A stretch of 64,000 nt of DNA, from positions 19,902,001 to 19,966,000 of the forward strand of contig NC_087256.1 in assembly GCF_037042905.1 (NCBI RefSeq), read 5' to 3'. Positions 1-64,000 of the stretch are shown piece by piece. The DNA comes from Lytechinus pictus. Its lineage: Eukaryota. A model generated the notes under the pieces. It saw nothing but the letters and a program-made list of their open reading frames with translations, was not told the origin of the DNA and did not search any database. Made by a program: the position numbers and the translations under genes. Position 1 is the stretch's first letter. Each line of letters starts with the position of its first letter.

Positions 1-3000
1 TTCACTCTTCAAAAAAATTATATTTCGCTTTCCAAAAAAATATATTTCACTTTTCAAAAAAAATATATTTCAATTTTCCTAAAAATATATTTCACTTTTC
101 AAAAAAAATATATTTCACTTTTCCAAAAAAATAAATTTCACTTTTGAAAAAAATATATTTCACTTTTCAACAATTTTTTTTTTTATTTTGAGAGAAAACA
201 AATCCTTTCACTTTTGTTGGATAACACATGCGGCTGCCGTATTCGACCGTACGTAGAATTCATCTATCTACCTACATGATATATCTATCTATCTATCACT
301 CTGCCTAATATATATCTATCTGTTTAAATATGTCTATCTATCCATCTATCTGCCTGTCTGTTTATCTATCTATCTCTCAAACTATTTATTTTTCTATCTA
401 TCTGTCTAATAATTATCTGATTAAATATGTCTGTCTATCTATCTACGAATCTATCTATCTGTCTGTCTGTCTCTTTATCTATATATCTATCTAATATTTT
501 TTAATATGTCTGCATCTGTTTATTTATCAATCAGTCTATCTATCTATCTTATGATTTATCTGTCTTTTTATCTATCTGCCTATTTATCTTTATCTATCTA
601 TCTTATGTCTATCTGTTCAAAATATGTATGTCTATCTGTATGTCTACCTTTCATCTTTCAATCTAATATCTATTGATCTGTTCAAATAATCATGTCTGTT
701 TATTTGACTGTTTATGTTTAATGTTATTCTATCTGTCTATCTATCAATAAATATATCGATCTATTTTCTCTCTATCTATACATCTATCCATCTATTTATC
801 TATCTGTGTATGTACCTATGTATCTATCTGTCTCTGAATCTATGTTTATATCAAATATATCATAATCACCGTTTTCATAATCATCATATTTGCTATCAAT
901 CATTATCAGCATCATCCTCCTCATCATCGTATATTTTTTCGTCAATCAATATCTATCTAATGTCTGTCTATCTATCTAATACCTATTTTTCTGTTTATAT
1001 ATATATATATCTATCTATTAATATATATCTATCTTCTATTAATCTATCCACCTATCATTTATCCCTCCATCCATCCATCCCTCCATCCATCCATCTATTT
1101 ATCTATCTTTCTTATATGTATCTGTTTAAATATGTATGTCTATCTGTCTGTCTATTTATCTTTCATACTTATATCCACTCATTTGTTTAAATAATTATGT
1201 CTGTTTATCTATTTATCTACGACAGACCACCTAATTCGTCCGCATGACGAATTAAAATCTAGTTTCACTTGTTACATTTTAAATCTGAGAGAAAACAAAT
1301 CCTTTCACTTTTGTTGGATAACACGTACGACGGCTGCCGTATTAGACCGTACGTAAAGTTCATTCCTCACGTAAAATCCATTCCTCTCGCTACGAAAAAC
1401 ATTTCACTCTTGTTGCAAAATTCATTTCACTCAATTGCAAAAAATACGTTCCTCTTTTTTCTAGGCCTGTAGGCGGCGCGCTTCATTGTTGGCGGGAAAT
1501 AGAGATGGTTGCAAAATTTTCGCTGTGCTGAGGGGAGAAATCATGAAAGCGGTTGCAACTCACAAAATGACAAGGATATGGGGATATCAGCGAACGCAAT
1601 TACGTCACTTTCCCACGTGCACGAGAATGCACCACGAGGTGGGACCATGAACACAAAACGTAAAGTTTGATTTTATTGCTGATTATGCACAATAGCCAGT
1701 GCAATCAGCTGTTGCATTCTGCCCTACGATCAATCACTAATCTTAGCACGGTCTGGCTATACGTTTTGTAGGCATGGGGCATGAATACTTTATACATACA
1801 ATATCTACAGAGCTGAATGGTCAAGGTAAGTGTTGAAATTTCCCTTTTCTCCATTCCGTCTGTCTTTTACTTTATTGACATACGATGATCGTAATGATTG
1901 ATGAAATGAAGTTACAAAAATCTACAATTCACTGGTCAACTCGCTTGTACCTGCACTGCAAAACCAAATTCTCTCCAGTTTGTCCGAGACATGAATGGGG
2001 GGTTTTCCGATGCTACTCTCAGAACGGGCAATACTTCACCGTCTTTTGAACAGACATGAAAAGTGAGTATACGGGACTGAAGTTAAGTGATGACGTCATC
2101 GCTCAACCCTAAAAATTTGGTGTTAGCCGAGAATGTCCACTGAAAGCGATGACGTCTTCACCCATTCAGTCTTGTATGCTTTACCGCTTATGTCTGGTTT
2201 GAAGCATTCATCCTACAAACGAGGTTATAATGGTTTGAAGAAGCCCTCGCACTGCCGTGACAAAATGGTGAGAATTTGGTTTTGCAACGCAAGTACAAGC
2301 GAGTTGACCAGTGAAATGTAGCCTTTTGTATGCTTCATTTCTTCGATCATCGCGATTATCGTATGTCAATGAAGTAAAAGACAGACGGAATTGAGAAAAG
2401 GGAAATTTCAACACCTTGTCCATTTAGCTCCGGAGATAGTGTAGTGCCATGCGTGGAGCTATTCATGCTTCATATCATGCCTACAAAACGTTAGTGATTG
2501 ATCGTAGGGCAGAATGCAACAGCTGATTGCACTGGCTATTGTACATAATCAGCAATAAAATCAAACTTTATGTTTTGTGTTCATGGGCCCACCTCGTGGT
2601 GTATTCTCGGGCACGCGTGGGAAAGTGTCGTAATTGGGTTCGCTGGTATCCCCATATCCTTGTCATTTTGTGTGTTGCAACCGGATTCATGATTTCTCCC
2701 CTCAGCACAGCGAAAATTTTGCAACCATCTCTGTTACCTCGTCCTGCCAACAATGATGTGCGCCGCCTACAGGCCGAGAAAAAAGAGGAACGTATTTTTT
2801 TGCAATTGAGTGAAATGAATTTTGCAACAAGAGTGAAATGTTTTTCGTAGCGAGAGGAATGGATTTTACGTGAGTAATGAACTTTACGTACGGTCTAATA
2901 CGGCAGCCGTCGTATATGTTATCCAACAAAAGTGAAAGGATTTGTTTTCTCTCAGATTTAAAATGTAACAAGTGAAACTAGATTTTAATTCGTCGTGCGG

Positions 3001-4400
3001 ACGAATTAGGTGGTCTGTCGTAAATAAATAGATAAACAGACATAATTATTTAAACAAATGAGTGGATTAATAAGTATGAAAGATAAATAGACAGACAGAT
3101 AGACATACATATTTAAACAGATAAATATTAGAAAGATAGATAAATAGATTGATAGATGGAAGGAGAGATAAATGATAGGTGGATAGATTAATAGAAGATA
3201 GATAGATATATATTAAAAGATAGATAGATATAAACAGATAAATAGGTATTAGATAGATATACATTATATAGATATTGATTGACGACAAAAAATACGATGA
3301 TGAGAAGGATGATGCTGATAATGATTGATGGCAAATATGATGATGATAACGGTGATTATGATATGATATACACATAGATTCAGAGACAGATAGATACATA
3401 GGTACATACGCAGATAGATAAATAGATGGATAGATATATAGATAGAGAGAAAATAGATCGATATATTTATTGATAGATAACATAACATATTAAACAGATT
3501 TAATAGATACATATTAAATAGATAAACAGACATGATTATTTAAACAGATCAATAGATATTAGATTGAAAGATAAAAGGTAGACATACAGATGTCTATTTA
3601 TCTATCTATCTCTCGAACTATTTATATTTCTATCTATCTGTCTAATAATTATCTGTTTAAATATGTCTATCTATCTACGAATATGTCTCTCTATCTATCT
3701 ATCTATCTAATAGGCAGAGAGATAGGTAGATAGATAGATATAATCATGTAGGTAGATAGATAGATGGATTTTACGCACGGTCTAATACGGGAGCCACATG
3801 TGTTATACAACAAAAGTGAAAGGATTTGTTTTCTCTCAAAATTAAAATGTAACAAGTGAAATGATTCTTCGTCGAACAAAAATATTTTTTTTTGAAATAT
3901 ATTTTTTTGAAAAGTGAAATATATTTATTTGAAAAGTGAAATATATATTTTTTTTGAAAAGTGAAATGTATTTTTTGAAATGTATTTTTTATTTGAAAAG
4001 TGAAATGTATTTTTTTGAAAAGTGAAATATATTTTTTTTGAAAAGTGAAATATATTTTTTTGAAAAGTGAAATATTTTTTTTTGGAAAAGTGAAATATAT
4101 TTTTTGGAAAAGTGAAATATATTTTTTTGAAAAGTGAAATATATTTTTTGGAAAAGTGAAATATATTTTTTTTTAAAGTGAAATATATTTTTTTGGAAAA
4201 GTGAAACATATTTTTTTGAAAAGTGAAATATATTTTTTTGGAAAAGTGAAATATATATTTTTTTTGTAAGTAAAATATATTTTTTTATAAAGTGGAATAC
4301 ATTTTTAAAAGTGAAATATAAATTTCTTTGAGTGAAATGGTTTAATGGAAGAGAAACATTTTTTTCAAGTGAAATATATATTTAATTGATTCCCTATAAG
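1..4400. mobile_element. Foldback-type (FB/TU-like) element: giant imperfect palindrome centred at ~2104-2144; left end lies outside the window
   Basis: ~630-2103 is the reverse complement of ~2145-3590 (e.g. ORF 1269+ MLHFKSERKQIL.. mirrored by ORF 2702..2971-). ~190-300 mirrors ~3715-3840. Outer ~22-23 bp tandem repeats TTTCACTTTTCAAAAAAAATATA (1-180) are mirrored at 3890-4380. TATC microsatellite blocks occur in both arms. Right end is approximate. Confidence 0.8.
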
Positions 4401-4519
4401 CGTGCCATAGTTTAGTGGGCCTACAAGGTCACTTTGAGTAATGATTGTATTAAACCATTCCCTTCCAATGAACCATTGTATACGCAAGTGTGACTTTGTT
4501 GTCACACATCTGGCTAATG

Positions 4520-5062
4520 AAAGGAAAGTGGATTTGAATAAAAAGAGAAAAATCAAAGAAGCATAATGCAGAAGTTACACCAAAATTTGTTGCAAAATAG
4601 AGAGTTACAACATTTTTAAAATTTCCCTTATTTTTTACAGAACATTTATATGCACAACACAGTTACAATTTAAAGAGTTGATTGATGATGTCACTAACTC
4701 GCAATTTCTTTTGTATTTTATGATACGAAATATAGAATATTTACAGATTTGACAATGAGGAAGTAGCTACATGAATGGTTTCATAAATATTAATTCTGCT
4801 TATAGGAGGAATGAAACCTTGTTGACATGATGAGAAAATTGAGTTATTTCATATTTCATAAGATAAAATATAAAAGTGAGTGGGTGACATCAATGGTTCC
4901 CTCTTTGCATACCCACCAAGATGTGCATATAACTGTTTTGTGCAATTAAGGAAATATTTACACTTATAACTTTCTTATTGTACATCCTATTTTTATCAGT
5001 GTTATGATGGGGTTTTATTCACTTTTCATTGAAATAACTTTTTGCTGGGGTGGACTTGCCCA
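4520..5062. mobile_element. Degenerate copy of the AT-rich Kolobok-like MITE family also seen at 63006-63592
   Basis: Shares GATTTGAATAAAAAGAGAAAAATC..AAGCATAA, TGATGATGTCAC and terminal GGGGTGGACTTG motifs with the 63-kb copy. Another decayed copy lies at ~6520-7100. Confidence 0.55.
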
Positions 5063-5300
5063 TATATAATGACTACCTTTCTGCACTAACCATCCGTCTA
5101 CTTTGGCTGTGTTTTTATTTGGGGGGGTGGGGGTTTGCCCATGCCCTGCCCCATTTCCATGAATATAGTTTCTCTATTAAACAGATTAATGTACCTGATA
5201 GAAGTTTGTATGAGTAAACCATCTGCCTCTCTGATTATGATTAATTTTCTACTGACATCAGTTTTGTTACTATATTTCTCCTATTGTTTTTCTTTCATAG

Positions 5301-5364
5301 ATGTCTGGTAGCTGGAGAAATTCTGCGTGATTGGTACTCATCCCCCTTGGATTGCCTCATCTGA
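5301..5364 (+). CDS. Possible terminal coding exon of an upstream gene (..CLVAGEILRDWYSSPLDCLI*), followed by a long AT-rich 3' UTR (AATAAA ~9213)
   Basis: Strong polypyrimidine tract plus TTTCATAG acceptor at 5300 and a short GC-richer coding-like stretch ending in TGA. Reading frame and gene identity cannot be confirmed. Confidence 0.35.
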
Positions 5365-5793
5365 ACTACATACAATGTCACCAGCAGATGTTTGATATTT
5401 GTTTCACATATTTTCTGTGAAAATATTGTTGAAAATACCTTCCATATTTCTTATTCTCTGATTAGACCAATCATTCTTCATCTTAGTCTGCGATGTTAAA
5501 TTGAAAATATAGAAGCTGATGGAAATTGCTGAAATTTTATATTTTTGTACACCCATTATGAAGCAGAGATGAATTGTACTTTGAACTGTTGCAGTATTCT
5601 ACTAATAACATGTTTCATGGATGTACAAAATATGGCAGGGGATGTTTTTTTAGGCCGGCCTCGAGCTTAAACTTGCCAGCCTTGGGGCCGAGTCACATGT
5701 CTGTTGGAGAGAGTTTCCTCCAGTGGCTTGGTGACTGAGATTTCCTTTATAGGCTCCGACCCTGCAATATGGACTATTACTATTGGACTCATT

Positions 5794-6409
5794 GGCCCAT
5801 ATTCTGATGTCAGGTTTAACTTAGACCACGGTCTAACTCTGTGCTAAAATTATGGGGAGCCAAAAGTTCAAGATTTCTGTTTATATTGTATATTTCTTAA
5901 GTTTACTTTTTTGTTTCCTTTTGCTTTCATAATAAAGAAAAATACTTCAGTTATCATTCCCAAACAATGATGAACAATTTGGTTGTCATATGAGGTAATA
6001 AACTGAATGTGTACTGTTAGGAATTTGTGCCCCAATTGGCTATCCATAGTTAAACCACAACTTTACACCAGGGTTTAATTTAAACCCGACTTCAGAATAC
6101 GGGCCAATGGCTCGTATTCTAAAGTCAGGTTTAACTTAGACCATGGTCTAACTCTGCTAAAATTATGGGAAGCCAAAAACTTTAAAAAAATCCTGCTTAT
6201 ATTGTATATTTCTTATATTTACTTTTTTGTTTCCCTCTGCTTTCATAATAAAGAAAATATTTCAGTTATCATTCTTAGACAGTTATAAATGATTTGAGTG
6301 TCATAAATTGAACATGTACTAATGGAGATTTGAGCCCCAATTGGCTCTCCGTAGTTAAACTACAACTAAACCCAGGGTTTAATTTAAACCAGAGTTCAGA
6401 ATACAGCCC
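5794..6409. mobile_element. Head-to-tail dimer of a ~310-bp Harbinger-like MITE (5794-6105, 6109-6409)
   Basis: TIRs GGCCC(A/G)TATTCTGA.GTC.GGTTTAA / TTAAACCCGACTTCAGAATACGGGCC; 3-bp flanks ATT|AAT|ATT. A third family member is at 53850-54175. Confidence 0.75.
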
Positions 6410-9400
6410 ATTGTCATCCAACAGTTGCTCCCACCTTCTCATTATGTTTATTTTAATGAGAACACACAGGTGTATAGAAGATATCAGAAGTCAATACCAA
6501 CAATTTGATTTGAATAAGTAGAAGAATTTAAACAAGCAAGCATATCACTGTAAGTTTCATGAAACTTGGATGTAAAATGAAAAGACAAAAACCAGATGAG
6601 TGTTACTTTGGCATTTTTTATCCCCCTTAGAAAATTATAACATCTTAAATCTGACGTTTAATTTCACATACCAGTTGTATGCACAACATTGGTAAAATGA
6701 GTGAACCAGTGATGTCACACACATTTAATAAAAAGTAATAATATTGTACATGAAAATGTCATATTCAATTTTGTAGATATGATTTAGTAAAGAAGGTGTT
6801 GACTTAATAATCATTTTGAGTTACAATGATGTCGATTCCATATGTTTCAAGGTGGAGCCAAACCATGGTTGAAAAATTTTGAATTGTAAGTACCCAAAAC
6901 TGTCATGTATTAGTATAATACAAAAGAAATAGCGAGTGTGTGACGTCATTAGTTCCCTATGCATAAGCCCTTGTTGTGCATATAATCTTATTTTGTTGAA
7001 ATTTTCAACATTATGCTCATTGAATACTTTCCATTCGTTTTTAAATCAACTCTGCCTTTTATGATTACGTTACTCTAGGAGTGGAGACTATATTTACCTT
7101 AGCAATCGCTTCAAAGATAAAGAACTCTTTTATGGGATGCTTGTAAAGGGCCTATTATTTGCTTTTATAATTTAAAGGTTGGTTGTAGACAAATATATAT
7201 CTTTGTTTAGCGAACAAAATTCAGGGTTTTCTACTTAATATTGACGAGTCAGAGTCTTACGTTATTTCAGTAATGTTATATTTATATTTTTAACTTTGTA
7301 TATTACTAGTAAAAATTATTACAATGTTAAGAAGACTGCCATGTAAGTTTAATTATACCTCCGAAATAGAGTCGAAAGGGTTATAAAATATATCTGGTTT
7401 GGCGATCAGGCAGTTCGTTGCAAGTGAAATATAAAATAAGTAAATTATTTTCCCAGTTTACTGCAGGTGAGACTTGAGAAACAAATTGGTCTTGGTGTAA
7501 GACACACTCGGATACATTCTTGGAATGAGTTAGATACTGCATTTCCATGGAGGTATCTAGATTTCGCTGGCAATAATTATAGGAAACATGGTAGTGTTGC
7601 CATGGTAATGGCATATTATATATGTTCGTCACATGAGTGATATTTCTTGTTTCACGTGTTTACATTTTATGGCCAGGGTAGTTGAATATGTCTAAAGAGC
7701 TTTAGACACCTGCTTAGTGTATTAAGCTTTATATGAAAGTGAATTATGTTTTTTTGCAAGATATATTTTATTCGAATATGAATATGAAATATTTAAAAAA
7801 TAGTTTGTTTTTTTTTCTTTCTAGGAATCTTGAATTATTTTGGAAATGGGACTAAAGACACTTTTTTCCTTCATTTAGACATTAATGTTTGACATTTGAT
7901 AGAATGAGGAATATTCTCAATTCAAATATAATTCTGAGAATTCTTAGAAAGAGATGATTAAATATATTTTGAAACTCTGAATATGAATGAAGTGAATCAT
8001 GACAACTCACAATTTTTTTTATTCTAAGATTTAAAACAATATGAATGCCGAAAATCATGACAGGGTACTGTATAAGTTTTTATGTGTACTTGCCAAGTGT
8101 AGTGAGATGATATTATTTTACACACTGTAGGAGATTTTATATTGATATTGTGTCACATTTGATAGAAAGGGATACATTTAAATGATGTAAAGTGTATTCC
8201 ATCTTCAGGAATCCATCATGTCAATTGATTTCATCAGAGCCTGTTACACATTTAAATGTGTTGAATAGTATTAGGAGGAAATTGTGGCGAGACTGTATCC
8301 AGTGCTTTGGACATTTTTTTTTACCAATTTGGTAAAGAATTTATTTTTCTTCTATTTCATTTGCACAGATGTGATATATTCTTTGATTGTTTAGGCTTGC
8401 ATTTGTATCTTTGACAATTGATGGAATATTTTTATTATTCAGTTTGGTATATCTTTTAGCATTGTTTAATTTATGTATGCAAACTAAAACTGATCTGATT
8501 TAATGATGGCTGAAATGTGGTGAATGGTATATTTTGAGATGTTGCTAGATTGATTATCCTTTTGGTGTATTTATGATTTAGGGGTTTACAGTACTTTTGC
8601 TAGCATTCAATTATTTGTTTTAGTTATAAATTTTACTTGTATAACTAAATTACATGCTTGCCTAAGAGTTAAAGTACTTGTCCTTTAACGAGTTGAACTG
8701 TAGCACAAATTTCAAGATTTATAATCAGGGATCTAAATAAATTTACTATTGGCTTGGCTTTCTTTGGAAAATAATGAAATCAAATTAATTCAATGCTTAA
8801 TTGAATGTTTTAATTTGGAAATTAATTCAATGCTTAATTGAATGTTTTATCAAAATAATTTTTTATTCGAAAACTGGTCAATACTTAACACAAACTTGTC
8901 ACAAATAATATTATTTTTAGATTGTTTTATTTGTATACTTGAGAGATACATATTTTATGTGCTTGAATTTGTTAAATCCTGCCTCTAGAAGTGCCTTTCT
9001 TCTGTCCTGTGCGTTTCTTCTTCCGAAAATTATTTTTTGTTTCATGTATCATATAAATTGTTTATACTGTTTAGACACAAATATTTTTGTACACAGCCAA
9101 GGTGGTATATTGGCTCCAATAGTACTGGTATAATTATGGTTCTACTAAATTGCTCCATACAATAGCCTTAAAAGACTTCCTTTATTGGGAATGGGTTATC
9201 TGCCAATTTATGAATAAAGATGTATGATTCTAATAAGATTTAAGACTCCAGTTTATTATTGATTTCCCCTTATGTTGTTTTCTTTTATGAGTCCGTGTGT
9301 GTGTGTGTGCAGAAGCGTTGATGTGGTTGGGCAATCGCCGCTCCTCCCCCCAATGATGTGGGGAGGGATTGATTTGGCAACTTGATAAACTTCATAATAT

Positions 9401-9703
9401 ACAATGCAATAGAAATCATTAACTTTGGCGCAAAAAAGCGGATTTGCCTCTCACTCATTAAGGCTCTTTTCCTCTGGTAATTCTTAAGTCACTTAAAAAA
9501 AATGTAACCTCTCTCCTTTCTCTTTTCTATGATATCTATTTCTTCTTGTAACAAAGGTTAGACGTCCGAAACAACTATTTTTGGGCTCACCTTTAGCATG
9601 AATGTACAGATGCATTTATTCCTGGGGGGGGGGGGGTTCAAAGATTGTAAACTAGATGATTGTGATTCTCCAGTACCCATTTGACGGTCTCAAACGGGAC
9701 AAA

Positions 9704-12700
9704 TTACTGCTGGCAGTAAGTATCCTTGCCATTAGTTTCCAGATAGAACGACCCAGTGGCAGTGCTCTGGTCCGCGTTGTATCCCATCTCCGGACAGCCA
9801 GCCAGCCCACATCGGGTGCATAGACCAGCTTGGTACTGGTTCCACGAACCGCATGGGTACGCGGTAAAAGCGCAATCTGTTGACCGGATGCTCTCCTCAA
9901 AGTAGTAGACTGACCGGAAGTGATCGCAAGCGACCTCACGAAGCAAGGGACATCCGGGCATGTCGTCGCCTCCGTTCGGGTAGAAATCGACGTGCCCAAC
10001 CTGTTAGAAGTGTGTGGAAATAAAATTTGGTTTATGATAATCATCTTTTCATTCATCCTCCTCTTCCTGTTTATCTTCATCCTCTTCGTTCCCCTCTTCC
10101 TTTTCGTTCTTATCCCTCTTCTGGTTTTTATCCTCATTCATCTCTTCCCTTTCTTCTTCTAATCATCTTCCCTAGTATCCTCCTCGACCTTTCTTCCCAT
10201 TATCATCTCCGTTTCTACCTCATACTCATCGTCTTTGTCTTCCTCCTCCTTCTAACCCTCTTCCACTTCCTCGTCCTTGTCATTTTTCTCACCATTCTCC
10301 TCATCCTTGTGCTTTTCCTTATCCTGCGTCTTCCTATTCCTTTCCTTCTTTTTCTTTTGCTGGAGAATCTGCTCCCTCATTTAGAGAAGGTTTTTTGCAC
10401 ATCACGTATGGTTTAATGACCTAATACGAAATGATCTATTCCTTGCTGCATGTATCTAATTTTGCCTTTCAAGTGTGCAAATTACTTTTCCATACACTTT
10501 TTCTGCAAGCTCCAACCCTGAGTCCTCAAATAAAAGTATTCACGTTATAGAGATGACATCTGCTAATGACTCTTAGTATATCGGGATGCCCCTCCAGGGA
10601 AGTCTGACTGTTCTTCAAGTACCGACTTCAATGGTTAGGCCTACATTACCCCCCCCCCCCCCCCACCCACCCTTACACATGTCTCCAAAACGCAATAATT
10701 TGGTGTCGAAAGGCAGTCCTATACATTCGTAATTGTAAGATAATTTTGACTATTATTTGCCAAATTTACAATCATTTAGCCTATATTTCAACTCTTACGC
10801 TGTGATTGAAATTCTCAATCTATACATACCGGTTCGAGGATGCCCATTCCAAGAATTTCATGGGTATCTGTGTGAATGTTATCAACGAAGAGGGCGTCGG
10901 AGGGATCCAGTCTACATTCTGGATCAACACCACGGAAGGATGGGCCAGCTGGGTCAAGACCTGTCGAGGGGGAAGAAAGAAAAACAGTGGCGTATCTAAA
11001 TGAGGAGATAACGGGATAAGCCTTCATGCCCCATGGACTACTTCGGGGCGCCAAAACAAAAACTTCTTTAAAATCTTTAAATTAAGATATAAAAATGAGG
11101 GGGGTTGGGTTGAAAGTATTTTGAACCTTCAAAAAACTAAGAAAAGAATGATGTGGCAGCTGAACTGAAAAGGGCGTATTAAACCACTGAAAATTCTAGA
11201 TTAATCAAAACAATGATGATCTGCCATTTACAGGCATATACCATGGTATATAGAGGGAGTGAGGGAAGAGGGGTGGTTAATAATGAGGAGGATGTCAACG
11301 TCATTTTCTGCTGCTAAGACTTTTCCTTCTTTATCTTAACTCCTGAAAAGAATCTATATTTTTTGTTTTTCTTCTAGTGACTCAATAAACAATGTCATAT
11401 GTGTGGATACTGGAACAACTTTCCAAGCGTGCTAAATAATTTATCTGATATCAATCCAATGAGGTATTATTTACCAGTAATACGACCTAATCCGGATTGG
11501 AAGGCCCCTGCGTAGCCGGCTGTATGGGCTCCCAGGCTATGGCCAATAAGATGCATATCACCGAAATCTGCCCCATGAACTCTGAAAAAAAAATCAATAA
11601 TAATTTCTATTCTATATTTTTTTTTATCAGCAAAACATTTATTGGGGGAAATCTGCCTTGCATCGCCTGAATAAGGGGGTGAGATAAGAGTTAAAGGAGA
11701 TTCCGCCGCGTCATGGACCATAAAGGTTGTCAAATCTAAAGCTCCCTGAAATTGGCTGCCTTGAATCCTTAAAATCACTCGTCCTAAAAAATGTCACCTT
11801 TCTTTCATGTTGTCAAGCAAATAAATGTTTTAAATTGCTTACCTTGGACATATATTCATTTTGCTCAATTGCTTGTCTTTTTTTTCTTTTTTATTTGGGG
11901 GGGGGGGGCTAATTTCTATTCTCTTCATGATGGCCTTGTTTTTTAACGGTCTTCTTTCCGTTACTTCTTCACCCCTAGCTTTGTGCTCCTTTTCAATAAA
12001 AAAAGTCTTCCCCCCACCCCGTAACACCGCCCCTGCGCAGAGTCATATCTACTTACCTGTTAAGGGCACGTGCCAACATTGCTATCTCTCGGCCAACCAC
12101 CCTCGTGTTTTGACGGCAAAGATTGTAGCCTCCGTTAGCCCCATCATTCCAATCCACCATGATCACGTTCATATTCTCCTGTGACAATATTAAAAGAATT
12201 CTTATAAGATCGATATGTATGTATTCAGCCCTTTTCCTTCCGAAGCTGCCATCCTCACTCAATTGCAGAAAAAATATACCTACAACCTCGCACAATCTCA
12301 CACACCCACTCCTATCCCACATGCATCTCTTAACCACACACGCATATACACACACCCTCTCTTTCACACTCACCCTCACACATGGACACCCACACACCTT
12401 CCTTGCAATTCTCACGGAACCCACTCACACAAATACGCACACCATCCACATAATCCACCCACACACAATCTCACCCTATGACAAACATACATTACGCACA
12501 CTAGTATTTTTTGCAAGATTTTTAAAAATTATTGATTATCAGTGATATCGAACGAATCGCAAAATCTTTTCTGCAAAGTTTTATTTTCGATCTTATAAGA
12601 CAATAATGAATTCTAATCACCATTTAGATAGGCTAATTGCTTTATGTCACCATACTCTTCATTTATTCTTATCCAGTATTTGTTTTTGGAGAGTTCGGTT

Positions 12701-13576
12701 GCTCCTTGCATTTTAAATATTCAAGGAATAACTAATGATATTCATATCGTTGAATAAATTTAGTTTCTATATAGGCCGAAGAACTTAAAATTTTAATTAT
12801 TCAGTTGTAATCAAAGTAAACAAAGACAAATGAACTTTCAGCAAGTTTACTATGGAGCTTTGGTAGAATTTTACAGTTAAAGGTTACCTTATTTAGGAGT
12901 GAGTTTTTGATTGCCTGGAAGTAATCTGAAAAGATTGTATCGGTGAAGCCATGGATGATGAACTTTGTCTGGAGTCGGCCATCCAAGAGTGACGCCATCA
13001 GGTTCCCGTCGTCGTTGCGGTCGAGGAGCTGGTGGTCGCCTTGGGCTTGGTTCGACCGGGTGTAGAGGAAGAACTGGGTGTTGACCTTGGCTGGTGATTC
13101 GGGCGGGAAGCGAAGCGAATGGCACGAGGCCGAGTCGTCGAAGCAGCCCAAGCCATCGTAGCAAACCTCACGTGCAAATGCTTGGGATATAAAGCAGTAA
13201 ATCATGAAAATCGATATAAAAGGGACTATTTGTTTTTCTTTAGATATAACTTTTTTTAACAACTCAACGTCAAAACCGTTTTTTCATCAAAACTATATTG
13301 ATAGAGGAAAGTTGCCTTCTTAAAACTGAGTTTGATCTTGTAAGAGTTGTTGCTCATGATATTCATTTACATCACAATATATTTCTTTTTACAAACAGTA
13401 TTGCTGAAATATTTGCTTATCCGTTTCATCTGACTTTGTTATCAGTTATATATCATTCGAAATTTATTACGATATACATATTTCTTTTTTGGTTGGTAGA
13501 AAAAAAATTGGGCAGCATTTTTCTCACCTGACTGGAGGAATAGCAATGTGGATAAGACCACGGCAAGCCCGTCCAT
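9704..13576 (-). CDS. Lipase 1: secreted pancreatic lipase-related (PLRP2/PLA1-like) protein, 332 aa. Exons 13576-13528, 13180-12888, 12178-12057, 11581-11475, 10960-10830, 10000-9704
   Basis: Signal peptide [19 protein letters not shown]; motifs [27 protein letters not shown] (Ser), GLDPAGP (Asp), [16 protein letters not shown] (His). All junctions are GT-AG, phases 1,0,2,1,0, summing to 999 nt. Confidence 0.92.
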
Positions 13577-14681
13577 TACGTCTTTTTTTTCTTCTTTTTT
13601 TTAAATTATTATTATCCCCGTTTGGTTCACAGATAGAATTTCACAAGTTCAGAAAGGAGTACTTGATACGGAGTGAAAAAATAGATCCTGTATCCTATGT
13701 TGTAGAATCTTCTAGCACCAATAGAGGAAATACACAGTTAATGATGTAATTTTGTCACAACTATCCTTGTTCTCTGTCGCCTTACGTATTATCCATAAAG
13801 GACTAATTTGAGGTAAAAGCGTGTCACACGCTGAGGAATTCGATAATGTTTCCGTTAATAGTGGCTAATCTCCTGATCTCTTTGTTTAACTGATTTTGTG
13901 ATAAATTCGGTCGCATGCCTATAAACTTTATTGACTTTGTATACCTATATCGTTTGTTTATAGATAGCATAAACGAACAAAGAAAGATACGATACGAGGT
14001 TATCACCACCGGTGAAAAAAAACGTAGAGCGAATGAATAATGAACGAATTTCCAACTTTATTTTCTTTGAAATAGATTGTAAACCGATATGACTCACCTT
14101 CAAAATTATTACTATATTTTCTATACCATGTTCTTCTTTCTTATAACGCAGTTTTGATATCAGTGAATTTTCATCAAATTATGTTATGATGAAAATTTTG
14201 CTTTATCGTTAGGAAATGCAATTATTCTGATTAATATCAAAATGATAAAAATAATTATAAGCATATTTAAATCTAAGAATATCAATAGAAAATGGTGATA
14301 ATAATCATAACGACGACGAAGATATAACTACTGATTATTAAAAACAAGTGGTAGTGATCATCAGACTAACAACAATAACAATACCCACATTAAACCATAG
14401 CATTAAGAATAGGCTTAATGAAAGCTTGAATATTTTGGAGGGCATTGAAGAACTAATTTCATACTCAAACTTTACGACCAAGACCACAATCAAAGGATTA
14501 GTGAAATAAAGTTTAACATCTTTATCACAACTCTATCTTTTCATTCGTATGATTATGCTATCACATAGGGATTATATTTACCTAGAATTTCATATCAGAA
14601 AGAACTCGTAATCGTTTACGTAAAAACGCAGTTGGAACAATCATTATGCATCTTCCTTTGTACACGAGTGGTGCCATAAAA

Positions 14682-17600
14682 ATGTACACCCTTCCCCTGG
14701 CTCTTCTTCTAATCCTTGGAATTACTCAACAAGGTAACTATGGCAACGTTTCAGCATCCACTTAAAAAAAGTTATTTTAGATTTTATTTTATTTGTGTTC
14801 ATATAACACAGTTACGGGCGAAATTAAAAATATAAACATTTCTTGTGCATCAAAGCTTTCATTTCTTGCTTATAAATTTGCCATTCAGCTTAGATAAAAG
14901 CGACGTACTTTGGTGACTTAACCATAAGTAATTATTTCTAAAGAACCATGCATTTGTTTGTTTTTGTTTGGGTAACAGGAGTTTGTTTTAAGTTAATTCC
15001 CTCTCTTACATTTCTCAATTTCAATTGCGATAAACTAGAATTCATCTTTTTGTTTTTCTTCAGAACTGATGCTATATGCGGTGAATAATTATTTCGATTA
15101 TGCGTGAAATTTCAGAGTGTTTCATTTCTCATTTTAACACTTCACTGTCTTCTGGGCTTAGTACATGCTACCCTACCTCCGATTCGAAAGATAGTTTTCC
15201 TATCGGATCGTCTCTGTATAGTGACGGTTTGTAGCATTGCCTTCAATTTGTTTCTCAATGTTCAGGTGATCACCATGACCAAGACTGTCTAGCGCGTTAA
15301 AGTAGGCCTATCCATGTAAAACACAAGTTCATATGTTATCTGGGGCAATGAAAAAATGTTCTTGTCATCATTTCCTTTCAACTTTCTAAATATTTATCTT
15401 AAAACTGATTAATAAATATTAATCATTGTAATTCACCGTACAACTCATCATCCTATATGCGTTGTTAAATGCCAATTAGCAGTCGAAGCTGAAGAAGTAT
15501 GCTTTGACGATGTCGGGTGCTTCGCCGATGATTCTTGCCACATCCCCGGTTTTCCACCACGATCACCGGACATCATCAACACACGCTTTCTGCTCTTCAC
15601 ACGGACGAACAGGGACGACTACCAGGAGCTGAACCTGCACGATGTCGAAGGACTGCGGGCTTCGAACTTCGACCCGAAGAGGAAGACGAAGATGTTCGTG
15701 CATGGCTGGTGGGCGTACGGACTAGATCCAGAAGAACTCGAGAGGAAAGATGCCTTCCTTGAAATGGTGACTATATTTTCTCTTGTTCTCTAGAGTTTGG
15801 ATACAATGTTGATGTCTTCATCCTGTAATGTGAACACCGAAAGAAAGAATAAAGAACATTATTATTCCGATCTTTTGGAATCATGATTCATTTTGTAAGA
15901 CTACTTTATTTTCATTAGAACTCCATGAGTTATTTGTTAGATTTTTGTAGACATTCTTACATGGATTAGGAGGCCTACTAATTTTTTAATACCTGATGAA
16001 TTCGTTGCTTCCATGAAACTTATTCGCAAATTTGAAATTCCGAATTGTAACTACCAGGAGGATGCTAATGTCATCCTGGTCGACTGGGAGAGGGGAGCGG
16101 CCGAGCCACGCTACGGGGTAGCCCATCAGAATACCAGGGTGGTCGGGCGACAGATTGGACTACTTGCCCGCTTCTTGAACCTCGAGACTGGAATGTATTT
16201 CAGGGATGTTCATCTGATCGGTTCGAGTCTCGATCGGGGCACACGCCGCAGGGTACGCCGGACAGTACCAGCCAGGATTCGGTAGAATTTCAGGTAAGGA
16301 GAATTATTAAAAGTAATGGCTCATATTATCCATGATTTATATAGACCTACCTACGACCCTAGACAATTTGAATAATATATTTTCTTGGAAGGGATGACGT
16401 ATATACATCCAAACAAAATATATTTTTGGAGTATACTCCCGCCCAACCAACATCAGCAAGGAAACTTATTAATACATTCACATCTAACCCTGATAATGGA
16501 AGGGGAATTTTGTAAACCGGACATCACAATGGGTCACGGTTCTTACATCTTTGGTAAAACTTCACAAGATAATTAAACCAATTAAATCAGGTATTTTTCT
16601 CTTTATTTTCATGCAGGCCTTGACCCCGCTGGCCCATACTTTCGCGACGAAGGATTCGACTTCCGCGATAATGGACCCGATTGCCGGCTCGATCCAACAG
16701 ATGCCATCTTTGTTGACGTCATCCATACTGATGCCAATGATATCACAGGTCTAGGACAGATGCTTCCGGTGAGAGCTAGCACCAGATATCATCTTTCTTT
16801 AGGGCTTATTGCATGGGTTTAAGAAAATAGTTCACCTACATTTTTAACGGAATGGAATAATTATGGCGTGGATATTGGCGGCTATACACTTGTTGCCATT
16901 GCCGTCTTGACTTGTAACACTTATCTATACTAAAGTGGTCGTCGCATTGTTGAGTCGTTTGATTATAATTGTTTTTGAAGGGGTAATGAAACTTCCTGTT
17001 CGTGTATGCACTTTTGAAGCTGTTAAACTGTGATGACAGCTTTCTTTACTCTGCATATAGGCCTTTCCAAATGTATCTTTAAATTACCCCAATTAAGGTG
17101 ATCTGTCAGTTCATCAGGCTTGAAAAATATTTGCATCTTGGCAAGACGGTTAATATGAAACTAGTATTCTTTCAAGGGATTTAGCATTTCTGAAAAAGCA
17201 ACTCATATCAAGGTATTTTGGCCTACATTCATCGCTGATTAAAGCCTCCTACATTACTTTCTCTCCTGGACCAACTGCCGACTGACAAATGATGCTTTCG
17301 TAGAAATGAAATCTGGGCCTTTTTTACGATGGAGCTAAGTCTGTGGATGAAATATAGGAATACAAATATTTGGAATATTAGAATATTGAAAAAAGGGGGG
17401 AAATATTATTGTAGGCCTATATGCATCCACAACCGTCATCTTAAATCAACTTGCCTTTCTGTTGTGAATTTTAGGCCTTCGGTGACAGGTTTCAATTTGT
17501 TTGTCCATGTTCAACAGCTAGGACATCAGGATTTCTACCCCAACGGTGGCCGCAAGCAAGCCGAATGTAACCTCATCGACCTCCTCTCGGGATGCAGTCA

Positions 17601-17817
17601 TTCCCGAGCCTGGAAGCTTTTTACCGAAAGTATCCTCTCCACTTGCAGCTTCACTGCGTACCCATGCGAGAGTTGGGCGCAGTTCGTGGCCGGTAACTGC
17701 GGCGATTGCGGTACGCGCGGTTGTCCCATCATGGGTTACCGCGCCGACGAAAACACCGCGGTTACGGGTAAATTTTACCTGTACACGAATGGGGATTCTC
17801 CATATTGCATAGACTGA
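14682..17817 (+). pseudogene. Lipase 2: pancreatic lipase-related gene with a 4-bp frameshift in exon 3. Exons 14682-14733, 15483-15766, 16058-16293, 16617-16768, 17518-17817
   Basis: Signal exon MYTLPLALLLILGITQQ; motifs [33 protein letters not shown]. Extra GATC at 16232-16235 converts GSSLG-AHAAGYAG into GSSLD.. with TAG at 16283-16285. Other exons are intact, so this could be a null allele or an assembly error. Confidence 0.8.
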
Positions 17818-18212
17818 TGCAGAAGTAGTAGGCAACTCAGTATATGACTTAAACAGATAAGGAAAAATGAGACAAACAAAACGCTGAAAATTAGATCAAA
17901 ATCGGCCATGGAATAAGAAATTTATGACATTTTAAAGAATTGCATGATTTCGGTGAAACAATTCTATGCATGTCTTCATGAATATTCAATGAGCAAACTG
18001 ATTTCAAATCCCTACTTGTTACTTTAGTGTTTTATTACATGAAATTATATTTGTTTTTCCCCAATAACTGAAGAAATTGATTGACAACTAATTTTTTAAT
18101 GCATTTAATATTCAGTGATGCAACTTATTTTATTGTAAGGGAGACATGTCATACACACTATATGAAAATTATATGATTTCATGTAATAATATAAGAAAAA
18201 GGGAAGTGGGGG

Positions 18213-20500
18213 TAGGGCCGTAGCCAGAAGCATTTTGTTGGGGGGGTGTACCAGCTAAATTTGCCAACTAAATTTGGCGTGACAGCGCCAACGTGAGCAC
18301 AGGGGGAGTCTGATGGGGGATGTGCCCCCCCCCCCTACAATAATCACATGCTAAAAGATTTTGAATTTTTAGAATTGAATTGGTGGCATTTGGTGAATAC
18401 TTTAAGGTAAAGTATACAAAGATATACAAAGATATTTGCACTTTAAAAAATAAAGGCTAGTGTGCCGTAGTTGCTAACTTGCAGTATAATGATATACCCT
18501 ATATGCAATAATGATATCAAAATCAAAGATTTGTTAATTTTTAATTGACCTTCTGTGCAAGATGTCTCAACTAAAATTTCAAGAGTGCTACTGCTAACAG
18601 TGACGTACCGTGGGTCACCAGCAAAAATTTAGAGTCATTAAGTGGGCGCGCTCAATTGCCAGGTATACTGACCTGATCAGACGGAGACGTTTTAAGGACT
18701 GTGGCATTAAACGGATATGTATCTTAGTGATCAAATAATGCGAGCGCGAAGCGCGAGCTGAAAATGTTTGATATTCAGTCCTAAAAAGGGACATTATAAG
18801 CAAAGTTTTGTAATCATGATACGTACCTGTCTTACAAAACAAACAATGCGAGCGCGAAGCGTGAGCTGAAATTTTTTGTATAACTTAACCCTAAAAAGGA
18901 ACATTTTCAGGACTATCTTTTGGAATTTATGAAGTGCGTACGTATCTCATCATAGTCATCTAATACAAGCGCCAAGCGCTTGCTGATTTTGTTAGAATTA
19001 CACTGGCACATGAAGCACTTTTTGTGGTCATTGTAATCATGAACATGATACGTATTTCACTAATGAAATATTGCGGGCGAGAAGCGCGAGGTGACAATTT
19101 TTGAAATTCAGACCTGAAGAGGGGCATTCTATGGCTTGTTTGTAGGAATTTACTATTTCACTAATTAAGTGATGCGAGCGCGAAGCGCGAGCTGAAAATT
19201 TGTTATAATTAGATCAGAAAAAGGGACATTTTAAGGACTGTCTTTAGGAATTCGTGCACTGCAAAAACGCCTGTGTTGATTTAACACCAGCCCGGTATCT
19301 ATATCGGTCCACACCAATGCGAACGTAAGCACTGACTGGAAATGTTTTATTAAGGCCTTAAAAGGGGGCAATCACTTTAAGTATATAGTCATGAAAAAAG
19401 CATATGTCACTACATAAAACAATGATAACTTGAAGTGCGAGGAGATAGTTTTTTGCATAATCTTTATGGACTTAAAATACAACAGGACTTTATGTCTCAT
19501 TAGTCAGACAATGCGAGCACCAGGAATGATGCAACCCCAACCTGCCCCCATCCCCATCCTAAGCACCTTCTGACACCATAAATTAAAAAAAAAGTTTAGT
19601 AAAAATAACTTAGAACATTTTTGTGTTTTTTGCCAACTGCAAACTTGTAGACAAGCCAGTCTACAAGTTGTAGACTTGTCTTCATGAATTTGCCAACTGC
19701 AGAGTTACCATTTTTTAAAGTCTTGTGTTCTGTTCTTTTCAGATCTGAAACGGGGCAGTACTTGTACATCACTTTGCTGACTGGTAGAGCGTATAGTGTT
19801 CTGCCACTTTAATAGGCCCACTTTATAATTTGCCAACTATACTTTGGCTTTGATTATTCAACTTAAACCTTGGAAATTCATCCAACCCAATATTTATGAA
19901 CCTAGTCTTGCCTCTAATTTTACAAAACTAATGTGTTTGTTAAATCGTCAATAATTGTGGTATAATTTGCAAACTAACAAGCTTGTTCACATTGGGGGAG
20001 GACCGGGGGCTTACTTTGTGTGTTATTATAGCTCCATCTGTTTTGTACTTAGTATTTTGCTGACTAGTAGGGCTCTAAGCCTGGCTACATGGACTTGGAT
20101 TTGCCAATTGGTTGTCTTTACTCTAAAAGTCGTTACCTTCTTCNNNNNNNNNNNNNNNNNNNNNNNNNNNNNNNNNNNNNNNNNNNNNNNNNNNNNNNNN
20201 NNNNNNNNNNNNNNNNNNNNNNNNNNNNNNNNNNNNNNNNNNNNNNNNNNNNNNNNNNNNNNNNNNNNNNNNNNNNNNNNNNNNNNNNNNNNNNNNNNNN
20301 NNNNNNNNNNNNNNNNNNNNNNNNNNNNNNNNNNNNNNNNNNNNNNNNNNNNNNNNNNNNNNNNNNNNNNNNNNNNNNNNNNNNNNNNNNNNNNNNNNNN
20401 NNNNNNNNNNNNNNNNNCAACTGGTACATGATTTTGCCGACTGCCACGAATGTTGGGGGGGTGTCGCACCCCCCATACCCCCCCTCTAGCTACGGCCCTG
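18213..20500. mobile_element. Composite non-autonomous hAT-type element (spans an N gap), inserted into an older Kolobok-like MITE (~17850-18212 and 20501-20680)
   Basis: TIRs TAGGGCCGTAGC / GCTACGGCCCTG with 8-bp TSD AGTGGGGG (18205-18212, 20501-20508). ~18598-19530 is homologous to the element at 42445-43599. Confidence 0.75.
20144..20417. other. Assembly gap (N run)
   Basis: Run of N. Confidence 1.
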
Positions 20501-20680
20501 AGTGGGGGTCTGACATCATCAGCACAACAAGTGAATATTCATGACAACGTGCATATAACTAATTTTCACAAAATATTTCTAAACGCTTACATTCAATAAC
20601 TTTGTTATTAATTGTTATCCGACTTTGATTAAATTTTCAGCATTTTGCTCGGTGAATTTTACGCTTTTTAGCCCGGAGTA

Positions 20681-20813
20681 CAGTGGCGTACCTAGGATTT
20701 TCCTCAGGGGGGGCAAAACCGTCCGCCCAAAAATTTGACAAGCAAAAAAAAAAAAAAAAAAGGTCTTCGATCACAAAATTAATAAAAGATTCCGTACCAG
20801 AAAAAAATTGACA

Positions 20814-20849
<36 letters not shown>

Positions 20850-21024
20850 TCTTCAAGCTCGTCAGGGGGGCAATAAAGGTCTTCAAGCTCGTCAGGGGGG
20901 GGGGGGCAAAAAAGGTTTTTCAAGCCCGTCAGGTGGGGCAAAGATACGTCTTTTGCATTGGTTGTGACTCGTCAGGGGGGGCAGAGTGCCCCCCCTGCCC
21001 CCCCCCCCCGTAGGTACGCTAGTG
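20681..21024. mobile_element. hAT-type MITE
   Basis: Termini CAGTGGCGTACCTA / TAGGTACGCTAGTG; perfect 8-bp TSD CCGGAGTA; internal CTCGTCAGGGGGG repeats. Confidence 0.85.
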
Positions 21025-21940
21025 CCGGAGTATATACGCTTTTTAGTCTTGTATGGTTTGAAACTGCAACAGAAGATATCCGATATATCAGCAGGTTGTG
21101 GTACTCGAAGGTTTAAAAGACCTCTCTTTCAGGTTGTGCAGTAGACCCATTTCTTTAATAGCATTTACGAAGTTAACCTAAATATGTTTTTATTTTTAAA
21201 CGTAACCCGTCCACTGTCATTTTTTTTACTCAATGCGGGCTACTACCTGACAATTTATTTCTCTTGAACATATGAAGAATAATCTAACAAACTTTAACAT
21301 TAAGGGTAATTCGACTTTGGTATGATTTTACCCAGGCTGGTTGTAGGTGAAAGCCCACCCCCCCCCCCCATTAAAAAAGACGGGAAAAGAAAAAGAATAA
21401 TAAAAAAAAAAGATTAATCAAGAAGGCATAAATGCTCAGACAAGGAATGGAAAGATACGAACGCTTGAAAAGGGTTTAATTTGTTTGTTTTAGATTATTC
21501 TAATTAGAAAAATTTTAATTCATAGAGTTATAAATGTGCGTTCCCCCTAATAAACTTTTTCTTTCTCTGGGAAATATTAAGACTACAGCTAATTTGTACA
21601 CATAGGTTGTATATCCCTGTAAAGGAAGGGAACATTGTTCTGACGCGGGTCAAACTCCCCGTCCAATGCATGTTTGGTTTACAGATTACGATAAAGTACA
21701 TTAGCTGGCTAGGCTAATCTTATCAAAAACATCTGTTATATTTCGCATGACAAATGATATGTAGTAATATTTGAAAAAGCAAGCGTCTTGAATAATTTAA
21801 GATAAAATAGTAATTAATCAATATTATTTCCCGATGAAATTATTTCAGCAAATGGAATGACGACAAAACCTTATCCGGATATTTTGTTATGAGTTTGACT
21901 ACTCGCAGATTACTTAAATTGGGTTATTCATTCAGTCGTC

Positions 21941-24900
21941 ATGGCTTTTAGAAGGTTGCTTTTGATTGTTCTTGGTGTTCTTTCAAAACAAGGTAAGAAA
22001 CGAACCTTTTCTTTCATGTTGGATATATAATGATAACGCGAATATGCATACAATTGCTGGACAGATATTTTCTGGGAGGGGGGCTACAAACATGATACAA
22101 GTTTTGTTTGGGCTTTGAATTAGTCAACCTAACGATGGGATGGCAGTTTGTTACCATGACATTTGCTCTGGTAACAATTGGTCCGCTGCAAAAAAAAGCC
22201 CGGAACAACAATTGTCGCCGGGGCAAAATGTTGTGTACCGGCTGTTCATATACAACCGTATTGAACCTTATTTTGCTTTGTTGTAAAGTTGCAGAGCTCT
22301 AATGGATTAGGACCCCGCCTTATGGTGGATTAAAAATGCCACAAAGATTTTAGGGAGTTTTCGCAACAGCTACTCAGACGCTTTCTGAAACGTAGAGAAT
22401 ATATTGTCAATTCCCCTCATGACAATGAAGTCTTTGTCGAGGGTTGGTCAATCGAAACAGCAGTTTCGTCCGTGACGCTGGAGCTCCAAACTGTCGGACG
22501 AAACTGCTGTTTCGGTTCACCTATCCTCGACAAAGACTTCATTATCATGAGGGGAATTGACAATATATTCTCTACGTTTCAGAAAGCGTCTGAGTAGCTG
22601 TTGCGAAAACTCCCTAAAACCTTTGTGGCATTTTTAATCCACCATAAGGCGGGGTCCTAATCCATCAGAGCTCAGCAGCTTTACAACAAAGCAAAATAAG
22701 GTTCAATACGGTTGTATATGAACAGCCGGTGATTTGACTTACATTTTCAGTGCATTCTCTTCGTACTGGGATAGAGTTTTGCGTGGCAGTTAGTACAAAA
22801 ATTCCCTATTATCTCGTCATGATCGGCCTATTATCTCGTCATGATGGGCCTATCATCTTACTAGCGAAAATATCAGATGACGAGATCTTGGATCTTATCG
22901 ACATCGTGTTGACATCCTTGGATGTCGTTATTATGTCGACATCACGTGGGAGAGATTATCAGATTACATGATCTCGTATCTGGTCATTTGTACATACATC
23001 CTTTTGAAGAAATGATCAGATAACAATATCTTGGATCTCGTCTTGTCTCCTCTACATCCTGTGGGAGTGATGATCAGCTGACATGATCTTGGATCCATGA
23101 TCATGTCATCTGATCATCTCTTCTCGAAGCTGAAAACATGACGAGATCCAAGATCTTGATATCAGAACAGAAGGGAAATGTGTCATGTCTTCCGCACGTT
23201 TTACTGTCATATTAGAGCTAAGTTTGAAATATGAATTACTGATATTATATTGATATGATATTCGTTCTTTTAACTTTGAGACCTTGAATTTAAAAAAAAT
23301 GATTTTCGCTGTAACCTCATGAACAAAAATGTAGAGTTTTTGTAAGATAGTTATAAATAAGATATTTTCATCATTCATTTAACAATACATAATGTATTTC
23401 CAGATTGAAACAATTTGGTGAAAGTGTTAAAATTCTCGATGTTGCCCTTATTTGCCTTAAATTCTGAAAAGGTAGCAAAAGTGGTATTATCGTGTAGGAA
23501 ATGCAATTTTCATTCATTATAGAGTATATACTTACGAAGATCTTCCATCGCTCTTGATGCAGGATAGGCTATCGGCAGGAAGATCTATGCCTTCTGTTCT
23601 GGGCTGTCCTTTTTATAAATCTGTCGAGTTGCTTCAGTCTCAGATTCTGCTTCAATATCTAGATTCTAGCTGTTTCGAGAACGAGCCCTCCTTCGTCTAA
23701 AAAAAAAAAGGTTAAAAAGAATACAAATGATCAGTCAAAAATGGGGGTTTTCATGTTCACTCCATATATAAAATCACTCACACAAGCATGCGAGGTTAGA
23801 AAATCTGAAGTGACATTGGGTGTTAAATATGCAAATCATAGTGTTTTAAACGAATTAATTTGCACACAGAAAAAGGATAATAATTATTTCATTATTTATT
23901 CAACAATGGCTTGAAGTTTACGTTGTTAAGAATGTGCCTGACAAATTTCGACGCAATCGCGCGAGCCGTTACCGAAATAAGAAGGGGGGTATCAAGTCTT
24001 CAATAAGCCTCAAATAGCCCAGTCCTTTTAGGTCTAAAGTAACGTACAATAATTTCGTTCAAGAAATAAACTTTTTATCTTTCTTCATTCAATGCAAATA
24101 TTCATTAATCATTGTATTTTAAAATTCAACCTAGAGTAAGGGAAATAAGCTTCATCTATCTTCGTAATTCAATGGAAATGTAAAATGCATTTGACCATGC
24201 ATAGCCTAATATAAGCCCTTTACATTAACATTATTTTGTCTGTGACTGTAAGCAGTAACAAACAATGATTAGAATTTCACTCTGTGTTAAATCACACTTA
24301 ATGAAATTAAACGATTCAAATGATATAGTGACTTCTTTGCTTACCTTTCTGATGAAATTAATTTTCTAAATTTGCAGAATGACACTGATAAAATGGAATC
24401 GTAGCCCCATCTAAACATACTAGAACCTGATAATGAGCTGTAAAAGCGCGGATGAATACATCTTCGCATTCAGACCATGCGGTCTTGAGTCGGCGGTGCC
24501 AGAACAAAAGGTGTTTATTTCGACATAGCAACAATGAGGCATGACATGCCATTCCTTTACATGGCATCACATACCGTTAATCCAACAACCAACAAACCGG
24601 TCAGTAGTCACAAGGGGCGGGTACAAGATTTCATAGATGGGATAATAGCCATATATAGCTCTCTGATAAAGAGTTATCACACACAAAATTACATTTCCGT
24701 CTTATTTTAGGGGCAGATCGCCCCCCCCCCTTTCCCTCCTAGATCTGATAGGAAGAGAGAGCACAAAAAAGTGACCTGGATAGTTGACGTTAGTGTTTCA
24801 TCATCATATTATATTTTCAATAAACGTTCCCATTTTTATTTAGTTAAACACTTAATGAAAGAAAAAATCCGGGACTATTTCCTTCCAGTCGGCCCACTAC

Positions 24901-27900
24901 CCATTGGGAGTCGTCACCTTATGCACTTTTTGTTTTCAATCGGACAAATAAATTCGAATGAAGTAAAGCGGATTTTGAATATAGGCGCCGCCATTTTATT
25001 TGACTTTGAAATATTCTATTCACCTGTATTTTCACGTCTCGTTATCAGGGGGTGTTTCATCAAGCAAATAGTCAATGATTTTTACTGACAAATTGGCTCT
25101 GAGCCAATAGGATGCGAGGTATTTGCCTTTGGTAGAGGCTTATAACGAAATAGTCCGTGAAAATCACTAAATAGTTTCGTGAAATGCTCCCTTGATCACT
25201 GAAGCAGACGTGTTGCGAACATTGTTATACCAAAGACATTCTGACACATCAACATGATTATAGCACATTGTAACAGATGTACAACATTCTTACATCAAGA
25301 TCCAAATTCTTTTGGGCTTTTCTTCTCGGTTTGCACGAACAAAATAATTAATTAATTTGGTTTCCTTGTTATGTAGTATTCATTGGATAATAAAGTGAGG
25401 ATGGATGGATTCAATGGAGCATTAATCCGGGCAAAAACAAAGGCACCATCATGTTTTATTTCGAGGGAATCAGATTCGTAAATGCATTTGCCTTTGGGAA
25501 AATCCCCGGGTGCTGCTCAAATAGCGGTCATTCTTCTTTTTTATTGTATTAAAACAAACATGGATGGATAATTTTGGAAATGGAAACATAAGCTAAACAA
25601 TGTGAACAAGATACTTAAAATAACATTATTTAACAGTTATTGATTCTCTCAAAAAAAATAGGTCGTTGGTAAAAAAAATTGTTCTTATTTCTTCAAAATA
25701 ACATGATTTAGCCTTATTAATTGGTGTATTTGGAATCAAAGTGTTTATTCACCAAGAGTTAAATTAAGCTGCTAAAATGGATAAGTCCGTGGAATGTACT
25801 TGAAATGGTAATGCCTTTTGCATTTTTAAACTTTCTTTATATCTGGGGTAAGCAAGCTGCAATCTCATTTGGGGTATGAAAAACACGATCAATGAAGACA
25901 GGGTTATTTGGTTTTAAACTACATGATTGATTTTGTTTTTTTCACGGAACATGTGCTGAATTTTCAGACCGTTATGAGCCAACGGATTTTTAAATTCAGA
26001 GGTAAACTTGGTGTATGATTCAACTTGAATCAATGTCAATAATTCAGAACATTATGAATACATCCTCTTAATTCACTTCGGTTTATTTCGAAGTTTTATC
26101 CGAAGAGATATGCTACGATGACGTTGGTTGTTTTACCGATGAAGATTGCCACTGGCTAGGTTTCCCGCCGAAATCACCTCAAGAAATCAACACGCGGTTC
26201 TTTCTCTACACAAGACGCAATCCGGTCGAACCACAGGAGCTCAAACGGGGTGACGTCGACGGTCTCCGAGCGTCGAACTTTGACCCTAGGAAGAAGACAA
26301 AGATTTCCGCTCATGGCTACACAGCTGACTCCTTCAGGCCATGGGAGGTAGATAAAAAGGATGCATTCCTTGAAGCGGTAATGAAATACTTATTTATTCA
26401 CTTCGATTAGCATGAGGATTTGAAATAAAAAGTCAGATGTAAAATACAAGACTTAATATAACTGTATAAGTCAATAATAGTTAAGATTTCCAAGCTTCTC
26501 GAAAATTAATTTCCATCCTTACAGAACATGCAGAATTCCTAAAGCCAACAGCCACGAAACCTTTCAATATTCGTGTTTAAATGGCCTAATGAACTGATAG
26601 CACAAATTATTTTACTCTCCCTATATATGCTTCTGTATTTGTTCGGGATTATCTGCCTTATTTTAAGCGGGGGGGTTTTTTGGTGAAGGTTGTTGAGTTG
26701 CCAACAGTGCATTGATTCATTATTCACTTTATATTGGTTAATGAATATGGCTCATCACCACCTTAGAAACCAAATCTTCGTGTGGTTTAAATGCAATCAC
26801 GGAGGAGAAAGAATTCTACAACGTCGAAAATCTAACGTCAAAGCCCTTCATGACAAAGCAGCCTTTGTCGAAAAATCGTTGAAATCGATCAAAACAGCAG
26901 TTTTGGACTCTGGACTAACGACATATTTGCAATTTTTCGTCAGCTCAGAATCTTACGACGGTCAGCTCCCCCGGTTTACCAATTTTCGACAAAGACCTCT
27001 CAGCTGTTCATTGTGATTTGACGGGCATTTTCAATAGATTTTCTATGTTGTATAATCCGTCCCCGTCAAGATGGCGAAAACTCGCTATTGTTATTTTACC
27101 GCGCCCTTTTTTCATCCCCCACAGGAAGATGCAAACGTCATCTGTGTCGACTGGTCCGAAGGCGCCTCAGGTCTGTACAGCAAATGCCACCAGAACGTCC
27201 GCGTGGTCGGGCGTGAGATTGGCCTTCTCATTCGTTTTCTTAACCTGGAGATGGGGATGTTCTACAAGGACCTCCATGTCATTGGGATGAGTCTTGGGGC
27301 ACAAGCAGTTGGATACGCCGGCGAATTCCAACCTGGAATTGCAAGAATTACAGGTGCGAGGATGGCGATTCCCTCGCCTTTAAGCTGTCCAAGGAGATAT
27401 ATCTCCTTGATCTGTCCATACCATTATGTGACTGAATTGAATTTATTTCCACATCGCCATGTGTAATAACCTACATTTACATGAAACAGTACATCACAAA
27501 ATAGATTTATTTTATCAATATCCAAAGCAACTAATAGTATCAGGGACGGTGCTACTAGAGGAATCGGGTGATCACCCCATCATATCTAAAGTACAGAACG
27601 AAGAGGAGAAAAACAAGAAAAAAAAGGTACTGAAAAGATCAAATAAAAGTATCAAAAGGAGAGATATTTTTATGTCGTCTTTCCCTTATCAAAATACTCT
27701 GACACATATAAACTTTTTACGATACGCTTCATTTTGGTATAGAATATAGCTAGATTAATGTCTATCCTAATTCCTGAATACATTGAATAATGATAATTTA
27801 TATGATGATATATATTATATATTGAGGGCGATCCACTGGCGTACCTAGGATTTTCCAGAAGGGGGGGGGGGGAATTTTTTGGAGGATATTTCGTCCGCGA

Positions 27901-30900
27901 AAAATTTAGACAAGCAAACAAAAAAAGGTTTCAACCACAAATAAAGGATTTCTTAGCACACACAAAAAATTGACAAAAAAAAAGGTATTCAACCACAAAT
28001 AAAGGATTTCTTAGCAAAAAAAAAATTTGACAGGCAAAAAAAAAAAAAAAGGGTCTTCACGTTCTCGTCAGGGGGGCAGGGATACATCCCCTGCATGTGT
28101 TGTGACTCGTCAGGGGGCAGTCTGCCCCCCTGCCCCCCCCCCCCCTTAGGTACGCTAGTGGGGTGATCATTATGAGTAATCACTTAATCCCGGGACTTAA
28201 TCAAGCTCTATTTATACATAAATTATATAATACATAACGCCCATTGAACGACCACCACCGAGTGCTTCTATCCGAACAACAAACCCTTGTTAATATTGAG
28301 TACTGTTAATGAACACTCAAGTTATTTAAAATTGTGACATTCTTATCTGATATCTTGTCTTAATGAGTCTTTTTTTGCTGTTATACAGGTCTTGATCCTG
28401 CCGGTCCGTATTTCCGTGACGAAGGTTTCGATTTCCGCAATAACGGACCGCAGTGTCGACTTGATCCGACGGACGCCCTATTTGTAGACGTCATCCACAC
28501 AGATGCCAACGACATCACAGGAGCAGGTCAAATGTTACAGGTAATACCTTGGTCACATTTGCTCTACGGCGGCCGTACGGCGAGTCGAAAACAGCCGTTT
28601 TATTAATTTTAATTCAAACCACCTATATATACACTGTTGGTCATAAAGGTGGAATATTTTTTTTCACAAAATGTTCACAGCGTAATTATTACAACATGAT
28701 TTGAATATGGCATTTATGGTGCATGATAACCACTTTACTTTATTATTATGCCTTTCACACACGTTTGACAGGGATTTTTACAAGTTTATGTCCTAAGCGA
28801 TGGATGTCATGAGCATAGAACAACAATGACGACAATATACAGTAAATTGAAGGATCATGATATATTTATTTTCAATCTCTCTCAGTTTTCCAGATGACTT
28901 CTTTTTGTGATTTCATGAACAAATTTGCATAAAACTTGAGTCATTGTTCTTACTCAGTCACTAGTATCGGGTATGTCCACCCCTGACACGAACCAGCGTA
29001 TGCAGACGTCGTGGCATGCTGTCCACTAGCTTGTTGAAGACGTCAACAGGCATAGCGTCCCATTCTTCCCTCAGAGCATCTGCCAACTCCTGCAGATTTT
29101 GAGGAATGACCTCTCTGTCGTTGATGGCTCGGCCTAGGGCATCCCATGCATGATCTATGGGGTTCATATCCGGCGAACAAGCTGGCTATGGCAACTGTAC
29201 GACGCCCTCTGCCTCCAGGAATTCCCTTACTGCAGCGGCCCTGTGCGGTCTAGCGTTGTCATCCTGCAGTCGGAAATTGTGCCCATACACTCGTCTTGCA
29301 TATGAAAGACAGTGGAACTCCAAGATATCCCTGTAGGCGGCGGCGTTCAGGTTTCCGTCCGGAACCACCAGTGGCGTTTTCCCTCCATAATGGATGCCGG
29401 CCCATATCATCACTAAGCCGTCTCCGCCTAGAGTCGTCTCGTGGATACATTCATCGCGAAGGTTTTCCCCGGCTAATCGACGAACTCGTTGTCTCCCATC
29501 CTTTCGGTCAAGGATGAACCGGCTCTCTTCCGTGAAGGCCACATGTTGCCAATGTCCTGGATGAAGCCTTCTGTGCTCCCTAGCCCAAAGAAGACGAGCT
29601 ACTCTGTGGCGAACAGACAGGCGTGGACATTTGGTCAACCGTCGTGCTCGGTAACCACGTTGGAGCAATATGGGATTAACGGTTGACCGGGAAACGTTGA
29701 TCCCATGATATCTCCTCCATAAGCGACGAAGACGGCTTGTTGGCAATTTCCGGTTTCTGCGGCTGAAATTCAACAGTTGGCGATCATCTCTTCTTGTGGT
29801 CAATCTGGGACGTCCTGGAGATTTCCGTGGCCGCTCAATCCCCGCCTCACGTTGACGTTTTAGGATCTTAGAGACTGCACTCTGTGATATCCCTAGGACT
29901 TCTGCGATATCAGTTTGCTTGTAGCCCTCCTGTCGCAGTGCTACCACTCTCTCGCGTGTTGCTGTTGCCGTTGGACCAGGCATAGTCCAGGGAACGTCTC
30001 TACCGATTTTTATTTCAAACGGTACAAGGAACTCGAAAAAATGCAACCTTCTTATACACATTGCTATATAAGGGAAAGGGACATAATATCATATGCATAG
30101 GCTTTTATAGTCTACAACAAAAGAATTTATTACGTAATCCAAATTTTTCATGTTATAATGTCACCTGTGTAATGGGGAAACATTATGTAATCACTCAATT
30201 ACTATTTTGTCTACGCGTAGCCTTTCAAATACCAACAAAATTGTCGATTTTTATTCAAAAATATTTTATTTCCACCTTTATGACCAACAGTGTAGTTGGA
30301 CAAAAAAATGTTATAACGGCTGTTCTCGACTCGCCGTACGGCCGCCGTAGAACAAATGTGACCAAGGTATAAGACTGTTATCGGAGCTAGCAGGGTGTGG
30401 ATCATTTAACTGTTTAAACCAACTAGTTTAGTGACGAGATTTTAGTTTAACTAGAAATAAAACACATTCATTTCTGACTAGAATGAAATTACAGTGAAAA
30501 TATAATATGTAATATTTTACAAAGTTGACCCCCAAATTCATAATAATTAGCTATTTCAGCAATGATCCTTGATAAAAGGAATACAGCACACAAGCACAAC
30601 TTTTTTTCACTCTTCGGAAGTTTTATTTCTTATATTATGACAGTAAAATAGACTTATCTCTTAATAGAAACTTTAGAATATTTTTTTTCTATACGTTAAC
30701 AGGGGAAGTCCTTTTTTTAAGAGAACAGTCTTTATTAGACACATTGCATAGTGTAACCTACATAGACATACTGTCATAAAAAAATCGCGCACTAACTCAT
30801 TCAATAAATACCTTTAGGCAACTTTCGCTTTCGTTCGCGCCTATATCCTCATGATTACCTGTTTTTATTTGCATGAATGTGGTAATCATTATCATCTCAA

Positions 30901-31495
30901 TAGAGTTATGGGAAATTTTTGCTCTTTAAAAACGTCATATTTGCGTTATCTGCTTAAAATATAGCCATATATGGTGCATTATTTTCGATTAATAGGCCAG
31001 AATGAGACTCTCTCAGAACAGTCCTCATTAGAAATAAATGACTAACAATCACACCAAATCATACATTCCTAAAAATATATACCTTATCATTATGTTCGTC
31101 TTGCGTACAAAAGTTTCAATTTTGATGACACTTTTTTTTTCCATTTTACACGTGGACTCGTCACACATTTACATATGTTATCTTTGCAGCTTGGCCATCA
31201 AGATTTCTACCCAAATGGAGGACGCAGGCAGCCCGGGTGCGACGGCCCAGACTTGACATCCGGATGCAGCCATTCCTGGGCATGGAGACTATTTACTGAT
31301 AGCATTCGATCCACAACTTGCGATTTTACCGCGTACCCCTGCCAGAATTGGGCTCTGTTCGTTGGCGGTAACTGCCGTGAGTGCGGTGACCGCGGTTGCG
31401 CAATCATGGGTTACCATGCCGACCAGAACACTGCAGTGACGGGCAAGTTCTACTTGACGACGAACGCAGAGATTCCATATTGCATACCTGAATAA
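21941..31495 (+). CDS. Lipase 3: secreted pancreatic lipase-related protein, 340 aa. Exons 21941-21992, 26094-26377, 27125-27353, 28389-28540, 31190-31495
   Basis: Signal MAFRRLLLIVLGVLSKQVLS; motifs EICYDDVGCF, HGY, VIGMSLGAQ, GLDPAGP, HTD, GHQDFYPNGG, CSH. Exon lengths 52+284+229+152+306=1023 nt; exons 2-5 have the same lengths as in paralog 4. Confidence 0.9.
22237..22730. repeat. ~494-bp near-perfect hairpin/palindromic MITE in intron 1 of lipase 3
   Basis: ACCGGCTGTTCATATACAACCG... is mirrored by ...CGGTTGTATATGAACAGCCGGT. Arms are ~235 bp with few mismatches; loop ~22 bp at ~22472-22494. Confidence 0.9.
27834..28160. mobile_element. hAT-type MITE (same family as 20681-21024) in intron 3 of lipase 3
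   Basis: Termini CACTGGCGTACCTA / TAGGTACGCTAGTG; TSD GGGCGATC / GGGTGATC. Confidence 0.85.
28632..30292 (-). mobile_element. Full-length Tc1/mariner element (1661 bp)
   Basis: Perfect 23-bp TIRs CACTGTTGGTCATAAAGGTGGAA, TA TSD on both sides, encodes a Tc1 transposase. Confidence 0.95.
28961..29983 (-). pseudogene. Tc1-family transposase, 340 codons, inactivated by premature TAG (W to stop) at 29186-29188
   Basis: HTH motif (IAEVLGISQSAVSKIL), GRPR, FTEESRF, QDDNARPH, LP*PACSPDMNPIDHAW and C-terminal GGHTRY. The two listed ORFs are in frame across the stop. Confidence 0.92.
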
Positions 31496-32905
31496 GTACC
31501 GTATTTTCGTAATAGATACCCATGATATTTTCAATCTAAGCATCCCCTCCTCATCTGTGCGCCGAATTGTCTAAAGAAAAAAAAACGCTTGTCATACTTG
31601 TGATTATATTCCATTGGAGGCGGAGCCATTGTATTTCGATAGACGGCAAGCGGATCGTGTTTCTCAATGAACTAGATGACTTAGAATAATGGTATAAGCC
31701 ACTAGTTCAACGACATAGTTCACTCCCTTTTATCCATTCCATTTTATTTTTATCACTTATATCAAAATAATATTGAAGGTCTTCCCTGTATATAAGAAGT
31801 ATATTAAATCATTTAGGCACCTAATGTACAAAATATGTAATATTTATGCTGAGATAGAAATTAATAGCCAGAGTGACAATATTTAATAGCGATTTCTGAA
31901 GGGTGTGCTCAAATAAATATGCTCCTCCTTGTTAATTTTTTCTTTTGCCTTGTCATTTATAATACCATCCTTTTTGACACACTTAATTGCGTATTTTATC
32001 ACTGAACGGGTGATGCGAGGTGATCAAACTAACTATACGGTCATGACGGTAGTTTGATTATTAACGAACGGTGCACATAGCATATTGCTTAATTTTAGTT
32101 CATAAATAAAGTGTTGTTTGTATCCACAAGTGCTTAGATCTGTCGATTGCTATGTTTATTAATGTAATGGACGATACAAGTCATCTGCGTGTGTGTGGGT
32201 GAGGAAGGGGTTGTGTGTGTGTACATTAACATAGGCCTGTGAATGTAAACAACATGTAAAAATTGAACTTTTACGAACAGTATTGTCTGCATAAGTGCAT
32301 TGAAGGCTATATTTAGTTCCATGCTTCAGCTTGTTTGTTTCTTTCTTTCCTTTTTAAATCATTTCTTTCTTCTTCTTTTTTTTTTTTTTTGGGGGGGGGT
32401 TGCAAACTCACGCCATGCTAAAATACCTGGTTATTTCCTTTCCCATTTGTCCCCAGCATCTCCCCCTTAATCTCTCCTCTGTTCCCTCCCCCCCCCCTCT
32501 CTCTCTCATATTTCATATTCTTAGCTCTTCCTTCATTTCTTAACCAAGTACAAGTTAACTATATGGAGCACTAGAACGAGAAAGGTCCTTATTAAGAAAG
32601 TAATGCCACTTCTTTAATCTCCACGCCTATATTCTATATCATCAACCCCATACCAAAATGTCCGTTTACTCCCAGTCCCCCCCCCCTCTCCCACAAACAC
32701 ACCCCCTCACATCCCCCACACACATATATTGAATATTTCTAAGGATTTATTCAACCAATAATAGTAGTTCCATACATAACTGTGGAGTGTAAATAATAAG
32801 GTACACACCCTCGAAAAGCCCCCATCCCACCTCTCTATCTACTTACCAAGTAGACTTTGTTCTACTCAAGGATTATGACGAGGTCCATTATCGCTTTATA
32901 CATGA

Positions 32906-32912
32906 TATAAAA
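32906..32912 (+). promoter_or_regulatory. Candidate TATA box of lipase 4
   Basis: TATAAAA ~140 bp upstream of ATG 33049. The AT-rich background weakens the call. Confidence 0.3.
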
Positions 32913-33048
32913 GTATGTAAAATAGGCACAGTTTTAAGCTTAGCATCAAACATATTTTAACATAACTGTACAAGAGGGTCATTACAAAACATCTTGAGTA
33001 ATTGCATATCTGTGAACATTTGGAAACATTTAGGCCTACTTCATTGCT

Positions 33049-35037
33049 ATGGATTTCATGTACCTAACATGCCTAATCTGGCTTAGTTTTGTTTCAAGAC
33101 AAGGTAAGTTATTGAAATTTTTAAGACGTGTTTTCTTGAATCTCGCTAATAATAATATTCATCAATTTGTACCAGTATTAATTATGACAAAGGTCATGAC
33201 ATTTGTTTGTTGGTAATGCCATTTTAAAGTGTGCTCTTTTTTAAACTCTTATTCACTTGCATTTTCTTTGGAATGCAATTATGTATATATCATTAGTCAA
33301 AACCTACGTATGTAGGTAGCATAATGATTTATTAAAAAATATATTACAGTGGTAATGTGACGAGTTATTTAGCAATGATGACGCGTGGAATTGTTTTTTT
33401 TAGCGAGAGAGTGGAATGTGCTTTAATAATTGGACTACAATTCATTTTTCTGCATTGAAAAACATGAAACACTTTCAGAAAAAAAATAGGTTTGTTATGT
33501 AATAAATGTATGGAATTGTCAACTATAAGTTAAAATTGCACAAAGTATCATAACTAGGCCTACTTAAAATATTATATCATTATTTAACCAACAGCTATGG
33601 TAGGTTAATAGATTTACCTAATAACTGATAACTGGATTTAGAAATCCTGAGAATACACGTGGGCATATAGGCCTACTCACTTTTCAATAGTAGAAAGTAA
33701 CAATTTGTCCTCTCTTTGTTTTGCGTCTTAATTTTAAAGTTTTATCCGAAGAAATTTGTTATGAGGAAGTCGGTTGTTTTACGGACGAAGATTGCCACTG
33801 GTTAGGTTTCCCACCAAACCAACCATCCGATATCAATACCCGGTTCTTCCTATATACCCGACGTAACCGGTTTGAACCGCAGGAGCTCCGACGCGGTGAT
33901 ATCGACGGCCTTCGAGCGTCGAACTTTGACCCGAGGAAGAAGACGGTCTTCTCTTCACACGGTTATACTTCGGATTCTTTCACGTCATGGGAGCTGGATA
34001 AAAAGAACGCCCTCCTCGAAGCGGTGGGTGTCTAATCATTCTTCCAATATTATGAAATGATAATATTCCAATTTTATAACAGAGCGACTTCTCTAAGCGC
34101 TTGATATAACATTACCTCTGTCATCTGATTATTGCTTGCCCGCACATAATGTATGCACTTTCTCCAGTCCCTGGGGAACATTCCATGATTCCAGCATTAA
34201 TTTCCAAACTTATGCACACTACACTAGCTTTCGCATCCCAAATCTAAAAGAGTTTTTTGAACCAATACTTAGAATAAAACAATAATACACATCAATTGAT
34301 CGCAAGGCCAAGTGGGCAAACTTACTTAATGGTTTATGGCCATAAAAGTGTTCAAATTGTAACATTCTTTAAAAAGATACAATATTCTACTGGCGAGTCA
34401 CAAAACACTCGGAATCCACATTCAACACACTTGTCAAGCAAGCTTTGGGCAAAGTTTCGAGTTGTGATTTTGAAATGTTTATAAGCCAGAAAATCATTAT
34501 GCCACAGATCTATTATCCATATAATTATTTGATTTTGTCTGTCTTATATCTTTCTTCCATCATCATTACCGGGCATCATCACCACCATCATCCTCCTCAT
34601 CATCATCTTCATCGTAATTTATATAATTTTCATCATTATCATCGTCGTCTTCGAATGCAGGAGGACTCAAACGTCATCTGCGTAGACTGGGGTGCGGGCG
34701 CCCTGGGTCTATACAGCAAATGTCATCAGAACACCCGGGTAGTTGGCCGAGAGGTCGGTTTGCTGGCCAGATTTCTCAACCTCGAGACCGGCATGTATTA
34801 CAAGGACGTTCATTTGGTCGGTATGAGTCTCGGAGCCCACGTCATGGGATACGCTGGCGAGTTTCAACCTGGTATTGGAAGAATAACAGGTATGCTGACA
34901 GAGTGTGTAGTTTCATTTTGCCTATTTACCTTGGACTTTGTATATTGATCAGTTGCAAGGCAAAATCGCTTACACATAATATAACTATATTGGAAATTGG
35001 CTTAGAGTGTCCAAAACACAGTGCCCCCCCCCCCCCC

Positions 35038-35068
<31 letters not shown>

Positions 35069-36503
35069 GATAAAAAATAAATAAATAAAAAATAAATAAA
35101 AAACATACACACAAAGACCTTGATAGGCTGACTTTACCTGTTTGTTTAATTCTTCTTTCAGGTCTCGACCCCGCAGGTCCTTATTTTCGCGATGAAGGTT
35201 TCGACTTCCGTAACAACGGACCCCAGTGTCGACTGGATCCGACGGACGCCATCTTTGTTGACGTCATTCATACAGATGCCAATGACATTACAGGACTCGG
35301 ACAGATGCAACAGGTCTGGGTCTTTTTTCTTGCTTTATGTGATTGTGTTTTAATAATAATAATACAAAAAGTTTTTTTCGTATACATAATAAACCGATTG
35401 TGACAATTTTGTTAATTGAAGATAAAAATTATTTTTTAATATCCCTCAACGAGACTGTAGGCATGAAATATCTTTGTGGATATGGGTTCACTTTCCGGCT
35501 CACTTTGTCAAACATTTATAGTTCTCGTTGACCAAAAAAACGGTCGACCAAATGGACCAATGGACACCTATCACAAATTTGACTAGCAAAACAAAAAAGA
35601 TAATAGAATATCAACTCCAAGAGCTTTTGACATTACAACCTTGTTATTATTCCTGACCTTTAACAATAACCTAATCATTGATCATCACCTCTTGACTAAA
35701 TTTTCCAAACTGTGTGGAGTTTTTTCCTCAATCTTAAACATTATTGGGACTGATTATTTATATTTTTCACCTATTAGATATTTATGATTTTATTCAGTAT
35801 GGACGATGGAAGTTGAATTGGTTATATTCAACTGAATTCAACTTGACGAACCAATTTCCCCTTCTTTTCATACAATTGTTATGTTTGATAAGTACCTTTG
35901 ATCTTGTCCATAATACCTAAGAAATATCTCAGTCTTGGTTTTCCACGCCCCCTCAGACGTCCCCCTCTCCATTGGCGGCGGAAGCCAAAAATTTAGGAAG
36001 GTCCACCTGAAATTTTGGGATGGACACAGGTAAAAAATTTGACAAGCAAAAAAAAAAGGTTATCACCCAAAAAATGTTAGGGGGGATCGTCCCCCATCTC
36101 AAATTTAGGGGGACAGGACCCCCCCCCCCCCCCGCTTCCGACGCCTATGCCCCTCTCCCACCAAATCTAATCATATTCCAATATATTATATTCATAGATG
36201 GGGCATCAAGACTTTTACCCTAATGGTGGACGAACCCAGCCCGGTTGTACCGAGTCAGACCTTCTCTCCGGTTGCAGTCACATGCGCGCTGTCGCTCTAT
36301 TCAGCGAGAGCGCGCGGTCAACCACCTGCAAATTTACCGCGTACCCGTGCGACAGCTGGAGAAACTTTACATCCGGTGGATGCGGTGATTGCGGAGAGAG
36401 CGGTTGCGCCGTGATGGGCTTCCTCGCTGACCAAAACACCGCAGTTAGCGGTAATTTTTACCTCCACACCGATTCGCAGTCGCCCTATTGTTTGCAAGAT
36501 TAA
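33049..36503 (+). CDS. Lipase 4: secreted pancreatic lipase-related protein, 341 aa. Exons 33049-33103, 33740-34023, 34661-34889, 35162-35313, 36198-36503
   Basis: Signal MDFMYLTCLIWLSFVSRQVLS; motifs [42 protein letters not shown]. 1026 nt in frame. Confidence 0.92.
35970..36149. mobile_element. hAT-type MITE in intron 4 of lipase 4
   Basis: Termini CATTGGCGGCGGAAGC / GCTTCCGACGCCTATG; 8-bp TSD CCCCTCTC. Confidence 0.8.
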
Positions 36504-37511
36504 CGGATGCATAGTCTTATTCTTGGGTTTCATTGTATATGAAAATAGCTATTTGCTTTCAAAATATCTGATGCAGAGATGTGCAATAGGTCATAGTTAT
36601 GATGTCATAATGACAGAGTATATTTTTTTGTTTAAATGTTTGTTGAAAATAGTAATCGTTTTACATAAATATAAATATCCCTTTAATGTCTACTAGTAGT
36701 AATAACACAATAAAGTTACTAGCGATTTGTCGTGGTACTAGCACAATGCTAACATTAATCATGTTCATTTGCTGAATTCTTAAATTAAGGGTGTATTCAG
36801 AGGTTCATGCACGTTCAGAAAATAGACATGAATCTATTCATTCACATTAATTTTGATTATAATTAGCAAGACATTTGTATGCCAATTTTACAACCTTATA
36901 AGATCATACGCAACTATATTTACTTTATATATATTTCAAAAATTTGATTGCAGTTTCTTTTGTCATTTTTGTAGTATTGTTGTATACCGTTTGCTGGTAA
37001 TAGAAACAATATTCTCCTAAATTTTCCGGTTGATAATGGGATATGAATATAGGAGACAAAAAATGCGAACTATGTAATATTGGGTAATGAAATAATTAGG
37101 TATTTTAGCCATGTATTTTTTGTTTGTTTCTGTAATCTCATAAAAATAGAATCTACAATACTAACAATAAAGAAAGATGCTAATCATAATAGTGGAATCA
37201 ATGCGATAGGGATGAAGAACTGAATGCGATGATTTGTGGGTGCCATGCACGATGAGATGGCGATAGAATAAATTGATGATAGTAGTGATGTCGGTATATA
37301 GTGATGATGTGGATGTGGAAGATTGTTGTGGTGATTCTGATGACGAATTGTAATATATTGCAGCAATAAGGGTTGAAGGGCATCGAATTATGTCACGTCA
37401 AGGCATAGCAATAACAATGAACAAAACTGAAGGCTGATGAGGGGTAGAAAATATATGTGCTATAATGGGATGTAGCAGGTAATAATTGTGGTGTTGGTGA
37501 TCATTCTGACT

Positions 37512-37535
37512 ATGATGATGATGATGATGAAATAT

Positions 37536-37566
<31 letters not shown>

Positions 37567-37800
37567 TGTGGTGGTGATGACGATGTTCGAGACGACGACG
37601 CTTATTACGATGACTCCGATACTAAATGGATGCATGGTGAAGATGATGAGGACGACGACGATGATATTGTTTACGACGTCGATTATGATGATGATGATGA
37701 TGATGACGACGATGTTCGAGACGACGACGCTTTTATTACGATGACTCCTATACTAAATGGATGCATGGTGAGGATGACGATGATGGCGACGAGGTTGGTG
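37512..37800. repeat. (GAT/GAC/GGT)n microsatellite region with a ~130-bp tandem duplication
   Basis: GATGTTCGAGACGACGACGC..TACTAAATGGATGCATGGTGA occurs twice. Confidence 0.8.
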
Positions 37801-38231
37801 TTGAAGACAATGATGAATTATTACTGAGCAATTCTGTAGAATCGAGATAGCGGTGAGGCAAGATACTCAGCCTCTTCAGTATTTAGAAATTTAGATAGCT
37901 GTCGGTCAAAGTTTTCATTTAAAGCATCTTGGTAATAAGAACTATAGACCTTATATTGATTTTGATTTCTAGCAGATTGGGATATTGAATTCTTATGTAT
38001 ACATATAGTAAAACTCAACAAAACGATACTAGTGTATGTCCCATAATTCAGAGGGATGATTTGACTAATTCTTATAGCAAAGATAAGATTTGATAATCTG
38101 ATTGTGGCCTGAATATAGCATCTGCACCAATTCTCATAACAAAAAATGATAAACAGTAGGTCGAGCTTTTGAAGGGTCATAGTATTTACAGTTTCATGAT
38201 TATACTCGAGCAAGCCCTGGACAAATCCATC

Positions 38232-41200
38232 ATGAAACTATACGTTCCACTCTTCGCTTTGCTGTTTGCTTATCATGGTGAGTGATTTTTTTTATTCATT
38301 TCTCTTTTTGTAGATTCTCAACGATATATAAATCAGAACTATATTTGAAATTCCATCGATTGTAATTAGGGATGAATTCGAGATTGAATATATATATCTT
38401 TTAACTCTACGTGACCTAAATCAAAATTATATATTTGTGTGTGTGTGTGTATATATACATATATATATAATTTTGGATTTCCTCTCAAACACAACCTTTT
38501 TATTGGTTTTAGATCAAGGACATTCCGGCAATAGGCCTTCGTGAAATATTGAATGTTTTTATATTATTTTATGTTATTTGATATGGTTTCGCAAAGAACA
38601 GTCGATGATATTTTTCTCTCTGTGACTGAGTCAATACCAGAGTCCTTGCGTATTTCATCGGTAGTATATAATTTTAACAGAGTTTTTTTTTACATATTCA
38701 GTTATACGTGCGTAGGCCTATCATGTTCTTTATATCAAAAGATTTTTAAACACCTAATAGATGTACTTTAAAGTAAGCTACAAATTTATATTCAATTTCA
38801 TATCATGCCGAATAACATTATATAGTATATCACGGAGAAGATTTCCTGAAAATTGGGCTTTATTTTTCTCCTCGTTGTTAGAAGATACGGCGTTCGAACA
38901 CACGAAACCTATCCATATCTTCTGAATACTATAGGGTCGAGGATATTCTAAATGATATATTGTGGTAGTCATAAATATTGATTTTATACATGACTTGCGT
39001 GGAAAGATGACCTATTAATGCCTAATCTTGATTGTGAAAATGCTATGATAGGTACCACCCCCCCCCCGGCCCCACCCCACAAAAAGGGTGAAAGTCGTGT
39101 TTTATATCGTTTTCTTAACCCCCCCCTCCCCCTACAGTTCAAGCCGCCGAGATCTGTTACGAAGGCTTGGGCTGCTTCACAGACGATCTCGAGTGCCACA
39201 AATACCGCTTCCCGCCACAAACTCTGGAAGAAATCGACCTCCACTTCTACCTCTACACTCGACGTACACGGGACACACCCTACGAGCTATTTTGGAATGA
39301 CGTCGAGAATATTCGAAGCTCGAACTTTGACCCGCTGAAGAAGACAAAGATTGTGACGCATGGTTTCCTGGGGAATTACTCAGAGCCTATTTACGCCGAC
39401 ATTAAGGATGGCTTTATTGCAAGGGTAAGTTGATTTTATGATTACAAAATACAGAACTATAAAACAACAGCAATCGAATGAAATTCGACAAATAGTTTAT
39501 TTGATCAGAACGATACCAGAAATAAATGTATGTCGACAGTAGTGGACCGTGACCCGGAGGAGACAAAGCATTGGAGGGGCACTGTATTGTTTGTGAACAA
39601 TGCTGTGCCCCCCCCCCCAAATGCTTTGTCTCCTCCGGGTCACGGTCCGCCACTGTATGTCGATGAAATTATGATTGCAATCACCTGTTAGATGAGAGCG
39701 TAGATATGACGAATGTCACGTAGCGAAATCGTGATTGGTCAAAAGTTAATCACGTGAGGAGATCTCCGTCCACCAATCACACGAGAATTACGCCTAGGAC
39801 ATGTAGGAGTATACTGTCCAGAATGAAAATGTGTTGCAGAGCTATACTGCCTGCACATAAATGTTGAGACCAACAGGGTGTATTATTTGATGAATCAAGT
39901 TCTTTTTTGCGATTTTGGGCCTATTAATATATTGTATATGTATACCTGTACGTCATTCTATTGGTTATATAATATATATTTGCTGATGTGAATTAAAATT
40001 ACATTCCACCGCTGCCAAACTTAAGGAGCATGCCAAGGTTCGTTCAGCACCCCTTGGTAGATTGCAATGGAAGGTTTACCAGGCAGACACTCGAGAGTTT
40101 TCGCAACTGCAATAGGGACAGATTCAAGAACACAGTAAATGTATTGAAAATGCTCTTCAAATGACAATGAAGAGTTGGAAGGTCTTTGTTGAAAATTGAT
40201 GAACCGGAACAGCAGTTTCTTCCTAAGTTTCGGAGCTGACAAAAACAATTTCAAATGTGTCGTTTGTTCAGAGTCCAGGACAAAACTGCTGTTTTGACTC
40301 AACCATTTTCCATGTTTTGGACAAAGACGTCTCGGTTTTCTTTGACGGTTCCATGACATTTGCTCCGGCGACAATTGCTCCGATGGAAGATCTGCACGTT
40401 AAGTCAACTATTATAATCTAATCTCCAAAACTAAATAAACCCTTATCCTTATCTTCACACTCTTTCGAAACAAAAACTCTATTACAATCCCAGCTGTAAC
40501 TCCATTCCCTCTGCGATATTAAGACCGGAGTAAATGTCGCAGGAGCAATTGTCGTGTCACCTCTTTGGTTTAATTTGAAGGGCATTTGGCAATATATTTT
40601 TCTATGTTTTTTTAATCCGCCATGCGTCGTGGAAACAAAAGCACCCTAGTGGTTGTAATACGTTTCTCCATGCAGATGCATTGACGCTACCCCCCCCCCC
40701 CCCGCAGGAGTCAAAATACGAATAATAAACCAATGTATATTAACAAAATCGAAAATCATAACATCCCCTTGAAGATTTAGATTCAAGATTCTTTTATTGG
40801 TCAATGTACGCATACAAAGAAATTTTGTTTTCAATTGCTCTAACAATTTAGGTATACACAAAGATGAAAAGTACAATTTATCATAACAATATTGAAAACT
40901 TTATACATTAAAAAAAAAACTAAGCTATTAACTTTCTGCAATTACTTTAGTACCCCTAAAAAATCATTTTTTTTACAAGTAATAATTTTCATATAATTTA
41001 TTTAAGTTTATATTCAAATAGCTATATCATTCTCTTCAAAATATTTTAGGAAGATGTGAATTTCATTCTCCTTGACTGGCGGGATGGGGCCGTGACGCTT
41101 TATCCGAGGGCCATGCAGAACGCCAGGGTGGTGGCCCGCCAACTCAGTCTTCTCATCAAGGCCTTGAACAGGGAGTTTGGAGCCTACTACAAAGACGTCC

Positions 41201-44200
41201 ACATCATGGGCTACAGTCTTGGTGGCCACGTCGCCGGGTACGTCGGGCAAGAGATCCCTGGACTTGGAAGGATTACTGGTAAATAAACAGATCAATTTTT
41301 ATTTCTTCATGATCAGGATGAAAGTCGGCCATAGGTACCTAAGCTCTGGATAGCGGTTTCCTGATTTAATTTAATTTATCACATTTTTAAAATCATTTCC
41401 ATTGCTTTTATTACGATTATTGAATTTTTGTCATGATTATATTACGTTTGTGTTTGTAATGTTGTATACTCATTTCTGATGTGAATGCAGAAATGAAATC
41501 AATCAATCAAATCTATCTATAAAACTCGATCAAAATGATAGTTTTATTTACGTGTCGTTTCCCGTGCTGTTTCCACATGTGATTTTTAAAACTACCGGGT
41601 ATGTTAATTTGCAAAAAAATATCCATGGTTGCTAATTTGCGGGGTGAAAGTAGAATTATTTCAAACTCAGAAAACTTGAGGACCATCACTCTCTACAATT
41701 ATCATTCCTCTTCATTACAGGTCTTGATCCAGCCGGTCCTGGTTTTCAGAACACTGACATTCCCGAATGTAGATTGGATAAAAGTGATGCGATCCTTGTA
41801 GACGTCATCCATACTGATGGAAGACCTGCTGGATATGGAACACTTACACCGGTAAGAACTCTTTATTGATTGTGATGATATAACTGCGTCACTTGCTGAT
41901 CCAGGGGAGGGGCAAAGCCGGCCGGTGCCCCCCTTGAGAAGCACAATTAAAGTTTGTAATATAAAAATGCCGTTAAAACTGAAGTGTGCCCCCCCCCCTT
42001 TGAAAGTGAAGAATTTTTTTTTTGGTTGTCAATTTTTTTGAGTGGACGAAATATCCTTAATTTGGGGTTAAAACCCATTTTTTTTTTGCTTGTCAAATAA
42101 TGTGCCCCCCCACCCCTTTTGGAAAATCTTGGATCCGCCCCTCAATTGCATGTACTCCTTAAGTAATATGATTGTCATTTTTCATGAGTCAGGCTCTCGA
42201 GTATATAATATACACATCATGTTTGTTTGGTTTGTTTTTTCAAAATAGCTGATTTTTTGTTTGGTCACTGACGGGAAATATCCCAGTTCGATTTCGTATT
42301 TTTAGATAAAAGGCTTTGCTCTGAAACGCGTAGGACACTGGCGTAAATCCGTGTTGATGGGTGGGGGGGGGATGACTGAAATATTTTGGCATTTTTTTGC
42401 AATCCTGTTTTTAGATATGCAAGGAATTGTCATTGATATGTCCACAGTGGCGTACCGTGGGTCACGGCATTGGGGAGGGGGGCACCAGCGAAATGTTTGA
42501 ATCACTGAGTGACCGAGCGCGCTCAGTTGCCAGTTATACTGACCTACTAGGGACATTTTCTGGACAATGTCATTAAACGGATATGCATCTCACTGATCAA
42601 ATAATGCGAGCGCAAAGCGCGAGCCGAATTTTTGTTATATTCACACCTAAAAAGATACATTATAATCAAATTTGTGTAATCATGACAGGTACCTGTCTCG
42701 CTAAACAATAAGAGCGCGAAGCGCGAGCTGAAGTTTTCGTATATTTTGACCCCAAACAGCGAGATTTTGAGGAATATATTTTAGGAATCCATTAAGAGTT
42801 TGCATATCTCACCATAGTCATCTAATGCGAGTGCCAAGCGCTTGCTGGTTTATAAGAATTACATCTGAACACATGAAACACTTTTTGTAGTCATTGCAAT
42901 CATGATTTTCATACGCATCTCACCAATCAAATATTGCGAGCGCGAAGCGCGAGCTGAAAACTTAGATAATTCAGACCTGAAGTGGGGCATTCTAAGGTTT
43001 CTTTGTAGGAATTAACTAGGACCATACGTATTTCAATATCCAAATGATGCGAGCGCGAAGTGCGAGCTGAAAATTTTTGATATTCAAATCAGAAGAAGGG
43101 ACATTTTAAGGACTGATTTTAGGAATTCATGAAGAGCAGACATATCTCACCAATCCACTAATGCGAACGTAATCACGGACAGGAAATGTTTCATATATAC
43201 GAAGACCTTAACATGGGGCAATCACTTTTTGAGTCATGAAAAAGAAGCATATGTCACTACATAAAACAATGATAACTCAAGTGCTAGGAAATATATTTGG
43301 TTTATATTGACTTGAAAACGGGATGTTTCAGTACAACAGGATTATATATCTCGTTAACAGACAATGCAAGCACCAGGAACAATGAATACGTAGGCCCTGG
43401 GCAAATTATGTTTCATGAAGTTATGATAAAAATGTTTCTTATGTAATGTAACATAACATAATTACAATATAACATTATAATGAATAATATTTTCTTCTTT
43501 CCCACTATACGCTTTTCTTCCTTTCTCCCTCTTTTCTCCTTTTCCCCCTTTTTTTTTTGGTCAGCCGATGGGGGGGGGGGGGCCGTAGTTACGCCACTGT
43601 ATGTCCATATGGCAAATATATACCCCTCTAATATTATTATCTTTTTTACCCCATGATGGTTTAATGGTTTAATTAGAGATTACATTAAAAAAGAATTGAC
43701 ATTCCAACTTAATCCCTTCCCAAAGACCCCAACATTGATGAATTAGAAGAAACGGGAGTTTCGCTTCAATGTTATAATAAGGACATAAGTATTTCGTTTG
43801 GAAATGGTGAACTGGCTCTTTATTTGCATTTTATGATTCAATTATATTGTTTTATTTGTTAAGCGGTATTTCAGGAAGAATCTTCACCAATAAAACAATT
43901 ATCTCTTGTGATTTTTTTTCATTTCTTTCGTAAAAAGTGGGGGGGATGTTTGTACAGGCCATCCCCCCCTCCTCAAAAAGTGGGGGGGATATATCCCCCC
44001 CATCCCCCCCGGGATTTACGCCAGTGGCGTAGGACGTTGATTTTTTTTAATCTATCATCTTTGGGGATGACGTGTTGTTGATGGCGGGTTCTAAGTTATT
44101 TCATCGGCCGATTTCATTTTCTTGTTTTCTGTTATTTTTTTCACACTCCTCATCGTTTCCCACTCCTTCTTTTTCCACTCCAACTTTTTTTTTTTCTTCT

Positions 44201-45545
44201 TCTACCCCTTTCTTCTTTAGCCTTCCTTTTTCAATTCACTTCAATTACCTCTTTTTTTCTTTCTTTCTTTCTTTACTTCTTACGTTTTATTTATTATTAT
44301 TATTATATATATATATCCATATTTATCTACATGTATCTTTCTTTTTGCAACTTTTTAAATAGTTCGGTCATATGGATTTCTACCCCAATGGTGGTCTTGA
44401 TCAGGAAGGGTGTTCTTTAGATGTTGTGTCTGTATGCAGTCATATGAGAGGTAGAGATTACTTCCTCGAAAGTCTGGTCAACCAAGACTGTCACTTTACA
44501 TCCTATCCGTGCTCCGACTGGAATAGGTAAGGTGGGAGGTAGATAGCGAAAGAGGAGAGGGAGAAGAATAGGATGAGCGAGGGGGAGGGGAGGAGGTACC
44601 AGGGGTCCATTTCATAAAAAGTGTTATCGTACAAAATTTGCAATAACAGTTTGAAGCTACTGAAATCAGTCAATTTGATTGGCTGATAGTAAACTTGTTA
44701 TAGACATTGTACATAAATTGTATTTTGTTATTATAACAAGGACCCTGATAAGCCTATAGAAAGATTCGAGAAGAAATTAACATGGGTGAAGATTGGGCAA
44801 TTCGACAAAGAGATTCATACATAAGAAATTAAGAACAAATTCGCAGGCTGAAAGAATAAACATGATAAATCAATTAACGGATCATAACTTATACTAGACA
44901 TGTTCTTCTTTTTTTATGAAGTCATTTTATCATCAGGTATGCAGGGACCGCGCCAGTCTGTTTTTTATAGGGAACGGTGGGGTGGCGGAGATCACGATTT
45001 CATGATGACTTTTGAAAGCATTATTTTATTTCCCTTTAATTGAATTGTGATGGAAAAATACTGTGATTTCTGCCGGCGTGTGTTACCAATAGGTTGGCCT
45101 ATCTGGTTAACACTCTTCTTTCTTCGCTTTTCTTCCTTTGTTTTCTTGCATTTCATCTCCTTTTTTCTTTTTTGTACTTTTTTAAAAGAATTAATGAGGG
45201 GCCGCCCCCATGCACCCACCAGTGACGCCGCCCGCGCCCCCGTCGTCGGAAGAATACAAAAAAAAAATACGGCGAAGGAAATGCTTGCATATTATAAATT
45301 TAGTCGTTATTTTTTGCCAATACTTTGCTAAGACCTATCTGTTTTATACATGATACGCCTTTTTTGATGCAGTTTTACTTTTTTGTTTTGCTTTATTTTT
45401 TTTATTTTTTAGCTTTCGTCTCGGTCGATGTAATTCTTGCGATGACGGTGGGTGTCCACCTATGGGTATCGATGCCGAGCTCAACCCGATCGAAGGCTCA
45501 TTCTACCTCCGAACCAACGCCCAATCTACATTCTGCATAGAATAA
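38232..45545 (+). CDS. Lipase 5: secreted pancreatic lipase-related protein, 329 aa. Exons 38232-38277, 39138-39424, 41050-41278, 41721-41851, 44363-44526, 45413-45545
   Basis: Signal [18 protein letters not shown]; motifs [45 protein letters not shown]. 990 nt in frame; the stop overlaps AATAAA. Confidence 0.92.
39537..39655. mobile_element. 119-bp hAT-type MITE
   Basis: ~38-bp TIRs (..GGACCGTGACCCGGAGGAGACAAAGCATT); perfect TSD TATGTCGA. Confidence 0.9.
42336..44026. mobile_element. hAT-type MITE (outer) containing a nested element
   Basis: TIRs CACTGGCGTAAATCC / GGATTTACGCCAGTG; perfect TSD GCGTAGGA. Confidence 0.88.
42445..43599. mobile_element. hAT-type non-autonomous element (inner, 1155 bp) with ~110-bp internal repeats
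   Basis: Termini CAGTGGCGTA / TACGCCACTG; perfect TSD TATGTCCA; repeated GCGAGCGCGAAGCGCGAGCTG. Confidence 0.88.
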
Positions 45546-46419
45546 AATAATTATCAAAAATTATTTGATTGTTATTTAATTATTAAACATTAATATGAAG
45601 GGTGCAATTTTCAAATCCACTCAAAATAAGAGTCGAGATGAATTTAAAAAATAAAATAATTAAGTAAAATTTTATAATGTGATAATGACAAACATGTTTT
45701 TTCTAAAAATCAGAAGATGATAATAAAGTTAACACATATTCAAAATATCCATTTTGTATTTTGTTGTGCATAATCATGTCGTCATATTAAAGTTAATTAG
45801 CGGATCCGAAGCTACTTATGTCTTGTGGCACTTCATTTTCTTTTGAATCCAGTATTTTGTTATTGTGTAGGAAAATGTTTTTTTATTGTCTGTATAGAAA
45901 ACTCAAGAAATTTAAACTTTTGTATTTATTGCATTATAGTAGTGTATATCTGTGAAAATAAGATGGTTTAAAAGTAATTTTTGTCACACATACCCAAACC
46001 GTCATAAGTGACGTAAATCCGATGCAGCAAATTTGACAAGCAAATGAGGATTACACATAATGTTTATCCAACACTCATTTGTTACATACAACAGGGTAAG
46101 GGTTTATTTAGAAGTTCATATCATTATCTCAATTTTCTGCTTTCTGCTTCAAGCCAGTGTGAGACTTCCATTTGAGAGAAATTTTGTTTTTGTTTTGATG
46201 TAGCATGTATAGGATCAATGGATATCAGTAGCTGCTATCTCAGGAGTATAATTCCCCCATGTCAAAGAGTATAGTCTTTGGAATGAAAAAAAGAGTAAAA
46301 TTAAACAAGTAAAAACAGAGAAAAATCCCTCAAAGTCGAATTGTGTGGAGAGTGTCTGGAAATAATTTACATTTGGGAAATAATAACAGATGAATAAAGT
46401 CTATGTGTTGATGGTGGTG

Positions 46420-46556
46420 NNNNNNNNNNNNNNNNNNNNNNNNNNNNNNNNNNNNNNNNNNNNNNNNNNNNNNNNNNNNNNNNNNNNNNNNNNNNNNNNN
46501 NNNNNNNNNNNNNNNNNNNNNNNNNNNNNNNNNNNNNNNNNNNNNNNNNNNNNNNN
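46420..46556. other. Assembly gap (N run)
   Basis: Run of N. Confidence 1.
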
Positions 46557-46760
46557 GATGATAGTATAGTATTTATTTTCCGTATAAAAACACAAAAAAG
46601 CAAAACGGATGGATAGCCCATTATCAGTTTAGTCGACATGACTATACTGTTCTTCCATGGGGTCCATATACAATACAAAGTAAAAAGTAAACACATATGA
46701 AAGAAGCATAACATATACGGTAAATCAAACAAAATAACAAAAATGACATGATATATGTTG
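46557..46760 (-). mobile_element. Possible 3' tail of an L2/CR1-type LINE or SINE
   Basis: Minus strand reads GGACCCCATGGAAGAACAG..AATGGGCTATCC..AATAAA followed by a short-repeat tail (TACTA/CAT). Resemblance only. Confidence 0.35.
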
Positions 46761-46907
46761 TTACTAATAAGAAAAGATCATAAAATTAAATAGTTTGGCA
46801 AGAATTTACACTAAATATTTTTAGAATGAAAGAATTGAATGAATTAGGCTGCTATCACGTTATTGAAAAAGGTTTCACAAGGAGCAAGGAATAATAAAAT
46901 GAATAAT

Positions 46908-47013
46908 ATGATGATGATGATGATGATGATGACTGGATGATGATGATGAAGTTGATGATGGTGATGATGGTGGTGATGATGATGATGGTGACGATGGTGA
47001 CGATGAAGATGAT
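46908..47013. repeat. (GAT)n/(GGT)n microsatellite
   Basis: Directly visible. Confidence 0.9.
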
Positions 47014-50000
47014 AAAAGGTATAGATCCTACTACTGAGCTAGCCTCAGCTAGCAGGAAGTATAAGCGTTTTTATTTAACACTTTAATGCTGCCAAAGGAA
47101 TTCTGAACCATTTTCTGTTTCACACATTATAAATACCGTGCTCTCGTGGTCTTTGTTTGAATCATTTAATTATTATCATTGTTTTATTATTATTTTAAGC
47201 ACACTTATGAAGGTTTCCATGGCGAAGAAGAATGGTGTAGCAGGTTTCACGGTACACCATGTATCTTTCTTGGGCATTCTGAAGACGACAAGAACAGCAA
47301 GAACACAGGTTTAGCGCCATCTCTTGTTTCAAACATTACAACCTTTTCACTCAGATCAGCTCAGCTCAGCTCAGCAGTGCAGTACAGTAGATCTAGATAA
47401 TAATTCAGCTCTGGAAAAGGTTTTGTGGTTGTGCAGTCGAAAAATGAAACTGGTGTCCTGACATTTGTACATAATTTACGTCAATACGTGGGCATCTACA
47501 GCTGATCGAATTGACTTGGAAGAAAGAACAACTTTGTTGGATCGATTCGACATTCAGGTTTCTCTTCATGGACATTAATGAATCCTGTTTCATCTCCACC
47601 ACAAAATGACGGAAGGGGCAAGTGTTACCGGTATGTGTACAGTCCCATGAAATGATAATGGTGTTTTCTCCCGGGGGGGGGGGGGGGGGAGTAGCTGTCA
47701 TTGGACATTGACATTGATTGAAACTGAGAGTGAGACAGCCTCCGCGAAAATTAATTTGGCATGCCATTAATTTTTCAAGGAAGGTGCCATTCTCTATTTG
47801 TTTGTTGATTCACTTGTGTTGTAAAATAGGGGTTTCAGGTTTAACGTTAATTCAGATTTTTTTTAAAACAATTTTCTGCAGCAGTGCAGGTCTTGTCCCG
47901 GGCGGGGGGGGGGGGGGGTTCACGATTTATAACATGATACCTATGTGCCGTACCAAAGTATCTCCCATAGAATTTGTGTGCACCTAAAACTTTTGAATTG
48001 CAAAATACTCTTTTTTTTTTATTAAAGAAGACTAATTTTTCGTGTTGTTTCTCGCTCCCTTTTTTTTTCATTTGGTACGTACTTAAAAAAAAATTATTTT
48101 GATAAGTTCATCTTCAGAAATCCTTATCCAGAAGATAGAAAGGGTCAAGACATGGTCATTGGGGAGAAAGTGAGCTCATTTTGGGAACAAAATACATTAA
48201 TTTTATGCATGGGTGTGTGTGTGTCGACTCTACATTTGCGAATTGATGAGGGCAATACCATATTTGTTTTACTTTAGCCTAAAGTTAGGTGTATATGCAT
48301 ATAGTTTTAAAAGGTCATAATGTTTTACAAGGTATATTTCGGCTAAAAACCAATGCTGGTGATGATGATGTCAAATTGCCTGTCTGATTATATACATGTA
48401 CTTTGTATCTGTACAACTCTGCGAATCTTTTTCTTGTGGTTGTGTAATGTCTGATTTTGCAACCCTCTAATACAAATGGATAGGTGTAGTAGGTTATGCA
48501 GAGTCAGAGGCGGAATGGCAGTGACCAAAGCCAAGGGTGAACATGGTAAAAGGCCAATGGATGAAACAAGAGAAAGGACTATAGTTATAACTATGGAGCT
48601 ACATGTACTATTGTAGGCAGAGTAGCCTATACATGTAGTATTACCCCAAATATCCAAATACATTACAGTTTTCTGTTGATTATCTGTAAAATCAAGGGAG
48701 AAAATGTTTTATTATAGATATCAAAGACTTATAAATTGAAATTGAATTGAGCTTGTAATGTAATGTAATTCCTCAATCAGGAATCTCGGAAAGAGTTGCA
48801 CCTATAATGCCATGAAGATGGTAAAATTTTAAGAGCACAGACAATTTGCTTGTAAGGGTTTTGTCAAGTTGTCTCGAGGTAGAGTATTCCTGCAATACCA
48901 TGGTACCACACTGGATGTACATGTATGCGACATCTATTGAACTGTTTATGTATTTTGTTCCTAAATTGAGCTCATTTGACACCATTTTTATCTACTGGAT
49001 AAGGGCTTGTTAGATAGAGACTTTTCAAAATAAAAAAGACATTAAGAACACAAAAAAGGAGCTTTCTAACCACTTTTAGTGTATTTAGTGCCTTCCAATG
49101 AAAGTTTGTTGACCTTTTGACCTTTCTGGTCATAACTTTATAATGGTAGGTCAAGGGTACATGGTGCTGTACACTTGTTTGTTTAGTATTAATTTGAGGG
49201 GCTTTTAAAAATATTTACCCCATTTTTACCCCTAACATGGTCAAGATGAACATTAAAAATTTGACACCAAGTTGAAAGTTGTTCCTTGTGATGTCACCAA
49301 TAACATAAAAGTGAAAAATCAGACTTGGCTAATTTTCAAAGTATATGTAGCTGTTAAATTATGACATATTGACATACATGTACATATATATATACATAAT
49401 AAAACCATCAATTTGTTCAAGTAGCTTTTTTGTAAGGAACATCAATTTTTTTCACATTCACAAAAAATGTTGTTCTTTTCATTTTCACAAAGGATATAAA
49501 TCCTTAAAATCAAAGTCAACTTTTGAATAATGTGCACGTTAATAATATATATCATACTTAAAAAAAAAAAAAAAAAGGATAAATTGTAGTTTTATCTATA
49601 TTAATACCATCAATTCGGTCTTTTTTTAATTCTTGAAATATTAATTTTGAATCTTGTGACATAGAATTTAAGACATTATCAAGAAAGTACATATCAGGTT
49701 TATTCATTGGTCAATATAAATAACATTCAAGGAAACTGATGTCATCATACATGAACATACATATTGTAGTTTTGTGAAGAATACCATCTCTGCAATTATT
49801 TACTTCTTTTTACACAGGAATGTACATGTAAGCCATAGAAAAAGGAATTAATACTTTATACACTACATGTGATGTTTAATACTACTAAATCCATAATTAC
49901 TGACATCAGTATAAATTACATTTTTTCTGAATAGTATTATTAGAAAAGATCATTAGAACTGATTTTAAATAAATGAACTTCTTTGTACACCTTGTGATAG

Positions 50001-50753
50001 ACAGGCATGTTTGTTTACCTTCAATGTCAAAACCAGAAACAAAACTGATAGTATGTAGAGCATATTGTAGTTTTGTGAATGATATCAATGCAACCAAGCT
50101 ATTTGTTGACATGGTGCTACATTTTCACAACATTTTTGTGGTATTTACAACCAAAAAATAAACTTTTGTTTAGAGAGAATTTGCTACATGTCGCCATAAA
50201 AATAAGATTTCAACTGGATCTTTGTATTATGAAGTTAGATTTTCAAATATATGAATTGATGGGCAGTCAAAGTCATCTTCTTTCAAACTTAATATTTTTT
50301 TTACCATTTACAGGGTAGGCCATACTTCTACCTCTTATTATGAAACAAATTATTGTCCTCAAAAGAAATGATTTGCAATAGCGTGTTTTTAAACTTTAAT
50401 TACTTTATATATGATTGCAAAAGTTTGTCAACTGAATTAAACTAAGTCTTGGTGATTTGCTTTAAGTAGCTAGATGACACCCCCCCCCCCCCATTTCATG
50501 AATTTTATCTTTGTTTATTTATGTTTGCTTTAAGTCATTGCTTATAATACAAATGTATAATGGTGTCTTTGATCTCATATTTTAATTTGTTTGCTTGTTA
50601 AAAAAAAAACGCAAATTGCTTCCAGTAATGGCAGTGACCTTTGTCTTTTATTTTGTGCTTGGCAGAAAACTTTTCTACAGTACACCACTCCCCCCCCCCC
50701 CCTGCCTACGCAGTAAATCCCAAGATCCACTCCTGGTATTGTATGGATTTTAA

Positions 50754-51224
50754 AGGGATGGTCCGGGTTGAAAATATTTATATCTTAATACATTCATTAG
50801 GTGGGCTGATGACGTCACATCCCCACTTACCGTTTTCTTATGTAATGACATGAAATCATATTTTTTTCATTATTTCATACTTGTGTGAATAATATGTCTC
50901 CCTTATAATGAAATAAGTTGCAGCAATAAATATCTAATGCACTAAACCAGTTGTCAATCCAATTTTTCTAGTTCTTGGAAGAAAAATTTTGAATAAACCT
51001 AATTTCATATAATAAAATACAAAAGAACAAGTGGAGATGTGACATCATCAGCCCACCTAATGAATATTCATGACGACTGTTTTCACAAAATATTGCTAAA
51101 CTTTAAAATTCAATAAGTTTGTTATTTGTTATCTACGGTAATTTTGATGAAACTTTCGGCATTTTGCTCAGTGAATTCTACTCTATTTATTAAGCTATAA
51201 ATACTTTCAGCCCGGACCATCCCT
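50754..51224. mobile_element. Kolobok-type MITE
   Basis: 29-bp TIRs AGGGATGGTCCGGG(T/C)TGAAA(A/G)TATTTATA with TTAA TSD on both sides. RR termini plus TTAA is the Kolobok signature. Confidence 0.8.
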
Positions 51225-51412
51225 TTAAGGCTCATGGGACCTGTGCATCATAATTTTCTTGAAACAGAGAGCAATTGGATTACACTGCACATTTTTTTTT
51301 AATGAAGTAATGAATGGCTATAAAATAGTTAGAGAATTTAAAGTTCCAGACTGGACCCAAAAATGAAATTGACAAATTGTATTCCAATCAAAATAAACTA
51401 CTTAAGCTTTAA

Positions 51413-52120
51413 ATGCATTTTCACCACTTAACAGCTGAGTATTTTGCTTAAGAATACATGTAGCTCCAATATCAGGCTTTGAAAATAGACTTTCTTGTAA
51501 ATGCTTTCACCAGCCTCGAGACCGTGACGTCATGTGTTAGAAGCGATATAATTCCATAGAGTTGTACACAGAAAAAGTGGGTGATTTTTCCCCTTTCTGA
51601 TTAATACGCATTTTATTTTCTTTACTCCTATCACATAGAGATATCATAAATGCCTTTTTCTGCAAGCTTGAATGATGAAATCTGCTGCTTTTGACTAGTT
51701 TTCATCATATCTTATTTCTTTCTTGTTTGGCAGAGCCTTCGAATTATTTCTGCATTCAGATTATGTGTAACAAGTTTACCTGACATAGCAATTTAGGCCC
51801 AATAAGAGCTAAGAACAGAAATCACAAATATCTAGTGAAGAGGTGGAGGTTTCCATCCATTCGAGCACTGAATAATTGTCATCGTCATCATTTTTCTGCA
51901 AATAAAAAAAAATCAAATTCAGAATCTGAAAAGCAGAAAAATAACCCTCTTTTTCAGTGTACAAGTCTATGAAATCACGACGCTTCTAACACAACATGAC
52001 GTCACGGGCTTGAGGCCGGAGAAAGGCAATGGGAGCCTTTTGTCCAAATCCTCCACGAAACCCATTAATTTTAATTTTTCTTAAGCAAAATACTCGGCTG
52101 TCAAGTGGGGAATATGCATA
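51413..52120. mobile_element. Old ~700-bp MITE with long (~200 bp) imperfect TIRs
   Basis: CCACTTAACAGCTGAGTATTTTGCTTAAGAA and CCGTGACGTCATG..TGTTAGAAGCG are mirrored at 51960-52110. Confidence 0.65.
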
Positions 52121-52599
52121 AAACTTACACTGTTGTACTATGTAACTTTATATACATATTTCCCATTTGTCAGTTGCACTCTTAACTCCGGTCGGGGTCT
52201 TTAATGAAAATAAAAGTGACATCATATTGACTTTTAGTGCAAATTTTTGGGGTTGAAATCTTTTAGTGCAAATTTTTGGGGTGAAATCATCAATGAATGG
52301 AAAAACGGACTCAATTTGGAGGTACATGTACATACATGAATAATTAGTAGGATTTCTTTTCTAATTACCACTACAGAGCCACGTGAAATGATGGCAACGT
52401 AAGTGGTAGTTAATGTGTGTTGTGTAATTTGTCCATGATAACTTGACTGAGGTATTCATGAAATGTAAGATGACTCAATCACTCTTCAACACAAATGGCA
52501 TCACATAGTTAGACACTGACAAAAGAGAGACAGGGAAAGACAAGGACAGAGAGAGAGAGAGACCTGAGTAGAGAGTGGAAAAGAGGACTCTGGCCAGAG

Positions 52600-53060
52600 T
52601 GGCGAAAGGGCGAGGAGTTGAGAGAGAGAGAGGGGGGGGTAAGGAGAGAAGGGAGAATAGTAAATGAGAAAGGGGGAGAGAGTAGGAGAGAGAATAAGGT
52701 TTGATAGAGGGACCGAGTGAGAGAGAGGGGGGGGGGGTGGTAAAGGAGAAAGGGGGAGAGAGTAGGAGAGAGAATTAGGTTTGATAGTTTAATAGAGGGA
52801 GAGATCGAGAGGGGGGGAGTGGTAAAGGAGAAAGGTGGAGAGAGTAGGAGAGAGAATTAGGTTTGATAGTTTAATAGAGGGAGAGAGAGAGAGGGGGGAG
52901 TGGTAAAGGAGAAAGGGGGAGAGAGTAGGAGAGAGAATTAGGTTTGATAGTTTAATAGAGGGAGAGAGAGAGAGGGGGGAGTGGTAAAGGAGAAAGGGGA
53001 GAGACCAAGATACAGTAGGCAAGAGAGAATAAAGTTTGATAGTAAAAGAGAGAGATGAGA
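52600..53060. repeat. GA-rich minisatellite, ~81-bp unit, ~5 copies
   Basis: Repeating GGAGAGAGTAGGAGAGAGAATTAGGTTTGATAGTTTAATAGAGGG..GTGGTAAAGGAGAAA. Confidence 0.85.
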
Positions 53061-53849
53061 GCAGGTGAGGAGAAAGGGAGAGAGAGAGCAAAAGAATAGA
53101 TGAGAGGTAGAGGGGAAAAAGGACAGTGTGGTGATTCTCCATGACACACACACTGGTACCATTCACATCCACATCAGTACTAGATTTCCCAGTGTCAGTG
53201 ATGGAGTTGCATCATTATAATTACCGTGAATCATCAGTTGTCTTCAAGGTCATGGACATGTGGGATGGAATAATTTGTGTATATTCAATACAAACACTTG
53301 CCTGGATTGAAAAATATGTTTGTTTGAAATGGTATGGATCAACTTTTTAATAAATATTTGGGAATCAAAAGAAATGTGTAGTGCAGGCCTTCATGTACAT
53401 GTACATCAAAGCTAAAATACTGGGCATGTACAAAACACCAATACCATTAAACAAGCATAATTAGTGTACATACAGGTATTTGCTCATGAAAATAATCAAG
53501 GAGGGGGGGGGGGTTGGAAGAAAAAGAAGGAGGAAAAGAGAAGGGGCCAGGGAAAGAGAAGAGAAGGGGCAAGAAGAGGAGAAATGAGAGGAAAAGGAGG
53601 AATGAGACTAAAAGGAGGAATGAGACTTATTGAGGAAGAGGAGGAGGGAGACAGAAGACAAGAAGAATTTCCCACATCATTTTCATATGAATAAAGATAA
53701 ATGTCCGTTGGTAGGCAATAAATCAATTTTCATTCTATTTGACAGTGAAAATCTGTCTACTTTCCTTCAATTTAATTTTCATTTTCTTGAATAAAATGAC
53801 TTACACATGGGCACGTAAATGTCTTCTACCCTCTCTGATAAAACTCAGT

Positions 53850-54175
53850 GGCCCGTATTCTGAAGTCGGGTTTAACTTAGACCATACTTGGACCATAGTC
53901 TAACTCTGTGCTGAAGTTATGGAAAGCCCAAAATGTCACAATTCTCCTTACATTATATGTTTCTTATGTTTACTGTGCTCTTTCCTACATGTAATTCATG
54001 AATGGTGAAGAAAGCTTTCTTATTTATCCTTAAGAAACCATTAAGTATGATTTGAGAGTAAAATGAGCTCATACATTGAAATTATACTGTTTGAGATATA
54101 ATTATGCCACTATTGGCTATCCATAGTTAAACCAAAACCATAGTTTAAATTTAACCCGACTTCAGAATACAGGCC
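53850..54175. mobile_element. Harbinger-like MITE (family of 5794-6409)
   Basis: TIRs GGCCCGTATTCTGAAGTCGGGTT / AACCCGACTTCAGAATACAGGCC; 3-bp TSD AGT. Confidence 0.8.
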
Positions 54176-54503
54176 AGTATCACTACTGGGGAGTGTTTCA
54201 TGGAAGGTCTTGTGGATGTTTTGTCCAAGAAAATCTAAGGAAAGCCAGCAACACCCACATCTAAAAGGCATGTTTGTTCAAGATGTTTTCTAGATTATGA
54301 TGTACAGTATATTTATAAATTCATCGTTCTCTTGACAAATTGGTGTGTTCGCCTTTGTTTACAAAGGACATTTTGCAAATTTCCTGTAGAAAAAATTATG
54401 ACATTGATGGCTTTCCATAAAATCTGATTTAACCAACATTTACCTGAGGAACAGACACCTGTTATTCTCTGCCAAACAGAATCAAAGAAAGTTGTCATAT
54501 CTG

Positions 54504-54778
54504 GGCCCTGTCTTACAAAGAGTTACGATTGATCCAATCAATCCTAATTCCATGGAAATACATCAATGTCATAATTTTTTCTACAGGAAATTTGCAAAAT
54601 GTCCTTTGTAAACAAAGGCGAACACACCAATTTGTCAAGAGAATGATGAATTTATAAATTACTGTACATCATAATCTAGAAAACATTTTGAACAAACATG
54701 CCTTTTAGATGTGGGTGTTGCTGGCTTTCCATAGTTGAGGTTGATCTGATCAATCGCAACTCTTTGTAAAACGTGGCT
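54504..54778. mobile_element. Harbinger-like MITE with CTG TSD
   Basis: TIRs ..TTACAAAGAGTTACGATTGATC / GATCAATCGCAACTCTTTGTAA; CTG on both sides. Confidence 0.75.
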
Positions 54779-55564
54779 CTGACAGATTGTTGGAGGAAAA
54801 TTAGTTCTGAAATTCTCTTAGGTATCTGTACTGCTTTTACAATAATTTTCAGTTGAAAATTGTCATTTTCCTTGAAGAGGGACAGAAATCAGAGAGGAGG
54901 AAAAGAATTTAGTTTAGAATACCCATACATGTAAAATGTTTATTTCATTTCACCATGTGAACATGTCTCGGTAACCTAATAAGCTAAAGGATATGATTAA
55001 TGGCACTTCCAAAATTGGCAAAATCAAGCCAAAACAAAAATGCCCATAATTTGTATGCCTATATCCCTTACATGCATCGCACACACAGCCTTCTACCAGC
55101 ATAAAGCACAAACTTTGGATCTTCGATGTCAAGTGCCTGCTGCTCTGATCAACTAAAACCTGTTTTTGATCATTGACATAATTATCAGATTTCATATTTG
55201 ATCTTTCTGGCGTGCTCGGGCATGCTGGCCGAGCTGCAAAAAGTGGACGGGAGCATTTGTTAGCAGAGGGGGGCAGGAAGTGTGAAAACTTTTGTGAAAG
55301 GTTTTTGGTTGGCTATATATAATTCACATTCATTCACAAAGGAGGTCTTGTTTGCACAGTGTATATTATTGACTGATATCTGTTGATAGAAGTGTGTTTG
55401 CGAACAGTTTCTAGTCTCTCTGTCTGAACTTGGTGAGACCATTTCTCTGTATGTATTACACTGATTCTCATGGAAAGTCTATGGTGTGGATGTATCCGGT
55501 TATCAGTCAGGTGATCGATGAAATTTGGAGAAGTTTTCGATTTCTTGCCTACATCCAAAGAATA

Positions 55565-58500
55565 ATGGCATCGGGGAGTAGAAAGAGAAAGCGTGTTGAA
55601 TTTGCCTTGGGTAAGTTGTTTCATCGTCCGAGTTTTCACTGCATGTGTGTCAGGAATTGTTGTCTATATACATGTATGCAGTATCTTGTGGAGTTCAGAT
55701 ACTTTGGACAGTTCACCCTTCCCACCAAACGAATATCAAACCCGAGTGTAGAATGGCTTGGCTGGGATGACATCCAGCACTAGTACTCTTCCGAGTCTAC
55801 ACTCTACTGTACAATGTACCTGTATTGTTTTTGTTTTAATAACAAGGAAAGAAGCCAAGGAGGTTGCTAGTACAACTTCATATTCAACATTAATTCTGCA
55901 GGTTTTTTTTAATGTTGTTGTTATTATGGGTGGGGCATAATGTACACTAAAAACCTTCCATACCTAGCAAGGGTTTTGTTATGCCTCAACCAGCAAAAAT
56001 TACGATTTTAACAAATTTTCTGCTTTTTCTGACTTTATGTAGCATCTGCATGTAAATACTCATTGATTTTAGATCCTTGTTAGCAAAATGTCTTTTCATT
56101 TATGTTTTACCTCTTTTAATTTTTTTCCATTTCAGATATATCACCTGTTGGTATAAGCTTGACCAGTGAGAACTGTTGTAGCCAGGATGACCAGTCATAT
56201 CACACACAACTGGGTTTTGTCCTGGTCAATCCAGAGGACACAGTTGTCAGTGACCTGAGAGGGGTCATCGGCCAACAACTTGAGACTGTGCCAGTCAATT
56301 ACAGGTTTCTCACAAAACAAGGGTAAATATGACAATTTGAATGATTGCAAGTTTCAAAGGAGAAAAACAAATGTAACATAGCTGCTCTTCCCTTCTAAAT
56401 ACTGGTACATACCAGACTTTTTGTTGATTGTGTAATTTGAAGCTCAAAATTTGATTACAGAGTTTTAGAAATATGCTTAGCTTGTGTCAGAGTAAGAATG
56501 CCCCTAGCAAAACATTTAGAGGCACCCCACCATTTGCATCGACATGACAAACTATGAACGAGACTTCTCACATTATATTGACCAATATTGTGAAATAAAT
56601 ATGGTTAGATTTTGTAGCCTCATACATATGCAGATAAATGGGACTTTATAGTTCAGAAGAATTCCTGTTTAAAATAATGTCCTATAAAGTGTTCAGTTCA
56701 GTATAAAAGGAAATAGGAAATTGTATTTACTTTTGCCATAACCAGTACATGTATCATATTTTTTTCCTAAGTGATATATGACAATGACATACTCGGTGAG
56801 ACCACATGCACTATATATGAACACACGATCATAGTTACTGTCAACAAGGCAAGGTTCATTTTGGACAAGTAGTATTTACCCATTCATTGTTTAGAATTGT
56901 ATTGTGGGCTTCTTGTACTAGAAATTGTTTAATTTCCACTTCTGAAAAAAAAGGAGTGCAGATAACATACTTTCTGTTTGTGTTTATGGTAACTCCCGCA
57001 GATACTCTACATAATTATGCCATAGAGGATCATACATAACAAATAAGGCACAAATTGTAACAAATTTACTGTAGGTAATGCATTAGTCTGCAAGCACAGG
57101 CTCATAATTGACACTTTAACCAATTACATGTATACCATGTCTAGATTGAAGACTAGATGCCAAACTGTCTGTCTGTGTCAGAGCAGAGCCCGGGGGGGGG
57201 GGGGGGCAGTCAAATATATTGCTGTGCACACCCGTGACCAAAAAATGCGTTTAAAGGGGTGTTTTTTCAGTTTTGGACGCGGTCCGCGCGTGGACTCGTT
57301 AAGGGTATCAAAAACACAGATTTTGAAGAAAAAGGGTGGTTTTGAAAGACTGGTCAATGGTCAATCGCGGGGTCAAACTTATTTACGGTATGTTTTTTTC
57401 CCCAAAGCTTTTTTTTTTTAAGGCTAGATCTAGCCAAATGTGTTTAGGGTATGTTTTTTTTCCCCAAGCTTTTTCCCTGAGGTCATATTTTGGCGACATC
57501 TTGTTTAGGGGCCAAAATGTGTAAATTAAGCCTGCGAAAAACTTGTTTTGGGGGTTATTTTGCACACAGAGAAAAACTCGTTTAGGGGGTGTTTGGAAAT
57601 TTCTTGGTCACGCGTGTGTACAGCAATATATTTGACTACCCCCTCCCCCGAGTGTCAGAGCCAGCCACAATACATAGTGAATCTAGTCTCACTACTTCAG
57701 ACTCTGCATTATGCACTATGCAAACTGTCATATCACTAGATGATATCGATATGACAGCTCTTGCAATTTATGTCGCCACTTTTCACATTTAAATTCATAC
57801 ATGGAATAAATTTCTAACAGCAAAATATATGATACAAAAATCATAGCTAATTATATTTGATAGTACACATTGATATACAAAGAATAAGGAAGTTTATTAT
57901 TTTGAAAATTTCAATGTCTTGACCCCTATGAATGAAAGCAATCAAAAGGTTTTATAATGTATTTATAAATACATGTACACTGTTGATTTTTAAGCTGAAA
58001 TAGAAACTGGAATTCCAGAAAACAGTCAATCCACACAAACACACACTATTACCCCTTTGGCATTAATAGTTCATACAGAGCTTTGCTTTTGATGTTGTTT
58101 CCATAGTTTCAAAACCCCTTTCTGTAATTTTTCCTCTTTTTGTAAATAAATCATGTTCATGAAAAGGGATCTTATAGAAAGAAAAATTCAATATTTTGTT
58201 TAGTAGTAGCCATACTTTGGCAATAGTAATCATGCACATGAAAAGGGTTATATGTGAAACAGAAACAAAATCTTTATATTCAAGCATTGCTTTTTTAGAA
58301 GAAATTTAAAGAAAGAAAGATGAAAGATTTAAAATGAAAACAAATGGCAATGAAAAGGATAATAATAACACCTGGGGCCTGTAACATAAAGCTAATAGCG
58401 ATTGATCTTGGCACTAATAAGCCAGTTCATAGTTCCACTCTGCGCATGATCAGAAGATTCTACGCATGATCAGAGGAAAGTCATTGGTACTAAAGTGACG

Positions 58501-61500
58501 TGGTGGTTTAAAATTTAATGAGATAAGCACCAATTTTGATGTCTTGATTATTCATATATTCTTTTCAATTAATAATAATAATAATAACCCAGTTCTTGTA
58601 TAGCGTCATAACGTCCCTATGCGCTTCCAAAGGACTTGGATATTGTGTTTTTCATTTACATCCACAAAAAAACAATGCGTCCACGAATGACTGGTATATT
58701 TCACAGTTTGCCATGTACATTGTACAACATGCTCTAATATGCATTCAAAGTAGAAATGCAACAAATACCTTCATAGAGCGTTCATTAATGTGCTATTCTA
58801 GTCACTTGGTCTATTTGATTTCTTCATACTGCTATGTAAGGCAAGCTTACGTAATACCTTGCTTTGAAATCTGCCTATCATAATGAAAGAAATGAAAGGT
58901 CATTTGACCAAAATTGTCCATGAAGTAACTACGTACTGGTCTATTTTTATAAAGGATCATACACAATAATCAATGCAATCAGTAATAGATATTAGCCCCA
59001 TGATCAATTGCTAACCTTTACATTACTGGGTCCTGGTCTTAAAGAGAAATTCCAGTAGTTGCAGTAAACACTGATTTCATGAGAAAGTCTGTAAAACCAG
59101 GCTTAATTGTCAGTATATCATCGAGGATCTAGATCTGGTACAGTTACATAAACTGAACTTTGTGAAATCTTGAAATCTACGCTGAAAAATGTTCAGACTG
59201 AACTTCCCCAACACAGATAAGCGCACGTGGGACAGTGTATAATTATTGCTTTGAGCGTCCAGCCCGACGCTCTACCCGAATCCTGTGCTTATTTGCTGAT
59301 TTCTCAGCAATTACACAATTTCTTCCAGAATCCTTTGGCACATGCGTTTTATTTATACAAACAGACACTTTGGTGGTCATTTCATTGGATTCTGTACGAA
59401 CTCATTTTGATATCGTTACCAAAACTAGCATTTACCTTTAAATGGCTTGGATTGTTGAGGTGAGGATGAGAGTTGAAAGGAGAATCTTCTTTCGATGATT
59501 ATTTTGTATTTCATTCTTTCATAGCTGGTCTGTCAGACAGAAGCAGGAGCCTCAGATCAAAGCATCTCATCTCGTCACAGAGGAAGGGCTTATCAGAATA
59601 CAACGGGATTATGGTAAGTAAGCTCGCTCGTTTCATATTTCCAGACTACGTCAGACAAATTAACCTCAGAATAAGTTTAGAGAGATAGTTGGCCGAAAAT
59701 TGTTTGCTACGATTTTCTGATCCATAAACAACAGTACCAATCTAAGCAAGCACTCTGCGGAGTGGATATTAGTGCTCTTTAAGTCGCATTATTACTGTTG
59801 TTTCTGATATTTAGAAAAATGCATTCCATATTTACACATATGATATAGGAACTGATGCTGCTTTTCCCCCTTTACTTCCTCTGTGAGTGTTATTTTTACG
59901 AATCTAAAATTCTCTTATGCAATGCCAATTTCTTGAAATTTTAACAAAAATTGCAATTTGCTACATGTATATTCAAAAGTTTATTAATACTCTCCTTTGA
60001 TTTCATCTCACTGTAATGTGGGATTTCTCATTCTTTGTTTTATTTTATATATTTGCTATATGTTTGTTGTTTGTATTTTATCAATATTTGAACTATTTGC
60101 TGAGAAATGGATAGTGATAATGTAAAGTCTTGACCTCTGTCCTATTAACCCCTCTATTTATTGTTAATGTAGGAGAACCACGTGTCGGTGTGATCTGTGA
60201 AACAGGGCCGGCTCTTGGCTTTGTCTTCATGTCGTCTCTACAACTCACTATTAACAAGCTACGTCAAGCCATTCTTGCCCAAGTGAGTAATGGCCGGGGT
60301 AACAAGACGTTTGCTCTTGCAACAGATTGCTCCTCCTATTATAAAAAGTTTTTATGAAATGGGACCCAGATTGAGGTAAGAATTAGGATTAAGGTTAAAA
60401 TTAGGATTGAAGTTCCGGTTCATGTCATGCTTAAATGTGTGAATTTTCGGTTGGAGCAATCTTCATAGGAGCAAACGTCATGAAACCGGTGACTAACGGT
60501 GATGATTTTGTAGTTTTCAAAGTTGTTTGTTACAGTGTTGGATGTCCAGTTTGTTTTCTTGTACACTCTATTCCCCTCGTTTCAGTATAGTGCATATTTT
60601 TTCCTTCAACCGACCCAACTCTTTAGTTTTCAATGTTGTTGGTCTCAGTGTTAGATGTCTAGTTTGTTTTCTTGTTTTCTTATCTGAACATATACTTGTA
60701 CATGTTTATATTTCTTGTCAACCAACCTGAGTTTGTAGTTCTCAAAAGTTGTTGGTAGCACAGGCAGTGTTGAATATCCCCTGGGACCAGTTTCAGAAAG
60801 AGGTGCAAATTAAATGCAACTGAAAAAAATCAATCGCATGACCTGAATGCATGCTTTTGATTGGTTGAATATCAAGTTGTGTATGACTTTATTCCTCTAT
60901 CTGTCATTGGCCCTAGATTGTTTTCTTGTATTCTCTTCTGAATATTATGAATGAGTTTTTGCTGTATGGAGGATTCAAGAACACAGTTTGCAAATGCCTA
61001 TCAGATGACAAAGAACATCTAAGTCTTTGTCGAAAATTGGTGAACCGGAACCACAGTTTCATCCTAAATTTCAGAGCTGATGAAAACTTGCAAATATATA
61101 GTATGTTCAGAGTCAAGGACAGAAGTACTGTTTCGAATAGCCAATTTCCGACAAAGACTACGTGGTTGTTCTTTGTCACGAAGGGCATTTGACAATACAT
61201 TTTCTCTGTTCTTGAACCTTCTGTACATCTCGAGCGAAAACCTGTCTTTTTTCTCCTTTTTACCCCTGAATGTTATTCTCTTTCTATTTGATTTTAATAT
61301 ACATGTAATACAAATTTTTCACAGACCCTTCTTATTTTTGTTTGGGCATAGGGTCTGTTAACTGTGCAGGGAATAATTTTCCTGGTATTGCATCGCAATT
61401 TGCTCCACGTTTTTGAAAGACTGCTATGCATATTAAAGTCTTTTTGTATAGCATATTTTTACATAGGACTGTACATTACTTAGTTGAGAGCTTTTCTCTT

Positions 61501-62973
61501 ATGAACAAAAATGCTATTCAAATTTGTAAAGCAAAATTATTCCCTGCTGTGTTGTATATCCTTGTAGCTGTACTAGCAGTGTTTGACCTGGTTTTTGTCC
61601 TGGTAATTGGTTCTCTTCAGAACTCCCAAATACTAACTTTGCATCCTCTTTAGTTTGCATGTGATTTCCTCATGTGTATGCAACTGTTTTTAATTAATTT
61701 TGATATCCCTGCGTGCACCATACAAGGGAATACACAGCCTATTACAGCTGTTGGCAAGCAGTTCTTCCTTCCTGTTTCTCTCAAATATATCTCCTTTTTA
61801 TGTTCTTTTTTTTTGTATGACACATTGAATTTCTTTATTGGTTCACCATTATTCATGGTTTCACTTTGTCAATACCACCTCTTGAAAAAAAAAAAGAATA
61901 TTATATATATGTATATGGAAAACTATTTTGCATACTGCTTCTGATTCCTTTGAACGGTTCACTTAATTCTATTTACATGTACAACTTTTCATATTACAGA
62001 GATTTTCGGTTTAATTTATTTTATTCTATAAAAGAAAGAGAATTCTTCAAAATATTAATTAAGTTAAATATAAAATGATTAAACTTTAATGTTGAATATT
62101 TTAATCGTTAAAATCTACCTTATTTGTTTAACTTGCACAGTAGTATATAAATAATGTACATAGCAGTTGAGTTTGGAATCTTTTTTAAATGCACCCCGGG
62201 GAGTGGAGAGAGGGCATACATTGTGTTTGGGCAACCCAGCATGCGTTGACCAGTGTAATAATTAAAAGCACTAAGAGACATTGTTCTGGGGCCCGTTTCA
62301 TAAAGGACTTGCAACTTTGCCATAATGGCAACTACCATGGTAACAGGGCTCAGCAGCCAATCAGAATCAAGGTTTCCATGGTAGTTGCCATAATGGCAAA
62401 GTTACAACAGTTGCAAGTCCTTTATGAAATGGGCCCCTGATCTTTAAAGGAGAACATTAATATTGATACTCAGGATGTGTGATTCTGTTACAAAACCTGA
62501 ACCTGTATAGTCAAAATTTGTGAAGTCCAAAATGTTGTTTGATTTGCATGCATGTCACCATATGTTTAACCCCGCCCCCCATGGTTGTCATACATGTAGA
62601 AAAGCATGCTGTCATCTGTTTTTACATTGTCCCTGCTTGCATGGCTACAGGTATTGGGGTTTTCAACCAAGAAATGCCTATTTGTCATGAAAAATTGTAT
62701 CACTTGACTCTATTTTTCAAAAAAATATTTTGCTGGTGATTGTTTTTATCTTTCAGCTCTTTACATTGATTTTGCAGATAAATGTATTTGTTTTTTCAGA
62801 TGTTGACCTTATTTTTCCTTATTTAATCCTATTTTGGTGTGTATGTATTACATGTGCATTCTTTTTATCAGTCTAAAGATGTATCCATTGTGTTGCCGGG
62901 TCCTTCCAGCTCACAGCCGAGCCAAGATTCAAACAAGTTTGACCCCACCCAATCAGAATCTTCCCCCTGCTCT
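55565..62973 (+). CDS. Uncharacterised multi-exon gene, 5' part. Exons 55565-55610, 56136-56322, 59525-59613, 60173-60282 and probably 62872-62973; continues beyond the window
   Basis: Phase-consistent GT-AG exons give MASGSRKRKRVEFAL-DISPVGISLTSENCCSQDDQSYHTQLGFVLVNPEDTVVSDLRGVIGQQLETVPVNYRFLTKQG-WSVRQKQEPQIKASHLVTEEGLIRIQRDY-GEPRVGVICETGPALGFVFMSSLQLTINKLRQAILAQ-SKDVSIVLPGPSSSQ... The internal repeat VG(I/V)..LGFV..LR..I..Q supports coding status. Confidence 0.7.
57189..57652. mobile_element. MITE with CCCGGG/poly-G termini
   Basis: TIRs G.AGTCAAATATATTGCTGT.CACAC.CGTGACCAA mirrored at ~57603-57650. Confidence 0.7.
58375..59032. mobile_element. Degenerate Harbinger-like MITE (CTG flanks)
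   Basis: GGGCCTGTAACATAAAG..AGCGATTGATC / GATCAATTGCTAACCTTTACATTAC.. Confidence 0.5.
59043..59437. mobile_element. Kolobok-type MITE
   Basis: TTAA flanks; imperfect TIRs AGAGAAATTCCAGT / ACTAGCATTTACCT. Confidence 0.6.
62289..62436. mobile_element. 148-bp Harbinger-like palindromic MITE
   Basis: TIRs GGGCCC(G/A)TTTCATAAAGGACTTGCAACT; CTG TSD. Confidence 0.85.
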
Positions 62974-63005
62974 GTAAGTTGAAATTATAACCAAAATATT
63001 GTTTA

Positions 63006-63592
63006 AGGACCAGTCCACCCCAACAAACGGTTGCTTTGAATGAAAGAAGAAATTCCCAACAAGCATAACACTGACAATTTCATCATCATCGGATGTAAAA
63101 TAAGAAAGTTATGACATTTAAAATTTTTGCTTAATTTCACAAAACATCCTAGTTGGTATGTGAATGAGGGGACTGATGACGTCACCCACTCACTATTTCT
63201 TTTGTATTTCTTTATAAGAAATATTTTGATTTTCTCATTGTCATGTGAAACAATGATTTCTTCTTCCCTGAACATGTGGAATTACCTTTACACATTTTGT
63301 GGTTCAGTCAAGTTGGAAATTATTGTCATACTGTATCTGTGAAAAAAAGTGAAATATTGTATAATTCAAACAATAAAAAACAGCAGATATAGTGTGTGAG
63401 GGACATCAAAAATTCTCTCATTTGCATATCACTGAGTTGTGCATATAACTATTTTGTGAAAAATAAGCAAAACTTTAAACTGTCAAAACTTTTTTTATTT
63501 TACATGCGATTTTGATGAAATTTTCAGCATTATGCTAGTTTTATTTTTTGTATAGATTCAAATCAACATTTTTTCTGGGGTGGACTTGACCT
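63006..63592. mobile_element. Kolobok-like MITE (~590 bp)
   Basis: Termini AGGACCAGTCCACCCCA / TGGGGTGGACTTGACCT; internal inverted TGACGTCA-CACTCAC modules; TTAA at the left end. Confidence 0.7.
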
Positions 63593-64000
63593 TTCTTTAA
63601 CTCTATTCAAAATGTATCTATCATTACATGGACCATTGTATAATGAAAAGGAAGTGAGTATCTTGCATGGGTGTGTTGGCATGTCATTCATGTCTATTAA
63701 AGTTTACTAATCTTTTCATTATTTCAAGAATTATTCATTTCCATATTATGATTTTATCATTATTGATCAAGGTTTCATTAGGAAAAAAAATATATAAAGG
63801 CCTAACCCATTATTTCTTATAAAAAATGTGAAAAAAGCTAACAATGACATGAACTTACTAATACATTGTGAATTGCATTTCTTTTTTCAGTCTAAAAATG
63901 TTTGAAAATACGAATGCCCCTATCCCCCACTGACTTCCCTTCTTTCTCCTACCCCCCCCCACCCCCTCACTCCATTCCCTACTTGTACTTTGCGAAGTTT

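Follow-up and report, generated by a model that had tools for sequence, protein, structure and literature searches.

Within the PF00151 lipase family, PNLIP-type enzymes have a lid of about 22–23 residues and a colipase-binding PLAT domain (PF01477), whereas in PS-PLA1, LIPH and LIPI the lid has 12 residues and the beta9 loop 13 by a review's count, and a C-terminal domain is present (PMC9031518). In PLA1-type insect members, the beta9 loop is 15 residues long when counted H-to-H (PMC7240578). In the sea urchin Strongylocentrotus purpuratus, SpPnlp2/5 is expressed in exocrine cells of the upper stomach and its expression increases on feeding (PMC4880809), and Sp-Pnlip_8, 7, 6, 2/5 and LOC592851 follow one another in a list of transcripts of pancreatic acinar-like stomach cells (PMC9437490 supplement).

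A 64,000-nt stretch of the Lytechinus pictus genome (the window) carries five genes for secreted, single-domain PF00151 serine hydrolases, most likely digestive enzymes, in what is probably the L. pictus version of an old array that is syntenic among echinoids. We regard them as ordinary digestive lipases, and all five genes are already annotated in L. pictus RefSeq.

Gene models of the array

Five PF00151 paralogs lie at 9704–45545, g1 on the minus strand and g2–g5 on the plus strand; a sequence-only reading of the locus had proposed a five-gene lipase array, and both its positions and the lid peptides that it quoted are borne out. g1 (9704–13576, minus strand) has six coding exons, at 13576–13528 (signal peptide), 13180–12888, 12178–12057, 11581–11475, 10960–10830, and 10000–9704 (including the stop codon). 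All of its introns are GT..AG, the GHSLG elbow is at 11544–11530, and the 332-aa protein is exactly RefSeq XP_054766048.2. An X1 RNA contig splices 13528 to 13180 of this gene, and the 5′UTR reaches at least to 13775.

g2 (14646–17817, plus strand) has five coding exons: a signal exon ending at 14733 (with the ATG at 14646 or 14682), 15480/15483–15766, 16058–16293, 16617–16768, and 17518–17817. These borders are matched exactly by the joints of a spliced RNA contig of run X5 (1324 nt), in which the TGA at 17815–17817 is kept. The protein is 98% identical to XP_054766046.1/47.1, isoforms X1/X2 that differ by one Ala through the tandem acceptor 15480/15483, of which the X5 transcript uses 15480 and not 15483. 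The X5 contig runs 255 nt past 17837, and the first 30 nt of this tail have no match within the 64-kb window with up to three mismatches allowed. Transcription and splicing are thus seen in RNA contigs for g1 and g2; in runs X23 and X24 (raw RNA), depth over both genes is near zero, too low to bear on expression either way.

In this assembly only, g2 exon 3 contains a 4-nt insertion (approximately 16232–16235, plus strand) that breaks the frame within the G-S-S-L-G nucleophile elbow, and the catalytic triad of g2 is legible only across the frameshift. The exon is 236 nt long, against 229 nt in g3, g4, and g5, and the excess consists of one additional codon plus 4 nt. If the array were partly decaying, g2 would be a pseudogene in this genome, as the lesion in the catalytic elbow could suggest; moreover, nr contains the g2 proteins solely as older '.1' entries, while '.2' versions on a 32.1-Mb contig exist for g1 and g4. 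This is improbable, as both ORF halves, apart from the insertion, stay open and show conservation (95% to L. variegatus, 85% to S. purpuratus), the spliced X5 transcript, which comes from a different sample, omits 4 nt at 16230 (depth 17), and the older L. pictus RefSeq g2 proteins, from an earlier assembly, have an intact frame. For these reasons, the insertion is more readily explained by an allele-specific lesion or a mistake in the assembly than by a fixed pseudogene, and the frameshift merits checking.

g3 (21941–31495, plus strand) has five coding exons, at 21941–21992 (signal peptide), 26094–26377, 27125–27353, 28389–28540, and 31190–31495, and its 340-aa product is identical to RefSeq XP_054765628.1. 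A candidate signal exon at 25805–25847 was rejected because RefSeq and tblastn both place this exon at 21941–21992. Intron 4 (28541–31189) contains a transposase-like ORF of 300 aa. g4 (33049–36503, plus strand) has five coding exons as well, at 33049–33103 (signal peptide), 33740–34023, 34661–34889, 35162–35313, and 36198–36503, and encodes 341 aa, exactly RefSeq XP_054766049.2. g5 (38232–45545, plus strand; 329 aa) has six, at 38232–38277 (signal peptide), 39138–39424, 41050–41278, 41721–41851, 44363–44526, and 45413–45545, because its last exon is split by an additional intron; its introns are GT..AG and the reading frame is uninterrupted. The g5 protein is equal in length to the older L. 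pictus RefSeq version, with seven substitutions between the two.

An assembly gap (N run) at 20144–20417 separates the g2 stop (17817) from the first coding exon of g3 (21941). Searches by tblastn with the five lipase proteins gave no match around it, from 17814 to 21941. The gap is therefore outside all coding exons and is not flanked by lipase-like coding sequence, so that no coding sequence faces a question of frame continuity. The possibility that the window hides a sixth lipase gene, or isolated lipase exons, was likewise rejected after a search with the five proteins.

Domain architecture, lid, and beta9 loop

The exons of g1–g5 that were tested all score above the PF00151 gathering threshold and jointly cover profile positions 2–336 of 336. 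Each gene has a signal-peptide exon and a Ser–Asp–His triad, with the Ser in a GxSxG, the Asp in a GLDPAGP, and the His in a C-x-H context. Across 111 homologs, S169, D192, H268, C257, and C266 (g4 numbering) show little or no variation.

All five lids are bounded by a Cys pair and lie immediately before the catalytic C-x-H: C-PLLREVA-C in g1 (9952–9926, minus strand), C-NLIDLLSG-C in g2 (17566–17595), C-DGPDLTSG-C in g3 (31238–31267), C-TESDLLSG-C in g4 (36246–36275), and C-SLDVVSV-C in g5 (44411–44437; g2–g5 on the plus strand). The mini-lids that had been proposed are therefore present, and with 7–8 residues they fall well short of the PNLIP-type lid and within the range of up to 12 residues given for PLA1-type enzymes (PMC9031518).

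All five proteins also end, as had been claimed, in Y/F-C plus 2–3 residues. The stop is 2–3 codons past the end of the domain, and for g2 the mRNA contig still contains it, in agreement with the proposal that PLAT is absent, and none of the five has the colipase-binding PF01477 domain of the PNLIP type. Downstream PLAT exons were rejected on the result of a tblastn search of the window with 60 PLAT tails, which found no PLAT coding sequence (best E 0.05, scattered). Genome-wide, none of the 31 PF01477 matches is near any PF00151 match, a check that covered at least 21 PF00151 genes of L. pictus. The PF01114 (colipase) profile, which has only 40 positions and is likewise silent in control genomes, has no matches in the L. 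pictus genome. The secreted, single-domain, mini-lid, PLAT-less build that the sequence-only reading had put forward thus holds, and it would rule out both a PNLIP-type colipase/PLAT mechanism and a long-lid interfacial switch. The same build is common to essentially all echinoid PF00151 genes examined, and is therefore not special to this array.

The beta9 loop had been described as short, which is an overstatement. From HTD to GH, it comprises 13 residues in g1–g4 and 12 in g5. PNLIP/PLRP2 have 16 residues there and PLA1s about 10, which makes the loop intermediate rather than PLA1-short. By the count of a PLA1 review it is about 15–16 residues, against 13 for PLA1s, and by the H-to-H count used for insects it is 17–18. 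All five loops are hence longer than the deleted beta9 of PLA1-type enzymes, whether this is taken as 13 residues (review count) or as 15 (H-to-H, insects). The region that encodes the loop is interrupted by an intron.

Conservation and probable digestive role

In the corresponding locus of S. purpuratus (L001), the lipase genes are ordered and oriented as in the L. pictus array, and the orthologs of g1–g4 are 85–88% identical. Loop lengths are identical in one-to-one orthologs from L. variegatus and S. purpuratus; in Diadema relatives they are kept for g1 and for the g2–g4 group, whereas in the g5 orthologs the beta9 loop measures 10 residues rather than 12. The array is thus, by sequence comparison, evolutionarily conserved and syntenic among echinoids, and probably old.

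The S. purpuratus orthologs probably correspond to Sp-Pnlip_2/5, 6, 7, 8, and LOC592851; the putative gene records are LOC583538 for g2, LOC592819 for g3, LOC592851 for g1, LOC100888764 for g4, and LOC592803 for the g5 position. This correspondence was drawn from product names, the pattern of isoforms, the order of the genes, and an accession offset that stays constant (pairs XP_797417/LOC592819 and XP_797449/LOC592851); no paper that maps the S. purpuratus LOC, XP, and SPU identifiers was found in the literature, and the supplement text of Perillo 2016 gives no primer or identifier for SpPnlp2/5. Given this correspondence, the digestive role that had been suggested agrees with published work in which the S. 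purpuratus array is expressed in acinar-like cells of the stomach (PMC4880809, PMC9437490). Roles outside digestion, such as immunity or the handling of lipoproteins or yolk lipids, are known for other PF00151 members (LPL, LIPH, insect yolk proteins), and are very improbable here: the S. purpuratus counterparts are in the acinar-like transcript list and one responds to feeding, and the L. pictus proteins have signal peptides with neither a membrane anchor nor a heparin-binding C-terminal domain.

In the digestive mechanism that we propose, the enzymes would be released in the gut by exocrine cells of a pancreatic acinar-like type, each as a signal peptide followed by a predicted alpha/beta-hydrolase lipase domain with its triad. 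The disulfide-bounded lid would be too small to cap the active site, unlike the 23-residue PNLIP lid, and the site would probably be open; without PLAT, colipase would have nowhere to dock. Together, the mini-lid and the absence of PLAT would imply enzymes that need neither colipase nor classical interfacial activation. A broad substrate range, comprising triglycerides and polar acyl-lipids, would be the most economical expectation.

Substrate range and relationship to known lipases

The AlphaFold2 model of g4 (pLDDT 91.6) is most similar to 1GPL, a mini-lid guinea-pig PLRP2 chimera (E 2e-37, TM 0.84, 41% identity), followed by human PLRP2 and PNLIP; hornet PLA1 is at Foldseek rank 18, with 28% identity. 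By sequence and predicted fold, the array proteins are accordingly nearer PNLIP/PLRP2 than hornet PLA1. The structure prediction that had been advised thus favors the likeness to a mini-lid PLRP2 and not kinship with PLA1. In a tree rooted with wasp sequences, the echinoderm proteins group in a clade of their own (SH-aLRT 97), next to hemichordates, and the vertebrate PNLIP/PLRP clade is placed elsewhere, with tunicates. The phylogenetic check that had likewise been recommended, against PNLIP, PLRP2, and PLA1, therefore yields an echinoderm-specific clade with no PLRP2 grouping, and the proteins are not PLRP2 orthologs. Labels such as 'PLRP2-like' or 'pancreatic triacylglycerol lipase-like' should be read neither as orthology nor as evidence of substrate.

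The five enzymes might be specialized PLA1/galactolipases that act on algal MGDG, DGDG, and phospholipids, with little triglyceride activity. Sea urchins are algal grazers, which counts in favor of this reading, as do lids within the range of guinea-pig PLRP2 and vespid PLA1 and the best structural match, 1GPL. The PLRP2 of herbivores and omnivores acts as a galactolipase (PMC8287333), PS-PLA1, with its short lid and beta9 loop, has no TAG activity, and in insects a lid of <18 residues is regarded as a sign of weak TAG hydrolysis (PMC9031518, PMC7240578). Such specialization is nevertheless doubtful, as the H-to-H beta9 length exceeds the insect threshold of >15 residues said to allow TAG hydrolysis, the proteins are nearer PNLIP/PLRP2 than hornet PLA1, and, with the same build in every echinoid PF00151 gene examined, the animal would be left without any triglyceride lipase of this family. 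As a hypothesis, the proposed galactolipase/phospholipase activity is plausible.

Conversely, the short lid and lack of PLAT could be an ancestral ambulacrarian build that is neutral as to substrate, the enzymes being plain digestive triglyceride lipases. The PLAT-less, short-lid build is common to hemichordate and echinoderm relatives, the beta9 loop is not PLA1-short, and the isolated N-terminal domain of PNLIP is reported to be still able to hydrolyze long-chain TAG (PMC3745449). In characterized members, however, phospholipase and galactolipase activity goes up when the lid is deleted or shortened (PMC8287333), so that an enzyme specific to TAG alone would be unusual, and we consider this reading rather unlikely. 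No enzymology of any echinoderm family member was found in the literature.

In a more speculative and somewhat unlikely extension of the digestive reading, echinoids, and perhaps all ambulacrarians, would carry out acyl-lipid digestion wholly with lid-less, colipase-independent PF00151 enzymes, and the three old lineages retained next to each other in the array (g1, g2–g4, and g5) would be partitioned by substrate, with at least one dedicated to algal thylakoid galactolipids. If this were true, the array would be a simple model for the evolution of substrate range via the lid and beta9 loops. In any case, it offers a clean, conserved set of naturally lid-less relatives of pancreatic lipase in a deuterostome grazer, and assays could show which lipids the exocrine cells of an algal grazer target and whether loop differences go with substrate among old paralogs.

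Compared with described systems, the array is closest to that of S. purpuratus, whose proteins match in lid and beta9 lengths and in the C-terminal YC-xx end, although introns and intergenic regions are much longer in L. pictus. Guinea-pig PLRP2 (1GPL) and human PLRP2 (2OXE), the best sequence and fold matches, have the triad and core disulfides in common with the array, and the guinea-pig enzyme also has a mini-lid, of 5 residues. PLRP2 differs in that a PLAT domain forms its C-terminus and its HTD-to-GH loop has 16 residues, whereas the urchin proteins have no PLAT, a loop of 12–13 residues, and additional Cys residues, including the terminal one, and are outside the vertebrate PNLIP/PLRP clade. 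Vespid venom PLA1 (4QNN) and the PLAT-less neutral lipases of insects have the same single-domain, short-lid, PLAT-less build, but vespid PLA1 is only 28% identical, the insect PLA1-type beta9 loop is shorter (15 residues H-to-H versus 17–18), and the wasp sequences used as outgroup form no clade with the echinoderm proteins. PS-PLA1, LIPH, and LIPI resemble the urchin proteins in having a lid that is short relative to that of PNLIP, and differ from them in that the urchin lid is shorter still, the beta9 loop longer, and the C-terminal domain absent.

Organization and transcription of the array

The array consists of g1 (9704–13576, minus strand) and, on the plus strand, g2 (14646–17817), g3 (21941–31495), g4 (33049–36503), and g5 (38232–45545), with g1 and g2 arranged head to head. 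Six-frame motif and ORF scans recovered the five lid peptides quoted in the sequence-only reading, together with four to five paralogous exon families in the window. Gene models were built by hand with GT..AG introns of conserved phase, and all tested exons match the Pfam lipase profile PF00151 above its gathering score. These exons jointly cover profile positions 2–336 of 336, and the proteins therefore end with the lipase domain. A tblastn search with the five proteins detected no further lipase exons in the window. An assembly gap (20144–20417) between the g2 stop codon and the first g3 coding exon is crossed by no coding sequence, and a second gap, of 137 N (46420–46556), follows the g5 stop codon at a distance of about 0.9 kb.

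The genes are already annotated. The last g4 exon was used to search the whole library, and look-ups of the resulting clusters led to Lytechinus pictus RefSeq proteins identical to those of g1 (XP_054766048.2) and g4 (XP_054766049.2). XP_054765628.1 corresponds to the g3 protein when the signal exon at 21941 is used, and the g5 counterpart is a 329-aa L. pictus protein, with seven substitutions relative to an older RefSeq version. RefSeq labels all of the matches either "pancreatic lipase-related protein 2-like" or "pancreatic triacylglycerol lipase-like".

One copy, g2, is frameshifted in the assembly. Its GxSxG-bearing exon (16058–16293) is 236 nt long, versus 229 nt in g3, g4, and g5; the excess comprises one extra codon and 4 nt at about 16232–16235, which break the frame within G-S-S-L-G. 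Among reads aligned to 12450–18440, a 1324-nt contig from RNA run X5 spliced exactly at the modeled g2 exon borders and retained the TGA at 17815–17817, but did not contain these 4 nt. The frame is likewise unbroken in two older L. pictus RefSeq entries (XP_054766046.1 and XP_054766047.1), which share 98% identity with g2; the lesion is thus confined to this assembly or haplotype. A tandem TAG/CAG acceptor (15478–15483) at the g2 exon starting at 15480 or 15483 accounts for RefSeq isoforms X1 and X2, which differ by a single Ala behind the signal peptide; in the X5 transcript, splicing is to the upstream acceptor, 15480. In the same region, a contig from RNA run X1 confirmed the g1 signal exon through the joint 13528 to 13180.

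The X5 contig runs 255 letters past 17837, and the first 30 nt of this continuation are absent from the window (up to three mismatches allowed); the continuation may be an exon beyond the readable sequence, joined across a 3′UTR intron, or may reflect haplotype divergence or contig chimerism. Just downstream of the g2 stop codon, 17850–18250 reaches word depths in the thousands, with many loose ends, among the RNA contigs from two studies, and looks like a high-copy transcribed repeat.

Further non-lipase features lie within or between the genes. Intron 4 of g3 contains a 300-aa open frame (29189–30088, minus strand) that has a helix-turn-helix-like N-terminus and resembles a Tc1/mariner transposase; the intron retains its GT donor (28541), and in the RefSeq model the frame is spliced out. 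The similarity between 18618–19414, downstream of g2, and 42550–43261, in the g5 intron 41852–44362, probably reflects a dispersed repeat. Between g4 and g5, overlapping open frames with runs of Asp, Met, Thr, and Val (37466–37824) fall in low-complexity sequence and are probably non-coding.

Lid, β9 loop, and C-terminus

The array had been read as encoding mini-lid, short-β9 lipases without a PLAT domain. The lid, counted between the two Cys residues preceding the catalytic His, has seven residues in g1 and g5 and eight in g2, g3, and g4, which bears out the first of these features; the catalytic C-x-H directly follows the Cys pair. The absence of PLAT also holds: all five genes stop 2–3 codons past a terminal Y/F-C, and 60 tails of PLAT-containing homologs used as queries found nothing credible in the window. 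Across the 812-Mb genome (the window occupies 19,902,001–19,966,000 of contig 12), none of 31 PF01477 hits lies close to any of at least 21 PF00151 last exons, which include other clusters on contig 12 (about 4.0, 5.03–5.07, and 17.37 Mb) and on contigs 5, 6, 11, 15, 16, and 17.

The short-β9 claim was partly overstated. From HTD to GH the array proteins have 13 residues (12 in g5), fewer than the 16 of PLRP2 and PNLIP. In the count of a mammalian PLA1 review, in which lipases have 18–19 β9 residues and PLA1s have 13 (PMC9031518), the array loop becomes about 15–16. Insect H-to-H counting gives 17–18, exceeding the >15 residues described as allowing TAG hydrolysis (PMC7240578). These counts mark the loop as intermediate rather than PLA1-short. 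Otherwise, apart from the frameshifted g2 copy in the assembly, the noted features of the array are real.

Two further Cys residues are invariant in 111 aligned homologs and have equivalents in g1–g5: the terminal Cys (..PYC; g4 residue 338, 36489–36491) and an extra Cys after the catalytic His (g4 residue 284, 36327–36329). They may form an additional disulfide pinning the C-terminus. In a Pinctada homolog, a PLAT-like extension begins immediately past the terminal Cys.

Conservation among echinoderms

Strongylocentrotus purpuratus orthologs of g1–g4 are 85–88% identical and lie at one locus in the same order and orientation (g1 minus, then g2, g3, and g4 plus). In a tree of 78 proteins, all echinoderm proteins form a single clade (SH-aLRT 97) beside hemichordate ones, and vertebrate PNLIP/PLRP group elsewhere, with tunicate proteins. 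Three old lineages are resolved: g1, the g2–g4 group, and g5. Each of g1–g4 has Strongylocentrotus and Diadema counterparts, g1 also a sea-cucumber one; orthologs of g5 in the tree set come from Diadema only. Lid and β9 lengths are unchanged in L. variegatus and S. purpuratus orthologs, and the β9 loop is shorter, at 10 residues, in the Diadema g5 orthologs. The remaining L. pictus and S. purpuratus paralogs have lids of 5–8 residues and no PLAT; the mini-lid, PLAT-less build is thus a family-wide echinoid trait, not peculiar to this array. Of about 220 single-domain relatives, 41 combine a lid of ≤9 residues, a β9 loop of 12–14, and no C-terminal extension; no other short-lid class is as large, and only the classical long-lid PLAT-type class (n = 53) outnumbers it.

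Probable digestive role and comparison with known lipases

Counterparts of the array genes are already published as digestive markers. In the larval upper stomach, exocrine pancreas-like cells express SpPnlp2/5, whose expression increases upon feeding (Perillo et al., 2016, PMC4880809). A published list of acinar-like cell transcripts contains, consecutively, Sp-Pnlip_8 (LOC592803), Sp-Pnlip_7 (LOC100888764), Sp-Pnlip_6 (LOC592819), and then Sp-Pnlip_2/5 (LOC583538) and LOC592851, both with transcript variants (Paganos et al., 2022, PMC9437490). From product names, isoform-bearing genes, early versus late accession series, order, and an XP-to-LOC offset identical for two genes, we infer that these entries correspond in turn to the S. 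purpuratus g5-position, g4, g3, g2, and g1 orthologs. Given this mapping, the digestive reading is well supported. A preference for galactolipids or phospholipids over triglycerides is a reasonable but unproven hypothesis.

An AlphaFold2 model of g4, built with 110 homologs (mean pLDDT 91.6), has low confidence only in the signal peptide, the extreme C-terminus, and a seven-residue insertion after the catalytic Asp. This insertion (..DEGFDFR..), which precedes the HTD strand, is common to g2 (16650–16690), g3 (28420–28460), and g4 (35195–35235), and is missing from g1, g5, and PLRP2. The top Foldseek match in the PDB is 1GPL, a mini-lid guinea-pig PLRP2 chimera (E 2e-37, TM 0.84, 41% identity), followed by human PLRP2, PLRP1, PNLIP, and then LPL, whereas hornet PLA1 (4QNN) ranks 18th with 28% identity. 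At the urchin lid site, alignment of PLRP2 and PNLIP chains requires insertions of 15–18 residues, whereas the lid region of 1GPL is three residues shorter than that of g4. Judged by the analogous case of 1GPL and by studies of PLRP2 (PMC8287333), the short lid and missing PLAT would leave the active site open and make the enzymes independent of colipase. The five enzymes belong to the already known PLAT-less short-lid PF00151 lipases.
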